The notes under the pieces: generated by a model
The model's database searches: none
What the model was told of the DNA's origin: nothing
The model's input: the letters and a program-made list of their open reading frames with translations, nothing else
In this document: in pieces, positions 1 through 64,000 of the stretch
Layout: every line of letters starts with the position of its first letter
Position numbering within the stretch: the first letter of the stretch is position 1
DNA from: a virus
IMG/VR virus record: IMGVR_UViG_3300010430_002753
Coordinates: 1 to 64,000 of that record
DNA: 64,000 bases
Direction: 5' to 3' (one strand)
Program-made: the position numbers and the translations under genes

Positions 1-436
1 AATTCTTCTTTTGAATAACATTTTCCGTTTATATAATATTCCTTTCTAAATTTTTTATTTTGATCACTATATTGTATATACGCGGGTCTATGTATATTAT
101 GCATTGTTCCATTTATATAATATTCAATATACCATACACTTCCATCTTTAGATAAAAGAATTCTAGCTGGGCCATTTAGTCTATGATATTTATTATTTTT
201 ATTAACAAATGAATATACTGTATATTACCATTTGAAAAATAACTTATATATGTAGGTAAATTACCTTTACGAAATATATTGTTATTTTTATCGTAATATG
301 TTATTACGTGTTTATATCTATTTATTTTATTTACAGATTCAAAATATTCAACAATTCTATAATTACCGTTTTTAAATATTTCTTTATCACAAAGTTTATG
401 TATTTGTTCAGTATAAATAACTTTTTCATTATTCAT
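1..436 (-). pseudogene. HRxxGPA-repeat protein, frameshifted near nt 210 and running off the window edge
   Basis: ORF 176..436 stops early, but a shifted frame continues FVNKNNKYHRLNGPARIL...HNIHRPAY...EYYINGKCYSKEEF to nt 1. Confidence 0.7.
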
Positions 437-441
437 AATTA

Positions 442-1014
442 TTAATAATCCTCACCAAATTTAAATCTTAAATTTAAGTATACTAAAACAGATTTAATAT
501 GATTAATTAAATCAGAGCATACTTCATCATTAAATATATCTGTTCTTGTGCATGTTTTAAGTGTTTCCATCATTGAAGTAGTTTCTATATAATATTTTTT
601 ACAAAATTTAAAATTAACATTGTCAGCATCTAAATACAATATATTATGTAATCTATCAGCTAATTTTATTCTTAATGCTCTCTTATTTAATGTTTTCATT
701 AATTCACACATATATTTAACTTTAGATTGTTTGTTTCTAATTTTTGAAGTTACATCATCTACTAATCTACTAACATCTTCACCAAATTTTTCTCTAATAT
801 CGTGAATAGTGATATCTGTATCTTCTACTACATCATGTAATAATGCTGCAATAATTTCTTCTGTAGAAATATCTTTATATGATTCTAATATTCTTGCAAC
901 GCCTTTTGGATGAGTGAAATAAGATTTATTAGAGAATTTTCTTTTTTGATCTTTGTGTGCTTCTTTAGCAAATAAATAAGCTTTAATTAAATCTTCTTTT
1001 ATTAACGACGCCAT
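442..1014 (-). CDS. RelA/SpoT-type HD-domain (p)ppGpp hydrolase (small alarmone hydrolase/Mesh1-like)
   Basis: AHKDQKRK...YFTHP...AALLHDVVEDT...IKLADRLHN motifs. Confidence 0.85.
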   Translation of the reverse strand: MASLIKEDLIKAYLFAKEAHKDQKRKFSNKSYFTHPKGVARILESYKDISTEEIIAALLHDVVEDTDITIHDIREKFGEDVSRLVDDVTSKIRNKQSKVKYMCELMKTLNKRALRIKLADRLHNILYLDADNVNFKFCKKYYIETTSMMETLKTCTRTDIFNDEVCSDLINHIKSVLVYLNLRFKFGEDY

Positions 1015-1020
1015 AATAAC

Positions 1021-1383
1021 CTACCTCTTATTTAATAATTTTAAATTTCTATCAATATTCATAATTTTATTTGATTTTACTATCCAATCTTCTTTTGAAT
1101 ATTTTATATCAGTTATCCAATACCCTTCAAGTTCTATTTCTCCAGATTTAAAATACCAAATTTCAGCAGGTCCATTTAATCTATTATATTCATCTTTTGA
1201 ATTATAATAAAATTCACGACTTATTTCTCCAGATTTATAATACCAAATTACTGTTGGTCCATCTTCTCTATGACGTTTTCTATTTGAATTATAATAACAT
1301 TCATTAATTATTTTAGTTTCCTCTGCATCATAATAATATATCGTTTTATAATTTCCGTTTTTTAATTCAATTCTTTTTGACAT
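1021..1383 (-). CDS. HRxxGPA-repeat protein with C-terminal NIxRNLKLLNK tag
   Basis: HREDGPT and NRLNGPA repeats; ends NIDRNLKLLNKR. Confidence 0.85.
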   Translation of the reverse strand: MSKRIELKNGNYKTIYYYDAEETKIINECYYNSNRKRHREDGPTVIWYYKSGEISREFYYNSKDEYNRLNGPAEIWYFKSGEIELEGYWITDIKYSKEDWIVKSNKIMNIDRNLKLLNKR

Positions 1384-1385
1384 AA

Positions 1386-1757
1386 TTAAACCTTATTTAA
1401 TAATTTTAAATTTCTATTTATGTTTTTAATTTTAATAACTTCTGGATGTTTATCAAAATCTTCTTTTGAAAATGATCTATCGTGTATATAATAGTCTTTA
1501 CTTTTAATAATATGATTATTATCTTTTATATATTTAATTATAGCAGGGCCGTCTAATCTATGTATTCTATTATTTATATGAAACATCTCCTTTATAATCA
1601 TACCAGATTCGTTATACCAAATTACAGCTGGTCCATCTTCTCTATGAGTAACGTTATTTTTATTATAATATATTATATATGAAATAACATTATCTAAATT
1701 ATTAAAATAAAATAAGTCTTTATAACAGCCATTTTCTAATTTAACTCGTGTGTTCAT
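1386..1757 (-). CDS. HRxxGPA-repeat protein with C-terminal tag
   Basis: HREDGPA, HRLDGPA; ends NINRNLKLLNKV. Confidence 0.85.
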   Translation of the reverse strand: MNTRVKLENGCYKDLFYFNNLDNVISYIIYYNKNNVTHREDGPAVIWYNESGMIIKEMFHINNRIHRLDGPAIIKYIKDNNHIIKSKDYYIHDRSFSKEDFDKHPEVIKIKNINRNLKLLNKV

Positions 1758-1759
1758 AA

Positions 1760-2128
1760 TTAAACCTTATTTAAAAGTTTTAAATTTCTTTCTATATTTA
1801 ATTTTTTATCAAACTCTTCTTTTGTATAATGTTTATAATTTAACCAATACTCTTCATTTTCTATTTCGCCAGAATATGTATATTTAGTTCTAGCTGGACC
1901 ATCTTCTCTATGTAGACACCCGTTTATCCAATAATACACACTACTTACTTTTCCTGTTTCATGACTATAATAGATAGTTGCTGGTTTATTTAATCTATGA
2001 TATTCTTTTTCTTTATTGTAATAAGTTTCAGTTGAAATTTTGTTGTTAGCAAAACGTAGTATCTCTTTATAACAGCCATTTTCTAATTCTATTCTTTCTA
2101 TTTTTTTGAAACGATGATCATAAATCAT
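1760..2128 (-). CDS. HRxxGPA-repeat protein with C-terminal tag
   Basis: HRLNKPA, HREDGPA; ends NIERNLKLLNKV. Confidence 0.85.
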   Translation of the reverse strand: MIYDHRFKKIERIELENGCYKEILRFANNKISTETYYNKEKEYHRLNKPATIYYSHETGKVSSVYYWINGCLHREDGPARTKYTYSGEIENEEYWLNYKHYTKEEFDKKLNIERNLKLLNKV

Positions 2129-2141
2129 TATTTTTCCTTAA

Positions 2142-2564
2142 TTAAATCTTATTTAATAACTTTAAATTTTTGTTTATATTTATTAATTTTTTACTTTTTA
2201 TTTCCCATAGTTCTTTTGAATATTTTTTTCCATATAACCAATAATCTCTATGACTATATGTAGGTTGAATATAAGCTGGTCCATCTTCTCTATGCAATTT
2301 TCCATTATAAAAATAAAATATTGCATAATATTTATAAATGCCATCTTTCCAATCATCTGAATCAAAATATGTAATCAGTGCTGGTTTATTTTTTCTATGA
2401 TATATATTATCTTTGTTTATATACATTATACATTTTTTTCCAACATCTTTATTATAAAAACCAACTATTTTAGTTAGTTGTTCACCTTCTTCAATAATTG
2501 ATTCTTTTGTAATAATATTATTTTCTATTACATTTAAAATAAATTCTTTTTGTTCGCGCAACAT
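2142..2564 (-). CDS. HRxxGPA-repeat protein with C-terminal tag
   Basis: HRKNKPA, HREDGPA; ends NINKNLKLLNKI. Confidence 0.85.
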   Translation of the reverse strand: MLREQKEFILNVIENNIITKESIIEEGEQLTKIVGFYNKDVGKKCIMYINKDNIYHRKNKPALITYFDSDDWKDGIYKYYAIFYFYNGKLHREDGPAYIQPTYSHRDYWLYGKKYSKELWEIKSKKLININKNLKLLNKI

Positions 2565-2849
2565 TTATTTTGCCAATTCTCTAATTAATATTTTTTTACC
2601 ATCTTCACTGAATCTAGCAATATAATGAATATCTTCGTGAATAAATAAAATACATTCTTCTGGTAATATATCAGTAACATATTCAGTAGATCTTTTTTCA
2701 ATTTCAACTTCAATTTGTGTTAATAAAGAATTTTTAATTTGTTCATCGAATTCAATTCCATTATCTACTGATACTATTTTCTCTGTTGAACAACCAACTA
2801 TTAATAAAACTCCTAATATCAATACTACTATTAAAAATAAGTTTCTCAT
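2565..2849 (-). CDS. putative lipoprotein
   Basis: Start moved to the ATG after GGAGGTTATT (the longer ORF runs through a promoter); MRNLFLIVVLILGVLLIVG-C lipobox-like signal. Confidence 0.65.
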   Translation of the reverse strand: MRNLFLIVVLILGVLLIVGCSTEKIVSVDNGIEFDEQIKNSLLTQIEVEIEKRSTEYVTDILPEECILFIHEDIHYIARFSEDGKKILIRELAK

Positions 2850-2880
2850 AATAACCTCCAAGTTATTTTTTATTATTAAA

Positions 2881-2920
2881 TACAATATAAATAACTTTAA
2901 AATATTTGTCAACTAAAAAA
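2881..2920 (-). promoter_or_regulatory. sigma70-like early promoter (repeat family)
   Basis: TTTTTTAG-TTGACA-17-TATATT-GTA. Confidence 0.85.
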
Positions 2921-3181
2921 TTATTTTTTATTTAATAATTTTAAGTTTCTATTTATATTTATTATTTTATAGAACTCTTCTTTTGTATAATATTTATTGT
3001 TTATAATATAATCTTCACTTTCTATTTCTCCAGAACTATAATACCAAATTTCTGCCGGTCCATTTAATCTATTATATTCATCTTTTGAATTATAATAATA
3101 TTCACGGTATATTATAGTTTCTTCTGTGTCATAATATATTATTTCTTTATAATTTCCATTTTTTAATTCTATTCTTTTCAT
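2921..3181 (-). CDS. HRxxGPA-repeat protein with C-terminal tag
   Basis: MKRIELKNGNYK start, NRLNGPA; ends NINRNLKLLNKK. Confidence 0.85.
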   Translation of the reverse strand: MKRIELKNGNYKEIIYYDTEETIIYREYYYNSKDEYNRLNGPAEIWYYSSGEIESEDYIINNKYYTKEEFYKIININRNLKLLNKK

Positions 3182-3183
3182 AA

Positions 3184-3543
3184 TTAAATAACCTTATTTA
3201 ATAACTTTAAATTTCTTTCTATATTTATTTTTTTAATAACTTTAGGTTGTTTATAATATTCTTCTTTTGAATATTCTTTTCCATCTATACCATAACGCTC
3301 ACCTTCTATTTTTCCAAATCTATTATACCAAATCATTGCTGGTCCATCTAATCTATGAGTAGTTCCTTTTATAAAATAAAGTTTACTTTCAATTTTTCCA
3401 TTTTCAAAATATATAATATCTGCTGGTCCGTCTAATCTATGATATAACTCATTTGAATCATAATATGTTATATTTTTTATTTTGGTTTTTTCGTCAAAAT
3501 AATTTATTATTTTATAGCAACCATTTTCTAATTTTACTCTCAT
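3184..3543 (-). CDS. HRxxGPA-repeat protein with C-terminal tag
   Basis: 2x HRLDGPA; ends NIERNLKLLNKVI. Confidence 0.85.
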   Translation of the reverse strand: MRVKLENGCYKIINYFDEKTKIKNITYYDSNELYHRLDGPADIIYFENGKIESKLYFIKGTTHRLDGPAMIWYNRFGKIEGERYGIDGKEYSKEEYYKQPKVIKKINIERNLKLLNKVI

Positions 3544-3773
3544 AATTCTTTAATTAAATCTTCTAATTCAATATCATCATTATTTTTTATAGTATAACAA
3601 GGTTTATTGTCTTCACACAACAATGAATCAAATAATTCTTTCTTTTTATTTTTACAATATTTTTTATATTTACATTCATCACAAGATTTATTTATAGTTT
3701 TACACGTTTCCCATAAAGAATCATCTGCACTAACTACCTTACTCTTTTTTGATTTACTTTTTTTTCTTTTCAT
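3540..3773 (-). CDS. small Cys-rich hypothetical protein
   Basis: ORF with RBS; CKT..SCDECKYKKYC. Confidence 0.6.
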   Translation of the reverse strand: MKRKKSKSKKSKVVSADDSLWETCKTINKSCDECKYKKYCKNKKKELFDSLLCEDNKPCYTIKNNDDIELEDLIKEL

Positions 3774-3788
3774 AAAATTTTCCTTTGA

Positions 3789-4157
3789 TTATTTCTTATT
3801 TAATAATTTTAAATTTCTATCTATATTTATTTTTTTATCAAATTCTTCTTTTGAATATTCAACGTTATGTATATAATATTCTTCACCACATATAATTCCA
3901 TTTCGTCTATAATGTATAGATGCAGGCCCGTTTAATCTATGTCTTTTTCCGTTTATACAATATATTTTTCTACTAATAATATTGTTTGCGTAATTTGCGT
4001 AATACCAAATTATTGCACCATCATTAATACGGTGCAAATCACCTTTTTTATTATAATATTCTTCACAAACTAATATTGAATGATTACCATATTCGCCATA
4101 AGTTTCATAAAAAACCAATTTAAAACAATCATTTTCTAATTCAATTCTTTTTGACAT
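3789..4157 (-). CDS. HRxxGPA-repeat protein with C-terminal tag
   Basis: HRINDGA, HRLNGPA; ends NIDRNLKLLNKK. Confidence 0.85.
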   Translation of the reverse strand: MSKRIELENDCFKLVFYETYGEYGNHSILVCEEYYNKKGDLHRINDGAIIWYYANYANNIISRKIYCINGKRHRLNGPASIHYRRNGIICGEEYYIHNVEYSKEEFDKKINIDRNLKLLNKK

Positions 4158-4159
4158 AA

Positions 4160-4537
4160 TTAATTAATAATTTCTAAAAGATCTGTTTTTGTGTTATAAA
4201 CTAAAACATCTTTATTAAATTCTTTACATAATTTTATCATATGATTAGAACCTTTAGATACTCCATCCCAAAATATTATTGCATTATCGCAATACTTTGC
4301 CATTTCTTTGTTTCGAATATAGCCAGCACTTTTTCCATATTTATCCCAATTTGCTGGAAATGATTTAATTAATAAATTATGTTCTTCAGCATATTTTCTA
4401 CCTAATTTATCTGCGCCATATGCTTCACCACATACAATTTCAATTTCAGATATATTTTTAAATAATACATTGCAAACATTAGATAAAGTTTTATAATCAT
4501 TAAATGATCTACTACCTGCTATTACTATTTTATTCAT
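4160..4537 (-). CDS. SLOG-superfamily protein (YspA/DUF2493-like)
   Basis: KIVIAGSRSF...GEAYGAD...AGYIRNKEM...FWDGVSKGS; probable start MNKIV. Confidence 0.8.
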   Translation of the reverse strand: MNKIVIAGSRSFNDYKTLSNVCNVLFKNISEIEIVCGEAYGADKLGRKYAEEHNLLIKSFPANWDKYGKSAGYIRNKEMAKYCDNAIIFWDGVSKGSNHMIKLCKEFNKDVLVYNTKTDLLEIIN

Positions 4538-4760
4538 TGTGTATATAACCTTTACCATCGCAAACAGAACATACATCTTCTACATATAAATTATTTTCAT
4601 ATCTGCTGTTTATTCTTTTTTTACCATTACAATTAGGGCATATTTTATTTATGTTATCTAATATAGATTGATGAAAATTTGCAATACTTCTATATTTAAA
4701 TTGCATATCATCTGAAGTAATATAAATTTTATCTTCGGCTACTCTTGGTAATGTTTTCAT
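4530..4760 (-). CDS. small protein with DnaJ-type Zn-finger motifs
   Basis: CPNCNGK...CSVCDGKG. Confidence 0.6.
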   Translation of the reverse strand: MKTLPRVAEDKIYITSDDMQFKYRSIANFHQSILDNINKICPNCNGKKRINSRYENNLYVEDVCSVCDGKGYIHNE

Positions 4761-4774
4761 AATAACTTCCTTTA

Positions 4775-5230
4775 TTATAATGATTTAATAATTTTAACAA
4801 TTACACTATTGTCTGCATTTCCTTTAAAATGTTATTTAGCTGATTTCATTAATTGGCCCATATGTTTACCTTGAATAGGTCTTGATAAACTTAAATCTTT
4901 AATTAACATTAATATATCTTTTTTAATAACTTCTTCTGATAATTCTTCTGGTAAAAATGTTTGAAGATAATTTATTTTTTCTGTAAGAGTTTTAATATTA
5001 ATTTCATTATTACGTAACATTTCAGCCGATCTTTCTTCTTTTAATTCTTTAATTTCTTTTTTGATAACTTTGACTACAGATTTGTCTGTTAATTTAAATT
5101 TAGAATTTTTAGCATTTCTTTGTTCAGATATCTTTGATATAACCATTCTTAATGTTGAAAGTTTATTTTCTTCTCTTGTTATCATATTAAATTTTAATTT
5201 TTCACGAACTTCATCGTATACTTTACTCAT
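4775..5230 (-). CDS. GatB/YqeY-domain protein with an in-frame TAA at 4832-4834
   Basis: KLSTLRMVIS...YLQTFLPEELSEE...MGQLMK; frame continues past TAA as HFKGNADNSVIVKIIKSL, matching the usual YqeY end. Confidence 0.75.
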
Positions 5231-5255
5231 AATTTACCTCTTTATTTTTTATTTA

Positions 5256-5292
5256 AATATAAATCATTTTTATTCTTTTGTCAACTAAAAAA
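5256..5292 (-). promoter_or_regulatory. sigma70-like early promoter
   Basis: TTTTTTAG-TTGACA-17-TATATT. Confidence 0.8.
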
Positions 5293-5634
5293 TTATTTTT
5301 TATTTAAAAGTTTTAAATTTCTTTTTATATTTATTTTTTTATTAAACTCTTCTTTTGAATATTTTATATCATTTATCCAATAATATTCATCTTCTATTTC
5401 TCCAGATTTATAATAACAAATACCAGCAGGTCCATCTAATCTATGAATTTTTCCATTTATACAATAATATTCTTTGTCTATTTCCACAGTTTTAAAATAC
5501 CAAATTACTGCAGGTCCATTTAATCTATGATATTTTCCGTTTAACATATATAATTCATTACTTATTTTAGTTTCTCCTGAATCATAATAATATATTTCTT
5601 TATAACATCCATTTTCTAATTCAATTCTTTTCAT
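5293..5634 (-). CDS. HRxxGPA-repeat protein with C-terminal tag
   Basis: HRLNGPA, HRLDGPA; ends NIKRNLKLLNKK. Confidence 0.85.
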   Translation of the reverse strand: MKRIELENGCYKEIYYYDSGETKISNELYMLNGKYHRLNGPAVIWYFKTVEIDKEYYCINGKIHRLDGPAGICYYKSGEIEDEYYWINDIKYSKEEFNKKINIKRNLKLLNKK

Positions 5635-5636
5635 AA

Positions 5637-5888
5637 CTAAACCTTATTTAAAAGTTTTAAATTTCTATTTATATTTACAGCTTTAATATATTCATCATAA
5701 ATTTCTTCTACATGTTTATATTTTAATTGTATAGCATATGAATTAACTAATCCATTCATTAAATATCTTATAATTACATATTCATAAGAATAATCAATAT
5801 CTACAATTTCAATTTTAGTATTATGTTTATGTAATTTATTTAAATAATATTTTATATATCCATTCGTATATCTATTATTGTTCATCAT
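5637..5888 (-). CDS. hypothetical protein (no GPA repeat) carrying the C-terminal tag
   Basis: Unrelated body; ends AVNINRNLKLLNKV. Confidence 0.75.
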   Translation of the reverse strand: MMNNNRYTNGYIKYYLNKLHKHNTKIEIVDIDYSYEYVIIRYLMNGLVNSYAIQLKYKHVEEIYDEYIKAVNINRNLKLLNKV

Positions 5889-7637
5889 ATAATTTATTAA
5901 TTTCTTCTATTTTTTCAACTTCTTCTAAAGCTTCATCAGAATTTATAAAATTTAAACAATCATATTTCCATAATATAATTTTTTCAATAGTATCATTAAC
6001 ATTATTTTCAAATTCTTTAACAGTTTGATCTGATAATAACATTGGATTTTGAACAACAGATCCTAATCGATGATTTAATACATTTGCTAATTTTTCTTTT
6101 CTATCCCATAATTCAGTTCTTGTTTTACTTCTATTCTGTTCAAGTAATTCCATAAGTTCTTTTGTGTCTATCATAATTATTCTCCTTTAATTTATTAAGT
6201 ATTCCATAATAAAATATTATCGTCTTCAACTATTTTTTTATTTGTAAATATCCAATTTAAACTGTGATTATATTTTGTAATTTCATGACATTTAAAACAA
6301 ACATTATACATTGTATCTTTTGTAGAATTTAGTATATATAATTTTTTTCCACATATCATACAAGGTTCAAACTTTTTTTCTTTTATAAATATAGGATGCT
6401 TATAATTACTATCAAATTTCCATAAAGATAAATTATTAATATTAAGCTGAAAAGTAAATATTATCCTGTCAACAACAGATTTAAATTTGTTAGGTGAAAT
6501 TATAGATTTATTTTTAATATTATTATCTTTAAACATTTGATCTATAGTTAAATCTACTCTACCATTCATAATTATTTTCTATTAAACATATTTAAAAAAC
6601 GTTTTGTTAATGAAGGTTTTTGTTTATTAATTTTTATACTATTATCTTGTTGTATAGTTGGATTTATTATTTGAAATTTTTGACCATAAGAAGATAATTG
6701 TTGTCTAAGTTCATCTATATCTTCTGGTGTTTTTATTTTCATTTCAATATTTTTATTTTTAGATTCTTTCATATTATTTACTAATTTATCTAAAGTCAAA
6801 TCACAATATTCATCTTCCCAATCACCTAAATAATAAAATCTATCTATAACTGTTCTTGAAGATTTATCTTGAAATGTTCCAAATATTATAGGATCTTTTT
6901 CTCTTCGTTCTTTTTCAATTTGTTTTTGAATTTTTCCAGTATAATCTGTAAACATAATATAAAAATTATCAAATTTATCTTTTACTTTATTAAGTAATTC
7001 AACAATTTCATCTGGAATTTCTCGTTCATAATTTTCCAATTCAATAATCTTTACTGTTTCTTTTGATACGTCTTCTATAAATTCTTCTATATCATCTCTA
7101 TATATAAATGTATCAATTCCTAATTTAACAATTTCTCTTTCTTTTTCAATACTATCTAAATGAAATAATAATTTTTGAGCACCCTTTTTCTGACCTGTTA
7201 TTTTATATTTATTTAATAATATTAAACAATTATCATAAATTGTTGTTAATTTTTTATCAGTAATTTTATTTTTTCTATCTTTAACAATATTAAAATATTC
7301 TTGTGCGGTCAAAATTTTATTTTCTTCCATGCTGTAACCTTTCTTCCTTTCTTTTCTTTATAATTTTTTCTATTTCAATATATATTTTTTCTTCTTCATT
7401 TTCCAATTTTAATAATTTATCACGACATTCTTTAGTTGCGTCTAAACAATCTTTACAATATAAATAAGTATAATCACCATTATCTTCTACTTCTCCAGCA
7501 CAATCAATACATAAATCTTTATTACAATAAACACAATGATGATTAGTATATAATTCAAATTTTATTTTATTTCCACAATCATCACAATAATATTCTTTTA
7601 TTTTTGATGATGATTTTATTTCTTTGATTTTTATCAT
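5875..7637 (-). other. run of four hypothetical CDSs (5875-6174, 6195-6569, 6572-7330, 7317-7637)
   Basis: Tightly packed ORFs; two carry CxxC pairs. Confidence 0.6.
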
Positions 7638-7646
7638 AATTTTCCT

Positions 7647-7877
7647 CTATTCGGTTAATGAAGGATTATCAATAGTTTGATTATTATACAGTTCCCAATC
7701 ATTTGCACTTAAATCTTCTTCACTTGGATTATATTTATTAAATGTTTTGCCACTGTCTAAAGTTATATCTACAATTGGTGAATATCTAGCTTTTTTAATA
7801 TATTTTTTATTATTCCATGTTTTTCTTGTCATTTCCCAATCAAGTAATAACATTTTCTCAACTGCTTTTATATTCAT
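7647..7877 (-). CDS. DUF2829/Tad2-like small protein (candidate anti-defence sponge)
   Basis: TRKTWNNK...YNPSEEDLSANDWE resembles the RxxWNxK...PSxxDxxAxDW pattern. Confidence 0.6.
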   Translation of the reverse strand: MNIKAVEKMLLLDWEMTRKTWNNKKYIKKARYSPIVDITLDSGKTFNKYNPSEEDLSANDWELYNNQTIDNPSLTE

Positions 7878-8353
7878 GATTTACTCCTTTCACTTATTCT
7901 TTTTTCTAAAATAGTTATCATTCTTAATAATTCAGTATCATTTTCATTGCCACAAAACATGGGTATTTGAACTATTTGATCTTTTTCTGGATGATCATAA
8001 CATGGATTATCATCTATTAGAAAAAAGTCTTTTACATCAAATCCAGTATAATCTGCAACAGCTTGTAAACTTTTAATTTCAATATACGTTCCATTAGGTT
8101 TTTTATAATCTATCATAGGAACATTTTCATTACAAAAAGAAAACATATTTAAATTTTCAATAAACTCATGATCTTTAATTTTTAATGTATGATAGAAAAA
8201 TCTACATACGTCTGTAATTCTATTATGATTTGCTGCAGTATAAAATGATACATCTTCACAGTGTTCATTACACCATTCTAAAAAATATTTTAAATGGGGT
8301 CTTGGTTGTTCGCCATAAAATAATGTATAATCAATATCTAATAATAATTTCAT
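7874..8353 (-). CDS. HAD-family (FCP1/NIF-like) phosphatase
   Basis: LLLDIDYTL, RPHL, FYTAA, LIDD motifs. Confidence 0.75.
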   Translation of the reverse strand: MKLLLDIDYTLFYGEQPRPHLKYFLEWCNEHCEDVSFYTAANHNRITDVCRFFYHTLKIKDHEFIENLNMFSFCNENVPMIDYKKPNGTYIEIKSLQAVADYTGFDVKDFFLIDDNPCYDHPEKDQIVQIPMFCGNENDTELLRMITILEKRISERSKS

Positions 8354-8363
8354 AATAACCTCT

Positions 8364-9014
8364 TTATTTTTTAATTTGAATTAATCTAAATTTATATATT
8401 AAAAATGCTTGCACAAAAATTAACAAACAATTAAAACAAAATAATCTGTAAAAAGTAACTGTTGCATATGTAGTTATTAAATCATTATTACAACAAATAC
8501 TAATTGTCAATAAAATCATTGATACTATAAATATAAATGATTTTCCCCAACCACTATCAGAATGTTCATTTATTATTTTCTTTTCTTTTCTAACTAATTT
8601 AAAATTTTCTTTGCTAAGATTTTTAGCATCTTTGATAAATTCAAATAACCACATAAAAAATAATATTATCATAAAACAAATCACAATAATATACCCATTA
8701 AAAATAATACCAGAAAATATAATAAATATCCATGATATTGCCTTTGCTATGCTTAATAAAAAACAGCAAATAGAATCTAATAAATTATTAATAAAATTTT
8801 TCATAATAACCTCCTATTTAAATAACAAATCTACACAAACAATATATAAACCACCAACTATTAGTGTTATATTTATAATAAACCATATAAAATATACAAA
8901 TGTTCCTATTATTTTAATTCTTATATTTTTTTCTTTTTTATAACCTATTATAAATTCTTTTATCATATAACATAAGAAAACGCTCATGAATATTATCATA
9001 AATATCATTTTCAT
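8364..9014 (-). other. two membrane protein CDSs (8364-8804, 8814-9014)
   Basis: Multiple hydrophobic segments; GAGG RBS before 8804. Confidence 0.6.
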
Positions 9015-9016
9015 AC

Positions 9017-9790
9017 TTAAACTTCATCTACTTTATTACTAAGTTGTAACGCTAAAATATAAACACAATTTTCATCATGTTTAATTGAATCATCACTATT
9101 AATATTAATACTTTCACCACAAAATTTACAAATCATTAGATCCGGAGAATCATAATTATATTCAAATCTAAATGGATCTGATGTTACGCCTTCAATCAAT
9201 TTGTTAATTTCTTTGTTTGTAATCATAATAACCTTCTTCCTTTTTAAATAATTTTATTTGAAACGTGGTTTATATTCTTTTATAATAGGTTCTTGGGTAT
9301 ATGTATATTCTATTTTTCCACATATTTTACATTCTCTTGACCATCTTGGCTTTTCTTCATCTCTATATCCCGCATATCTCCAATGAGGATCGGGTCCACA
9401 TCCATCTTGAACACTACCATACCCCACAGAAATAGTTTCTGGATCATATTTAGCTTCTTTAAAATCATGATTACAATGTGCCATTCTTATTTTTTCTTCT
9501 TCTATTTCTCTTTGTAAATCTTTTATTTTTTTATTCATATACCTCTCCTTTTAAATATCCATAGCTGAAATATCACAACAATCTTCACAAATCCAATATT
9601 TATCATAATCTCCATATATTTCAGAATTTAGAGGATTAGCTCTGAATATAACGGGGTTATCTTCTTTAGATGTATATTGGGTTGCTTCATGACCACAATA
9701 TATACATTTGTGTTTAGATTTTTTATCAGACAATATTATTTTTACTTTAGGTCTTTTTTGTTTTTTATTTTTCATAATAACCTTCTTCAT
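9017..9790 (-). other. three small Zn-ribbon-like CDSs (9017-9226, 9254-9538, 9551-9790)
   Basis: CKFCG, CNH..CKICG, CIYCG..CEDC. Confidence 0.6.
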
Positions 9791-9793
9791 TTT

Positions 9794-10528
9794 TTAAATT
9801 TTAACTAATCTAAATTTTATTATTTCCCAATCACTTGCACGAAAAATATTATTTTGTTCTTCAATTGGCAATGATGACGTTAATGTTGAATGCATAGAAT
9901 TAATATCTAATTGATTATTTAAATATATTTTACCTACTGTATCTAATAATGTTTTTCTCTTTACTTTATTATAAAATAATCCTGTCCGTTTGTGTTTTAT
10001 TTTACAAACATAATCATTACCGTAATATTTTTTTAATAGTAATTGTATATTTAATTTACCTATAATAATATGTCTTATAATAGATTTTAAAGTTATTAAA
10101 TTAAATTCTATTTTATTACTTTTTTTACTGTTGCAATGTTCACACATTGTTTGAAGATTCCATAATTTATCTAATCCACCTCTTGATTTTGGAATTATGT
10201 GATCTCTTGTCATTAATACTTCTTTATTATTATCATCAATAGCGTATAAATTAAAATGAGGTGTTTTATCATTACCTTTATTATTTTGTTCTTTAATAAA
10301 ATATTTACCTTCAATACCACATTCAACACATTTAATACCATTGTTTTTAAATGACTGATATCTTAATGACGACATATTTATCATGTGACCATCATAATCT
10401 TTTTTAAATTTGTCATCATTGCCACTATATTTAAATCCTGTTATTTTAACATAATCTAATATATCATTAATTGTATGCTTAGTAAATCTAATCATACCTT
10501 TTCTTGATAATATTTCTTCTTTTTTCAT
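9794..10528 (-). CDS. HNH endonuclease
   Basis: CVECG...MTRDHIIPKSRGG...NLQTMCEHCNSKKSN; start set to the ATG after GAGG. Confidence 0.85.
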   Translation of the reverse strand: MKKEEILSRKGMIRFTKHTINDILDYVKITGFKYSGNDDKFKKDYDGHMINMSSLRYQSFKNNGIKCVECGIEGKYFIKEQNNKGNDKTPHFNLYAIDDNNKEVLMTRDHIIPKSRGGLDKLWNLQTMCEHCNSKKSNKIEFNLITLKSIIRHIIIGKLNIQLLLKKYYGNDYVCKIKHKRTGLFYNKVKRKTLLDTVGKIYLNNQLDINSMHSTLTSSLPIEEQNNIFRASDWEIIKFRLVKI

Positions 10529-10627
10529 ACAACCTCTGTTTATTGATATGCATAATTTAAAGATATGTAATAATATATGCATATTATTTTTTTAAATAAC
10601 AACCTCTCTTATATTTTTATTATTAAA

Positions 10628-10667
10628 TACAATATAATTTATATATAAAAATATGTCAACTAAAAAA
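10628..10667 (-). promoter_or_regulatory. sigma70-like early promoter
   Basis: TTTTTTAG-TTGACA-17-TATATT-GTA. Confidence 0.85.
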
Positions 10668-11201
10668 TTATTTATTTTCTTTATTTATCGTATTTAAATT
10701 AATATCATTTGGAAAATCTTCATCTTTACAAGTAACTACTGCATAAGATATGTATTCATCAATATGTCTCATAATATAATTATCATTATAATAAGCTATA
10801 TTATCATATACCACAAAATTAATATATGGTTCTGTTATATTATTATCTATTTTTATTCTTATTCTATTTAATGGTAATTCTGATATGATATATTCATTAT
10901 TATTATTTAACCAATAAAATGTTACAGTAGTTTTATTTATATTAAATTCTTCACATTCACCAAAAAATAAAAAGAAATATCCTTGTTTAACTGTATCTTT
11001 TGTTTTTGTTATTCTAAATTTTTTTAATTTTTTATTGCCTAATAGCATTTTATTTATATGCATTCTTTTTTTATTATCTTCTTCTATTTTTTTATTATCT
11101 TCTTCTATTTTTTTCTTTTTATATTTTTTATCTAATCGATTACACGCAATAATAGTACATAATACACATAACACAAGAAAAATAATTATTATAAGTGTCA
11201 T
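10668..11201 (-). CDS. N-terminally membrane-anchored hypothetical protein
   Basis: TM helix; internal 21-bp tandem duplication (KIEEDNK x2). Confidence 0.65.
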   Translation of the reverse strand: MTLIIIIFLVLCVLCTIIACNRLDKKYKKKKIEEDNKKIEEDNKKRMHINKMLLGNKKLKKFRITKTKDTVKQGYFFLFFGECEEFNINKTTVTFYWLNNNNEYIISELPLNRIRIKIDNNITEPYINFVVYDNIAYYNDNYIMRHIDEYISYAVVTCKDEDFPNDINLNTINKENK

Positions 11202-11479
11202 TTTTGTAACTCCTTTTTATTTTTTACTCCTATTATTAAAGTATCTCCAACAGACATATTTTCATTTGTAAATATATAACTGTGCCAAAATATTTCAGAT
11301 ACTAACCATGATTGATTTGCTATTTCATATCTATATTTAATACCATCACTACCATTTAATAATTTTTTTTCTATAATTATTTGCTGATATCCAGAATTAT
11401 CTTCATTTAATATAACTATTTCATTATCGCAAGACACAATAATCATTAAAACAATTATTAATAATATAATTTTTTTCAT
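11198..11479 (-). CDS. putative lipoprotein
   Basis: MKKIILLIIVLMIIVS-C. Confidence 0.6.
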   Translation of the reverse strand: MKKIILLIIVLMIIVSCDNEIVILNEDNSGYQQIIIEKKLLNGSDGIKYRYEIANQSWLVSEIFWHSYIFTNENMSVGDTLIIGVKNKKELQK

Positions 11480-12444
11480 TATACTCTCCTAGTTATTTTT
11501 AATACACTTAATTTTTGCCAATATTCATAACCATTCTTATATTGTTTCTTTAACCCACATTCAGTTATCAGATAATCCATCCATTCTTTGTCATTCAATA
11601 TATTATATATTTTTAAAGGTACTTCCATTTCTTCTAATACTGTAACATCAATATGTTTATATTTTCTATTTATAACTTCATTAATAATATTATCACCTAA
11701 ATTAGATTTATTAATTAACATGACACCGTTATCAGTTAATAATTTTCCTGCATTTTCAAGCATATATACTAATAATGATAATCCTTCATATGCATTATCT
11801 TCAATACATTTAGGTCTAGGAATATATGGAGGATTACAGACTAGTAAATCAACGCTTCTACCTTTCATATAATCAAATGCATCTCCAATAACAATGTTAC
11901 ATCTACCATCTTTAATATATTTACCCATATTATCTAAAGCGCATTGATAAGCATTATGATTAAAATCAATAGCATAAGCTTTAATATCTAACTCTGAATT
12001 TTCAATTATGTGTTTTGTGATAAATGATGAACCACAACCTGGTTCTAATGAAGTTTTAACTTTACTTAAATCAATATGATTAAATAATGCTTTACATACT
12101 AATAACGTATCAATAGATGGACCCCATAAATCGCCATATTTTTCTTGATCAAACGTTAATGACGTTCCACTGTCATAACTAATTCTTCTTTTAGGATTAT
12201 TTAATAATGCTCTTAACGTTAATCTTTTAGTAACATCTTCTATCTCGTTTAACCTTTCCATATCTGTCATTAGAACAGGATTTTTTATTGTTGATATATC
12301 TCTATGAAAACTTTCTAATGTTTCATTATAAGGATCACCCCATGCAATATCTGTATTTTTTCTAAAACCTAGATGACTAAACAATTCTTCACCTATGGCG
12401 TGAAAACTTTGTTCTGTTAAATCTGTATTAAATCGTATCCACAT
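11479..12444 (-). CDS. class I SAM methyltransferase, HemK/PrmC-like (NPPY)
   Basis: PSIDTLL, LEPGCGS, DLLVCNPPYIP. Confidence 0.8.
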   Translation of the reverse strand: MWIRFNTDLTEQSFHAIGEELFSHLGFRKNTDIAWGDPYNETLESFHRDISTIKNPVLMTDMERLNEIEDVTKRLTLRALLNNPKRRISYDSGTSLTFDQEKYGDLWGPSIDTLLVCKALFNHIDLSKVKTSLEPGCGSSFITKHIIENSELDIKAYAIDFNHNAYQCALDNMGKYIKDGRCNIVIGDAFDYMKGRSVDLLVCNPPYIPRPKCIEDNAYEGLSLLVYMLENAGKLLTDNGVMLINKSNLGDNIINEVINRKYKHIDVTVLEEMEVPLKIYNILNDKEWMDYLITECGLKKQYKNGYEYWQKLSVLKITRRV

Positions 12445-12458
12445 ATAATAACCGTCCT

Positions 12459-12719
12459 TTATTTTTTATTTAACAATTTTAGGTTTCTTTCTATATTAAT
12501 TTTTTTTTCAAATTCTTCTTTTGAATATTCTTTTCCGTTTACCAAATAATCTTCATATTGTATTTCTCCAGATTCATAATACCAAATTATAGCTGGACCG
12601 TCTACTCTATGAAAATAATATTTTGAATTATAATACTGTTTACTTTGTATTTTAGTTTCCTCTGTGTCGTAATACTGTATTATTTTATAATTTCCATTTT
12701 TTAATTCTATTCTTTTCAT
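12459..12719 (-). CDS. HRxxGPA-repeat protein with C-terminal tag
   Basis: HRVDGPA; ends NIERNLKLLNKK. Confidence 0.85.
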   Translation of the reverse strand: MKRIELKNGNYKIIQYYDTEETKIQSKQYYNSKYYFHRVDGPAIIWYYESGEIQYEDYLVNGKEYSKEEFEKKINIERNLKLLNKK

Positions 12720-12883
12720 AATTAAACCTTATTTATTTTAAATCAAACATATGAAAATTATCTTTACCATAGCAAATAATAATATCTTCATTATTTTTAT
12801 CGCTAAACAACCAAAAACATTTATTTCTTTTACTGTAAATATAGTTATTAAATAATAAATCTTTAATTATTTTCAATTTCATT

Positions 12884-13927
12884 TTAAAGTTCATAATACT
12901 CTTCTTGAATTTCATATAACAACTCTTCTAATTTATTATAATTTGGTTTCTTTGGTAATACGTGATTACCACTATTTTGTATTTCTCTAAACTCTTTTTT
13001 TAATTTAGAAATATGTTCTTGTAATTCTTCAATAGGCATATTACCGGTTTTACATCTCATAATGATATCTTTTTGTTTTAACGGAAATTTAAGATCCCCT
13101 GTTTTTAACATTTCAATACCTTCAACTAGTAAACGAATTACATGACTTCCAAACTTATAATCATAACCTCTTTCAAATACTAATTGCTTTCTATAACCAG
13201 AAGCTTTACTAAATCTATTTTTAATATTATCTAATGCAGTTTTAATTTGGATATTAGCACCCATACTTAAATCACCAATAAAATAAATATCTTCAAATCT
13301 TTTATCTTCATGTTGTTTCTGACCAAATTTACCAATCTTTTCACTATCTAATTGTAATCTCAAAGATACTAATTTATCATTATGAAAACAATTTTTTGTT
13401 TCAATTTGATATTCAATAAAAGTAATAAATTTTTTAAATGCTTCATAATTGTTAGATTTGACATACATTTTCTTTTCTTGACTAATAGCATATCCAATAA
13501 ATCTTTCTACTAATCCTTCATGTAAAAATAAATTTCTATTATCTAATAATAGTTTTCCCCATTTATTACAATATATAATATTTTCAGGATTTACAAATAA
13601 CATTTCTATGATATTAGGATTATTTTCAGCAGCTAGTTTTACAAACTTTTTTAAACTATAAAATTTTCTATCTATGGCATCTTTACTATTTCTACCATTA
13701 TCTTTTTTGTCTTTAATAGATAAATCAATTTCATTTAAACTTTCATGTCTATAAAAAGGTGATAAAATTTGTCTAGTAGTTGGCAATACAAATTCAATTG
13801 GTTCTACAAATACTCCACCATAATCTACATCTGATTCAGGTGTTTCTAAACCGTATAAATTACTTCCTGTTTTTATTTCTAATATCTTATTTTTTTCTAC
13901 TATCTCTTTTCTTTCTTCAAAATTCAT
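12884..13927 (-). CDS. Pol-beta-superfamily nucleotidyltransferase (YcgL/RlaP-like)
   Basis: GSNLYGLETPESDVDYGGVF, NPNIIEMLF, GYDYKFGSHVIRL. Confidence 0.8.
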   Translation of the reverse strand: MNFEERKEIVEKNKILEIKTGSNLYGLETPESDVDYGGVFVEPIEFVLPTTRQILSPFYRHESLNEIDLSIKDKKDNGRNSKDAIDRKFYSLKKFVKLAAENNPNIIEMLFVNPENIIYCNKWGKLLLDNRNLFLHEGLVERFIGYAISQEKKMYVKSNNYEAFKKFITFIEYQIETKNCFHNDKLVSLRLQLDSEKIGKFGQKQHEDKRFEDIYFIGDLSMGANIQIKTALDNIKNRFSKASGYRKQLVFERGYDYKFGSHVIRLLVEGIEMLKTGDLKFPLKQKDIIMRCKTGNMPIEELQEHISKLKKEFREIQNSGNHVLPKKPNYNKLEELLYEIQEEYYEL

Positions 13928-13952
13928 AATAACCTCATATATTTTCTGTTAA

Positions 13953-14997
13953 TTAATCATTTTTTATCATAATTGTTTTATTAGATCTTATTATATTATT
14001 TATTTTTATTTTTTTATTAATTTCTTTTTGAATATTAATATCATCTAATAATTCTGTTAATAATTCTGATAAATTTTTATTCATTTCTTTTTTATAAATT
14101 TCTTTAACTTTTGATTTCAAACAAAATATTCTATAAATAAAATTACTATTTATTATAATATTAAATATACTATTAAATTTTTCTTCATTATATAACATTT
14201 CTTTTCTTCTATATTCAATTCTATCTTTTATCTCTTGATGTAAGTCAGAAATAGTTTTTTCAAATTTTTTTGTTTTATTTTCAACATCTTTATTTATTAT
14301 TAATAATTTTTCTTCATAATTAGATTTAGTTTTAAAAAATCTTTTATTATGTAGTATTTCTAATTTAGTTTTTTCTTTATTATATTTTTCTTTAATTTTA
14401 TTTAATCCATCTTTTTTAAAATCTAATAATTCATTATATTCATCTAAAGATATTGTAACGGTTCTTTCTATCATAACAACCTCTTATTTTTATTTGATCC
14501 CATATTGTATGCAATAAGTAATAAATCTGCAGTTTTATTTATTGTACCAATTTTATTGTAATTGTCCCATGCAATTTTATATATTTTTTTTAATGTGTGT
14601 AATGAAACATTTTGTTTGTGTTTTTCAGTAAACCTGTATAATTGCCAGTTATATTCATACATACAACAACCTTCTATAATGCTACTGATTCTTTAATAAT
14701 TTTTTTATGTTCATTTTTATATAATCTAATAAATCCTGTATTAGAATCACTATTATGATATAGATTATACTTTTCACATAGATTAATTAATTCTTTTTTA
14801 AAACCTTCAATGTCGTAATCTAATTCTTCTCCACAATGTGGACAAAATTTAAATGTTTCTTTTAAAAATGCTCCACAATATATACAAGCTAACATTTTTT
14901 GAGTATTTGTAGATTTAACTCTTTTTGTTGGCGGATTTGTATCAGGCATTGATCTTGTTATTACTGTATCTTTTTTAAATTTAGGTAGCGACAACAT
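13953..14997 (-). other. three hypothetical CDSs (13953-14474 coiled coil, 14471-14662, 14674-14997 Zn ribbon)
   Basis: Packed ORFs; CIYCG..FCPHCG in the last. Confidence 0.6.
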
Positions 14998-14998
14998 A

Positions 14999-15337
14999 TT
15001 AAATCTCCTTTTCTTCTTTCAAACGTTGTCCGTTTATAAAATATAATTTAGAGATAATTTTATTATTTTTATAATGTATTATTGCAGGACCTTCTTGTCT
15101 ATGAAACTGTCCATATTTATCATAATAATGAATAAAATCTATTTTATTTAACAATTTATTTTTATATGAAATAAATTTATAACGTCCATTTTCTAATTTT
15201 ATATTTTTATGGAATATTTTAATATGTATAGGTATATAAAATAAATACATATTAAAAAATATATCTTTTTTAATCAAAATATATATCAATAAAATAAATA
15301 ATATACTAGAAATAAAACCAATGATAAATAATAACAT
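14999..15337 (-). CDS. membrane-anchored HRxxGPA protein lacking the C-terminal tag
   Basis: N-terminal TM helix, IKLENGRYK, HRQEGPA; ends KEEKEI. Confidence 0.75.
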   Translation of the reverse strand: MLLFIIGFISSILFILLIYILIKKDIFFNMYLFYIPIHIKIFHKNIKLENGRYKFISYKNKLLNKIDFIHYYDKYGQFHRQEGPAIIHYKNNKIISKLYFINGQRLKEEKEI

Positions 15338-15835
15338 CTAAACCTCTCTTTTTTATTTTATCAATAAATACAATAATTATATTGTTTTTGTTTTTAAATT
15401 TACCAAATGGAAATTGTATAACTATAACATATACAATTTCCTTTGTGTCTAATCTTTTTACTTTCCATGTAAAACCATATAGATATTCAATTAATTCGGC
15501 CTTAAATAATATTTTTTTTTACTTTCTTCGTAAAATAGATCTTCTTTTATATTTACAATATATCTATTAAACATTAGAAACATCCCAAATTAAATCACCA
15601 CCAAACGTTTCTGAAACGTCTGTGTATATTTTATTATTTTTCCAATCTGTAATAATTGGACATATATATTTATATTCATTAGACAAAATATTTTTTAATC
15701 TTATCAATGTTTTATCTTGTTCAGATTTCATTATCCCAGAATTAATAGTGTAACAAATAGAAAATTTATTCGGTAATATTTTAAATAATTCTTTTGTTGA
15801 TATTCGCATAATAACCTCTCTTTTTTATTTATAAA

Positions 15836-15875
15836 TACAATATAAATTATATATAAAAATATGTCAACTAAAAAA
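15836..15875 (-). promoter_or_regulatory. sigma70-like early promoter
   Basis: TTTTTTAG-TTGACA-17-TATATT-GTA. Confidence 0.85.
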
Positions 15876-15904
15876 TAAAAAAAAGCTAGAAATAATTCTA
15901 GCTT
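15871..15904 (-). terminator. intrinsic terminator abutting a promoter
   Basis: AAGCTAGAA/TTCTAGCTT stem followed by a T tract on the minus strand. Confidence 0.7.
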
Positions 15905-16214
15905 AACAATCTTTAATGTTTACAATTCGATCTTCAGGATTCTTATTAGCTCTTTTAATCATTTGTTTTAATTCATATGATGTTATAACTAAATCTAACT
16001 GTTGACCTTCATATAATTCTAAGTCTTCTATATTATTGCCAATTTCTAATGACGCTATAAAATATTTAGTTGATTCTAAATGAGATTTTTGTTTTTTATT
16101 TTCAACTAAATAAATTTTATTTGACGTTTGTTTATTCATACTATACTGTAAAAATAATAAAAACACTATTACTAAAAATATTCCCATTGCTATAAATTCT
16201 TCCATACTACATCC

Positions 16215-16631
16215 TTATTTTTTATTTAATAATTTTAAATTCGTTTTTATATTTAATTCTTTTATTTTCTTTCTATTTATATAATTTTTATGTAATTGTT
16301 TTTTACATTGAATATATACTCCACCTTCTAAATTTATAAATAATCTGTATATGGTTAAGTTATAAAAATTTTCAAATCTATCTTCAGGTGTACAAAACTC
16401 TATTAATTCGTTTAACATAGAATCAAAATTTATTTCTGAATCTACTGTTTTAAATTTATAATCTATTGTAACTACTGGTTTACCATTTAAACCATAACTT
16501 GATTGACATTGTATTGTATTAAAAGTAAATGGTAATACATTATTCTCACAATATTCAGATAAATCACTAATAAACGGATATGTTATATCTTTAGAATTTT
16601 TAATAAACCGTCTTGCATATTGTCTAATCAT
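16215..16631 (-). CDS. hypothetical protein (no GPA repeat) carrying the C-terminal tag
   Basis: Ends ELNIKTNLKLLNKK. Confidence 0.75.
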   Translation of the reverse strand: MIRQYARRFIKNSKDITYPFISDLSEYCENNVLPFTFNTIQCQSSYGLNGKPVVTIDYKFKTVDSEINFDSMLNELIEFCTPEDRFENFYNLTIYRLFINLEGGVYIQCKKQLHKNYINRKKIKELNIKTNLKLLNKK

Positions 16632-17517
16632 CTTTAAACAACATATCCATATTTGGCAAAGGTATATTATTTGTTTCTTCTACTAATTTATCTATTTCAA
16701 TACTTTTTTCTTTTAATTCTTTTTTAATTTCCTTTGCTTTTTTAAATTGTTTTATGGTATTAAATATTCCTATAATCATTGTTAATATACTTAATATTAT
16801 AATTATTATAGATATTATTTCCATGATTAACTCCTTTGATAATTATTCTATATAACCATCATAAATGATAATCTTATTTTCATATTCTTTATCTAAACAC
16901 GTATCTTCTATTTTTAATAATACGATATTACCTTGTTGTTTAAAAAGATCAAATAATTTAGTTTCATCCAATTCAATAACCCACGTATCGTAATATTTTT
17001 CAATAACATAATAGTGCGAATTTGTATTATTAGTTTTTCTTTTTTCTAGAAATTTTCCCTCAGATAAATGTTTATTGATTTCATCTATCTTGTCATCTCT
17101 AATTAACCTAACACTTTTATATGGTATAGATTTTTTATAGCACCCACTACATGGCATTTCACCATATCTGGACGCTCTTTCGATTACAAACTTCATATAT
17201 AAAACTCCTTAATCGTGTTTAATTTCTTTTACAATTTTCATTTTTTGAGCAAGCACCCATGTCCCACCTTGCGATTCTGGCCTGTCATAGTATTCATAAT
17301 CTTCTATTTCAACTTCAACCCATGTTCTATTCTTTTTACTTAAATGAGGTGCAATAGGTGATAACGTACAATGCCAACCTTTCCTAAATGCAAATCCTTT
17401 TGTTGGGTGGGCTTCTGCGTTAAGCCATTCACCAATTGGGATTCTACTTTTTTTATTTATAAATAATGGACTTAATCTTCCATCTTTCATTTTTCTAATT
17501 AATTTATACGCTTTCAT
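16624..17517 (-). other. three hypothetical CDSs (16624-16824 with TM, 16843-17196, 17209-17517)
   Basis: ORFs with GGAG RBS. Confidence 0.6.
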
Positions 17518-18191
17518 ATATAAAACTCCTTAAAATCATCTAATCTTAAACAAGCTAATTTTCCACCATAAGCTGCACCACAATCAATACCTATTTTTTG
17601 ATTATAATGTCGTATTTTCCATTCTTTAGTATAATTATAAGGTAAATTTACTACTGGAGTATGACCAAATATGTAGTATACGTTTTTAGGAGTATTACTA
17701 GTATTTGTGTCAGTGTGGAATTCTCTTCTAGCCCATATTTGAAAATCTCTATTTTGTTTTTCAAATGGTAATCCATCTTTATTTAATTGAAACCCTGCGT
17801 GAGATAAATAAAATATATTATTGTTTATTTCTATTTTTTTACTAAATTCAAGTGTATTCACAAAATATAATATTTTTACTTTTTCAGATTTATCATATGT
17901 TTCAAATTCTTCATATGTTTTATAACCACCTTGAGTAAACCATTGATGATTATTTAAATTTTTATTATCTAAAGAATAATATTCACACATCCAATCATCG
18001 TGATTACCCATTAACATTTTAATATTATATTGATTTTTCATTATATATTTTAATATTTTAATTGAATGTGGTCCTCTGTCTACAACATCTCCAAGAATAT
18101 ATAAACGATCTTCGTCATTAAAATTAATTAATTCTAACATTGCCATAAATTTATCATACTGACCATGTATATCAGACATTACGTAAATCAT
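17514..18191 (-). CDS. calcineurin-like metallophosphoesterase (Ser/Thr phosphatase family)
   Basis: SDIHG, LGDVVDRG, GNHD, SHAG, FGHTP, IDCG. Confidence 0.9.
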   Translation of the reverse strand: MIYVMSDIHGQYDKFMAMLELINFNDEDRLYILGDVVDRGPHSIKILKYIMKNQYNIKMLMGNHDDWMCEYYSLDNKNLNNHQWFTQGGYKTYEEFETYDKSEKVKILYFVNTLEFSKKIEINNNIFYLSHAGFQLNKDGLPFEKQNRDFQIWARREFHTDTNTSNTPKNVYYIFGHTPVVNLPYNYTKEWKIRHYNQKIGIDCGAAYGGKLACLRLDDFKEFYI

Positions 18192-18192
18192 A

Positions 18193-21100
18193 TTATTCTA
18201 TACCTTCAATATTTTTTTTAACTTCAACTGTCGCTATTCCACTATCATTAATAAATGCATCACTACTTGCTAAAAATATATCTACACCGTCAAAATTTAC
18301 TGATGTATTATCAGGTTCAATTAATATAAAATAATCACCGGATTTTAATTTGATCATATCTGTTTTAACCCATTCATTATCAATTAAAACTTTACATACT
18401 CTTTTATTTCTATTGACATGTCTCATAATTTATTCTCCTTTATTGGCTCTTATTTTTTAAAATATAATCTTCTAATATTACAAAATCTTTTTTAATTTTA
18501 TTAACAACACTATTTAATTGATCAACTGTATCAAACCATTCAGTTTTAACAAATTTGTCATTGATATCATAAAAATAAATATGTGGTTTTAAAATTGGCG
18601 AATATTTATCTTTGTTATACGAACAATCACAATTATCTGATAATTTTTTCATAATATTATAATCTTCTATTAACACATTATTATCAAAATCATCCCAAGA
18701 TTTGCCTAAATATTCTGAATCGTAGTACGTGTATAAATAAAATCCTGCTTTCCAAGTAACTTTCTTTTTCCACGGTTTGAAAAAACATCTTTTTTCTCTA
18801 TCTTTAGAAAGATAAATATATCTTGAAGATTCAGTATTAATACAAATTGTCATTGATTTAATTTTTGATAAAAAGTTTATAGTATTTTCCATTTTATTTT
18901 TCCTTAATAATTATCATAGTTTACATCTACTTTGTGTACACCATTTTCTAAATATGGTTCACTTGTCGCCGTAAAGCCTATAATGAATTTTTCATTATAT
19001 TCTACAAATTTATCTTTTGAAATTAATGTTGTAAACCTATTACCTTTTTTAATATTTATCATATTTGTTAAATTAGACGCAGTTCCAATATCAGTGTAAT
19101 ATCTATTATCTATATTATCTAATGTTTTTATATTATTTAACATTCGTTTATCCCACCAGTTTAAATTAACTATGCACAATTCTTTAACTTCATGATTACA
19201 TGTTTCATATACTGATACAACTTCACCTAAATTACCGTCATCATCTATAAATCTATTACCTACTCGTTTTTTATAACTTTCAGTGTTATCTAATAAATTC
19301 CAAAAATTTTCATTTACAATTTCTACATATTCACCAGGACAATCTTGTTGATTAGCAACACAGTCAGAAAGACCTTTAAACGTATCTTCTAACATATCTT
19401 TAAATTGTTCTGGCGTTTTTAATTCTTCAATAGATCCATCTTCTTTTATATATCTATGATTTTTTGTTGGACTTTCTTTAATACCATATTTCTTAGCAAT
19501 CTTTTTAACAGCTTCAGTAATATCTTTTTTATTATTTTCATAAACTTCTAAATTAATACATTTAACTCCATCTTTTATTGGCGAAATAATAATATTTTCA
19601 CTTTTAAATTTATCTTTTAAAATATTTAAAACTTTTTTTAATTCATAATTTATTTTATCATCTTCTACATTATCAATAACTGCATGACAAATTAATACAT
19701 CATTTTCTTTTAAATTTATTTTATCAATATTATTAATTTTTATTTTATTATCATCTTTTTTAGTTGTTAATTTAAACATCATATACACAATAAATATTCC
19801 TGATATAAAGAATAATACAACAGCCATAATATCCATAATTTTCTTCCTTTATAGTAAACAGTTTTTTAATAAATCTTTAGAAATTTCAGCCATTAATTTA
19901 CAATCGTTAATTGATAAAATATCTAAAATTTTATTTTTAATTTTAATATCAATATTAGGATTTCCTAATTGACACATCCAATAATTTTTACGTTGACATA
20001 AAGATATTTTCTTTTCAATAAATACTATATTTGGAATTGTTCCACAATGATGTAAAAACACATATATTGTTCCTCGTTTACCTAAAAAATCACAAACGTC
20101 TTCAGTTAATTTCATATTTGGAAATTTATCTCGTATTACACTAATTGGCGTTTTCTCAGTAATAAAATACGCACCACGAAAATCATAACAATAATTGTTA
20201 ATATAATTATTTATTAAGTTAGATCCATTTTCTTTACTAGTTTCAATATTTTTAAGAAACTTATTATGCTTTACAACATTAGTATTCTTATCTTTTTCTA
20301 CATAACCTTTTTTCATATCTACAACCTTTTTTATTTTTAATTATAATCATTTAAAAATTATTGTCAACTAAAATCCACTAATGACTTCATAAATATGATA
20401 AACATATACTAAATCAATTTCAGGTTCATCATAAATATATTCACATATTGGTGTTTGTGTACCAATGTATTTACCCCATTTATGCCATCTCCAACCACCA
20501 TGTTCAGACTGGTGTTTTTTACTTATTGGAATTAAAGCGATAATAAATTTTCTATCATCTGTTTCTATAAACGGATATTGTTCTAAGATTTGTTTATAAT
20601 TATCACAAACTCCATAATTACTCAAATAAGTATCTTCACCATATTTGTTATATGTCTTTTCCCAATTAATTTTTTTATCATTATCTCTAACATAAAAACT
20701 ATCAAATTCATTAATTTCAAATTTATAATAATAACTAAACATATCATTTAATCCACTATAATAAATACCAGGTTTTTCTTCATAAAATTTATGTTCATTT
20801 ATATATCTTATCATTTCAATATTATCTTTAAATCTTTCTAAATCTTCTTTTTTTACTTTTTCATATCGATCTTTGTATTTTGACAAATCTAATAACATTT
20901 ATTTATCCTTATTTTGTTTTTTCCATACATTATAATCTTCAACTAATTTATTGTGTTGATCTATAGTTAAACAATATCTTAATTCTTTTAGTTCATTATT
21001 AACAATACAATTAATAGATGTTTGACCAATTCTATTTGATTCTCGTATATATCCAGATATTGTTTTATTACGATCTGATATTCTAATTATACTAACTACA

Positions 21101-21318
21101 TTTATAGAATCAAAATTAATATAATATTCTAAATCTTCATATTCAAATGTTAAACAATTAATCGTATCTTTTAATCTTTCAATAGTAATTTCAAGTCTTC
21201 TACTATAACGGTCAAAATCACTACGATTTGTTGTTATAGCCCGTTCTAATAAACGCAATTCTTGTTTATGATCCGATAACATTTTTTCATAATCTTTTTT
21301 TGATATAAACATATACAC
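18193..21318 (-). other. six hypothetical CDSs (18193-18426, 18440-18892, 18904-19836, 19849-20316, 20368-20898, 20899-21318)
   Basis: Packed ORFs with RBS; 20368-20898 has a GGWRWHKWGKYIG motif. Confidence 0.6.
20340..20373 (-). promoter_or_regulatory. sigma70-like promoter overlapping a stop codon
   Basis: TTTTAG-TTGACA-16-TATAAT. Confidence 0.7.
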
Positions 21319-21341
21319 CTCTCTTTTTATGAATGAATAAA

Positions 21342-21363
21342 TACTCCTAAATTAATAGGAGTA
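21342..21363 (-). terminator. putative intrinsic terminator
   Basis: TACTCCTA/TAGGAGTA stem. Confidence 0.55.
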
Positions 21364-21378
21364 CATTAAATTTATTAT

Positions 21379-22761
21379 TTATCTTTTTTGGTTATTATAC
21401 ATTTTTTTCTCTAAACTATCAGGTCCAAACATATTTGAAATTAAATCATCAATTGATATATATTCTTTTGCTACTTTATTATTTTGTTTATCAATATTTA
21501 TAACAGGTATTTCAGATTTTGCTTGTTTTACTGAACATGGTTCATAACCAAAATGTTCATTAATTAGTTTACATTGATTTACATTAGCAGTAATTCCAAT
21601 ACTATTTAAAAAATCATATGTATTATGAACTAATTCTGAAACGCAATTATATGTTTTTCCATCAATTGTCATATTCATATTAGTATCTAGTTGATCACTT
21701 TGTTTTACTTCTACTAAATAATGTTTTACACCTTTAATATTAATTGTTTGCATATGTTCTTCCTTATTTTTATTTATTTTTTTATTAAATTCTTCTTTTG
21801 TATATTCTTTACTGTTTATATAATATAATTCACTTATTATTTCTCCATCTTTATAATACCAAATTGAAGCTGGGCCGTCTAATCTATGAACTTCGTCTTT
21901 AGAATTATAATAACATTCATAATTTATTTTAGTTCTTTTATTATCAAAATAATTATAAATTTTATAATTTCCATTATCTAATAATTCTTTAGTTATATAA
22001 TCATCAAGTATTATTATATTATTTCGTTTATTAAGAGCAACAACTTCTTGTCTAGTATCAAACTCTTGTTTTAGATATGTTTTATTGTTTATCCAATAGT
22101 GTTCACCTATAATTTCTCCAGATTTTGTATACCAAATTGTTGCTGGACCATTAATTCTATGTCTTTTACCATTTTTATAAAATTCTAGTTTTTTAACAGT
22201 TTCACAATTTTTATAATATTTAATAACTGCTGGTTTATTTTTTCTATTAAACATATTATTATTGTTAAAATAATATTCACCAATAATTTTAGTTTTATCT
22301 TTATTTAAATATTTTGTTATTTTATAATTACCGTTTTCTAATAATTCTTTATCTTCTAATTCTTTATAATCTAATTGATTTATTTTTTTATTATTAACTT
22401 TATTATGCCATTCTTTTCTAGTTAATTTTTTACCATCTAAATAATATTCAGATAAGTTATAACCAATAAAAGCTGGGCCATTTTCTCTATGAAGTTTATC
22501 ATTAACATAATACCATTCAGCTATTACTTTATTTTTTTCATCATATAATATTTTTGCTGGACCTTGTTTTTTATCTAATTTATTTTTTCTAATCCATTGT
22601 TCTTCTGTATATCCATTTTCAAAAACAGATATTACAGCAGGTCCATTCTGCCTATCAATTTCTTTATTTTTATTATAATACGTTGTAACTGTGTAATCAG
22701 ATCCTTCTTCTACATATATAATTTTAAAACTTCCATTTTTAAAAGTTATAGTTTCAATCAT
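21379..22761 (-). CDS. multi-module HRxxGPA-repeat protein fused to an unrelated C-terminal domain
   Basis: Six GPA-type repeats in three modules; no tag; internal AAGGAAG-ATG at 21753. Confidence 0.8.
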   Translation of the reverse strand: MIETITFKNGSFKIIYVEEGSDYTVTTYYNKNKEIDRQNGPAVISVFENGYTEEQWIRKNKLDKKQGPAKILYDEKNKVIAEWYYVNDKLHRENGPAFIGYNLSEYYLDGKKLTRKEWHNKVNNKKINQLDYKELEDKELLENGNYKITKYLNKDKTKIIGEYYFNNNNMFNRKNKPAVIKYYKNCETVKKLEFYKNGKRHRINGPATIWYTKSGEIIGEHYWINNKTYLKQEFDTRQEVVALNKRNNIIILDDYITKELLDNGNYKIYNYFDNKRTKINYECYYNSKDEVHRLDGPASIWYYKDGEIISELYYINSKEYTKEEFNKKINKNKEEHMQTINIKGVKHYLVEVKQSDQLDTNMNMTIDGKTYNCVSELVHNTYDFLNSIGITANVNQCKLINEHFGYEPCSVKQAKSEIPVINIDKQNNKVAKEYISIDDLISNMFGPDSLEKKMYNNQKR

Positions 22762-22785
22762 AATAACCTCCAAGTCATTTATAAA

Positions 22786-22824
22786 TACAATATAATTATT
22801 ATTAAAATTTTGTCAACTAAAAAA
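22786..22824 (-). promoter_or_regulatory. sigma70-like early promoter
   Basis: TTTTTTAG-TTGACA-16-TATATT-GTA. Confidence 0.8.
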
Positions 22825-22828
22825 TAAA

Positions 22829-22862
22829 GAAATCCAATTATTTTTTAATTAAATTGGATTTC
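22829..22862 (-). terminator. intrinsic terminator abutting a promoter
   Basis: GAAATCCAATT/AATTGGATTTC stem plus T tract. Confidence 0.65.
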
Positions 22863-22874
22863 ACATAAATATTA

Positions 22875-25049
22875 TTAGAAATATTTTTTTACTTTTTGTG
22901 TTTTTAAAATAAGAGTATCACCTGTTTTTTCACTAGTATATAAGTAATTTCCTTTTTTATCAACTTCTAATCCTGTATACCAATCACCGGTTAATACTTT
23001 AGATACTTTACAAATAAATAATTTATTACGAATTAAAATTAATTCTTTTTTAATAGATTTTAATTTTTCATCTAATATTTCTTTATCTCTAACAACAGTA
23101 TCTAAATGCATTTTAATCATTTGATCAGCAGCGTTTAATTTTTTATTTCCATCTATTTTCTTTCTAACTGCATTAATTGAAGGAATACTTGCTACACCTT
23201 TTAAATCATATTCAATTTGTTTTGATTCATAAAAATCAATATCATTCTTTTCAGATTTATTATTTACTCCACCGTAATTAAAATTTTTATCTAAACCATG
23301 TTCTTTTAAAATTTCAATTTGTTCTTTTGAATATTCAGCTAATTTACCTTCTTGTAATAAAGATGAATCATTTTCAATTAATTCTTTAATAATGAATTTA
23401 ACTACCTTCTGTTCAGCTTCTTTCATTTTTTCATTTTTAACCATAGATAGAATTGTATCTAGATTATTACTATCTTTAATATATGTTTCGTTAATTACAG
23501 GTAATATATCTAAATTAATAATAAAACTATTACCTTGAGGTTCTAATAATGTTAAATTCCATTTTTCTTCTAAATCTGTTAATCTATCTAAAGTATTAAC
23601 ATCAATAATAGCTGGGAGTTTATTAATATTTAAGTTGCCATCTTTAATAATAGTATGATTTCTAAATATTTGAGAATTTACTTCATTTGGTAATCCCATA
23701 TTAATAGCATTTTCATTTAATTTAACTTTGCCTTCAACAACAAATCTAATAGACACATTCATATGTTTTTTATTATACACAAAATCACTAAATAAAGATC
23801 TTGATTCTTTTGTTTTTTCAAATAAATTACCACTATCAGTTGTTTTAACTCCAATACGTTTATAATCTTTTACAGGAATATAAAAATTATGTCCCTCTGA
23901 TAATATTTGTAATATATCCATAACACAAGGATGATTAGGGTCCGGTAAATAAGAAGAATCAACTTCTCCATCTTTATATCTATACTTAGGTTTAAACGCA
24001 CATCTTTTTAATTTTTTAATGAATTTTGAACTTTCATCATATGTAAATGCATTTCTAATTTCGTCAATTAAACCTTTATCTCCAGTATGATTTACTAATA
24101 AGTTTAAAGCTTCTTTTCTATTTCCAATATAATAATTTTCATATGATAATACATAACAAATATTTTTAAATGTTTTTTCATTTAAATTAGATACTTCTAA
24201 ATCTGCAGTATTATATTCTTCATCATTATATTTAAAATTAAAATCACCATCTCCAATAAAAACAAATTGATTTTTATTTTTATCAATAGCATTTAATTCT
24301 AATTTTTCTTTAACTAATTTAGATGAATTTCTAGTTAAATATAAAATATCAACATCTTTATCTGCAGTCATTACTATTTTTTCAACAACTAATTCATTAA
24401 TTTTTTCATAATTATGTTTAAATATTTCTGAATAATCTTTAATATTATCTGAATGTGTATAAATGCCAAATTGAGATAATTGAGACATTTGTGTTAACAT
24501 TTCTTTATCATAATAATAACCATAACCTATAGTATTAAATGATAAAATATTATTTGATAATGTAGTAATTTCATTAAGTACTCTTGTTCTTTCCTCAGTA
24601 GAACTCCATTTATCTGTTACTGTATAACCATCTGTAAACATTGTAATAGAAAAATTAGGACATAATGCTTTTAATTCAGAAACTATTTCAGATGCTTCTT
24701 TAATTGATTCTGAAAAACACGTTAATCCAATTGTTGATTTAATACCATCTAATAATTTAAATAAACCATTAGTATCTTTTTTAGCACCTTTAATTAAAGT
24801 TCTATATTGTCCAATACCAGAAAACCATATAATAGAAACGTAATCATTATCTCCCATACAATTAATTGTTTCTTTTACATTTTCAATTAATCCATTAATT
24901 TCTCTACTCATTGATAACGATCTATCAATAATATGAATATGATGAATTTCACTAATTGCTACTGATTTTTTTTCAACTTCTTTTTGATTCTGATTAATTA
25001 CTACTAAAGTTTTTTCTACTCCGTTAATAACTATTTTGTTTTTCTTCAT
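22875..25049 (-). CDS. large vWA-domain protein
   Basis: IIDRSLSM (MIDAS), GLTCF, MFTDG in the N-terminal ~220 aa. Confidence 0.8.
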   Translation of the reverse strand: MKKNKIVINGVEKTLVVINQNQKEVEKKSVAISEIHHIHIIDRSLSMSREINGLIENVKETINCMGDNDYVSIIWFSGIGQYRTLIKGAKKDTNGLFKLLDGIKSTIGLTCFSESIKEASEIVSELKALCPNFSITMFTDGYTVTDKWSSTEERTRVLNEITTLSNNILSFNTIGYGYYYDKEMLTQMSQLSQFGIYTHSDNIKDYSEIFKHNYEKINELVVEKIVMTADKDVDILYLTRNSSKLVKEKLELNAIDKNKNQFVFIGDGDFNFKYNDEEYNTADLEVSNLNEKTFKNICYVLSYENYYIGNRKEALNLLVNHTGDKGLIDEIRNAFTYDESSKFIKKLKRCAFKPKYRYKDGEVDSSYLPDPNHPCVMDILQILSEGHNFYIPVKDYKRIGVKTTDSGNLFEKTKESRSLFSDFVYNKKHMNVSIRFVVEGKVKLNENAINMGLPNEVNSQIFRNHTIIKDGNLNINKLPAIIDVNTLDRLTDLEEKWNLTLLEPQGNSFIINLDILPVINETYIKDSNNLDTILSMVKNEKMKEAEQKVVKFIIKELIENDSSLLQEGKLAEYSKEQIEILKEHGLDKNFNYGGVNNKSEKNDIDFYESKQIEYDLKGVASIPSINAVRKKIDGNKKLNAADQMIKMHLDTVVRDKEILDEKLKSIKKELILIRNKLFICKVSKVLTGDWYTGLEVDKKGNYLYTSEKTGDTLILKTQKVKKYF

Positions 25050-25365
25050 TATAACCTTCTCCTTTATTTATTAATTTATATTTGATTTAATATTTTTTCT
25101 TTATCTTTTTTTAATTTCATTATTTCAGAATCTATTAATGTTATTTTTTTATTTATTACTAATTCTTTAGATAACATAAATCTACAATTTCCAATTTTTA
25201 CACTATGTTTTCTTATCAAATTACCATTATATAGATTTCTAAGATCTTTTAAATATTTTTTATTTTCAACAACATAATAAGAAACTCTTCTATTTTCGTT
25301 AACATCAATTTCTTTTACATTATTGTATATATCTATATAATAAAGTTTCATAATAACCTTCTCCT

Positions 25366-25893
25366 TTATTTGTTTAAAAAATAAATTGCTTCTGCGGCAA
25401 TAGTTCTAGTTAATCCAACGTAATTATCACACCTAAAAAAATTATTACGTTGATGATATAGCATATCACAATCATCATCTAATATAATATATTTATGAAA
25501 ATGCGATTCGTATTCATAATTTAATAATTTTTTATTATACTCAATCCAACATTGAATTTCACATCCTCTGGGTATAGTATATCCACTACCTGATTTAACT
25601 TCATTGCCAATAAATAAAGATGGTGTTTTATCAATTATGTTTTTTGGATATTTAAACCCTTTTTTAACTAAATATCCTGCTATTTCTTCTACAGATTTAC
25701 CTTTTCTCCAAGTAGAAGAAATAACTATTTTTGCTTCTGTTTTTTCTATTAAATAATTTAACCATTTTATATTTGAAGAACACAAATGGCATAAAGGATA
25801 TCCATCTCTTTCATAACGATCTTCTTCAGATTTTAATATAAAATGTATTTCATTATTTAATACTCCATCAATATCTAAAAAAATTATTTTCAA
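25366..25893 (-). CDS. HAD-domain phosphatase (Swiss Army Knife RNA-repair type)
   Basis: IIFLDIDGVLN, IVISSTWR, RGCEI, YIILDDDCD. Confidence 0.8.
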   Translation of the reverse strand: MKIIFLDIDGVLNNEIHFILKSEEDRYERDGYPLCHLCSSNIKWLNYLIEKTEAKIVISSTWRKGKSVEEIAGYLVKKGFKYPKNIIDKTPSLFIGNEVKSGSGYTIPRGCEIQCWIEYNKKLLNYEYESHFHKYIILDDDCDMLYHQRNNFFRCDNYVGLTRTIAAEAIYFLNK

Positions 25894-25913
25894 TTTAATA
25901 CTCTCCTTTTATT

Positions 25914-26886
25914 TTAATTAAAAATTTGAATAATATCTTTAGTTATAAATCCACTATATACACTTACTAATATTCCTACTGTAATTATAGATATTTTATG
26001 TTTATGCATAAGTTCTCTTATTAATACTATAGTGCCATATCCAACTAATAATATATTATAAGTTAATGATAAATAAACATATGGAATACTAGTTGTGTAT
26101 TTAAATACAACTAATGTAATAAATAAACCAAATATTATTGGCGCAAGCGTTTTGCCTAATTTTGTATATTCTTTATTTTTTATAAACATAATGAATCTCT
26201 CCTTTTTTAATCAAAAATTTAATATCAAAATAAACATATTTGATAACGAAAATATTAATATACCAGCAGTAATTATTAATCTTATTGTATATTTTAATAT
26301 ACTAAAATAAATTAAACTAAATATTGAAAATATAACAATAAATATATAATACAGTAAATTTGTTATATAAAAACTTTCTGTAATATTATATTTTATAATA
26401 TTAATTAATATTAATACAGCAATTACTATATACATATTATATTTATAAAAATATTTACAAAATTTTTCTTTATTCATAATAACCTCTCTTTTTTAATATA
26501 AATTATTCAACCCAAATAAATTTTTGTCCTTTATTTTTAGTATTAAATACAATAATATCTCCAAGATCATATAATTCATCTAGATAATCATTAAATAATG
26601 ATACGTAATCTCCATTATAATCGTATTCATGCCATGTATCTTTTGGTATTGTTCCATCCATTAATTCATGAACAAAATTAAAATCATCAATTAGTTTTTC
26701 TAGTTTATCTTGTAAATCGTCAATTTCATCTTCTTTTAATCTTCCATGATTCATAACAACGCCTGAAATATTACTATTAATTTTTTCTAATTGAACTTTA
26801 ATTCTACTAATTAATCTGCTTGTTCCTGAATAAGACGGCGCAGATTCTAATAGATTTTTAAATTTAATTTTGTATCTCCAAACCAT
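25914..26886 (-). other. two membrane CDSs (25914-26189, 26211-26477) and a hypothetical CDS (26503-26886)
   Basis: Three hydrophobic segments in each membrane ORF; purine-rich RBSs. Confidence 0.6.
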
Positions 26887-26914
26887 AATAACCTCTTTAT
26901 ATTTTATTTATAAA

Positions 26915-26954
26915 TACAACATAAATAATTCAATAAGATATGTCAACTAAAAAA
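26915..26954 (-). promoter_or_regulatory. sigma70-like early promoter
   Basis: TTTTTTAG-TTGACA-17-TATGTT-GTA. Confidence 0.8.
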
Positions 26955-27275
26955 TTATTTTTTATTTAATAATTTTAAATTTCTTTCTATATTTCTAAAT
27001 TTAATTACTTTTGGATGTTTATCAAATTCTTCTTTTATATAATTTATTCCATCTATAAAATAATATTTTATACCAATATAATTCTGTATTCTAAGTTCTT
27101 CTGTAATTGGAATATCGAACGGTGTATTTATTAATGCAGGCCCACTTAAATTATGTAAATGTTCTATAAAGATTGCTTGGATATCTTCATCATTATATAC
27201 ATAATCTATAAGTTCTTTGTCTGTTTTAAATTCATATTTAATTCCATAAAAATATGCAATAATATTTGTATTCAT
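26955..27275 (-). CDS. divergent HNLxGPA protein with C-terminal tag
   Basis: HNLSGPA; ends NIERNLKLLNKK. Confidence 0.8.
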   Translation of the reverse strand: MNTNIIAYFYGIKYEFKTDKELIDYVYNDEDIQAIFIEHLHNLSGPALINTPFDIPITEELRIQNYIGIKYYFIDGINYIKEEFDKHPKVIKFRNIERNLKLLNKK

Positions 27276-27582
27276 TATACGGTAGTAATTTCACCTGTAA
27301 TAGAATTAATAGATATATTTTCACCATATTTTTTTCTTAAATCTATATTTATGAATTCATCAAGTTCTTTTTTAATTTTTGTAACTTCTTTAGATACTAC
27401 AATTTTTTGTTCTTTTAAAGTTTCTAATTGATGTGTAATTTCACCTAATACTATTATAGTATTGTAATAATTTTTATTATATTCTTTAATCTTATTTAAT
27501 TCTTCTACTGTCAATTTATTATTACTTTCTTTTTCATTATTTCCAATTACTGACATATTATTCTCCATTATTTTTAATTTAT

Positions 27583-27614
27583 ATTATACATTACATAATT
27601 TTATTTGTCAACTA
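27583..27614 (-). promoter_or_regulatory. sigma70-like promoter overlapping a TAG stop
   Basis: TAG-TTGACA-17-TATAAT. Confidence 0.75.
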
Positions 27615-27896
27615 TTCTTTATTCAATAAATATAAATTTCTTTGTATATTAAACTCTTTTTCTGATAATTCTTTACCTTTAATAAAATAGTAATTCTCTC
27701 CTTCACAGTCTCCAGTGTGATGTATTATTGCAGGACCTTTTAGATTATGTAAATGGTCTTTTTGACTATTTAGATATCCTTCATTACTTAATTGATGATG
27801 AGTCCAATTTTGTGATGATGTATATGAATACCATTCATAGCTATTTTTAAAATTATGTTCAATTCCTTCATAAAATACTGTTACTTTGCCTATCAT
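27612..27896 (-). CDS. divergent HNLxGPA protein with C-terminal tag
   Basis: HNLKGPA; ends NIQRNLYLLNKE. Confidence 0.8.
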   Translation of the reverse strand: MIGKVTVFYEGIEHNFKNSYEWYSYTSSQNWTHHQLSNEGYLNSQKDHLHNLKGPAIIHHTGDCEGENYYFIKGKELSEKEFNIQRNLYLLNKE

Positions 27897-27900
27897 AATA

Positions 27901-28701
27901 TTATTCGTAATCTTTATTATTAACTAAATTATTAATAATTGTATGATCTTTTTGAAATATAACACCTTCTATAAATGTCCATTCATTATCTGATTTAATG
28001 CAAGTATTTCCATTCTTCCATTTATCTTCTAATTTTGCCCAATTATGACCTTTTTGAAAACACATTTCATGCATATCTTTTTGATTTTTACCATGTAATT
28101 CTTTATGCGAATATAACGATTGAGCTAACATTTGCATTGAATTTCTTATCCAGTCCTGCTGGCGCCAGACGAAATTATTACATACCTCTTCTCTAGGAAT
28201 ATTAAATGATCTACAATCAAATACTGCTAGTCTATTGTTTTCTATATATTTTATAATATCCTTATCAATATCAACTGATGGATATTCTCCAAAACTTAAT
28301 CCAAAATACTGCGTTCTGCTTTTTTCTTTAAAATATTCTAATAACATAAATTTATTAAACTCAGCAGAGGCTATACTTGGAGCAACACTACACATTTTTT
28401 GAACGTTATAATTAAACCAAGCATCTGTTGTTAATTTATCATAATCAGTTAATAGAATTGTAATCTCATCTGATTGAGTATAAGCTAATTTAGCACCTTG
28501 AATTTGTTCACATAATTTTTTAGTTGTATGTCTCATAGCTTCATTCATTAATTCCGAAAATGGTTTTTCGAAACTTTTAGTAAACGTGTGAAACGCCTTT
28601 CCGTCCAATCTAAGTATTACTGGAGTTCTTCTAGTTAAAAATGTTCTAGATCTAACTTCATAATTATTTTTCATTCTATCACCAAGTGATGTTTTATCCA
28701 T
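27901..28701 (-). CDS. thg1: tRNA-His guanylyltransferase Thg1-like 3'-5' polymerase
   Basis: LGDRMK, RLDGKAFHTFT, YTQSDEI, FDCR, WRQQDWIRNS. Confidence 0.92.
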   Translation of the reverse strand: MDKTSLGDRMKNNYEVRSRTFLTRRTPVILRLDGKAFHTFTKSFEKPFSELMNEAMRHTTKKLCEQIQGAKLAYTQSDEITILLTDYDKLTTDAWFNYNVQKMCSVAPSIASAEFNKFMLLEYFKEKSRTQYFGLSFGEYPSVDIDKDIIKYIENNRLAVFDCRSFNIPREEVCNNFVWRQQDWIRNSMQMLAQSLYSHKELHGKNQKDMHEMCFQKGHNWAKLEDKWKNGNTCIKSDNEWTFIEGVIFQKDHTIINNLVNNKDYE

Positions 28702-29251
28702 TATTAATTCTCCTCTAATTCTTCTACTAATTCATGCAATATTCTAACTTCCATTAATTCATAACCATATTTATTAGCAAAATCTTTTATAAACTTAGGT
28801 GCATTTTGTATAGTGTTACTAAATATAAACGCCATTGATAAATTAACAGTTTGCATAGTTGGATTTATATTATCAATATTAAAACTAATAAATTGATCTT
28901 GATTTTCAACATATAGATAACTGTAATTTCTACAAGTATCAGTTTCAGACTTTTTAGCTAAAACTAATCCACGGTTTCTACTACCATGATTAAATACATT
29001 CATAATGTACTCCTTTTATTTATTAATTTTAGCTATAATAAAAATCATAACCTTTCTTTCTAAAACTAGCAAGATACCAAAATTTTTCCCACCATTCTTT
29101 TCCTTCTAAGTGTGCAAGTTTTTCATTTTCGTTTACTGAATGAGATGTATATTTTGTTATTTCTAACATGCCAGTAAATACAGATTTTTCAGAAATTTTA
29201 ACATAACAATATTTTTCTGCTATTTCTTTTTTTCTATTTCGTTTTTCTTTC

Positions 29252-29566
29252 TTATTTTTTTTCCAAAACACAATTACTCCCCTTATTTAATAACCTTAAA
29301 TTTCTTTTTATATTAAAATCTTTTTCTGGTATACATTTTCCATTTATATAATATGATTTATAATTATCATATTTATCACTATTTGTCCATTTTATTGCTG
29401 GTCCATTTATATTGTGAAGAAAATCTGAGTGTTTATTATTGCCGTTTTCAAATTTATTATCTTTAATAACTTCATCCCATTTAGAAATAACATCTTCATC
29501 GTTATCACCAAAAAATATATACTTTGTTCCATTATACCAAACTTCAACTGATACTATCTTATTCAT
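29252..29566 (-). CDS. divergent HNxxGPA protein with tag plus a short extension
   Basis: HNINGPA; NIKRNLRLLNK-GSNCVLEKK overlapping the next gene. Confidence 0.75.
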   Translation of the reverse strand: MNKIVSVEVWYNGTKYIFFGDNDEDVISKWDEVIKDNKFENGNNKHSDFLHNINGPAIKWTNSDKYDNYKSYYINGKCIPEKDFNIKRNLRLLNKGSNCVLEKK

Positions 29567-29569
29567 GAT

Positions 29570-30178
29570 TTATAAGTTAGAAAAAACATCATCTGGAATA
29601 TCATACATAGATTTAGGTTCGTTGTTTTTAGTATTTTCTACAATAGTATCAATATTATTATTTATCTCATCTCTAGTCATGTCTTTGATATTTGGATTTG
29701 CTTTAAACATTTTTTTCTTTAATTCATTATTAGAAGAATATCCAATTCCACTTCTTACTTTATTTATAATAAAATTTATATCTTTATCACCATGTAATAA
29801 TTTATTAGTGACAAACGCATTTAAAGCATATAAACTTTCTTCAGCTATAAAAGTATTTGTCTTTTGACCACCAACTGCAATTTTATATTCTTTATGAATA
29901 TTAATAGCATTCTTTCTAGATTCTGATTCTATACCAGCTAAATGTGATTTAGCTATTTCAAAAATATCTGTATTTTCTATTAGTAATTTTGCCATTTTAA
30001 ATGCATTAATAATTTTTTCACCTGAAATACTACATCTAGTTCCTTCAGATAAATCTACAAATTTATTAGCCTTCTGATTAATTGGTATATAAGAATAAAT
30101 TAAATGTTTTACAAAACCTTTCTTTTTTGGATCTTTCCACATACTCTCTAATTTTTCAATAATTTTTTCTTTTTCCAT
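29570..30178 (-). CDS. hypothetical protein
   Basis: ORF after a promoter and AAGGTGG RBS. Confidence 0.65.
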   Translation of the reverse strand: MEKEKIIEKLESMWKDPKKKGFVKHLIYSYIPINQKANKFVDLSEGTRCSISGEKIINAFKMAKLLIENTDIFEIAKSHLAGIESESRKNAINIHKEYKIAVGGQKTNTFIAEESLYALNAFVTNKLLHGDKDINFIINKVRSGIGYSSNNELKKKMFKANPNIKDMTRDEINNNIDTIVENTKNNEPKSMYDIPDDVFSNL

Positions 30179-30208
30179 AATAACCACCTTTATTTTTTAT
30201 TTGTAAAT

Positions 30209-30246
30209 ATAATAATATATGTTACAATTTGTGTCAACTAAAAAAA
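30209..30246 (-). promoter_or_regulatory. sigma70-like promoter
   Basis: TTTTTTTAG-TTGACA-17-TATTAT. Confidence 0.7.
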
Positions 30247-30656
30247 TTATCCAATGTTACTCTACCATTTTCTGAAATAAATAATCTAATATTAAATAAA
30301 CCACATCCATTACTTCCACCACCAAAATGTGTGTATGAATTATGTAAATCTATTGTTACAACAAATCTAAAATTATCAGTATCTTTAATTGTTTCTTTTG
30401 ATAACCAACTTCCAAAGCTTTCAATTCTTAATGTTTTAAATATAACAGGCATTGTTTGAAAATATTCAGATTCTACTATAAATCTTAATTTTCCATATCT
30501 ATCATATTCAACTTCAATTCTTGCAATTTTACAAGTATATGATCTTTTTAAAAGTTCTGTTTCAATAATTTCTTTAATTTGATATTTTACATCTTCTAAA
30601 TCAATTCTTGATAAATCTTTCATAACAACTTTACTTGTAATAATTTCTTGTTTCAT
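30234..30656 (-). CDS. hypothetical protein
   Basis: ORF with GAGG RBS; YTHFGGGSNG motif. Confidence 0.65.
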   Translation of the reverse strand: MKQEIITSKVVMKDLSRIDLEDVKYQIKEIIETELLKRSYTCKIARIEVEYDRYGKLRFIVESEYFQTMPVIFKTLRIESFGSWLSKETIKDTDNFRFVVTIDLHNSYTHFGGGSNGCGLFNIRLFISENGRVTLDNFFS

Positions 30657-30687
30657 AATAACCTCTCTTATATTTTTTATTTATAAA

Positions 30688-30727
30688 TACAATATAATAT
30701 CTATTAAAATATTTGTCAACTAAAAAA
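30688..30727 (-). promoter_or_regulatory. sigma70-like early promoter
   Basis: TTTTTTAG-TTGACA-17-TATATT-GTA. Confidence 0.85.
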
Positions 30728-30758
30728 TAAAAAAAGATCTATTTTTTATAATAGATCT
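30728..30758 (-). terminator. intrinsic terminator ending the structural module
   Basis: AGATCTATT/AATAGATCT stem plus T tract. Confidence 0.7.
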
Positions 30759-30790
30759 CTTGTAAATTTATTTTAATACGTATTAATTAG

Positions 30791-32224
30791 TTATTGTTGA
30801 ACACCTCTTTTTATAGATAATTTTCTAAATTTATCCCCTGCATCCATATCTAAAACGGCAAAGTTTGATTCTGTATAAGTATTATCAGTAATAGGATTAG
30901 TTCCAGATCCTCCAGTTGTATCAACTAAAGTCCAATCAAGAAAATTAGAATCAGTTGGTGATTTTATCCATACTGCAAATGTTCCAACAGGATAAACTCT
31001 GCTTATTCTAAGATTACTAATTTCAAAATTACCACTATCATTTAAATATGAAAATGCCAATACAGAAGGATTAGTACTAGCCGCAGTTAGTATTATATTA
31101 TTTCTACCTACTATAGTTGTTTGGGAATTACTTAGTGTTGTGGAATCAAGAGTACTTCTAAATCTAACAATTGGTAAACTTCCTTCAATAAGATTAAGAT
31201 CGAATTCAATCAAATAAGACTCTGTATTAACTATATTAATTTCTTTGACAGTACCTGCATTATAGTTATCATTACCGATAGCAGATGCACTAAATCCGTA
31301 AGAGCCATTACTTGTAAAGGTTGAATAAGCTGTCGTTGTTCCATTTTCTAAATCACTTGTTTGTAAAGTATCTATCTCTTTAAACACTCCACTACTAGCA
31401 AGTCTTTGTATCTTGAGATCATACCAAGTGTTGTTGAGTAAGTACGAAGTAGCCGTTAGAAATAACACAACAGCACTTCCATTGGTTTTATTGAGTAATC
31501 CCAATTGATTAACAGAATTAGTTGCCAAAATATACCCATTAGTATTTACTCTATTATTAACATCCGATATAAAATCAATATTAATTGTATCGATTAAATT
31601 TAAATCAAACTTCCACTCACCATAAGCATGTTTAGAAGGTAAACTAGTTATACCATCACTCACTTGTTCTATATATTTAGAACCTTCTGGGATTTCTTGT
31701 GGTTCTATATTAACAATATTCTTTATGTATATAATATCATCACTAGAGTCATTGGCGCCAGTAAATACACCACTACCAACTTTTGTCATTTCAAATCTAA
31801 CATTAGCTGCAGTAAATCTTGACATATATAATAATCTATGAGTTGTCCAAGATCCTACTATATTTCCTTCAACACTACCCTCTAATTCGTCAATTGATTC
31901 TATAGCATTTCCTAATTCAAAACCGTCAACATTAGTATTTTCAGATGGAATATAGTAGTCAAAAGTTAATAAATATTTTTTACCATTCTCAGAACCTAGA
32001 CTTCTTTGTATATAGTGTGTTCCAAGATCATTACTAGCGTAATATTTTAATACATTATCTTTACTTGTATTACCGTCACTTATATTGTCGTTATTACCAG
32101 TTACTGTGGATCTGACATTTGAAAATCCATCTACATTAGAACTGAAGTTAGATGAATATCTTATTTCTGTTCTATCTTGTTCACCTATCTTTACTGTTCC
32201 TGTTTCTACAGAGAATTGTGCCAT
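30791..32224 (-). CDS. putative virion fibre/carbohydrate-binding beta-sandwich protein
   Basis: G/S/T/N-rich; CBM-like LENGKKYLLTFDYY-type strands. Confidence 0.55.
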   Translation of the reverse strand: MAQFSVETGTVKIGEQDRTEIRYSSNFSSNVDGFSNVRSTVTGNNDNISDGNTSKDNVLKYYASNDLGTHYIQRSLGSENGKKYLLTFDYYIPSENTNVDGFELGNAIESIDELEGSVEGNIVGSWTTHRLLYMSRFTAANVRFEMTKVGSGVFTGANDSSDDIIYIKNIVNIEPQEIPEGSKYIEQVSDGITSLPSKHAYGEWKFDLNLIDTINIDFISDVNNRVNTNGYILATNSVNQLGLLNKTNGSAVVLFLTATSYLLNNTWYDLKIQRLASSGVFKEIDTLQTSDLENGTTTAYSTFTSNGSYGFSASAIGNDNYNAGTVKEINIVNTESYLIEFDLNLIEGSLPIVRFRSTLDSTTLSNSQTTIVGRNNIILTAASTNPSVLAFSYLNDSGNFEISNLRISRVYPVGTFAVWIKSPTDSNFLDWTLVDTTGGSGTNPITDNTYTESNFAVLDMDAGDKFRKLSIKRGVQQ

Positions 32225-32274
32225 ATTTATTCCTCATTTATTTATTATAATTAAATATTATAGTTTTGTATCTT

Positions 32275-33561
32275 TTAGTATTCAAACACTTCACCAGCAG
32301 TATATTCTTTGCCGTCTGCTGATCCATTTGTTCCATCTGTTGTTAATAATGTTTGTTTTGCATATTTATTATAATCAGCTTTATGTTGTTCTAAGGTTCT
32401 TGTATAATTATAACATTTAGCAAACTTAATATTGCCATTTAATCCGAAATTACTAAGACCCGCAATTTGTTCAATACCAACATTAGCAGTTCCTCCAACG
32501 TCAACACTTTCTATCTCTTGTCCATTTACTCTTAGTGTCCAAGTTGTATCAATAAGAACAGTTTCAATTAGGTAGTCAACACCTATTTGAAAATCATAAT
32601 CAATAGTTGCTACACTTGAAAGAGCACCTTCAATATTAATAGCAGCCAAATCACTTTTTATTCTAATATAATTAGTACTTGTACTTCTACCAAATAAGTT
32701 GTGAGGATTCCCTGTTGCTCCTTTTAAATTGACTAAAGCAACTGCACTTTTAACAGTTAATAGTCTTGAAGGTAGTGTAATAGTATCTGTTCCAGCATTT
32801 AAACTTGCTCCACCATTACCAAAATCTACTCCAATAGATGTTCCATCATTGTTATTATTAGTAGCATCGATAGCATTACCATTTTCGTAATTATGGAATA
32901 AAATTAAACCAGAGTCATATTCTACAGGTTTGTGTTCAACTTTCATATCATAATTAGAAGGAGATACTATATCAGTAGAGTTTAAAAATTCATTATATAA
33001 TTTATTTCTTTCTTGTGCATCTAATATTTTATCGTATACTCTTACTAATGGGATATAAGATTTAGTTTCAAAACTAATAGAATTAATGTCGGTATCATCG
33101 ATCAATGGATTACTTGCTACTGTTAGCTCTTGAGTATCTTGCCACATTCTTATAACTCTATTATCGCTTTCGATGATATACATATGATATATTGAATTAT
33201 AACTGTCCACTGTTGCAAGAGCAGTATCACCATTAGTATTACTTTCAATCTGAAGTGCTCCTGTAGTAGATATTGTTAAAAATGATAAATTAGTTGTCGT
33301 ATCTTTATTTAAAAGTAAAAATGATTCTACTCCCAATATTCCATTGTTTTTGGCAAATATAACTATTGTTCTTGCTTCATTTGCAGGTGATAAATTAACA
33401 GATGTAGGAAAGTTTAATGTAGAAGTATCAATGAATTTAGCGGCTCTTCCTTTTCTTGATTTCTTGATCTCAACATCAGTTAATGTTGGTAAAGTTCCAG
33501 TTATTTTTTCTCTGGTGGATCCATCTCGTGTATCGAAATTAAATATTAAATTATTTCTCAT
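32275..33561 (-). CDS. LamG/concanavalin A-like domain protein (fibre/decoration)
   Basis: VRVYDKILDAQERNKLY and NGNIKFAKCYNYTRT, typical LamG C-terminal strands. Confidence 0.7.
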   Translation of the reverse strand: MRNNLIFNFDTRDGSTREKITGTLPTLTDVEIKKSRKGRAAKFIDTSTLNFPTSVNLSPANEARTIVIFAKNNGILGVESFLLLNKDTTTNLSFLTISTTGALQIESNTNGDTALATVDSYNSIYHMYIIESDNRVIRMWQDTQELTVASNPLIDDTDINSISFETKSYIPLVRVYDKILDAQERNKLYNEFLNSTDIVSPSNYDMKVEHKPVEYDSGLILFHNYENGNAIDATNNNNDGTSIGVDFGNGGASLNAGTDTITLPSRLLTVKSAVALVNLKGATGNPHNLFGRSTSTNYIRIKSDLAAINIEGALSSVATIDYDFQIGVDYLIETVLIDTTWTLRVNGQEIESVDVGGTANVGIEQIAGLSNFGLNGNIKFAKCYNYTRTLEQHKADYNKYAKQTLLTTDGTNGSADGKEYTAGEVFEY

Positions 33562-33585
33562 ATTTATTACCTCTATTATACATTA

Positions 33586-35115
33586 TCATACTAAGTATCC
33601 AATGTTTTTATAATATTGCGTTTCTTGTATTATTTGTTCTTGAGTAGCTTTACCTTGTCTAATTTTAAAAACTTTCATAAGTCCGTTAAACCAAGCAGTT
33701 GTCATATCCCCTCTAGTACCTAATGCAATATTACTAACGCCTCCATACCCAGACACAACATCACTTGTCCCAATAGAATTACTATCTACAAATACTTCAT
33801 ATGTTTCGGTATTCATATCCCAAACAATATCAAATTTATGTGCTTTGTTGTCTTTATAATTATTAAGATTGCCAACAGTTTTTGATCTCATCCAAAATAT
33901 ATCATCACTTAAAAATAAGATCCAATCACTAGCATAAGATCCACCTAATACATGGGCTTGTGAAGCTGCATAACCAGAACCTATATTATTTGATAATTCT
34001 GTTATTGCAGTTAATGTAAAATCTATAGTTTCTGTTAAATCTATATTGATGCCTGTATCTATATATGCAGTATTTGTATTTTTAAAGTAAACACCTTGAT
34101 TTAAAAAATCAACATCTACGATTGCTTGGGTTATTTCAGGAGATGTTGCATTAAAAGCACTTTTATTTTTCTTGAAATCGTATTCCATGATAGGAGTAAG
34201 TTCAGCTGCTTTTAATTCTATAAATTCAAATCTTGTAATATTTGTAGTTCCTGCGTCAGCATTTCTTAAATAAAATCCACTATTTTTTCCAATAACTTGT
34301 TCATCAAACACAAAAGTTCCTGTAAGAGCGCCAGTATAGTATCCACTAAAACTATCATCACCAACTCTAAATTCAGTTGATGTAGTATTACCTTCTATAA
34401 TTAATCTATATTTATTACCATTGACAATGGAATAATCCTTTTTAACTCCACCTGCTGCTGTTGTCGTAAAACTATCATTATCTCCTATTGCTCCACCAAC
34501 CATAGACCAACCACTAGTAAAATCCCAATTTAATACTATATTTTCCCCATACCCGGCTGTATTTGTAATACCTTTATGTAATTTATTATTATATAATAAT
34601 TCTACTTCTTCTGCTGTTAATGCTTTGTTGTATATTTCAAACAAATAAAAATCACCAACAAAATCAAAAGCAAGCCCTCCGTTTGTTCCAATAGTAAACG
34701 GATTAAGACCGCTACCATAATCTAATATTATATCTGATATTACAATGTCGTAATCTTGCCCAATAACAATACTACTACTTGTTGACCCATCAACATATGA
34801 GATTCCAGATGAAATTAATATACTATCGTCAGCTTCAATACTACCTAATCCTTTACCATCAAAGTTTTTTGTTCTAAAATCAAATAATACTCTTGCTATA
34901 TCATTATTAGTGCATTTACCTTTTATTCTAACACTGTAATTGCCTTTATGTCTTTTTTGATAAATTATAGATGAAGTAGATAAACTAAAACTACCAACAC
35001 CATTACTCAAACTAACATCAGTCGGAGTTCCTCCATTTTTATGAATTGCGTCAAAACTATTAAATGTTTCACGAAACACACAACTTTTTTCTATATTATA
35101 TAAACTTTCTTTCAT
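33586..35115 (-). CDS. LamG/concanavalin A-like domain protein (fibre/decoration)
   Basis: FVGDFYLFEIYNKALTAEEVELLY; WFNGLMKVFKI. Confidence 0.75.
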   Translation of the reverse strand: MKESLYNIEKSCVFRETFNSFDAIHKNGGTPTDVSLSNGVGSFSLSTSSIIYQKRHKGNYSVRIKGKCTNNDIARVLFDFRTKNFDGKGLGSIEADDSILISSGISYVDGSTSSSIVIGQDYDIVISDIILDYGSGLNPFTIGTNGGLAFDFVGDFYLFEIYNKALTAEEVELLYNNKLHKGITNTAGYGENIVLNWDFTSGWSMVGGAIGDNDSFTTTAAGGVKKDYSIVNGNKYRLIIEGNTTSTEFRVGDDSFSGYYTGALTGTFVFDEQVIGKNSGFYLRNADAGTTNITRFEFIELKAAELTPIMEYDFKKNKSAFNATSPEITQAIVDVDFLNQGVYFKNTNTAYIDTGINIDLTETIDFTLTAITELSNNIGSGYAASQAHVLGGSYASDWILFLSDDIFWMRSKTVGNLNNYKDNKAHKFDIVWDMNTETYEVFVDSNSIGTSDVVSGYGGVSNIALGTRGDMTTAWFNGLMKVFKIRQGKATQEQIIQETQYYKNIGYLV

Positions 35116-35121
35116 TTATTT

Positions 35122-35679
35122 TTATCCTTTGTATGTATGAACACCAACTCTAATAGTCAATGTTGCACCGTTACTTGAACATTTAACTCTAGCCCATATT
35201 TTTTTACTAACTAAAATTCTAGACATTTGAGCTTCTATAGGAACAGCTTCAGCTGCGTTACCACCAGTTCTATAAGGTATTTCTGTGCATAATTCTGCTT
35301 CTCCAAATGTAGTATCTCCACACCAAATTTGAATCATATAATTTTGATCATTAGCACTAGATACATCTATAACTATTCTATGCATATCAAAATATACAGG
35401 TATATCTGGAAAATCTGACGAACTTATATCATTAGCTTCCGATAATTGAATTTCTGTTCCATAAGCTTCACCAGTTCCTGCAGTTAATGTCCATGCAGTT
35501 AAATTGTTAGCTGTACTCATAGAATTGTCACCATCATCGCCATACCATCTTTCTACAGAATGAAAATGCTTTTCTATTTCATGAACTCTGTAAGCTAATG
35601 AATTATGAACGCCAGAAAGACCTTCTGTTGCTTGATTATCTATTTTATTTGTACCTTCTTTTGTCTCAAATCCTGCCAT
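35122..35679 (-). CDS. putative virion beta-sandwich protein, MAGF N-terminus
   Basis: Composition and module context. Confidence 0.55.
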   Translation of the reverse strand: MAGFETKEGTNKIDNQATEGLSGVHNSLAYRVHEIEKHFHSVERWYGDDGDNSMSTANNLTAWTLTAGTGEAYGTEIQLSEANDISSSDFPDIPVYFDMHRIVIDVSSANDQNYMIQIWCGDTTFGEAELCTEIPYRTGGNAAEAVPIEAQMSRILVSKKIWARVKCSSNGATLTIRVGVHTYKG

Positions 35680-35713
35680 TAATTTTCTCCATTAATTGTA
35701 TATTTTTTATTAA

Positions 35714-36016
35714 TCAATCAAAATATACAACATTGTAGCATGTATCTTGTTTTGTTGTGATAAACGCACTAAATTCTGGATGTGAACCGTCTAAAAATAT
35801 AGCTGGACCATCATAATCTCCAAAGTCTAATGTTATATCAGAACTACTTTGGTCAACATCAACACCTTCAGCTGAATCTACTATTTGTTGTTGTGTTAAT
35901 CCTAGATCAACTTTTAGTGTAGTTTCGTTTGTTATTCTAAGTGATGATATTTTTGCTATTTCTGCTTGAAATTGTTCAGTTGCGTCTATGTGTATTGGTA
36001 CTATAATTGTTGACAT
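35714..36016 (-). CDS. hypothetical acidic protein
   Basis: ORF with GAGG RBS. Confidence 0.6.
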   Translation of the reverse strand: MSTIIVPIHIDATEQFQAEIAKISSLRITNETTLKVDLGLTQQQIVDSAEGVDVDQSSSDITLDFGDYDGPAIFLDGSHPEFSAFITTKQDTCYNVVYFD

Positions 36017-36033
36017 AATTTATTCCTCTCTAT

Positions 36034-36603
36034 TTATCTTGTATTACTATATTCTTGATCAGTTCCAGCACTATTAACTTGAAAATGTATATCAAATTCT
36101 TTAGCTAAAATATCTCCACTAACATCACTATCATCTCTATATAATTTTACTTCTATCATACTACTTGGAAATACTAATCCATTTCCATCTATTTCGCCAA
36201 ATGAGCTTATTTGAATTAAATCACCACTAACATAATCATATACACCGCCATTAGTTGATAATGTTGTCCAAGTAGTAGGCGCGTGTCCACCATTTATGTA
36301 TAATCTATAATCTATTTTAAATGTAGGTGTTGCTTCTTGAGATTGCATCCAGTGAATATGTGGTCTTATGTTACTATTCGGTTTTATAGTATGACTAAAT
36401 TGACCAATAATATAAACTATCTCTGAATCAATACCTTCAGGGAATAATAATCCTATGTTTACAAAATCAAAATCTGGTTTTTGCGATTGACCTTGTTTAT
36501 CTCTAGTTAATGGGAATCTCATATCTTCCCATACAATACCATTATCTGAATCACCACTCCATAATTCATAGGGAGTTACTGAATTTGGATTAAATCCTGC
36601 CAT
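36034..36603 (-). CDS. putative virion beta-sandwich protein, MAGF N-terminus
   Basis: WEDMRFP...PHIHW...EFDIHFQ. Confidence 0.55.
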   Translation of the reverse strand: MAGFNPNSVTPYELWSGDSDNGIVWEDMRFPLTRDKQGQSQKPDFDFVNIGLLFPEGIDSEIVYIIGQFSHTIKPNSNIRPHIHWMQSQEATPTFKIDYRLYINGGHAPTTWTTLSTNGGVYDYVSGDLIQISSFGEIDGNGLVFPSSMIEVKLYRDDSDVSGDILAKEFDIHFQVNSAGTDQEYSNTR

Positions 36604-36605
36604 AA

Positions 36606-37055
36606 TTATATTTCTCCTAAAAATGTTAAAAATAATGTTTCATGCGTAACCGTTGTTGTTGTAGTATCGCTTTTTATGTATACTTCGATATAATCACCAG
36701 TATTTAATATTACAAAATTTGTAATAGCGATATCACTTAAACTATTTGCATGTTCAAAATTTGTTGGTGTACTTGCACCTGGTACGATATTGCCATTTAT
36801 ATATAGTTGATATTCTACTCTACAAACTTTATTTGCACTCAAGTCACTAACACCGTTAAATAAGAATTTTACATTACTTTGTCCAAGATATGTTAACTTC
36901 CCAGTGCCGTCATAAACAAAACCTTCATTACAAGTTCCGTCAGACCATATACCGTTTACTCTATAATATTCTCCAGGAGTTGTGCAAATAGTTTCTAATG
37001 CTACACTTAAATGATGACATCCTTTATATAATCTTCTAGGTATAAACCCTGCCAT
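36606..37055 (-). CDS. C1q/BclA-C (TNF-like) domain protein, MAGF N-terminus
   Basis: QLYINGNIVPGAS...VILNTGDYIEVYI pattern. Confidence 0.6.
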   Translation of the reverse strand: MAGFIPRRLYKGCHHLSVALETICTTPGEYYRVNGIWSDGTCNEGFVYDGTGKLTYLGQSNVKFLFNGVSDLSANKVCRVEYQLYINGNIVPGASTPTNFEHANSLSDIAITNFVILNTGDYIEVYIKSDTTTTTVTHETLFLTFLGEI

Positions 37056-37071
37056 AATTTACTCTCCTAAA

Positions 37072-38612
37072 TTAATATCCATAACTAGCTTTAAAAACAT
37101 TCCATGTTTGACCATTCATATAATCTGTTAATACATCATCACACTTTAATAACTCACATGATAGTTGTTGAACTAGTTTATTTTCTGTTGTAGGAATAAA
37201 ATATTCTGCGGGAGTTACTAAATTTCCTTCTACGTCATATTCTGCCGGTGTTATTATTACATTACCATTCATTAAATTTTCTATATCTTTAGCTATATCG
37301 TTGGCTAATTTAAATACTGTTTTTAGATTAGAATAATCTACACCTATACCGGCTTTAAATGCTTCACCAGCTGTCATATATCCATCAGTTAAATTATAAA
37401 TTTGTCTTGCATGTCCTTGATTTAATTCTTTAGTTGATTTCGTTTTTATTTTTTTGTGAAATCTCATTTTTATAATCCTCTATGGTGATTATTAATCTCT
37501 CCATATTTTGTTAATGGAAATTGTTAAATCTCCTGGTGTTGCTCCTATAGTAGAAGACTTTCCTTGAACTTTAACTATTGGAACAGTTCCTTTATCAAAT
37601 TCATAATAGATATTTTGATCTTCATCTGTTAATGTTTTTGAACTAATTCCATCTATAGCAAATTCAGTTCCACCAGTTTCATCTAATCCAACAACTTGAA
37701 TTAAAGAACCAGTACTATTATTATTATCATAACTAACATATACGCCTAATCTATTATATGTTCTCATATCTATTTCACTTCCAAAATCTACATATGAACC
37801 AGTTGTTAAATCTTGTTCAGACACAATTTCAATAGGGTCTGTATAATGATTCCATATTGGATTTTGATCTACTGTTTTTTGTATATCTAGTCCTTGATCT
37901 ATTGTTCTAGGATTAGCTATTACTGTTGCGACTACAACATCACCAGTATCTAAATTTGGTATTAATTTTGGAACCGTTACAGTGTTACCAGATATTGTTG
38001 CATCTTGTAATGATATTGCTTTACCATTAACTAACAAACCACCTGCTTGTATATTTAAAGTTGCTATTGAAAATGGAGCACCAGAAATAGTAAATGTATT
38101 TGAACCAGATACTGCTGTTACTGTGAAATCCTCCATTGCATTTGTATATATTCCGTATGAACTATTTATCATGTCTATTGCTCCTATCCCTATAATGTCT
38201 TTTATAAATTTTGGAGATAATAAAGTTAAACTGTTTAAAAAAATCATCTTCTTGTCTTCTCCAATTGTATATTTTAGTTGTCAAATAATTTTGGTCCTTT
38301 TTTAATATATCCAACAGCAAAACCTGACGCTAATTGAATATCTGAAAAACTTCCGTATAATACAAATCCAGCTGGAAATGTATATAATGTTATATATGAA
38401 GATAAATTGCTATCTACTTCTTCTTCATCAATTAAACTTGCAAATTCTGAATCATTTATAAATTGTATTGCATAATATCTTTGTGTTGTTTCTATTGGTG
38501 TATTTGCATCAAAATATTTTCTTAATGCTCCTGGACCCATACCAGCATTTAACGTTTCTGCAACTGTATATGGATCTTCATCATATTTAACATTTGGATT
38601 ATATCCATTCAT
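37072..38612 (-). other. three further CDSs of the structural module (37072-37467, 37492-38247, 38274-38612)
   Basis: ORFs with GGAG/GAGG RBS; beta-rich composition. Confidence 0.6.
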
Positions 38613-38702
38613 AATATATATTCTCCTTTAAAACTTATCTTTTCTTCTTTATATTATATAAATATTAAATAAATACATTTTTAATATAATAAGTTTTAAA
38701 CG

Positions 38703-38739
38703 AAAAAAAGCCTATTACTAAATTAATAGTAATAGGCTT
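38703..38739 (-). terminator. intrinsic terminator ending the tRNA array
   Basis: AAGCCTATTACTA/TAGTAATAGGCTT stem plus T tract. Confidence 0.85.
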
Positions 38740-38751
38740 AATATAAAATTT

Positions 38752-38827
38752 TGGAGACTGAGTAGGGAATTGAACCCTAAAATAACAATTTTGCAGACTG
38801 CTCCCTTGACCATTCGGGCACTCAGTC
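38752..38827 (-). tRNA. tRNA-Cys(GCA)
   Basis: Cloverleaf; GCAGT-CTGCAAA-ATTGT; CCA encoded. Confidence 0.9.
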
Positions 38828-38859
38828 ATAATTATGTGTGTAATATTTATAAATAAAAA

Positions 38860-38936
38860 TGGGGTGAAGGAGGAGGCTTGAACTCCCATATGCTGGATCC
38901 ACAATCCAGTGCTTTACCAATTAAGCTACCTACACC
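38860..38936 (-). tRNA. tRNA-His(GTG) with encoded G-1
   Basis: CTGGA-TTGTGGA-TCCAG; extra 5' G opposite C73; CCA. Confidence 0.9.
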
Positions 38937-38943
38937 ATAAAAG

Positions 38944-39030
38944 TACCTCTGACAGGGGTCGAACCTGTACGCTCCATTACAGAACCCTGGATTCTAAGTC
39001 CAGGATGACTACCAATTCCAACACAGAGGC
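38944..39030 (-). tRNA. tRNA-Leu(TAG)
   Basis: CTGGA-CTTAGAA-TCCAG; long variable arm; no encoded CCA. Confidence 0.9.
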
Positions 39031-39091
39031 GTATATAAAAAATTTATTTTGTTTATGAATCATAACTTTCTTTTTGAAGCATTTTTACATC

Positions 39092-39331
39092 TTACTGCTT
39101 AAATAATATATCATCCATAATATCTAATATTTCTTGTTTGAATATTGTCCATACTTGTATATAAGGAATATAATATTTTTCATACCTTTGTTTAGAATAA
39201 TTTGCGGTATTTTCTTTGTAACTTTCTAAATGAATATCTATTAATTGGATTAAATGATTTAATTTACATATACTTAATTTTTTTAATTTTGATATTCTTT
39301 TAGGGTTTACACGTAATTTTATGATATCCAT
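39092..39331 (-). CDS. hypothetical protein
   Basis: ORF with AGGT RBS. Confidence 0.55.
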   Translation of the reverse strand: MDIIKLRVNPKRISKLKKLSICKLNHLIQLIDIHLESYKENTANYSKQRYEKYYIPYIQVWTIFKQEILDIMDDILFKQ

Positions 39332-39340
39332 AAATTATAC

Positions 39341-40147
39341 CTACTTATATAATTTTAAAAATTTAAAAAATTTTGGCCATTCTCTTCTAGGTTTCAATAC
39401 TAATATAACTTCTTTCTTATCGAATTGTAATTCAGTAATTACAAACCAATCATCGCCAAAAGTTTTTGCTTTTTCAAATTGTTCTTCAGTTACTTTACAA
39501 GTAACTTTTCTAAATGAATCAGAATACCACTCTTGCATAATAGGATCACTATATTCTGGCCAATGTTTATTAATGGCACATCCAGCATGAGTAGCACTAT
39601 TAATTGAATGTCCAACATCTACCCAATCTTTAATTAAAACATACATTTTTAAAGGCTGTACAGCATTTTTATTGTCGTCTGTTATTTTCATACAATGATT
39701 CCAAGCTTCTACTGTATATCTATTTCCTTCTAAATAATTATTATAATCTGTTTTAGCGAATGCAATACATGAGTTATCGTCATTAATATGAATAACGTAT
39801 CTTTTTTGACTTTTAATATATTCATTATTCCATACATGCATTAATTTAACATCTGTTTTAAATGTTTTATTATTTTTTAATTTCATATTATTTTCCAATA
39901 GTTCTTGAGATTTTTCATAATCATAACTAATATACCAATTTGGATAAAAACATGGTTCGTGTTTAGAATTAAAAATTTTAGTTACTGTTTCCCAATAACT
40001 TTCTTCTTGTTCTAACTTTTCATCATTATGCCATATCCTAAATATATCTTCAACTTCACAATATTCAACACCAATACATAGATCTGGATAAATATTTTTA
40101 ATTTCTTCTATACCATCATTAATACCGTTTATTAATTTATGATCCAT
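39341..40147 (-). CDS. fusion protein with C-terminal peptidyl-tRNA hydrolase (Pth2-like) domain
   Basis: KMYVLIK...GHSINSATHA...EW...FRKVTCKV...LVLKP. Confidence 0.7.
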   Translation of the reverse strand: MDHKLINGINDGIEEIKNIYPDLCIGVEYCEVEDIFRIWHNDEKLEQEESYWETVTKIFNSKHEPCFYPNWYISYDYEKSQELLENNMKLKNNKTFKTDVKLMHVWNNEYIKSQKRYVIHINDDNSCIAFAKTDYNNYLEGNRYTVEAWNHCMKITDDNKNAVQPLKMYVLIKDWVDVGHSINSATHAGCAINKHWPEYSDPIMQEWYSDSFRKVTCKVTEEQFEKAKTFGDDWFVITELQFDKKEVILVLKPRREWPKFFKFLKLYK

Positions 40148-40284
40148 TATAATTCCTTATTCAACTTCTATTAATTCAAAATTAGCAAAATCATATATTT
40201 TATTATTTAACATAAAGAATTTAAAATTAAATTCATTAATATTATATTCATATTAACCTCTATTATAAATTTTTTATTATAAAC

Positions 40285-40317
40285 ATTATATTGTATAATT
40301 AAATAAATGTCAACTAA
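40285..40317 (-). promoter_or_regulatory. sigma70-like promoter
   Basis: TAG-TTGACA-17-TATAAT. Confidence 0.75.
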
Positions 40318-40321
40318 TAAA

Positions 40322-40741
40322 TTATATTTTTTTATTTAATAATCCTTCATATACTTTTCTATAACATAACATATTAGGAATATATCTACTATTATTTCCA
40401 AAATATTCTGAATCATCACCATTAAAATAATTAGATATAGCTGCAGCAACACCAGAACTTCTAGAAATTCCAGCATCACAAGATATAATAAAATCTTTAT
40501 TTATATTACTTAAAATAAATTCTATAATACGATCAACATCATTATCAGAAATTGTATTATATTTATCTATTTTTTCTTCTATATCATAAAATCTTAAATA
40601 TATTATATCACATCTATTTTCATTTTTAAATTCAGTAAACATAGATGGATCTTGTATTGATATAATACAAACATCTTTATCTATTTGTTTATTAAATAAC
40701 TTATTCTGCAAATCTAATTTTGATAAAACTTTTATATTCAT
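40322..40741 (-). CDS. CX5R (tyrosine/dual-specificity) phosphatase-like protein
   Basis: IISIQD, LRFYDI, SCDAGISRS, PN. Confidence 0.8.
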   Translation of the reverse strand: MNIKVLSKLDLQNKLFNKQIDKDVCIISIQDPSMFTEFKNENRCDIIYLRFYDIEEKIDKYNTISDNDVDRIIEFILSNINKDFIISCDAGISRSSGVAAAISNYFNGDDSEYFGNNSRYIPNMLCYRKVYEGLLNKKI

Positions 40742-40767
40742 TAATTATACCTCCATAACTTAAAAAA

Positions 40768-40844
40768 TGGTGGGCCTTGTTGGACTCGAACCAACGACTT
40801 CCTGTTTATGAGACAGGATTTCTAACCAACTGAAATAAAGGCCC
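40768..40844 (-). tRNA. tRNA with CAT anticodon, probably Ile2 (lysidine type)
   Basis: GGGCCTT acceptor; CCTGT-CTCATAA-ACAGG; CCA. Confidence 0.8.
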
Positions 40845-40845
40845 G

Positions 40846-40918
40846 CTTCCCAGACAGGATTTGAACCTGCAACAATTGGATTAGAAATCCAATGCTCATC
40901 CACTTGAGCTTCTGGGAT
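40846..40918 (-). tRNA. tRNA-Arg(TCT)
   Basis: TTGGA-TTTCTAA-TCCAA; A1/A72 mismatch; no CCA. Confidence 0.8.
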
Positions 40919-41025
40919 ATAAAAATAAAAGAAGATAATTTAGTAGTCCAAAATATCTTCAAGAACACTTATCAATTTGAGCTTCATTTTATAGAGAGGC
41001 TTAATAAGTTTATTTTATAGTAAAA

Positions 41026-41113
41026 TGGCGGAGATTATAGGACTCGAACCTATATATCCTTTTCAGAACGCTAGATTAGCAATCTAGTGCAATACCAATT
41101 ATGCGAAATCTCC
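41026..41113 (-). tRNA. tRNA-Ser(GCT)
   Basis: CTAGA-TTGCTAA-TCTAG; long variable arm; GCCA. Confidence 0.9.
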
Positions 41114-41119
41114 AAAAAT

Positions 41120-41443
41120 TTATTTATTTTTTATAAATATTCTTAAACATTCTTTTTTCCAATCAAATCCCCATTGTCGAATACCAATTATGTTAGATCT
41201 TAAGTCTTCAAGTATATTATTTATTTCATATTTTTCTGTTTTTTCTAGTTTGCTATTATTAATAATATTTTGAATTTTATTTATTGACGGACATTGCATT
41301 TGTGGAGATTCATCTATATTAAAATAATTATCTATATTAGGTTTTTTACCAATAATCTTATAAAAATTATCTCTTAATGTTTTATAATATATTATTGAAT
41401 TATATCTAAGTATTTTAACAAATAATCGTTTTAAATATTTCAT
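41120..41443 (-). CDS. hypothetical protein
   Basis: Start set to the ATG after GGAG (the longer ORF overlaps tRNA-Ser). Confidence 0.6.
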   Translation of the reverse strand: MKYLKRLFVKILRYNSIIYYKTLRDNFYKIIGKKPNIDNYFNIDESPQMQCPSINKIQNIINNSKLEKTEKYEINNILEDLRSNIIGIRQWGFDWKKECLRIFIKNK

Positions 41444-41460
41444 ATATCTCCTATTAAAAA

Positions 41461-41546
41461 TGGCAGAGAAGGTGGGATTCGAACCCACGGAGCCGTCACT
41501 CACTGGTTTTCAAAACCAGCTCCTTAAACCACTCGGACACTTCTCT
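41461..41546 (-). tRNA. tRNA-Ser(TGA)
   Basis: CTGGT-TTTGAAA-ACCAG; GCCA. Confidence 0.9.
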
Positions 41547-41561
41547 ATATTAAAAATTTGT

Positions 41562-41758
41562 TTTCTTTTAGATAATGATCTATCATAACAAATATAATTT
41601 AACATCTAATTCTACTAGTTTAAATTAGACTTTATATTTACAAGAATCTACACAACTCTCTTATCAAGATATTGGCTACGCCAGTTTTTGGTCTATTATA
41701 TTAATTACTCTAGAAATAAATTAATACGATATTTTTCAAGATCATTATCTAAAAGAAA
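41562..41758 (-). ncRNA. unidentified ~197-nt structured RNA
   Basis: Perfect 20-bp terminal inverted repeat TTTCTTTTAGATAATGATCT plus internal hairpins; lies between two tRNAs; no ORF in the track. Confidence 0.65.
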
Positions 41759-41759
41759 T

Positions 41760-41835
41760 TGGTGGAGCTGGTCGGACTTGAACCGACGGCCTTCTGCTTG
41801 CAAAGCAGACACTCTTCCAACTGAGTTACAACCCC
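41760..41835 (-). tRNA. tRNA-Ala(TGC)
   Basis: TCTGC-TTTGCAA-GCAGA; G3:U70; CCA. Confidence 0.92.
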
Positions 41836-41843
41836 ATTTTAAT

Positions 41844-41984
41844 TTAATCATTTAAATTTTGTTTTAAATATTTACGTAAAGATTTTCTACCTTTTTTCTT
41901 AAACCAACGTTTATTCTTTGTATGACATTCATCTGGATGCGCTGGTCTTTTTCTTGAATATAATTTCTTTGTCGATTTCTTCAT
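41844..41984 (-). CDS. 46-aa basic protein (not in the ORF track)
   Basis: GGAAGG RBS; MKKSTKKLYSRKRPAHPDECHTKNKRWFKKKGRKSLRKYLKQNLND. Confidence 0.6.
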   Translation of the reverse strand: MKKSTKKLYSRKRPAHPDECHTKNKRWFKKKGRKSLRKYLKQNLND

Positions 41985-41996
41985 AATATAACCTTC

Positions 41997-42733
41997 CTAT
42001 AAATCAAATTGTTTATAATATTTTTCGTCAGACATACTTATTAAATATCTAATTTCTTTATTTACTTGTTGCAATTTAATAATATATTCTGATTCTTTCT
42101 CCCAAAATGAATTTGAAAGGTGTTTTGTTTTAGAATCTTTTACAGACTGTTTAAGTGATTCTAACAATTCTTTTGTTCTTTTCATTAATAATTTCCTTAT
42201 TTTTTATAACTAATTCTAAAGCTATAACATATTATGGAAGAATAATCAAAAAGACTATTTACGGCAGATCTGTTTAACATTTCATTAATCAATTTATGCC
42301 TTGATATTTTTTCTTTATCATATAAATGACTCCATAATAAACATACATTATTTATATGTATTAGACCCTCAACTCTTTCATCGTTGGAAGGGATTTTATC
42401 TAGTTCATATATTAGATTATTATTTTTGAAATACTTATTCAATAATACATTTACAACTACATGATACTCTTGATATCCACCACCTACTGTTATGTTAAGA
42501 AACATGCATTTATCTTTATTAGCTTTTAGTTGATTTATCATATCTAAAGTATCTAACACTTCATAAAGAACATATTGGTTACTTTCAATAATAGATAAAA
42601 ACTCTTTTTCTATATCTGAGATTTCAGCACTTAGTGTTGATTTATACTCTATTTCTTTTTGTATTCTCTGGTTTTCCATTATTGTAGATATATTAAAATT
42701 TCTGTTGAGTAAAAGTAATGGCATTGCAAACAT
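41997..42733 (-). other. two hypothetical CDSs (41997-42185, 42197-42733)
   Basis: ORFs with RBS inside the tRNA array. Confidence 0.6.
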
Positions 42734-42771
42734 TTCAAGCTCCTATTTTGGACAAATTGTCAATATGAAAA

Positions 42772-42847
42772 TGGAGCGAACAGAGGGACTCAAACCCTCA
42801 ACCAGTAGATTGGAAATCTACCGTTCTATCAATTGAACTATGCTCGC
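42772..42847 (-). tRNA. tRNA-Gly(TCC)
   Basis: GTAGA-TTTCCAA-TCTAC; TCCA. Confidence 0.9.
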
Positions 42848-42861
42848 ATAAAATTTAAGAG

Positions 42862-42933
42862 TAGAAAGAATAAGACTTGAACTTATAATATTGGTTCTTC
42901 AAACCAAGGTGTTACCAATTACACTATCTCTCC
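42862..42933 (-). tRNA. tRNA-Phe(GAA)
   Basis: TTGGT-TTGAAGA-ACCAA; no CCA. Confidence 0.8.
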
Positions 42934-42945
42934 AAATGTTTATTA

Positions 42946-43251
42946 TTATAAATAATCTCTTAAATCTATTCCACTACATAAATTATAATAATGATAAATT
43001 TGTTCACCTACGGATTTATAAAGTCTATAATCTTGTTCTTGTGAATGATCAGTTAATTCTAATGTTCTATTGTTATGAGCTTTATTATCAAATATTTTAG
43101 CAAATTCTTTTAAAGTATCATTATTTAATTCAATATTTTGATTATTATTAATAACTTCAATTGCTTTTTTAATACCTTCAATAATTCCCTTTTGTCTATA
43201 CTCTTCATATTTATCAAGATACTCGCATCTTTGACTAAATGTAACGTCCAT
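42946..43251 (-). CDS. hypothetical protein
   Basis: GGAGG RBS. Confidence 0.65.
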   Translation of the reverse strand: MDVTFSQRCEYLDKYEEYRQKGIIEGIKKAIEVINNNQNIELNNDTLKEFAKIFDNKAHNNRTLELTDHSQEQDYRLYKSVGEQIYHYYNLCSGIDLRDYL

Positions 43252-43422
43252 AAAACCTCCATTAGTTAAAAAATGTCTCCAACATTTGGACTGTTTACCA
43301 CTCTTATGGTTATCTATACGCAGAGTATATAGAAGAGTTTGTTCTTATAAGATTAATCAAATTTAAGGAATTTAAACCTATTGCTTGATTAAACAGAGTA
43401 TCAATATTGATATTTTAAATTT

Positions 43423-43508
43423 TGGTGGCACCACTAGGAATCGAACCTAGAAACCTCTCGGTTACGGATTTACAATCCGCTGAGTTCACCATACTACTCA
43501 ATGATGCC
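43423..43508 (-). tRNA. tRNA-Tyr(GTA)
   Basis: GCGGA-TTGTAAA-TCCGT; long variable arm; ACCA. Confidence 0.9.
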
Positions 43509-43515
43509 GTTAAAA

Positions 43516-43605
43516 TGGTGGGAAGTTGTGGAATCTAACCACAATACCTAAATAGGAGCGGGTGCACATTATCGCTTGAGATAACAATATACTCAATACC
43601 TTCCC
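43516..43605 (-). ncRNA. tRNA-like RNA with no canonical anticodon arm
   Basis: GGGAAG/CTTCCC-ACCA acceptor; D, variable and T hairpins; anticodon arm is only GCG/CGC around 12 nt. Confidence 0.7.
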
Positions 43606-43610
43606 AAAAA

Positions 43611-43689
43611 TGGCCAGGCGTATGGGATTTGAACCCATGATCTCTACCGTGACAGGGTAGCGTCATAAACCAAACTAGACTAACGCCCG
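43611..43689 (-). tRNA. tRNA-Asp(GTC)
   Basis: CTACC-CTGTCAC-GGTAG; GCCA. Confidence 0.9.
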
Positions 43690-43721
43690 ATTAAAATCAT
43701 TTAATAAAAAATTAATAAAAA

Positions 43722-43800
43722 TGGTTGGGTAGCTCAGATTTGAACTGAGGATTTGTTGGTCCCAAACCAACCGTCATAGACCTAACTAGACCACTACCCA
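43722..43800 (-). tRNA. tRNA-Pro(TGG)
   Basis: GTTGG-TTTGGGA-CCAAC; ACCA. Confidence 0.9.
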
Positions 43801-43819
43801 ATAAAAATTTAATATAAAG

Positions 43820-43892
43820 CAGACCATAAAGGACTTGAACCCTTATCTCAGGATTTGGAATCCCACATTCTAGCCAATTGAACTAATGATCT
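43820..43892 (-). tRNA. tRNA-Trp(CCA)
   Basis: GGGA-TTCCAAA-TCCT; no encoded CCA end. Confidence 0.8.
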
Positions 43893-43899
43893 ATAAAAA

Positions 43900-43984
43900 T
43901 GGTGATCCCAGTTGGACTCGAACCAACGCTGTCAAAGACTCCTGCTTAAAAGGCAGGTGCGTTACCAACTACGCGTATAGGATC
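43900..43984 (-). tRNA. tRNA-Lys(TTT) with an atypical long variable arm
   Basis: CCTGC-CTTTTAA-GCAGG followed by 13-nt AGTCTTTGACAGC; ACCA. Confidence 0.85.
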
Positions 43985-43986
43985 AT

Positions 43987-44030
43987 TTATTTAAATTAAT
44001 TTATAAATTAAAATAAATTAATTTAAATAA
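43987..44030. repeat. 44-nt AT-rich palindromic hairpin, copy 1
   Basis: TTATTTAAATTAATTTA-N10-TAAATTAATTTAAATAA. Confidence 0.7.
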
Positions 44031-44505
44031 AGATCTCAGGTTTAAGGATTTTCGACCCAGAGATCTGAGTATCTCCATGCTATTAGATTGATCAATCTGA
44101 TAAGTTCTTATAGTGTGTTTTACAGCAGAACTTATTAATGTTCTTAAATTTGCAATGCTATTTCATTAATAGAGTTTGTTACGTTTCTATTAATAGGCAT
44201 ATATTTTCTATTGCTAATTCCTGAAACTGTTCACACAATAACCTGACCAATAGAATCAATGTTTGCGTCAATCCAACTCAAAGTAACAATACTGAGTTAG
44301 TTATCTCATTGCCTCGCCTTTCCGAGTTAAAAATTGTAACTGGCACGAAAGAATGCTTTAATCTATATTAAGCTATCAATTAAATTATTTGAATAAACAA
44401 ACTTTTCAATTTTGTGGGATTAGATAATCACCCATATCTTTCTTCGTGAGAGTTATTTCTTTCGAGTCAGCCAACTAGAACTAGTCTAGGATGAGCTTCG
44501 ATACT
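44031..44505 (-). ncRNA. unidentified ~475-nt multi-helix structured RNA
   Basis: No ORF in the track, visibly higher GC, more than 10 visible helices, AGTATC/GATACT closing stem; between tRNA-Glu and tRNA-Lys. Confidence 0.7.
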
Positions 44506-44518
44506 TTTTAAATAAAAA

Positions 44519-44597
44519 TGGAATCGCAGATGGGAATCGAACCCACAAACTTTACCGTGAAAGGGTAATGACTCTAACCTAATTCGTCTACTGCGAC
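44519..44597 (-). tRNA. tRNA-Glu(TTC)
   Basis: TTACC-CTTTCAC-GGTAA; CCA. Confidence 0.9.
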
Positions 44598-44600
44598 ATA

Positions 44601-44681
44601 AAAATATTTCAATATTAATATCTAATAAAACATTTATAGTTGTATTAGCATTTATAATTATCTTCCATATTGAAATATTTT
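44601..44681 (-). ncRNA. 81-nt rod-like hairpin between tRNAs
   Basis: 15-bp inverted repeat AAAATATTTCAATAT plus inner CTAATA/TATTAG stem. Confidence 0.45.
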
Positions 44682-44685
44682 AAAA

Positions 44686-44760
44686 TGGTAGCGGAGATGG
44701 AATTCGAATCCATATATCACGGGATATGAACCCGTTGAGTTGCCAGTACTCTACTCCGCT
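44686..44760 (-). tRNA. initiator tRNA-fMet(CAT)
   Basis: ACGGG-TTCATAT-CCCGT (three G-C pairs); A1-U72; ACCA. Confidence 0.85.
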
Positions 44761-44766
44761 ATAAAA

Positions 44767-44842
44767 TGGCTAACCAGGTGGGACTTGGACCCACATACTT
44801 TCGATTAACAGTCGAACGCTAAACCAATTTAGCTACTGGTCA
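44767..44842 (-). tRNA. tRNA-Asn(GTT)
   Basis: TTCGA-CTGTTAA-TCGAA; GCCA. Confidence 0.9.
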
Positions 44843-44848
44843 ATAAAA

Positions 44849-44934
44849 TGGTATTCCCAATAGGACTTGAACCTATACACCATAAAGATACAAGATCTTA
44901 AATCTTGTGTGCCTACCAATTACACCATGGGAAC
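44849..44934 (-). tRNA. tRNA-Leu(TAA)
   Basis: CAAGA-TTTAAGA-TCTTG; long variable arm; ACCA. Confidence 0.9.
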
Positions 44935-44944
44935 ATAAAAATAT

Positions 44945-44988
44945 TTATTTAAATTAATCTACAAATTAAAATAAATTAATTTGAATAA
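44945..44988. repeat. 44-nt AT-rich palindromic hairpin, copy 2
   Basis: Three differences from 43987-44030. Confidence 0.7.
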
Positions 44989-44990
44989 AA

Positions 44991-45067
44991 TGGAGCCAAA
45001 TCTCGGACTCAAACCGAGGACCCGATGCTTACAAGGCAACTGCTCTAATCAACTGAGCTAATTTGGC
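44991..45067 (-). tRNA. tRNA-Thr(TGT)
   Basis: TGC-CTTGTAA-GCA; GCCAAAT acceptor; TCCA. Confidence 0.88.
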
Positions 45068-45078
45068 ATTAAATATAT

Positions 45079-45165
45079 TATTTGCGGTAGGTAGGATTCG
45101 AACCTACGATACTTTCATTTGTATGAATGTGTTTTCCTTTTACACTATCTATAGTTCCGCAAATA
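45079..45165 (-). ncRNA. aberrant tRNA-like RNA (possibly Val-TAC derived)
   Basis: Perfect T arm GTAGG-TTCGAAT-CCTAC and D arm; shrunken anticodon loop; insertion in the acceptor 5' strand. Confidence 0.65.
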
Positions 45166-45171
45166 AAAAAG

Positions 45172-45242
45172 TTAGTCTGTGTAGAATCGAACTACAACTA
45201 TTAGGACCAAAACCTAATGCACTACCATTATGCAACAGACCA
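45172..45242 (-). tRNA. tRNA-Gln(TTG)
   Basis: TTAGG-TTTTGGT-CCTAA; U1-A72; no CCA. Confidence 0.85.
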
Positions 45243-45395
45243 TCAAAAAATATAAAGCAATAGGAATTATTCACATGTTTCTATGACTTTGAACTGCGTC
45301 AAATGATTTTTTCAATAATTCTAAACCAATATTTTTACTATTACTATAATTTATTTTAAATTATTCACAAATATTACACATCTATGCTTTTGTTT

Positions 45396-45465
45396 AAGAT
45401 CTAATTTTTAATTTCTTAGTCATTATAATTTGATTAAAGATTCTGTTAACTAAAAAATTATTTTT
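45396..45465 (-). promoter_or_regulatory. tRNA-array promoter (copy of a ~70-bp direct repeat)
   Basis: TTAACA-16-TATAAT; near-identical to 45748-45817. Confidence 0.7.
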
Positions 45466-45475
45466 TTTTTACAAT

Positions 45476-45503
45476 AAAAAAAGGAGGTTTTTTCAACCTC
45501 CTT
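45476..45503 (-). terminator. intrinsic terminator
   Basis: AAGGAGGTT/AACCTCCTT stem plus T tract. Confidence 0.8.
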
Positions 45504-45747
45504 ATATATAATTTTGTTTATTAATTTTTATATTTTTAGAGGTATTTAAATATATCATGATCAAATTTGGCAGGTGTATTTACACAATTAGATTCACTAG
45601 TATATAATGATTGATAACTTGTTCTACCAACTAATTCTTTGAGTGTAAGTCCTATTAAATTTTGCCAAACGTTCATGATTTTTATTTCCTTTATTTTTTT
45701 CATTCTAATATAAATATATGAAAAAAATATTTTTATACATTTTTTTA

Positions 45748-45817
45748 AAGATCTAATTTTTAATTTCTTAATCATTATAATTTGATTAAAGATTCTGTCA
45801 ACTAAAAAATTATTTTT
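45748..45817 (-). promoter_or_regulatory. promoter (copy of a ~70-bp direct repeat)
   Basis: TTGACA-16-TATAAT. Confidence 0.8.
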
Positions 45818-46172
45818 TATTTAATAATTTTAAATTTCTATTAATATTTCTAAATTTAATAACTTCTGGGCGTTTATAGAACTCTTCTTTTGAATAACTT
45901 TTACCATTGATATAATAATATGCATGTTCTATTTCTCCAGATCTATTATACCAAATCATTGCTGGTCCATTTAATCGGTGTCGTTTTCTATTTATACAAT
46001 ATTGCATAGCTTCTATTTTGCCAGATTTATAATATTTAATCTCTGCGGGACCATATAAATTGTGAATATAATCATTTTTGTTATAATACATATCATGCAT
46101 AATTTTAGTATCTTTATCATCATAATATACAATTCTTCTGTAATTACCATTTTCTAATTCAATTCTTTTCAT
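45810..46172 (-). CDS. HRxxGPA-repeat protein with C-terminal tag
   Basis: HNLYGPA, HRLNGPA; ends NINRNLKLLNKK. Confidence 0.85.
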   Translation of the reverse strand: MKRIELENGNYRRIVYYDDKDTKIMHDMYYNKNDYIHNLYGPAEIKYYKSGKIEAMQYCINRKRHRLNGPAMIWYNRSGEIEHAYYYINGKSYSKEEFYKRPEVIKFRNINRNLKLLNKK

Positions 46173-46199
46173 AAATTAAACCTTATTGAAGTTAATATT

Positions 46200-46709
46200 T
46201 TATTTTTTATTGATAAGTTTAATTCTATTTTCCATATAATCACAAAATTCAGCAAATCTACTATTAGGTGTAATATAACCATTAAAATCGTGTTGTAATA
46301 CTCCTAATTCAATAAATGCTACTATAAAATGATTAATATTTTTTGTTGAATCTCCATAAATATGATAACTTAATTCTTCGATTTTTGCGCCACCATTGTC
46401 AGAAATATATTCAATTATTCTTTTATAAAATGTTTCTTTTCTTCCACTATTAAATATTGGAGTATTAAACATAAATTTATTTTCATATTTAAATGGTGTT
46501 TGACTATTTATATTAATTTTTTTATTAAAAAATGATGTTAATTCATCTTTATCATAACCAATTTGTTTAAATTTATTTTCAATACAATTAAAGTTATTTG
46601 TTAAAGCATTAATTGCATTTTTTGCAGTTAATCCTAAATTTTTTTGTAAAAAAATTCTAGCTTTTGCAGGTTCAATCCAATTTCCAAAATCAATTTTTTT
46701 ATTTCTCAT
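46200..46709 (-). CDS. hypothetical protein with a possible C-terminal winged helix
   Basis: Start reset after GGAG; RIIEYISDNGGAKIEELS...FIELGVL. Confidence 0.55.
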   Translation of the reverse strand: MRNKKIDFGNWIEPAKARIFLQKNLGLTAKNAINALTNNFNCIENKFKQIGYDKDELTSFFNKKININSQTPFKYENKFMFNTPIFNSGRKETFYKRIIEYISDNGGAKIEELSYHIYGDSTKNINHFIVAFIELGVLQHDFNGYITPNSRFAEFCDYMENRIKLINKK

Positions 46710-46740
46710 AATCAACTCCAATATATTTTTTATTATTAAA

Positions 46741-46780
46741 TACAATATAACAAATACTAATAAATATGTCAACTAAAAAA
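46741..46780 (-). promoter_or_regulatory. sigma70-like early promoter
   Basis: TTTTTTAG-TTGACA-17-TATATT-GTA. Confidence 0.85.
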
Positions 46781-46784
46781 TTAT

Positions 46785-47015
46785 TTATTTTTTAAATTTA
46801 ATAAAAAACATTATAAAAGCAATTATGAACACAATAGCAGTTATTAATAATGTTGATATTATTGGAATAAACGTAATAAATATATCTATATTATTCACAA
46901 CATTTAATAGTTTTAAAAAATATATAAGTATAGAACAGCATACTCCGAACATATTAAATTGAAATATTGTTTTTAACGTTACTTGACCCCATAAACTTTT
47001 TAAAAATTCTATCAT
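46785..47015 (-). CDS. small 2-TM membrane protein
   Basis: Two hydrophobic segments; GAGG RBS. Confidence 0.6.
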   Translation of the reverse strand: MIEFLKSLWGQVTLKTIFQFNMFGVCCSILIYFLKLLNVVNNIDIFITFIPIISTLLITAIVFIIAFIMFFIKFKK

Positions 47016-47042
47016 TATAACCTCTTTATAATTAATTAAAAA

Positions 47043-47068
47043 TACCCTATTACTATTGTAATAGGGTA
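47043..47068 (-). terminator. hairpin/terminator after groEL
   Basis: TACCCTATTAC/GTAATAGGGTA. Confidence 0.7.
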
Positions 47069-47081
47069 AAATTATATTTAT

Positions 47082-48710
<1,629 letters not shown>

Positions 48711-48733
48711 TTATACCTCTTTATTTATTTATT

Positions 48734-49597
48734 TTAAAATTCTAATTTCCATGTTTTTACGCCATGTAATTCTCTATCTTCCTTATAAAATGAATCTGTT
48801 GTATATATTTTATTGTAAAAAAATAATAACTTATAAGATCCCTTTGAAAAAATACCATGCGATACATATGTATATTTATTTTTAAAATTTAAAGTATCTA
48901 GTAATAAACCAGTATCTTCTAATGAACTCCCAGTTTCACATATATCATCAAAAACTATTGCTACACCATCACTATAATCTTTTACATCTGGTAATATATC
49001 AAAATCTAAATTTATAACTTCTTTAGTTTTAGAATCTCTAATTTTTTTCATACCGATAAATTTTATTTCTTTATCAGGATATCTTGATTCTGCAAATTGG
49101 CATAGTGAAGCTAATCTTGGAATAGCACCTTTATCAGGTGCTACAAAATATAATGTTTTAACTTCTTTATTTAAATTAATAATATCATTTATTGTCTTAT
49201 CAATATAAGTATAAGCATTTATTAAATTACAGTTTTCTAATGATTCATAAACTACTTGTGAATGTGGATCTAAAATACTAACAGATTCGTACATTTGAAA
49301 ATTTATTAATTCTGTCATAGCCTTTACTGAAAATGCTTCTCCTTCTACAAATATTTTATCTTGTCTTGCATATGGAAAATAAGGAATAGTTAAATGTATA
49401 TTTGGATAATTGTATTCTAAATTTCTTATAGCATTAGTAACTAATAATAATTTAAGTATATCATTAGAATTTCTTATATTTGCTATAATATTAATATCAA
49501 TATCATCTACATCAACTAATTCTGTTATACCACCAATATGGACTTCTCCACCATTAAATAGTTTTGATTTAACATCATCTAATTTAATATTTTTCAT
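48734..49597 (-). CDS. ribose-phosphate pyrophosphokinase-like protein
   Basis: [47 protein letters not shown]. Confidence 0.85.
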
Positions 49598-49599
49598 TG

Positions 49600-49869
49600 T
49601 TATTCCTTATTTAATAATTTTAAGTTTATATTTACGTTTATAATTTTATTTGATTCTATTATCCAATCTTCTTTTGAATATTCTATGCCGTTTAAAAAAT
49701 ATGTTTCATTTGTTTGTGTTTCAAATATGTTATAAAAAATTCTAGCTGGTCCATCTAATCTATGTATTTCATCTTCTAAATTATAATAAATTTCACTGTA
49801 TTTTGTTGTTTTTTCTATATCCCAATAATTTAATCTTTTATAATTTCCATTTTCTAATTCTATTTTCAT
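49600..49869 (-). CDS. HRxxGPA-repeat protein with C-terminal tag
   Basis: HRLDGPA; ends NVNINLKLLNKE. Confidence 0.85.
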   Translation of the reverse strand: MKIELENGNYKRLNYWDIEKTTKYSEIYYNLEDEIHRLDGPARIFYNIFETQTNETYFLNGIEYSKEDWIIESNKIINVNINLKLLNKE

Positions 49870-49871
49870 AA

Positions 49872-50357
49872 TTAAACCTTATTTAATAATCTTAAATTTC
49901 TTTGAATATTAACAGTTTTGATATCATTTTTATCTATTATTTTATCTTTATATTTATAAAATTCATAAGCTATATTTTTTTCATTATATACATTTTCATA
50001 ATCTTCGTAATCAATTATTTCTATACATACAGTATCTATAGAATTAATTATTTCATTATTTTCATTTAATTTTATTATAATATTATTGTAAGAATAAAAA
50101 TCATCTTCAGGTATATTTTCCTTAACCATAGAATTTTCAATACATATTGTATATTCATCAAATTCAATATGTATATTATTATTTTTATATTTTATAGTTC
50201 CAGTAAAATAATCACTATAATCCTCACAACTTAAAGAAAATCTATCTAAATAAGGAAGTTGTAATAATAATTGTAAACCTTTTTCTCCAATAAAATACTC
50301 TAAAATTTTATTTAAATCATTTATAAATTTTTCTTTAAATAATAATTCTTTCAACAT
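49872..50357 (-). CDS. acidic hypothetical protein (no GPA repeat) carrying the tag
   Basis: Ends TVNIQRNLRLLNKV. Confidence 0.75.
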   Translation of the reverse strand: MLKELLFKEKFINDLNKILEYFIGEKGLQLLLQLPYLDRFSLSCEDYSDYFTGTIKYKNNNIHIEFDEYTICIENSMVKENIPEDDFYSYNNIIIKLNENNEIINSIDTVCIEIIDYEDYENVYNEKNIAYEFYKYKDKIIDKNDIKTVNIQRNLRLLNKV

Positions 50358-50360
50358 TAA

Positions 50361-50672
50361 TTAATCCTTTTGCAATAACCTTAAATTTCTTTGTATATTA
50401 AATTCTTTTTCTGAACATCTTGTATTATCAATATAAAAAGATTCACAAAATACTTTTTCATTTTCATCATACCAAATACAAGATGGACCGTTTAATCTAT
50501 GAACAAATCCATGTTTATTCCATTCTTTATAAGCTATATTATTATTACTGTCGTAACATATTTTACTTGGTTTATCATTATAAGAATGAAGAAAACCTTC
50601 TTCGTCTAATAATTCTAATCTAATCAATTTAAATAATTTATTATATATTTTTTTATATTTAATGTTTAACAT
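50361..50672 (-). CDS. HRxxGPA-repeat protein with C-terminal tag
   Basis: HSYNDKPS, HRLNGPS; ends NIQRNLRLLQKD. Confidence 0.8.
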   Translation of the reverse strand: MLNIKYKKIYNKLFKLIRLELLDEEGFLHSYNDKPSKICYDSNNNIAYKEWNKHGFVHRLNGPSCIWYDENEKVFCESFYIDNTRCSEKEFNIQRNLRLLQKD

Positions 50673-51405
50673 ACCCGTGTTTTCTCATTTCACTAAGAAT
50701 TTCAGATTTTTTATTTAATACTTTATCAAATAATGTTTGTAATTTATTAGCTGGTTTACCATTGTTATGTTTACTTATAATTTGTAAACGTAATTCGTGA
50801 GCTCTTTTCATTAAAGAATTATATAATTCTCTATATTCAGACTTTGATAATTCATCATTAATATCTTCTTCAGAAATGCTTTTTTGTTTTTTAATTTTTT
50901 TAAGTTCTTCTTTAAACGTATATTTTTTATCAGAGCTTTTATCAGGTAAAGATCTATAATATTTATCCATACCTTTTTTATCTTTTTCATAACATTTAAA
51001 TGCTTTACTTCTTGTGGTATGTTTCTTTTTACATACAAGACAGCCTGTATTAAAATGTTTTTCACTAGATAATGTAAATTTTTTATTACTACTATAATCT
51101 GGCAATGATCTAAAATACCATTCTGTTTTATCTTCTGTTTCACCGCCAAATAATTGAGATTCTTCCCAACACTTATATGCCTTTGCTCTACTTACGTGTT
51201 TTTTACCGCAAATAGGACAATGTTGTATTACACCATAGTCTTTTTTCTTTTCTTCTACAACATCTTTAAATTCTGGATATTCTCTACTACCTCTTAATGT
51301 ATTATAATAATCTACCATTTCTGGCTTTAATAGATAAAAATCCATTAAACATTTATGAGCCTGTCTTCTTGTTGTATGAGATTTACTACATACTGGACAA
51401 TTCAT
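50659..51405 (-). CDS. protein with three CxxC-x3-H-x8-C Zn-finger repeats
   Basis: CPVCSKSHTTRRQAHKC, CPICGKKHVSRAKAYKC, CLVCKKKHTTRSKAFKC. Confidence 0.75.
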   Translation of the reverse strand: MNCPVCSKSHTTRRQAHKCLMDFYLLKPEMVDYYNTLRGSREYPEFKDVVEEKKKDYGVIQHCPICGKKHVSRAKAYKCWEESQLFGGETEDKTEWYFRSLPDYSSNKKFTLSSEKHFNTGCLVCKKKHTTRSKAFKCYEKDKKGMDKYYRSLPDKSSDKKYTFKEELKKIKKQKSISEEDINDELSKSEYRELYNSLMKRAHELRLQIISKHNNGKPANKLQTLFDKVLNKKSEILSEMRKHGYVKH

Positions 51406-51437
51406 TAATTCTCCTTTTTTAAATCTTAATTTTATAT

Positions 51438-51468
51438 ATTATACATTTATATAAAATAATGTCAACTA
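51438..51468 (-). promoter_or_regulatory. promoter overlapping a TAG stop
   Basis: TAG-TTGACA-16-TATAAT. Confidence 0.7.
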
Positions 51469-51672
51469 CTTTTTATTTAATAGTCTAAAATTTCTATTAA
51501 TATTTCTTATGTTATTTAACTCTTTTTTAAAATCAAATAGTGGATTATACAATTCATAAAATGAAATAAATAATAAATCAATTGATTCATTTTCAATTTC
51601 ACAAAGTTGATCATCTGAATATTTTGATAGTCTATTTAGAACTGCTTTTAAGATTTTATTTTTATTTCTCAT
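51466..51672 (-). CDS. small hypothetical protein (no GPA repeat) carrying the tag
   Basis: Ends NINRNFRLLNKK. Confidence 0.7.
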   Translation of the reverse strand: MRNKNKILKAVLNRLSKYSDDQLCEIENESIDLLFISFYELYNPLFDFKKELNNIRNINRNFRLLNKK

Positions 51673-51690
51673 ATTAATTCCTATATAAAT

Positions 51691-51715
51691 AAAAAAGGAG
51701 ATGTTAATCTCCTTT
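51691..51715 (-). terminator. intrinsic terminator
   Basis: AAAGGAGAT/ATCTCCTTT plus T tract. Confidence 0.75.
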
Positions 51716-51733
51716 AATATTTATTTTTATAAA

Positions 51734-52117
51734 TTATACTTTAAGTTCATCTAACAGTTTTTGTAATTCTTCTTTAGTTTTACCTTTAATTTCTTCATCT
51801 TCTTTTTCTGCTATTAAACTTTTAATTCTATTAGCCTTTGCTTTATTTTCAATTGCAATTTTTCTATTATCTTTTTCTTCTGATTTTGCTTTGATAATAT
51901 ATAAAACAATATCAAATTTTAAATTCAATTCAGTTGATTCATTTGTTCTTGTAGTAATAAAGCTTTCTTCTGCTACATCTTTTTTAGCTTTATTTAATTC
52001 AATAGCAATTTCATCTAATTGTTTTAATGTCAAACTCCATAAATCTTCAACTTGTAACATACCTTTTTTTGATTCAAAACGTAATCTCATTCTTAATGCT
52101 TGTTCAAATATATTCAT
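51734..52117 (-). CDS. conserved phage coiled-coil protein
   Basis: IFEQALRMRLRFESKKG..VEDLW.L pattern recalled from large phages. Confidence 0.65.
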   Translation of the reverse strand: MNIFEQALRMRLRFESKKGMLQVEDLWSLTLKQLDEIAIELNKAKKDVAEESFITTRTNESTELNLKFDIVLYIIKAKSEEKDNRKIAIENKAKANRIKSLIAEKEDEEIKGKTKEELQKLLDELKV

Positions 52118-52136
52118 AATATTTCTCCTTATTTTT

Positions 52137-54173
52137 TTAAAATTTAATTTTTAATATTCTGTTAAAATTACCTTCAACTTTAACAACCAATTCATTTCTT
52201 TTAGTTTCTGAAAATCCTAAACCAGATAATTGATTATCAGAATATTCAGCTGACATTTTTGATCCTAATGCTTCAAATAATCGTTTATTTGACATTAACT
52301 CTTCATTTAAAAATTCATTATAGAATCCTCTAGTTCTAACAGGATTTTTACAATCTTTTAAAAAGAATAAATAATGTTTATTGCCCGTAGTTTTGTTATC
52401 CCAATAATTTGGACTATACATAATAGTTGAAACATCTACAAAATTATTAGTTTTAATATTCCAAATATCTTTTGAAGAACATGAACTCTCAATTAATGGT
52501 TCAACTATAAACTCACCATTTTTAAGTGTTACGTTTGCAACTTTTACAGTTTGGTCATTACGTAATTCTTTATTGTATGAAAATTCATAAATTTTTCCAT
52601 CAACTTCTAATTCAGCTGTAAATCCTGTTTTACCACCATTATGAGAATAATTATGAACTGATAATATATATTTTCCTTCATCCATTGTATGTTTATTTGG
52701 GAATGTTATGTTTTCAACTGCTCCATTTGGTGCTTGAGTATATGGTCGCCTTATATCAACATCTAATTGACCGCCATTGCTCATTTTACAAGGTTTTTTA
52801 TATGTATTAAACGCTATTGTTTTTCCACAAGGACATTTTAAATGAGCGTCAAAATCATTATTATTTTCATTATTGTCGTTCCACATTATACTATATCTAA
52901 AATCACCGTCAACTGCACCACCAAACTTTTTAACTAATTTTTTCATTGAACTATCTGCAATGTTACCATTGTAACTCCAACAAAAATTATTATCCCATTT
53001 AAACATTGATTTAGAATCTTTATTTTGTGGACCAATAAGACTAACTAAGTTATTAGTATGTTTACTATCTAATAATACTTTAATATTTTTAGATTTAGGC
53101 AAAACATCGTTAATAAAATCTGTAATACTAATTTCTTCAACTTTATCAAATTTCTTTGGATTTTCAGTTACTTCAGATTTTAATTCATCAAAAATAGATG
53201 TATTTACTTTTTCAACATCTCTATTAATATAAATAATATTATTTGCTGTGATATCATCCAATGTTGCAAATTTTCTTTGTAGTGAATCTTCAAAACCTAA
53301 TTCTTTAATTTGTTGTTCAGCTTTTTCTACCATCTTTTTTGTAAAAATTGCTTTAGGTCTTTTGTAATTTTCAGGTGCTACAACATTTTTTTCATATTTC
53401 CTTACTGCTTCATTTATATCTACATTATTTGACAAATCTATTAATAATGTTCCAATTGCAGAATTTCGTATTCTACATACTCTATTATCAATTGAATTTT
53501 TCCAATACCAATTATCATTTTCTACATGTAATTTTTTATATTTCAAAAATTCTTCAATTGAAATTTTATATTCAATACCTTTATATAATGATTTTTGTGC
53601 AATCAATTCTAAAATAGTTTCAGCTGCATCTACTGTTAATTCTGTCATTGCTCTTTGTAATAACTGTTTATTTTCTTTATGTTTACCTTGAATAGCTTCA
53701 ACAGAATATCGTAAATTGCTACTAACAAATTTATTAGGTAATACTAAGTTAAAATGGTCCCAAGAAATAGTTGAATTGTCTTCTAACAATTCTTTATTAT
53801 TTGCTGTTCCTAACTTATTATTAATTGTAATAAATTTATTATAAATTACTTTAGAATCAATATAATTTTTTAATTCTTTTGCAACAATATTGTATGGATA
53901 TTCTAAATCTTCAATATCCCAAATATTTTTAGTTTCATTATTTGAATCAATAATAACAATATTTCCAAAATGTTGAATAAATTGTCTACAACATGAACAA
54001 TCAAATTCTCTATGTTCTCTGTAGATCTCATTAGTTCCTTCTGGAAATGAATCAAGATATAAATTCCAAAATTTTTCTTTGTCAATATTTGCTAAAAATA
54101 AATGTTTTTCATCTTTAGAAATATTTGTAAATCTTTCTTGAACTGCTTGTTTAAACTTAATAAAATCTGCCAT
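52137..54173 (-). CDS. large conserved phage protein with a C-terminal YfaP/TerD-like domain
   Basis: FDCSCCRQF; DFDAH...GGQLDVD...AVENI; start after GGAGG. Confidence 0.65.
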   Translation of the reverse strand: MADFIKFKQAVQERFTNISKDEKHLFLANIDKEKFWNLYLDSFPEGTNEIYREHREFDCSCCRQFIQHFGNIVIIDSNNETKNIWDIEDLEYPYNIVAKELKNYIDSKVIYNKFITINNKLGTANNKELLEDNSTISWDHFNLVLPNKFVSSNLRYSVEAIQGKHKENKQLLQRAMTELTVDAAETILELIAQKSLYKGIEYKISIEEFLKYKKLHVENDNWYWKNSIDNRVCRIRNSAIGTLLIDLSNNVDINEAVRKYEKNVVAPENYKRPKAIFTKKMVEKAEQQIKELGFEDSLQRKFATLDDITANNIIYINRDVEKVNTSIFDELKSEVTENPKKFDKVEEISITDFINDVLPKSKNIKVLLDSKHTNNLVSLIGPQNKDSKSMFKWDNNFCWSYNGNIADSSMKKLVKKFGGAVDGDFRYSIMWNDNNENNNDFDAHLKCPCGKTIAFNTYKKPCKMSNGGQLDVDIRRPYTQAPNGAVENITFPNKHTMDEGKYILSVHNYSHNGGKTGFTAELEVDGKIYEFSYNKELRNDQTVKVANVTLKNGEFIVEPLIESSCSSKDIWNIKTNNFVDVSTIMYSPNYWDNKTTGNKHYLFFLKDCKNPVRTRGFYNEFLNEELMSNKRLFEALGSKMSAEYSDNQLSGLGFSETKRNELVVKVEGNFNRILKIKF

Positions 54174-54243
54174 GTTTTCCTCCACTATTTTTTAATTATT
54201 ACTAATTTAATATATCTATATTTTTTGTCAACTAAAAAATTAA

Positions 54244-54585
54244 TTATTTTATTGGGTTATTAAATTTATTTTTTAATATTAAAAATAATCTATATAATAA
54301 TTTGCAAATAAAAATGATTATTAAAATAAAAGTTATCATTGATGTCAATATTGGTAGTATAGAACATATCATAGCTACCCAAAATACAGATATATTTTTT
54401 ATTTCATCATACACACCAGTTTCTGTAAATAACCATTCGCTTTTAACTATTGTAGATGTTTTATTTGTTAACAAATATAATATATTATTTACATTTATTT
54501 GTAATTTATTAAATTTACAAACACTTATTAATAATACTGTTAAATTAATTAACATACACATAAAATATATTGTTAAAAAAATCAT
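54244..54585 (-). CDS. membrane protein
   Basis: Hydrophobic segments; GGAGG RBS. Confidence 0.6.
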   Translation of the reverse strand: MIFLTIYFMCMLINLTVLLISVCKFNKLQINVNNILYLLTNKTSTIVKSEWLFTETGVYDEIKNISVFWVAMICSILPILTSMITFILIIIFICKLLYRLFLILKNKFNNPIK

Positions 54586-54614
54586 AATAACCTCCAAGTT
54601 ATTTTATTTATAAA

Positions 54615-54654
54615 TACAATGTAAATAACATATAAAAATCTGTCAACTAAAAAA
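54615..54654 (-). promoter_or_regulatory. sigma70-like early promoter
   Basis: TTTTTTAG-TTGACA-17-TACATT-GTA. Confidence 0.8.
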
Positions 54655-54969
54655 TTATTTTTTATTTAATAACTTTAAGTTTCTTATAATATTTGCTTCT
54701 TTTTTCCAATCGTCAATATTATTAAAACGTATACCATTTATATAATACCATCCACCATATATTTCTCCAGATTCATAATATCTAATCTCAGCTGGTCCAT
54801 CTAATCTGTGTAATTTATTATTTATATAATATGTTTCAGTTCTTATTTCTCCAGATTCATTATACCAAATAGATGCTGGACCGTCAATTCTATGTTTTTT
54901 ACCATTTTTATAAAATTCTAGTTTTTTAACAGTTTCACCATTTTTATAATATTCAATTATTTCTTCCAC
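54655..54969 (-). CDS. HRxxGPA-repeat protein with C-terminal tag
   Basis: HRIDGPA, HRLDGPA; ends NIIRNLKLLNKK. Confidence 0.85.
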   Translation of the reverse strand: MEEIIEYYKNGETVKKLEFYKNGKKHRIDGPASIWYNESGEIRTETYYINNKLHRLDGPAEIRYYESGEIYGGWYYINGIRFNNIDDWKKEANIIRNLKLLNKK

Positions 54970-54971
54970 AA

Positions 54972-56372
54972 TTAAACCTTATTTAAAAGTTTTAATAATT
55001 CTTCTTTAGATATATTAGGATTTTCCATAAAAATATCTTCAGCTTTTCTCATATACTCACCAACTTTAATTCCTGGTTTAATATTAAATGTATTAATAAT
55101 ATCTTTTCCAGAAATAGGCATTGATACTGGTTCATGTTTTTCTTTTAGTTCAGCAATTCTTTTTGCTATATTCGGAACTTGATAAGGTAAACAATGTTCA
55201 GGTGCATGAGAAATATTATCTGCGTGAATAACTTCTAATAATTCTGTTAATAGATTACCTGATAATTTAATTAACTTTCTTATTGATTTATCTTTAATGT
55301 TTAAAGTTTCATTTCCCCATTGTTTAGTATGCATATGATTTTTGACAATAAAAGAAACACTATCAACTATTTCATTCTCATACTTTAATCTTTTTAAAAT
55401 ATCAATAACCATAGTTTCACTAAGAGTATTATGATCTATAAAACTATAATCATTTTTATCAGAATTCCATACTCTAGTTTTTAATTTACCAATATCATGT
55501 AATAACGCAGATAGTCTAACAACTAATTTATTTTCATTTTCTAGTATTGGTTTTTTAACAACGGCTTGTAATACGTCAAATAAATGATTAAATAAATCTG
55601 CAGAATGATATTCGTTTTGTTTAAAATCTATAGTTTCAATTAATTCTGGAATAATATAATTAATTAATCCAGTTTTTACTAAATAATATAATCCATTTAA
55701 ACAATTATCAGATAACATTATTTTTGTAAATTCACTATTAATTCTCTCTTTTGATAAAATTTCTGTAGATTTATAATTTCTAATTATTGAATCGTATACA
55801 TCTTTAGTTAATTTAAATCCTCTTGTAGAAAATCTAATAGCTCTTAACATTCTTAAAGGATCTTCTTTAAAAATACTATCAGGATCTGATGTTGTATTTA
55901 AAACATTATTACCTAAATCATTAATACCATTTCCAGTAAAATCTTCTAATTTATTTAAAGATATATTATACATTAAAGAATTAATAGTAAAATCTCTTCT
56001 TACTGCATCTTGCTCTATTGTTCCAAATTTAACTAATGGTTTTCTACTACCTTCTTCATACGCTTCTTGCCTACTCATCACAGATTCAAAATCTAAATCA
56101 CTATTAGGTAATCTAAAATTAGCAGTTCCAAATCTTCCAAAGATTACTGGATTGCTATCTTTTTTATATACTCCTAATTTCCTTGTTAAATATTCTGCTA
56201 ATGCAACACCACCCATTGGTAAATTTACAACAATATCAATATCTTTAATTTCTTTCTTTTTTAACAAAATATCTCTTACCGCGCCACCTACTATATATAC
56301 CTTATTCTCAAATTGAGTATCTATAATATGCTTATTGATACTTTCAGATATTTTAAATAATCTTTCTAACAT
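54972..56372 (-). CDS. cca: CCA-adding tRNA nucleotidyltransferase with HD domain
   Basis: VGGAVRD, DIDI, DAVRRDFTIN, EDPLRMLRAIRF, LLHDIGK. Confidence 0.9.
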   Translation of the reverse strand: MLERLFKISESINKHIIDTQFENKVYIVGGAVRDILLKKKEIKDIDIVVNLPMGGVALAEYLTRKLGVYKKDSNPVIFGRFGTANFRLPNSDLDFESVMSRQEAYEEGSRKPLVKFGTIEQDAVRRDFTINSLMYNISLNKLEDFTGNGINDLGNNVLNTTSDPDSIFKEDPLRMLRAIRFSTRGFKLTKDVYDSIIRNYKSTEILSKERINSEFTKIMLSDNCLNGLYYLVKTGLINYIIPELIETIDFKQNEYHSADLFNHLFDVLQAVVKKPILENENKLVVRLSALLHDIGKLKTRVWNSDKNDYSFIDHNTLSETMVIDILKRLKYENEIVDSVSFIVKNHMHTKQWGNETLNIKDKSIRKLIKLSGNLLTELLEVIHADNISHAPEHCLPYQVPNIAKRIAELKEKHEPVSMPISGKDIINTFNIKPGIKVGEYMRKAEDIFMENPNISKEELLKLLNKV

Positions 56373-56394
56373 ATAACCTCCAAATATTTATAAA

Positions 56395-56434
56395 TACAAT
56401 ATATCTAATTTTAAAATTTATGTCAACTAAAAAA
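56395..56434 (-). promoter_or_regulatory. sigma70-like early promoter
   Basis: TTTTTTAG-TTGACA-17-TATATT-GTA. Confidence 0.85.
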
Positions 56435-56695
56435 TTATTTTTTATTTAATAATTTTAAATTTCTATTTATATTAATTAGTTTATTAAATTCTTCTTTTTC
56501 ATATTCGTTTCCATTTAAATAATAATATTCACTAATAATTCCACCATTTTTATGATGCCAAATTACAGTTGGCCCGTCTAATCTATGTCTTTCATCTTTT
56601 GAATTATAATAACATTCACTTTCTATTTTTTTTTCTTCTTTATCATAATATCTTATGTTTTTATAACAATCATTTCCTAATTTTATAATTTTCAT
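56435..56695 (-). CDS. HRxxGPA-repeat protein with C-terminal tag
   Basis: HRLDGPT; ends NINRNLKLLNKK. Confidence 0.85.
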   Translation of the reverse strand: MKIIKLGNDCYKNIRYYDKEEKKIESECYYNSKDERHRLDGPTVIWHHKNGGIISEYYYLNGNEYEKEEFNKLININRNLKLLNKK

Positions 56696-57019
56696 AATTA
56701 AACTTTATTTAACACAGCTATATTTATCTCTAAAATTTCGTTTTTCTTCATCACTCATTAATTTCCATTGTTTTTTTAATCTTTGATAATAAGATCTTTT
56801 ATCAATTGGATTATCATAATCAACAACTTTTTTTAAAAATTTTAATACTGTTTTTCTCATTATATACTTCCAATATTATTTGTTTTTATTGCCATCACGC
56901 TCTTTAAAGTTTTCACATTCATCTGTTTTAACTACAGTTCCTTTTTTACTTGATTTACAAGTATTATAATTTTCACATTTTCCACATTTAACTCTAAACA
57001 TATTTCTCATAGTATTCTC

Positions 57020-57283
57020 CTATTTTTTATTTAATAACTTTAAGTTTCTATTTATATTAATTTTTTTATTATACTCTTCTTTTGAATAACTTTTACCATT
57101 TATCCAATAATGTTCACCTCTTATTTCTCCAGATCTATAATACCAAATTCTAGCTGGTCCATCTAATCTATGAAGTTTTCTATTTATATAATACACTTCA
57201 CTTTCTATTTTAGTTTTCTCTACATCATGATAATATATTTTTTTATAACAACCGTTTTCTAATTCAATTCTTTTCATTTTCAT
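57020..57283 (-). CDS. HRxxGPA-repeat protein with C-terminal tag
   Basis: HRLDGPA; ends NINRNLKLLNKK. Confidence 0.85.
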   Translation of the reverse strand: MKMKRIELENGCYKKIYYHDVEKTKIESEVYYINRKLHRLDGPARIWYYRSGEIRGEHYWINGKSYSKEEYNKKININRNLKLLNKK

Positions 57284-57310
57284 AATTAAACCTCTCTTTT
57301 TATTTATAAA

Positions 57311-57350
57311 TACAATATAAATTATACATAAAAATATGTCAACTAAAAAA
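57311..57350 (-). promoter_or_regulatory. sigma70-like early promoter
   Basis: TTTTTTAG-TTGACA-17-TATATT-GTA. Confidence 0.85.
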
Positions 57351-57830
57351 TTATTTTTTATCTAATAACTTTAAATTTACTTGTATTTTAAAATCTTTTA
57401 AATTTTTACATCTAATTCTTTTTCCATTATAATAATATCGTATATAAGGATTAGGAGACATTGAATTATACGCATTCATATATGATTCTAAATCTAAAAC
57501 AGTAAATGCTGTATTTTCATCATATATAGTAGATGTAATCCAAGCTGGTCCGTTTATATTATGTAATTTTCCATCTTTATATTTTTTAAAACTAAATTCT
57601 GAACTTACAAAATTTACATAATTAATATATTCTTTTATAAATGTATTTACCAATTTTTTTGATGTCATTTGAATAATAATCTTAAACGTATCAAATACTA
57701 TCAAATAATTATAATCAGATCCGTAATAATCGTGTATTTCTAATTTTGTATCAATATCAAATAATTTAATGTGACCAATTTTTGATGCAGATTTTATAAT
57801 TTTATCTTTTAATTCTATTGATATTTTCAT
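57351..57830 (-). CDS. divergent HNxxGPA protein with a variant tag
   Basis: HNINGPA; ends KIQVNLKLLDKK. Confidence 0.75.
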   Translation of the reverse strand: MKISIELKDKIIKSASKIGHIKLFDIDTKLEIHDYYGSDYNYLIVFDTFKIIIQMTSKKLVNTFIKEYINYVNFVSSEFSFKKYKDGKLHNINGPAWITSTIYDENTAFTVLDLESYMNAYNSMSPNPYIRYYYNGKRIRCKNLKDFKIQVNLKLLDKK

Positions 57831-58120
57831 TTAATCTTCAAATGTTATAATAGGATTTCTGCAAGTATTATCTTTTTTATTTACTTTTAATTCTGCGTAC
57901 ACAGTTTTTATGTCTCTATTTTTGTTCCAATATTCTATAACAAAATTATAAGAATTGTCTATTTTTGATTTTATGCCTTTATAATTAATATTTTTTATAT
58001 TAAAAAAATCATCTTTAAACTTATCATACATAACTCTAATAAATGCACCATTAACGTTATCAGCAATTTCTTCTGTATTTACGCCACCACTTGTACTAAA
58101 TCTAAATTGTTGTTGCATAT

Positions 58121-58393
58121 TTACTCCTTATTTAATAACTTTAAATTTCTGTTTATATTAATTATTTTAATTACTTCTGAATGTTTATAGAATTCTTTTT
58201 TTGAATATTCTTTACCGTTTATCCAATAATCTTTATTATATATTTTACCAGATTTATAATACCAATTTTTAGCTGGTCCTTCTAATCTATGTGATTCACC
58301 ATTTGAATTATAATAATATTCATAATGAATTTTTCCATTTTCATGATAATGTATTTTTTTATAATTTCCATTTTCTAACTTAATTCTTTTCAT
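58121..58393 (-). CDS. HRxxGPA-repeat protein with C-terminal tag
   Basis: HRLEGPA; ends NINRNLKLLNKE. Confidence 0.85.
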   Translation of the reverse strand: MKRIKLENGNYKKIHYHENGKIHYEYYYNSNGESHRLEGPAKNWYYKSGKIYNKDYWINGKEYSKKEFYKHSEVIKIININRNLKLLNKE

Positions 58394-58395
58394 AA

Positions 58396-58914
58396 TTAAA
58401 CCTTATTTAATAACTTTAAATTTCTATTTATATTATATATTTTATCAAAATCTTTTTTATCTAACCCTCTTCCATGTAATTCATAATAATGTTCACAACA
58501 TAAAGCTTTTCTATATTTAAAATATTCTTCATTTATATATTTTTTAGGATCTATAATATATTCATTCCAAAAATAATTAGAATTCATACTATTAAAATAT
58601 ACTCTGCTTGGACCTAAATCATTATGATATTTACCATTTTTTAAAAATTTAATAGTAAATGGCGATATTACATATTTTAAATATTTTCCATATTTTAAAT
58701 GAATAATATTATTAATATATGTTGCCTTTGTATTTACTATTTCAATTTTAAATGTTTCAAAACATAATATATAATAACTTTTATCGGCACCTTCATATTG
58801 TTTTAATTTTCCTATTGGATCTTTAACATTTAATATAGAATAATTAATATAATTATCTTTAAAATGTTTTTCAAAATGTTTTTTTAATTCTTTTTGAGTA
58901 ATAATTTTTTTCAT
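58396..58914 (-). CDS. divergent HNxxGPS protein with C-terminal tag
   Basis: HNDLGPS; ends NINRNLKLLNKV; N-terminal part resembles 57351-57830 (F.TFKI.I). Confidence 0.8.
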   Translation of the reverse strand: MKKIITQKELKKHFEKHFKDNYINYSILNVKDPIGKLKQYEGADKSYYILCFETFKIEIVNTKATYINNIIHLKYGKYLKYVISPFTIKFLKNGKYHNDLGPSRVYFNSMNSNYFWNEYIIDPKKYINEEYFKYRKALCCEHYYELHGRGLDKKDFDKIYNINRNLKLLNKV

Positions 58915-58938
58915 AACTATCCTTTTTTTTTATAAATA

Positions 58939-58975
58939 ATTATAAATTACAATAACAATAATGTCAACTAAAAAA
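58939..58975 (-). promoter_or_regulatory. sigma70-like early promoter
   Basis: TTTTTTAG-TTGACA-17-TATAAT. Confidence 0.85.
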
Positions 58976-59003
58976 TAAAAAAGAGGAATATTTAATTCCT
59001 CTT
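58976..59003 (-). terminator. intrinsic terminator abutting a promoter
   Basis: AAGAGGAAT/ATTCCTCTT plus T tract. Confidence 0.75.
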
Positions 59004-59024
59004 AATACTTAATTTAATTATAGT

Positions 59025-61622
59025 TTATCCACATTTTGACCAAGCACATGAATTACAACTAATACAACCTTGTTCATATCTTAATGTAGATTGACCACAT
59101 GAAGGACATTCTTGTTCTTTATCATCTTTAACTACTTTAGTTCCATCTTTTATAAAATTACTTAATAATTTTTTAATATGAAATATTAAAGTAGAAATAC
59201 CAGTATTATGTTCATCTAATACATTAATAATATCTTGAATCTGAACATTATGTCTAAGTGCCATTCCAATAGCTCTTGCTATTTTATTTACATTAGATTG
59301 ACCATTATATTTTTCTTTTTGTTTTACTATTAATTCTTCATTTATTTCTTTATTTATACATAATGTTTCCATAGCTTCTACAACACTTCCTGCAATTTCT
59401 GTAGATTCATGACAATTAGTATTAATAAACATTCCAAATGGTTTAGTTAAATTTCTATCAGCAAATATTATATTAACATACCATTTCTTTTTATTGATAT
59501 CTTTAATTTTATAACCTTTAGAATAATATTCACCAGGTAATTTTACGCTGTCTTTAATTACATATCCATTAGATTTAATAAATAAAGTTTCTAATTCTGA
59601 TTTTTCTTTTTCTACTGTTTCTTTTCTTTCTAATACAGCAGACATTGTTCCATCACGGTATGTAGTAATTCCTTTAATACCAGATTTATAAGCGTCTAAA
59701 TAAAGATCTTTAAATTTTTCATACGGATAATCTTTAGGTATATTTACAGTTTTACTAATAGCCTGATTACAATAATGTGCTAATACTTTTAATGTTTTAA
59801 TATGGTCTTCTACAGATAATTCATTAGTAGTACTAAACGCACCTTTATCTTTATATTTTTTAAATTGATCTTTTGTTAAATTTTCTTTACACCATTTATA
59901 TCCGTAATCTATAACTTCAGTTTGTTTTACTAATCCTCTATTTTTATCACATTCATAATTAATATTATTAAACTTACCTTTTAAAATATCTTCTGTTCCG
60001 CGTTTACTAAATTTTAAATCTTTTGTTTCAAACCATTCACCATTATGAATATCAGGAAATTTCATTTTGTTACTCTTTAATGTATTTAATTCTTTTTCAT
60101 TTACAATAGACCATCTAAAATAATCTGTACTAAATACTGGTTCTATTCCACCACTAACTATACCTGCAAAAATTCCAGTATTTCCATTTGGTGCAAACAT
60201 TGAATGATGCGAATTTCTCATACACCCAATATCTTTAATTTTATTTTTTACTTCATCACTAATTTTTAAATTATTAAAATATTCTGTATTAAAATAATGT
60301 GATGAATCAAATAATTCAAAATTACCTTTTTCTTTTCCAAGCTCTGCAGAATATAATAATTCTGTTTCTGCTTTAATTTTCATCAATTTTTTAGTAAATT
60401 TTAAACATTCTTCACTTCCATATTTTATACCTAACATCATTAAAGCTGATCCATACCCCATAAATCCTAGACCAATTCTTCTTTTTTCTTTTATTGCAGT
60501 TTTATAAATATCTAAAGGCACTGTAGATATATCATTAATATTATCTAAAAATCTAATAGCTGTTTTTACGTCTTCTTTATATGATTCGAAATCAAATCTA
60601 ATAGATCCATCAAAATATAATATTATATATTTAACTAAATTATGAGAAGATAAATTACAAACACCGGTAGACATGGGAATTTCTCCACAAGGATTTGTTT
60701 GGTATATTTTTTCTTTTCCATTTAACGGATTAATTTTATTAATTAAGTCTAAAAACATTATACCTGGTTCATTTCTATTATATGTGGCCTTCATAATTTC
60801 TTCCCAGATGTTTTTGGCTTTTAATGTTTCATGAATTACTGTTGGAAATCCTTTTGATTTCCAATCTATTAAATCACCAAACCACTCAGTTTTATATTTA
60901 TCATAAGTAGTATCTGGGAATTCTAAATCCCAATCTAAATCATTTTTAAGTGCATTCATAAATCCATCGACTATACCAATGCTTAAATTAAATTTTGATA
61001 ATCTACCAGGAGTTTGTTTTACTTTAATAAATTCAATAATATCTGGAGAATTAATATTTAATACTCCCATTTGAGCACCTTTTCTTATTTTTCTTTTTTC
61101 ATTTTGTTTTTCTTCACCTAAAATCTTTTCAGTTCCACATGTCACTATTTCTGAAGATTTATCCCATAGTTCTAAAAATTTCAATACACCAGGTGTTCTT
61201 ATATTATTACCGTTAACATATGACCCATTAGGTCTTAAATAAGAAAAGTTCTGACCATACCCTCCTTCAACTGCTAAAATCTTTGCTTGATCGGCTAATA
61301 ATGAATATATACCTTCTATACTATCTGGATTTTTTAAACCTGTATCGTATGGATGATGTGTATAACAATTAAAAGACGTTGAATTTTTTCGTTCTTCTAA
61401 ACCTATATTTGATAAAATTCTTCCAGCTGGTATTAATTTAAATTCTTTCATTAAATTTAAAAATTTATTTTCCCATAATTCTTTATCTTTTTCTACAGAA
61501 GCTACTTTCTTTGCTATTCTTTTAAATGTATCTATAACATCTAATTCTTTACTACCTTTATAATTATCTTTCCAAACTTCTAAACTAAATTTTTCAATTG
61601 TATCATTTAAAGACTCTTTCAT
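59025..61622 (-). CDS. nrdJ: class II (adenosylcobalamin-dependent) ribonucleotide reductase
   Basis: PAGRILSN, FNC, TNPCGEI, CNLSS, APNG, SKTVN, KGITTYRDG; C-terminal CPSCG..GCISCNSCAWSKC; no nrdB adjacent. Confidence 0.88.
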   Translation of the reverse strand: MKESLNDTIEKFSLEVWKDNYKGSKELDVIDTFKRIAKKVASVEKDKELWENKFLNLMKEFKLIPAGRILSNIGLEERKNSTSFNCYTHHPYDTGLKNPDSIEGIYSLLADQAKILAVEGGYGQNFSYLRPNGSYVNGNNIRTPGVLKFLELWDKSSEIVTCGTEKILGEEKQNEKRKIRKGAQMGVLNINSPDIIEFIKVKQTPGRLSKFNLSIGIVDGFMNALKNDLDWDLEFPDTTYDKYKTEWFGDLIDWKSKGFPTVIHETLKAKNIWEEIMKATYNRNEPGIMFLDLINKINPLNGKEKIYQTNPCGEIPMSTGVCNLSSHNLVKYIILYFDGSIRFDFESYKEDVKTAIRFLDNINDISTVPLDIYKTAIKEKRRIGLGFMGYGSALMMLGIKYGSEECLKFTKKLMKIKAETELLYSAELGKEKGNFELFDSSHYFNTEYFNNLKISDEVKNKIKDIGCMRNSHHSMFAPNGNTGIFAGIVSGGIEPVFSTDYFRWSIVNEKELNTLKSNKMKFPDIHNGEWFETKDLKFSKRGTEDILKGKFNNINYECDKNRGLVKQTEVIDYGYKWCKENLTKDQFKKYKDKGAFSTTNELSVEDHIKTLKVLAHYCNQAISKTVNIPKDYPYEKFKDLYLDAYKSGIKGITTYRDGTMSAVLERKETVEKEKSELETLFIKSNGYVIKDSVKLPGEYYSKGYKIKDINKKKWYVNIIFADRNLTKPFGMFINTNCHESTEIAGSVVEAMETLCINKEINEELIVKQKEKYNGQSNVNKIARAIGMALRHNVQIQDIINVLDEHNTGISTLIFHIKKLLSNFIKDGTKVVKDDKEQECPSCGQSTLRYEQGCISCNSCAWSKCG

Positions 61623-61640
61623 ATTAATACTTTTCCACCT

Positions 61641-62261
61641 TTATAATTTATTTTTAAATCTATCTTTTAATTTTTGATTCTTTTCTATTTTATCTTTGAC
61701 TTTTTGTTTTTCTATACTTCTTAAATATCCATCTTCTGGTTTTTTTTCTTTTCTATTATCATTTATATATTCTCTTACTTCATCTATATTAGTTAAAGCT
61801 AAACTTGGTAATCTATGCAAATTATTATTACACAATATATACCAATAATCATCTTTATTTCTATAAATGTCTGCAACTGATTCTTTGTCAAATGAATAAA
61901 ATTCTATAAACCCTGCTTTTATTAATTTTAAAACACTTTCTGGGCATGCTATATATGAATTATCTTGATTAGACAAGCATTGCAATAGTAATGTTTTTTT
62001 ATATGTTTTTAAATGTGAATAAGGTTTAATAGTAATAGTTTTATCTTTATTTTGTTTTAATACCCTAATTGTAACATATTTTTTTAAAAAGTCAATTGAT
62101 TTTATATTATAATATTGAACGTTCTTTTTATAATAAATTGTTAAGTAATAATCTTTAAATAATTTTTTTATTGGTGTATATAAATATCTTTTAGTTATTC
62201 CTGAATAGAGTTTATCTTTGTATTTTTTAATCCAAAAAAACCCTTTAAAAGTTGTTAACAT
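61641..62261 (-). CDS. hypothetical basic protein
   Basis: ORF with AAGG RBS. Confidence 0.6.
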   Translation of the reverse strand: MLTTFKGFFWIKKYKDKLYSGITKRYLYTPIKKLFKDYYLTIYYKKNVQYYNIKSIDFLKKYVTIRVLKQNKDKTITIKPYSHLKTYKKTLLLQCLSNQDNSYIACPESVLKLIKAGFIEFYSFDKESVADIYRNKDDYWYILCNNNLHRLPSLALTNIDEVREYINDNRKEKKPEDGYLRSIEKQKVKDKIEKNQKLKDRFKNKL

Positions 62262-62286
62262 AAATATTCCTTTATTAAAAGTTGAG

Positions 62287-62328
62287 AAAAAAATAGAAAG
62301 TACTAAAAATATAAGTACTTTCTATTTT
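62287..62328 (-). terminator. intrinsic terminator
   Basis: AAAATAGAAAGTACT/AGTACTTTCTATTTT. Confidence 0.75.
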
Positions 62329-62344
62329 AAAATAAATTGTTGTA

Positions 62345-63235
62345 TTATACGGTCATTAAAACTGCATCCATTACTTCATTAGGATCAAAATTTAATTCTT
62401 TATCAAATAAATAATCTTTAATTGTTTGTAATAATTCGTCCTTAATAACTGTAATATTATCTTCTGCTCTTGCAATAGCTGCTGGAGTTATTGCTACTTC
62501 TATATTACGTTCTTCTTTATTGATATTATTAAATTTCTTTTTGACGTCTTGATTATTTAAGATTAGATCTATGTCTGATTTTTTAAATCTATCATATGTT
62601 TTTTTAACAGAAGATTTTAAGTTTGTTAATGAATCAGTATTTAAAACAAAATTTAATGCTTCATCAGATGTTATATCATAATCAATTACATCATCTCTTA
62701 GTAAATCATATAATTCATTTTCTATAGAATCTGTTAAATCTTGAAGTTCATCATTAACTATAGCCTTTTGTGATTTTGATTCAGCTTTAGATAATTTAAT
62801 TTTTAAATTGTGATATTGATTATGAAGTTCTTCTAATTCAGGAAATCTTTGCAATAAAAATAATCCGTAATCAGGCTTATTAATAATTTGATTCGCCTTT
62901 TTTCTTACATCATTTAATTTAAGACCTACTAAAGTTTTATCTTCGTCTTCAGCATACCCTATTAATTCTTCTTGTTGTCCCATTAAAAAATTAGTTAATT
63001 CTTCTGGTAATTGAAATTGTGCTTTTAATTTTTGTTCTCCACCTAAATATTCAATTAAATCATTTACTGTCAATATTTCGAAATCTAAATCTTCTGCATG
63101 TTTTTTTATATTTCCATGAGTTTCACTTCTGTCTTTAACAAAATCTTCTTCATTTACTGATTCTTTGACAAATTCTTTATTTGCATTTTTATAATTACTA
63201 ATTAAATTTTTCATATTTAATTTATCCATTTTCAT
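62345..63235 (-). CDS. acidic helical hypothetical protein
   Basis: 296-aa ORF. Confidence 0.65.
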   Translation of the reverse strand: MKMDKLNMKNLISNYKNANKEFVKESVNEEDFVKDRSETHGNIKKHAEDLDFEILTVNDLIEYLGGEQKLKAQFQLPEELTNFLMGQQEELIGYAEDEDKTLVGLKLNDVRKKANQIINKPDYGLFLLQRFPELEELHNQYHNLKIKLSKAESKSQKAIVNDELQDLTDSIENELYDLLRDDVIDYDITSDEALNFVLNTDSLTNLKSSVKKTYDRFKKSDIDLILNNQDVKKKFNNINKEERNIEVAITPAAIARAEDNITVIKDELLQTIKDYLFDKELNFDPNEVMDAVLMTV

Positions 63236-63253
63236 ATCTCCTATTACTTATAA

Positions 63254-63958
63254 TTATAAATATTTAGATTCTAAAATTTCTATACATTCATCAAATATAT
63301 CTTGTATAATATCTTTATCATTAACAAATCTTAAATCTATGTTTATTATAGTTTTATGACCGCCAGATAAATTTTTTACTAATTCATATACATTACTTTT
63401 TATACTATCTAAAAATTCAATTTCTGATTGTTCTAATTTTGTATATGTTTTATCTAATAATTTAATTAATAAATTTTCACATTGTTCAAATCTATTTCCA
63501 AATGTTTTTTGTATATCTTTATAAGTATCTGGTAAATATATTTTTAAATCGTTATATGTAAAACCAATTGAATTTTCTTTATATCCTTTTGGTGAATCAA
63601 TATTTTGTTCTAATAATTTTTTAACATCATATAAAGATATTGTTTGATCTAATTCTATAAATCTATCTTTATATGAACTAATAATTTTATCTAATACTTC
63701 TTCTATTAAATTATATTTAGGATTAATATTATTATGTTTAAATGGATTATATGATAGACTTATTAATTGAGAAAAATCCCAATAAGTACAAACAAAATTT
63801 GAATCTGGATAATTTATAAACGAACCGTATCTATTATATGAACCCTTATTATAACAATTTGCGACAGTTCCATCTTGCACAACAATGCTATCGTTTAACA
63901 CATAATGTTTTTTTGATTTTTTATAACTATCTACGTAATCTCTTGTATTATCATTCAT
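63254..63958 (-). CDS. hypothetical protein
   Basis: 234-aa ORF. Confidence 0.6.
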   Translation of the reverse strand: MNDNTRDYVDSYKKSKKHYVLNDSIVVQDGTVANCYNKGSYNRYGSFINYPDSNFVCTYWDFSQLISLSYNPFKHNNINPKYNLIEEVLDKIISSYKDRFIELDQTISLYDVKKLLEQNIDSPKGYKENSIGFTYNDLKIYLPDTYKDIQKTFGNRFEQCENLLIKLLDKTYTKLEQSEIEFLDSIKSNVYELVKNLSGGHKTIINIDLRFVNDKDIIQDIFDECIEILESKYL

Positions 63959-64000
63959 TATATTAACAGGGGTTGCCTCAGTGAACTCTATTATGTAATT

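Follow-up and report, generated by a model that had tools for sequence, protein, structure and literature searches.

The window analysed here spans 64,000 nucleotides (positions 1 to 64,000 of IMG/VR record IMGVR_UViG_3300010430_002753) of an 81,271-bp viral contig, and it encodes a panel of proteins that end in the same 12-residue tail, N-I-x-R-N-L-K-L-L-N-K-x-stop. A regular expression for the core of this tag, N-[LF]-[KRY]-L-[LI]-[NDQ]-K, returned 25 matches in the window, the same count as in the initial annotation, all of them on the minus strand, inside open reading frames (ORFs) and in frame. The plus strand has no match, and there are no more tags in the 17 kb of contig outside the window. 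The tag ends one residue before the stop codon in 23 of the 25 genes, two residues before it in one (3184-3543), and nine residues before it in another (29252-29566), such that the earlier statement of a tag nearly always within one or two residues of the stop is borne out for 24 of 25. The last residue, which follows the tag, varies (K, V, E, R, I, D, A, or F), and seven positions upstream of it, three Asn among them, are invariant or nearly so.

The proposed division of the carriers into 21 with an HRxxGPA-type unit and four without it holds, as 18 are recovered by an HMM built on the bodies only, three are recognizable by eye, and four lack the unit. The 18 paralogs, predicted to be MORN variants, are encoded at 1021-1383 (120 aa, ending NIDRNLKLLNKR), 1386-1757 (123 aa, with a long HPEVIK linker), 1760-2128 (122 aa), 2142-2564 (140 aa, tag variant NINKNLKLLNKI), 2921-3181 (86 aa, one repeat, its stop joined to a TTGACA promoter), 3184-3543 (119 aa), 3789-4157 (122 aa), 5293-5634 (113 aa), 12459-12719 (86 aa, one repeat), 27612-27896 (94 aa, NLYLLNKE), 29252-29566 (104 aa, reading on past the tag through the GGGAG ribosome site of the next gene), 45810-46172 (120 aa), 49600-49869 (89 aa, NVNINLKLLNKE), 50361-50672 (103 aa, NLRLLQKD), 54655-54969 (104 aa, GTG start), 56435-56695 (86 aa, one repeat, promoter after the stop), 57020-57283 (87 aa, one repeat), and 58121-58393 (90 aa). 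The three recognized by eye each bear a single degenerate HNxxGP(A/S) unit: 26955-27275 (106 aa, HNLSGPA, promoter after the stop), 57351-57830 (159 aa, HNINGPA, tag variant KIQVNLKLLDKK), and 58396-58914 (172 aa), the latter two with related extra N-terminal domains. The carriers devoid of the unit are 5637-5888 (83 aa), the orphan 16215-16631 (138 aa, tag variant NIKTNLKLLNKK), 49872-50357 (161 aa), which belongs to a second small tagged family with relatives in L005/L025, and 51466-51672 (68 aa, NFRLLNKK, promoter after the stop). The body-only HMM also recovers three untagged family members on the same contig, namely the multi-repeat protein at 21379-22773 (minus strand, 464 aa), the one at 14999-15337 (minus strand, 112 aa), which stops just short of the helix start, and the one at 176-436.

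Selection on the Tag

Searched with at most three mismatches, the 23-nt tag DNA was matched 24 times, always on the minus strand, where shuffles predict 0.13 matches; 23 of these are tags and the remaining one, at 48721-48743, is an AT-rich look-alike. Within the tags, the codon usage described earlier is correct, with Leu encoded by CTT at 1760, CTA and TTG at 12459, TTG at 27612 and 50361, and CTA at 51466, and with both AAT and AAC occurring for Asn. In the 18 genes picked by the body-only profile, the differences between tag codons are distributed 6/4/32 over codon positions 1/2/3, and 29 synonymous differences stand against 7 non-synonymous ones where 18.5% synonymous would be expected (binomial P = 1.2e-15, in a test that ignores shared ancestry and AT mutation bias). 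The mean pairwise identity over 153 pairs is 86% for the tag versus 41% for the bodies, in agreement with the initial observation that the tag is the better conserved of the two. Selection on the tag, as had been proposed, acts at the level of the peptide and not of the DNA.

The genomic surroundings of the tags could nevertheless suggest that the conserved entity is DNA or RNA (a promoter upstream element, a ribosome-site context, or a cassette recombination joint), the peptide being a by-product. Indeed, nine of the 25 tags are joined to a TAATTTTTTAGTTGACA promoter, some others hold the Shine–Dalgarno sequence of the next gene within their last codons, and the tag forms a long repeated junction with the conserved start of the next gene. 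However, 16 tags have no promoter after them, the variation falls mostly on third codon positions and on synonymous first positions of Leu codons, and the tags never occur out of frame, on the opposite strand, or between genes. This codon-position pattern largely rules out a DNA- or RNA-level explanation, which we hold to be very improbable; a sigma-70 promoter UP element or DNA-level repeat was likewise rejected, given the 6/4/32 distribution and copies that are all in frame and on one strand. Because nine tags abut a promoter and others carry a ribosome site, the last two tag codons are also under constraint at the DNA level.

Distribution in Related Phages

Over the contig and 26 loci (redundant loci counted), the tag ends one residue before the stop in 112 of 122 matches. 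Once stripped of their last 16 residues, the 80 unique tagged ORFs of at least 55 aa fall into 14 BLAST clusters, made of 65 MORN-like ORFs, one cluster of three, and 12 singletons; the tail is thus found at the extreme C-terminus of proteins with differing N-terminal parts. One carrier on a related contig has two transmembrane helices and a zinc ribbon, with its tag facing the cytoplasm, another (211 aa) is the product of a baseplate-operon gene located two genes after gp25, and the tag is also present on proteins of 57-68 aa devoid of the repeat unit. At seven related-phage loci, the ORFs of at least 80 aa have no BLASTP match (E < 1e-4) to the non-family ORFs of the contig, and the tag is the same. 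Every carrier belongs to one of a few related phage populations sampled in marine-sediment metagenomes, so that few independent lineages are represented.

Fold of the Carriers and Extent of the Shared Module

Structure prediction indicates that the bodies of most carriers are MORN-variant (YwqK-like) beta-hairpin repeats. The AF2 models (pLDDT 93.7 and 96.1) have eight strands in a single-layer beta-hairpin sheet, then a helix, which is predicted at residues 94-112 in 5293-5634 and as two segments, 95-100 and 102-118, in 45810-46172. In BFVD, 27 models match at E ≤ 0.001, some of them named MORN repeat, and these matches include MORN-repeat proteins of Harvfovirus, Hokovirus, Pithovirus, and Orpheovirus as well as uncultured tailed-phage proteins; matches in the PDB are weak, with Foldseek E > 0.1 and VIA Z of at most 7.6, and one homologue is named YwqK antitoxin component by JGI. 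The carriers would thus have the same body fold as viral MORN-repeat multigene families and YwqK-type MORN_2 proteins. They differ from these relatives in that their best score against Pfam MORN_2 (PF07661), 16.6 bits for 54655-54969, lies below the gathering cut-off of 29.6, with no match for the other scanned carriers, and in that this tail is absent from the distant MORN-like relatives examined, which are untagged and end in a short Leu/Lys-rich helix.

The initial annotation described a motif of about 12 residues on four proteins with no visible similarity to the family. The tag is indeed present and the HRxxGPA unit is indeed missing from these four, but the stretch that they have in common with the family is about 35 residues long and comprises the last strand and a basic amphipathic helix. 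As this homology extends into the strand, the tail belongs to a small structural module and is not a bare peptide. Alignment to the family profile is confined to the last 44 residues of 5637-5888 and the last 34 of 16215-16631, and for 49872-50357 there is a weak alignment over the full repeat profile (sequence E = 0.004; E = 0.019 for the aligned stretch). A linker of variable length (0 or 6-7 additional residues, with Pro) joins the body to the tag, which itself is fixed. In a profile search of 1,835,955,588 representative proteins, 32 match at E ≤ 0.001, all 32 with the module at their C-terminus and all from this phage group.

These features bring in the main rival to an addressing function, in which the helix is an intrinsic structural or oligomerization element (capping or backbone) of the MORN-variant family, with no separate addressing system, and the other carriers are chimeras or decayed relatives born of unequal recombination in gene arrays. 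Owing to the shared module, to the weak repeat-profile match of 49872-50357, and to the similar short helices that end distant relatives, recombination may have transferred to other genes a helix intrinsic to the family, of which the tail would be a lineage-specific version. Two of the four odd carriers immediately precede a family gene, joined to it by the same junction DNA, which argues in the same direction, as does a helix that begins directly after the sheet with high pLDDT, which would also fit packing on the protein's own sheet. On the other hand, conservation is far higher in the tag than in the sheet on which it would pack, the tag follows a Pro-containing linker of variable length, it is carried by the membrane zinc-ribbon protein and by the 57-68-aa proteins, and three family members, the 464-aa one included, do without it. 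On balance, we consider this structural explanation possible but doubtful.

Geometry of the Tail

The basic amphipathic helix suggested earlier is supported by prediction. AF2 places a C-terminal helix after the sheet, with lower pLDDT at the tail end, and predicts the helix with high confidence in the long-linker variant (pLDDT 97 and 85 over the last 20 residues). On a helical wheel, N1, N5, L8, L9, I2, L6, and N10 share a face that spans some 200 degrees, and the tolerant positions x3 and K7 are located opposite, alongside R4 and K11. A hydrophobic moment of 0.60, a net charge of +2 to +4, and the extreme C-terminal location would suit a membrane-targeting amphipathic helix, as found at the termini of MinD and FtsA. 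Lipid-binding terminal helices are, however, usually poorly conserved in sequence, and here the polar Asn residues do not vary, the small hydrophobic face contains no aromatic residues, and one carrier already has two transmembrane helices. The tag face is more specific than a lipid-binding helix would need, and we give membrane targeting very little credence. A sortase or exosortase C-terminal sorting signal was rejected as well, the 12-residue tail having no hydrophobic stretch and a mean hydrophobicity of -0.47.

The tail could also be a C-terminal degron or timer, through which a host or phage AAA+ protease would clear accessory proteins on schedule via their exposed basic end. Bacterial C-terminal degrons are also short terminal tags, the tail keeps strictly to within one residue of the free end, and it is basic and helical with a less confidently predicted end. 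Yet the very last residue is free, the 8-residue extension of 29252-29566 is tolerated, and seven near-invariant upstream positions, three Asn included, exceed what engagement of a protease pore needs, which makes this function improbable. Its ssrA-like form was rejected, since the last residue varies and the conserved part lies 1-11 residues upstream of the end.

A Candidate Docking Helix

The reading that we prefer, with a probability of roughly 0.45, is that the tail is a portable docking helix which plugs diversified binders into one common partner. This phage group would equip a panel of small cytoplasmic proteins with a portable C-terminal module, one beta-strand and a basic amphipathic helix of about 35 residues in all, in which the tail forms the invariant end. 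The diverged MORN-variant bodies would form a set of binders with different targets, and the hydrophobic stripe (Ile2, Leu6, and Leu9, plus Leu8), with invariant Asn at its sides, would fit into a groove on a conserved partner common to all of them, by which many binder or effector modules could be brought to the same place or machine. The addressing system put forward in the initial annotation thus retains peptide-level selection, terminal position, differing bodies, and an amphipathic helix in its favor; on the other side of the balance stand the 35-residue extent of the shared module and the fact that no reader of the tag was found, which counts against docking. Since phages with otherwise dissimilar sampled genes keep the tag, we favor as putative partner either a component of the host or a phage protein that is accessory and conserved.

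A further-reaching version, which we deem unlikely, would have the tail serve as the address label in a phage adaptor system not yet described, in which 25 or more MORN-type mini-binders are collected by one common reader, for example, a protease, a chaperonin, or a phage hub, through their C-terminal helix, each mini-binder capturing a different host protein such as a defence nuclease or a toxin. The logic, and the logic alone, would be that of poxvirus ankyrin-repeat proteins, in which variable repeat binders are combined with a constant C-terminal F-box-like (PRANC) piece that leads into one host machine; the domains are unrelated and the PRANC host system is eukaryotic. If true, the adaptor reading would describe a bacterial-virus counterpart of the poxvirus repeat-plus-F-box receptors.

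Comparison with Known Systems

In line with the initial annotation, our searches found no described system with this motif. To our knowledge, very few systems are known in which an addressing peptide is common to diverse phage proteins, examples being the capsid targeting sequence (CTS) of T4 and clamp-docking tails. The T4 CTS is cleaved off by the prohead protease. As PMC3012670 presents it, the CTS is a short conserved N-terminal peptide for loading into the prohead core, the sole common part of diverse small phage proteins, several of which are anti-defence proteins, and it addresses them to one destination. On that account, the docking helix that we propose resembles the CTS as a short conserved peptide common to diverse small phage proteins and differs from it in being C-terminal (25/25) and without an evident cleavage site. 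No head protease, portal, or capsid gene was recognized in the contig, and a T4-type N-terminal leader is ruled out by the C-terminal location of the tag in all 25 carriers.

T4 gp43, gp33, and gp55, and proteins with bacterial clamp-binding motifs, have short hydrophobic extreme C-termini that bring unrelated proteins into one sliding-clamp pocket. The tag is comparable as a short motif with hydrophobic residues at the extreme C-terminus of different proteins; the clamp-binding consensus is a different one, which the core N-L-K-L-L resembles only loosely. Unlike the replication and transcription factors that dock on clamps, the carriers are dozens of tiny repeat proteins, and no clamp gene was found with PHROGs among 10 ORFs of the replication and tail region (63-77 kb of the contig, the genome being incomplete).

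Against this background, the present case is both clean and statistically solid. A helical tag of a different kind is attached to the C-terminus of many small binder-like proteins and several other bodies, all within one group of uncultured phages. The discovery of a reader, if there is one, would reveal how these phages organize dozens of accessory proteins, and the 35-residue module would offer a portable handle ready for use; should the helix be only structural, what we describe is a well-documented lineage-specific gene family, but an ordinary one.

Two minus-strand genes are doubtful members of the tagged set. The 190-aa product of 46200-46772 ends in ENRIKLINKK, possibly a decayed tag. 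The CCA-adding enzyme encoded at 54972-56372 ends in SKEELLKLLNKV; its final codons and the junction DNA are identical to those of a tag end, but SKEELL is native to that enzyme family. The phage also carries a large tRNA-repair kit.

A C-Terminal Peptide under Selection

Small minus-strand proteins of this uncultured marine-sediment phage end in a common peptide, N-I-x-R-N-L-K-L-L-N-K-x-stop (hereafter the tag, numbered N1 to K11). As the initial annotation had claimed, a regex scan of the window found 25 copies of its core, all 25 in frame within minus-strand ORFs; the tag ends one residue before the stop in 23 of them, two residues before it in one and nine in another, and the same scan found no copies over the contig's final 17 kb. 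At the DNA level, 24 occurrences of the 23-nt tag sequence (up to three mismatches) were counted where 0.13 would be expected and, rather than being equally common out of frame or between genes, 23 of these 24 occurrences are tags, none of them out of frame or on the opposite strand. When the contig is taken together with related loci, 112 of 122 tag matches stop one residue short of the stop codon. GGGAG comes directly after the sole tag lying nine residues from its stop (29252-29290), at a point where related genes have one three-base codon before TAA. With two bases more, the ribosome site of the following gene (GTG start) is stronger, and the stop falls out of frame.

Because a pooled codon table carries a bias from the regex and from the DNA pattern with which loci were collected, the codons were compared in a gene set chosen by a profile built on the repeat body alone (the part before the tag), so that the motif itself was not the selector. 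This profile matched 21 contig ORFs, with the tag present in 18 and absent in 3. Over the ten fixed tag codons of the 18 genes, deviations from consensus at codon positions 1, 2, and 3 number 6, 4, and 32, and the differences are synonymous in 29 cases versus non-synonymous in 7, for a synonymous expectation of 18.5% (p=1.2e-15), a simple count that takes no account of shared ancestry or AT bias and in which the effect is large. The proposed selection on the peptide is thus borne out, and the synonymous-codon examples first listed are correct on inspection. The tag is also better conserved than the protein bodies, as had been stated, with a mean identity over 153 pairs of 86% versus 41%.

That the tag is instead a DNA element is less likely. 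In nine cases the tag adjoins a conserved TTGACA-N17-TATATT promoter and, in further tags, the Shine-Dalgarno sequence of the next gene falls in the last codons, overlaps that explain the AAA/AAG and final-codon choices. However, the codon-position pattern and the synonymous excess rule out a promoter upstream element, a ribosome site, or a recombination joint as the cause of the conservation. The promoter cassette itself (TTTTTTAGTTGACA-N17-TATATT) is found in about 20 near-identical copies on the window's minus strand, with a conserved leader and a GAGG ribosome site downstream (-35 boxes for example at 2912, 5284, 10659, 15867, 22816, 26946, 30719, 45801, 46772, 54646, 56426, 57342, and 58967). 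A hairpin-plus-T-run terminator lies upstream of some cassettes, and the stop codon of a tagged gene directly precedes nine.

A Module Shared by Distinct Bodies

The main family of carriers consists of MORN-variant (YwqK-like) beta-hairpin repeat proteins with HRxxGPA units. AF2 models of a short-linker (5293-5634) and a long-linker member (45810-46172), with pLDDT of 93.7 and 96.1, display eight short hairpin strands followed by a C-terminal helix, single and 19 residues long in the short-linker form and divided in two (95-100 and 102-118) in the long-linker form. The fold agrees with that of viral MORN-repeat proteins, giant viruses and uncultured tailed phages supplying 27 BFVD matches at E<=0.001; PDB fold searches gave weak matches only, and the Pfam MORN_2 score is below the model cut-off. 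Close homologues, all metagenomic, bear the tag, whereas distant ones lack it, their ends being formed by other short helices rich in Leu and Lys. The top match of the body profile (E=1e-66) is an untagged 464-aa multi-repeat member (21379-22773), which adjoins a 724-aa vWA protein (22875-25049, phrog_2426). At the contig start, an untagged ORF (176-436) also matches the repeat profile, and a second frame just downstream encodes another HRLNGPA repeat; this may be a member of the family that is decaying or has suffered a frameshift.

Searching with tag DNA recovered one IMG/VR contig and 22 metagenome contigs; three of the loci are the window's own phage, and the remainder form about nine groups with 75-85% identity in family genes. 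Once their last 16 residues were cut off, 80 unique tagged ORFs of at least 55 aa fell into 14 BLAST clusters: a MORN-like one (n=65), one of three members, and 12 singletons, among which 49872-50357 was later found to be related to the three-member cluster. Among the non-MORN bodies are a zinc-ribbon protein with two TM helices, repeat-less small proteins of 57-83 aa, and a 211-aa protein from a related phage (locus L002), encoded within a baseplate operon as the second gene after gp25. Against Pfam and PHROGs, these bodies gave nothing significant bar one weak PHROG match, of the 211-aa protein to the terminase large subunit (E=2e-5), set aside because of its location in the baseplate operon. 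No homologue of 16215-16631 was found among 5.8 billion clusters.

The initial annotation had described a motif of about 12 residues on four dissimilar proteins (5637-5888, 16215-16631, 49872-50357, and 51466-51672). Their bodies do differ, but the homology extends further: a full-length family profile aligns to such carriers from about position 84-87 of 120, so that the shared module spans about 35 residues, comprising the last strand and the helix, with its final 12 nearly invariant. The linker ahead of the invariant tag contains Pro and differs in length by 6-7 residues. Overall, a real and statistically solid feature emerges: a C-terminal module specific to this lineage, present on a dozen or more body types and under strong selection at the peptide level. 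The end of the CCA-adding enzyme (54972-56372) was considered as a truncated tag, but distant homologues terminate in NISKEELLSLVK, so most of the similarity is native to the enzyme; the match to the tag is limited to its six final residues and the junction DNA, and its status as a tag is doubtful.

A tag-end profile scan had also been proposed; run with the last 30 residues against a larger database than first suggested (1,835,955,588 representative proteins, E<=0.001), it matched 32 proteins, 32/32 at their C-terminus. Among these, 25 had new identifiers, 21 of them being ORFs of already collected loci and 4 close variants. Across 185,579 prokaryote species, each represented by one genome, the tag DNA pattern had no match and hence gave no host or prophage lead. 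ORFs of at least 80 aa on seven related loci had no BLASTP match (E<1e-4) to the contig's non-family ORFs, and two similarly sized tail-module proteins compared directly gave E=0.24, which suggests that phages that look otherwise dissimilar in their sampled parts keep the same tag.

A Putative Docking Helix

On a helical wheel, the invariant N1, I2, N5, L6, L8, L9, and N10 occupy one face about 200 degrees wide, and the tolerant x3 and K7 lie on the other together with R4 and K11. With a hydrophobic moment of 0.60, a charge of +4, and the helix of the AF2 models, the basic amphipathic helix first suggested holds. We consider it slightly less than an even bet (about 45%) that the tag is a shared docking handle, a reading favored by its Asn-flanked hydrophobic stripe, variable linker, fixed terminal position, unrelated bodies, and invariance across divergent phages. 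The putative docking helix would bind one conserved partner and would thereby gather a panel of diversified small binders there; no such partner was found in this analysis. A degron or a membrane anchor would be less likely functions for the peptide.

The main rival, in which the helix would be a cap or oligomerization element intrinsic to the family and moved to other genes by recombination, comes second, possible but less likely than docking. It would agree with a shared module longer than the tag, with a helix modeled at high confidence, and with the C-terminal helices of distant relatives, but sits poorly with the conservation contrast between tag and body, the varying linker, the carriers without repeats, and the untagged 464-aa member. 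A complex prediction for tag-to-tag pairing between 5293-5634 (with alignment) and 5637-5888, run without controls, scored 0.00 and speaks neither for nor against such pairing.

Clamp-docking C-terminal tails, in which a terminal motif binds to a hub, would share this logic with the phage tag. The nearest known logic is that of the T4 capsid targeting sequence, likewise one conserved peptide and the sole feature common to diverse internal proteins (PMC3012670), although it is N-terminal when the phage tag is C-terminal. The literature searched, largely at abstract level, holds no account of this tag or of phage MORN families bearing one and no instance of the motif string, in line with the initial statement that no described system matches, and MORN is not mentioned in the excerpts of PMC7824862.

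Genomic Setting and a Second Shared Peptide

The window comprises the initial 64 kb of a contig of 81,271 bp, with a GC content of 21-30% and nearly all its genes on the minus strand. It bears 21 tRNA genes, a chaperonin, a ribonucleotide reductase, and the vWA protein; replication genes follow further along the contig. The stretch is present in two DNA sequencing runs, both marine-sediment metagenomes, and only in such runs; no RNA sequencing run is listed as holding it. Compared as DNA with 50,697 phage records, the structural genes matched none, and thus no close relative at this level is present there. The contig's only strong tie to cultured phages is a 682-aa protein without assigned function (52137-54185, phrog_1735, E=3e-240), common to 552 large-phage records at <60% identity, including Bacillus, Salmonella, Klebsiella, and Caulobacter phages. 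Tagged genes flank both sides of a GroEL-type chaperonin (47082-48704, Cpn60_TCP1, E=2.5e-78), beside which no co-chaperonin gene is evident. A large RNA/tRNA repair kit (442-1014, 12884-13927, 25366-25893, 27901-28701, and 54972-56372; tRNAs 38752-45242) comprises an HD-domain protein, an RlaP-type nucleotidyltransferase, the HAD domain of "Swiss Army Knife" RNA repair proteins, a Thg1-like tRNA-His guanylyltransferase, the CCA-adding enzyme, and the tRNA genes; the kit suggests that the host attacks tRNAs during infection.

In a related phage, six small ORFs located between baseplate and tail genes (L002 9185-12421 and L003 about 1450-1660, IMG/VR contig IMGVR_UViG_3300010430_000103) share the N-terminal peptide M-K-R-N-E-L-K-D-L-V-K-E-C-L-N-E-M-x-L-N-E, which a regex did not find in the window's contig. 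On sequence grounds, this peptide is a putative second shared tag, N-terminal this time. In several of the ORFs it ends in Leu-x-Glu, and it is reminiscent of the T4-type capsid targeting leader, which carries a protease site.

Follow-up and report, generated by a model that had tools for sequence, protein, structure and literature searches.

To our knowledge, non-tRNA RNAs recur among the tRNA genes of large phages, as in the case of RNAC and RNAD of T4 and of the GOLLD and ROOL RNAs, and we know of no function for any of these. The two T4 RNAs are only ~120-140 nt in length. The fold of GOLLD rests on covariation, and the multi-pseudoknot fold of ROOL is supported by covariation as well as by cryo-EM. 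GOLLD also reportedly occurs in the tRNA arrays of Mycobacterium, an observation of 2020 that is attributed to Morgado and colleagues. RNAC and RNAD are described as small non-tRNA RNAs that are transcribed from the tRNA region and whose role is unknown (PMC3014915, PMC9697503). GOLLD and ROOL are described in a preprint as large RNAs of phages and prophages that are often found near tRNA islands; GOLLD sometimes carries tRNAs inside it and many of its members exceed 800 nt, and the function of ROOL is given there as unknown (bioRxiv 10.1101/2024.12.08.627333).

The locus discussed here belongs to an IMG/VR virus record of 81,271 bp (24% G+C; CheckV completeness 33%), which is represented in metagenomic DNA runs (marine sediment and sediment). 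The window, by which is meant the whole stretch of DNA that was analysed, comprises bases 1-64000 of this record and has a G+C content of 23.9%. A greedy set of 113 ORFs of at least 50 aa occupies 57,250 of its 64,000 nt (~89% of window bases), with 110 of the 113 on the minus strand. ARAGORN places 21 tRNA genes between positions 38752 and 45242, all of them on the minus strand, and each of the 21 is confirmed by Rfam. Small ORFs are scattered between the tRNAs of the array, and one array protein, of 268 aa, possesses a C-terminal domain weakly similar to Pth2 peptidyl-tRNA hydrolases. Genes for a CCA-adding enzyme, GroEL and ribonucleotide reductase are found near the array. A 3' end formed by CCA and a U-rich (UUUU) context is common to 14 tRNAs or tRNA-like elements (repeat family D1), including a tRNA-like copy at 43511-43544; a further tRNA-like match, below threshold at 25 bits, was found at 45091-45147 by Rfam at E<=5 across 38500-46000.

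The candidate RNA (44031-44505, minus strand) is flanked by two complete members of this array. Upstream lies tRNA-Glu(UUC) (44519-44597, minus strand), which was called by ARAGORN, scores 56 bits with the Rfam tRNA model and has an encoded CCA; a 13-nt A/U spacer (44506-44518) separates this CCA from the candidate. Downstream, at a distance of 46 nt, is tRNA-Lys(UUU) (43900-43984, minus strand), likewise called by ARAGORN and scoring 61.6 bits. The position of the candidate in a tRNA operon matches that of RNAC and RNAD, which the T4 sources place among the tRNA genes of a lytic phage, and its location within the 21-tRNA array of this IMG/VR virus record resembles the setting of GOLLD and ROOL. 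The candidate differs from the T4 RNAs in that blastn with the "distant" setting against 50,697 GenBank phage records, a collection that presumably includes T4, returned matches only to the tRNA parts of the queries. It differs from GOLLD in size, at 475-534 nt as opposed to a length often above 800 nt, and in having no Rfam match, and its fold is a weak single-sequence prediction, in contrast to those of both GOLLD and ROOL.

At the gathering score, Rfam 15 returned tRNAs only. With the threshold relaxed to E<=10, rows other than tRNA scored at best 13-26 bits, against gathering scores of 36-94, for inputs of 801 nt and 496 nt, and at E<=5 across 38500-46000 there was no row for GOLLD, ROOL, OLE, HEARO, RNase P, tmRNA or introns. 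The GOLLD model yielded no row at the gathering score, nor at E<=10 in the 801-nt and 496-nt inputs, and the ROOL model yielded none in any Rfam search of the candidate or the array. The models for tmRNA, RNase P RNA, 6S and SRP RNA were similarly without rows, ARAGORN found no tmRNA, and inside 44031-44505 neither the tRNA model at E<=10 nor ARAGORN detected a tRNA. The Rfam search loses weak matches when more sequence is supplied, as seen with a group I intron in a distantly related locus, L203, that was missed in 1.9 kb and found in 281 nt; for this reason the search was repeated on the candidate alone. Together, the Rfam searches and ARAGORN rule out a known RNA family, and by sequence comparison the candidate appears to belong to none of RNAC/RNAD, GOLLD and ROOL.

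Group I introns of tRNA genes share several features with the candidate, namely their size range, the absence of an ORF, a G+C content above that of an AT-rich host genome and an occurrence in tRNA regions. The intron of L203 is situated inside a tRNA gene, and it served as the positive control (9559-9745; 42.4 bits, E = 8e-10). Under the identical procedure, the Intron_gpI model had no match in the candidate at E<=10 in 496 nt. The candidate also interrupts no gene, as the tRNA-Glu and tRNA-Lys genes on either side are complete and no exon halves are present.

What sets the stretch apart is its length and base composition. The inter-tRNA gap that contains it (43985-44518) measures 534 nt; among the 15 uncovered stretches of at least 100 nt in the window it ranks first in length, followed by one of 272 nt. 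The G+C content of 44031-44505 is 0.324 (0.288 for the gap). Coding sequence has a value of 0.236, all uncovered sequence taken together one of 0.194 and the tRNAs one of 0.461. Among 58,361 tRNA-free windows of 475 nt, this value falls within the top 1.18%, and the other tRNA-free windows with a G+C content this high are all in coding regions. The candidate is itself non-coding. Stop-free runs in the six frames of 43985-44518 reach 53 codons at most. The median for 655 windows of the same length is 125, and only 1.2% of those windows are equally closed (1.2 percentile). No ORF of at least 8 aa preceded by a Shine-Dalgarno (SD) sequence occurs in the stretch on either strand; an SD-like word is present before 59 of the 72 long ORFs. 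Six-frame translations with X at stops produced a single match in PHROGs (E = 0.067, not credible) and a single match in Pfam (E = 0.14, below the cut-off), and no convincing open frame was found in the stretch under table 11, TGA=W or TAG=Q. One minus-strand frame that reaches 99 codons under an alternative code extends across tRNA-Glu. A hidden gene or pseudogene is ruled out by the alternative codes, the six-frame search of PHROGs and Pfam and the scan for SD-preceded mini-ORFs.

The stretch is thus a clear outlier by length and G+C content, and the sole non-coding G+C-rich one in 64 kb. A first-pass annotation, made from the letters of the DNA, had described it as an ORF-free segment of the minus strand, embedded in the tRNA array, richer in G+C than its flanks and without a match to GOLLD, ROOL, RNase P, tmRNA or group II introns. 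This description is borne out by the position and strand of all 21 tRNAs, by the 53-codon maximum together with the alternative codes and the SD scan, by the composition of coding and uncovered sequence and by the Rfam searches, which found no such family. Since uncovered DNA has 19% G+C and 89% of the window lies under ORFs, 0.5 kb of ORF-free sequence with 32% G+C in a tRNA operon is unlikely to be unselected, and from this argument of length and composition an RNA product is the most economical function. This is the strongest evidence for the candidate, and marks the stretch as an outlier of a type that often proves to be a structured RNA. It is proposed here, tentatively and at somewhat less than even confidence, that the stretch gives rise to a processed, discrete non-tRNA RNA of an early tRNA operon, ~440-530 nt in length and with tandem 3' hairpins.

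The predicted core of this RNA spans RNA positions 1-438 (44068-44505, minus strand) and is closed by a 6-bp helix of AGUAUC (44500-44505) with GAUACU (44068-44073), which has a pair probability of 0.95 and is present in both the MFE and centroid structures. A 5' domain (44338-44472, minus strand) is predicted to form through a long-range helix in which GGCUG pairs with CAGUU and CGAAAGA with UCUUUCG, at pair probabilities of 0.64-0.69; the CACGAA/UUCGUG pairing noted in the first pass is an alternative register of the strands of this helix. Within this domain are hairpins at RNA 95-128 (pair probability 0.94-0.98) and RNA 133-151. The 3' part of the core contains a 10-bp A/U-rich hairpin with a 12-nt loop (RNA 311-342; 44164-44195, minus strand; probability 0.93), which includes a perfect 9-bp inverted repeat, and a perfect 9-bp hairpin with an 18-nt loop (RNA 371-406; 44100-44135, minus strand; pair probability 0.80). 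An alternative 8-bp pairing at 44133-44171 joins these two hairpins.

The full stretch has an MFE of -101.2 kcal/mol against -90.8 +/- 6.2 kcal/mol for 100 dinucleotide shuffles (z = -1.68), with five of the 100 shuffles folding as well. When the 3' hairpin is omitted, the minus strand has a z of -1.57 (12 of 150 shuffles as good) and the plus strand one of -1.74 (8 of 150); as these values are nearly equal, folding carries no strand information. Sliding windows of 150 nt in the interior range from -0.1 to -1.5. For calibration within this genome, z ranged from -0.94 to +0.83 in eight 475-nt coding windows and was -1.99 and -4.87 in two tRNA runs; the candidate, at -1.6 to -1.7, is beyond all eight coding controls and weaker than both tRNA runs, though close to the weaker of the two. 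Its folding energy is therefore marginal, at the weak end of true structured RNA. In the ensemble, 20 helices have a pair probability of at least 0.5, and only 19% of bases are at 0.8 or above. The candidate has two perfect hairpins of at least 9 bp, where 400 shuffles gave 0.06 (P = 0.0025). Over its full length the window has 50 of them, a background of 0.37 per 475 nt, and both of those in the candidate contain the self-complementary word ATTAAT; the excess shrinks against the window's own rate and is partly due to repeated ATTAAT palindromes.

The detailed fold of the candidate, as a single-sequence prediction, is weakly supported. All 16 of the complementary word pairs that had been listed as helices in the first-pass annotation are present, but the fold only marginally beats its shuffles. 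"Ornate", as the structure had been called, is a description drawn from complementary words that are short, the sequence being AT-rich and the energy marginal against shuffles and equal on both strands. Shuffled controls had been named there as a check on the folding energy, which lies somewhat below them, with 5 in 100 matching it.

Relatives of the candidate were sought by several routes. Against its own 81-kb record, the stretch matches only itself and is single-copy. In IMG/VR, a 190-aa protein and a 509-aa protein found nothing as baits, GroEL found 80 loci (52-58% identity) and the phrog_1735 protein found 32 loci (33-54% identity). When the RNA was compared by BLAST with 29 of the 32 phrog_1735 loci (all except the short contigs L089, L094 and L104), using their whole records, the best match was 23 nt at E = 0.003, which is noise; among 42 GroEL loci, picked by eye from the 80 as the longer contigs, none had a match in its record at E<=0.001. 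An nhmmer search of 200 loci with the RNA returned none at E<=10. Each of two exact words of the RNA had 0 matches in IMG/VR, as did a 39-nt A/T element from its flank, and the only match in GTDB genomes, 20 nt in a Clostridia MAG contig of 51% G+C, did not extend and was judged to be chance. Using GroEL as bait in JGI metagenomes, the best two loci (L122, 71%; L123, 69%) had only GroEL in common with the phage and contained no tRNAs.

The proteins of the phage are similarly isolated. Among 5.8 billion proteins, the 178-aa array protein matched only itself, and the nearest relative of the 509-aa protein, which is large and structural-like, is 35-43% identical over a partial length. For the 268-aa array protein, Logan assemblies supplied four relatives, including one on a contig of 217,654 bp, and a profile of these relatives led to three distant IMG/VR loci with proteins in common at 41-61% identity. 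The candidate RNA had no match in these three loci. Of the records involved, L202 has one tRNA and L203 has 11; a 452-nt G+C-rich gap in L203, considered as a positional analogue of the candidate, is actually an intron-split tRNA with a small ORF. By these comparisons the phage lineage appears to be an orphan. Complementarity between the candidate and the phage's own genes is at most 14 nt throughout the 81-kb record, and a role as an antisense regulator of phage genes was rejected on this basis. The sequencing runs listed for the stretch include no RNA runs. Three DNA runs, from marine sediment and sediment, have contigs that overlap the stretch in part and are 99-100% identical to it; one of these runs (X3) has three differences in 289 nt. 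The only variant listed by place, 44116 T>C, is in the loop of the perfect 9-bp hairpin, and the contigs thus offer no usable population variation.

That no homologues appear in the collections searched, and that the thermodynamic signal is weak and strand-symmetric, would also be consistent with a functionless spacer, left by the decay of an earlier insertion into the array, be it a run of tRNA genes, a small gene (for a homing endonuclease or otherwise), an intron or foreign DNA with a G+C content of ~32%, and passively transcribed and discarded as the tRNAs are processed. Other degenerate elements do occur in the array (45091-45147, at 25 bits, and 43511-43544), and a G+C content of 0.32, between the 0.461 of tRNAs and the background, is as expected for decayed tRNAs or foreign DNA. 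An unselected remnant, however, should have drifted toward the 0.194 of non-coding DNA, and a window that is 89% under ORFs rarely retains 0.5 kb of junk. Nor is the source of such a remnant apparent, as the tRNA and Intron_gpI models are blank at E<=10 in 496 nt by a procedure that detects the L203 intron, and the six-frame HMM searches contain no credible protein remnant. A decayed spacer is considered rather unlikely, although it is a serious competitor of the proposed RNA.

The strongest structure of the region is situated at its 3' end, and invites a different explanation. The 3'-terminal hairpin (RNA 440-475; 44031-44066, minus strand) has stems of 7 and 4 bp with pair probabilities of 0.97 and 0.83, and windows containing it have z values of -3.1 to -4.3. 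By eye it is a branched 7+4-bp stem followed by 5 U in 8 nt, and together with this U-rich tract it may be terminator-like or act as a 3'-end protector. Directly adjoining it is a perfect inverted repeat (43986-44031), with a 19-bp stem that is all A/T and a loop of 8 nt, which ends 1 nt before tRNA-Lys; 150-nt windows with both the hairpin and this palindrome reach z values of -3.1 to -6.5 on both strands. An imperfect twin of the palindrome fills the spacer between tRNA-Thr and tRNA-Leu (~44937-44990; repeat family D11), the two sharing an exact 19-nt repeat (44005-44023 and 44963-44981).

These hairpins could be cis-acting punctuation of the operon, serving as a terminator, an attenuator or RNase III/E sites that split the array in two. 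The 3' hairpin and its U-tract would then stop or pause transcription, and the A/T palindrome and its twin would be a processing site or a promoter/operator for the downstream tRNAs. The abutment of the palindrome on tRNA-Lys, with a related copy before tRNA-Leu, speaks for such a role, as do the three overlapping inverted repeats of 44100-44195 that permit alternative pairings. Punctuation would explain ~150 nt of the 3' end, however, and leave the 300-nt G+C-rich 5' part unaccounted for; moreover, the 3' hairpin received no call in the terminator scan and the exact palindrome motif occurs only twice in the window. Such a punctuation region is distinctly unlikely, although it too is a genuine competitor of the proposed RNA.

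An element acting at the level of DNA would fit the strand-symmetric fold signal and the perfect A/T palindrome at the flank; it could be an origin of replication, a site of packaging or recombination, or the scar of a mobile element. Against this, the stretch contains no iterons or direct repeats and is single-copy in the 81-kb record, its G+C content is elevated and not reduced, and neither terminal inverted repeats nor a target duplication were observed. This explanation is very improbable. Translation through an unusual genetic code, or into very small proteins, is close to refuted: TGA=W frames of 85 codons (the longest stop-free, plus strand, 44114-44371) and 62 codons (minus strand) do exist, but there is no SD-preceded ORF of at least 8 aa and no family match in any frame, none of the 21 tRNAs is a suppressor according to ARAGORN, and the tiling of 57,250 of the 64,000 nt by table 11 ORFs gives no sign of recoding.

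A discrete RNA of the tRNA operon is the reading that is carried forward, and the arrangement of the operon suggests how it might be made. A sigma-70-like promoter, with TTAACA and TATAAT separated by a 16-nt spacer (11 of 12 positions; 45422-45449, minus strand), is found between a terminator-like hairpin (45503-45481), which it follows closely, and the first tRNA, upstream of which it lies. This hairpin and a strong one of the same kind after the last tRNA (38739-38708) bracket the array, and the terminator scan predicts no terminator between the promoter and the candidate. The promoter is contained in an 84-nt segment that is duplicated 352 nt upstream (twin copy 45740-45823; repeat family D4), and is the likely start of the transcript that bears the candidate. 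Co-transcription with the tRNAs, and release by tRNA processing, are inferred from position. The primary transcript would run from the promoter (45449-45422) through tRNA-Gln to tRNA-Glu and on into the stretch. Maturation of the 3' end of tRNA-Glu within the A/U spacer would set the upstream end of the RNA, and its downstream end would result either from the RNase P cut at the 5' end of tRNA-Lys or, at the 3' hairpins, from termination or a cut by RNase III. The ends may be held together by the 6-bp closing helix and guarded by the 3' hairpins, and selection on the RNA would keep its G+C content above the level of the genome. As for function, it can be suggested with low confidence that the RNA acts in trans on translation or the tRNA module, binding or sequestering a host or phage factor during infection. 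Such a role might, with equally low confidence, parallel that of RNAC and RNAD or of GOLLD and ROOL.

Against a structured RNA stand the weak and strand-symmetric fold signal and the negative outcome of every search for relatives. A stronger form of the proposal, in which the stretch founds a new class of ~0.5-kb structured RNAs, belonging to the tRNA operon of an orphan group of large, AT-rich phages of marine sediment, cut out by tRNA processing and acting during infection on the translation or tRNA apparatus, is unlikely on present evidence. One role for it might be that of a scaffold or decoy, either for a host factor or for a defence that targets tRNAs. If true, this proposal would provide a third type of large tRNA-island RNA beside GOLLD and ROOL. 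At present the locus is a single candidate, and its value is that of a flagged locus. Should the RNA be real, it would add a new family, from an orphan lineage, to the non-tRNA RNAs of phage tRNA clusters, and the extreme base composition of this lineage would make selection for G+C easy to see. Each independent example of this kind sharpens the question of what role such RNAs play in the phage takeover of translation.

The 21 tRNA genes called in the array, which serve 18 amino acids and do not include tRNA-Ile(GAU) or a tRNA for Val, are accompanied on the same strand by a tRNA-like element that lies between tRNA-Thr and tRNA-Gln (window 45091-45147, minus strand). This element covers model positions 8-63 and scores 25 bits, below the gathering score of 29. 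A perfect 19-bp inverted repeat composed entirely of A and T (43986-44031) adjoins the 5' end of tRNA-Lys, and an imperfect, related copy (approximately 44937-44990) occupies the spacer before tRNA-Leu; as an exact 39-nt pattern, the element was not found in IMG/VR. The A/T-rich, 88-nt spacer between tRNA-Met and tRNA-Glu (44598-44685) appears to be closed by a 14-bp inverted repeat, as read by eye from the sequence; the scripted inverted-repeat search was confined to loops of 30 nt or fewer, and this repeat was outside its reach. Folding of the segment containing this spacer gave a better score for the plus strand (z = -3.0) than for the minus strand (z = -1.4).

The tRNA array is preceded by one copy of an 84-nt duplication, and the second copy precedes a 79-aa ORF (45388-45471 and 45740-45823). 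The copies are 94% identical, each contains a near-consensus sigma-70 promoter, and a search of the 81-kb record returned these two copies only.

The array also encloses a gene for a 268-aa protein (39341-40147, minus strand), for which a Pfam search gave no match. Its C-terminal domain of approximately 105 aa is conserved, being common to four Logan proteins and three IMG/VR loci. With a profile of the protein, the best matches in the PDB were weak (E = 0.08 and 0.14); one bears the name peptidyl-tRNA hydrolase and the other is Ta0108, which belongs, like the former, to the Pth2 family. One of the three IMG/VR loci is the distantly related L203 (IMGVR_UViG_3300027896_000041), where a tRNA gene (L203:9537-9793) is interrupted in its anticodon loop by an insert of approximately 190 nt. 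Against the Rfam model Intron_gpI, this insert scored 42.4 bits (E = 8e-10), which is below the gathering score of 50. The split tRNA was not called by ARAGORN, and an Rfam search over the surrounding 1.9 kb did not detect the intron.

Beyond the array, the phage encodes a GroEL (47082-48704, minus strand) that shares 69-71% identity with the GroELs of its two best matches in JGI metagenomes, both on low-G+C contigs. Nothing besides GroEL is common to the phage and these contigs, which may hint at the lineage of the donor or of the host.
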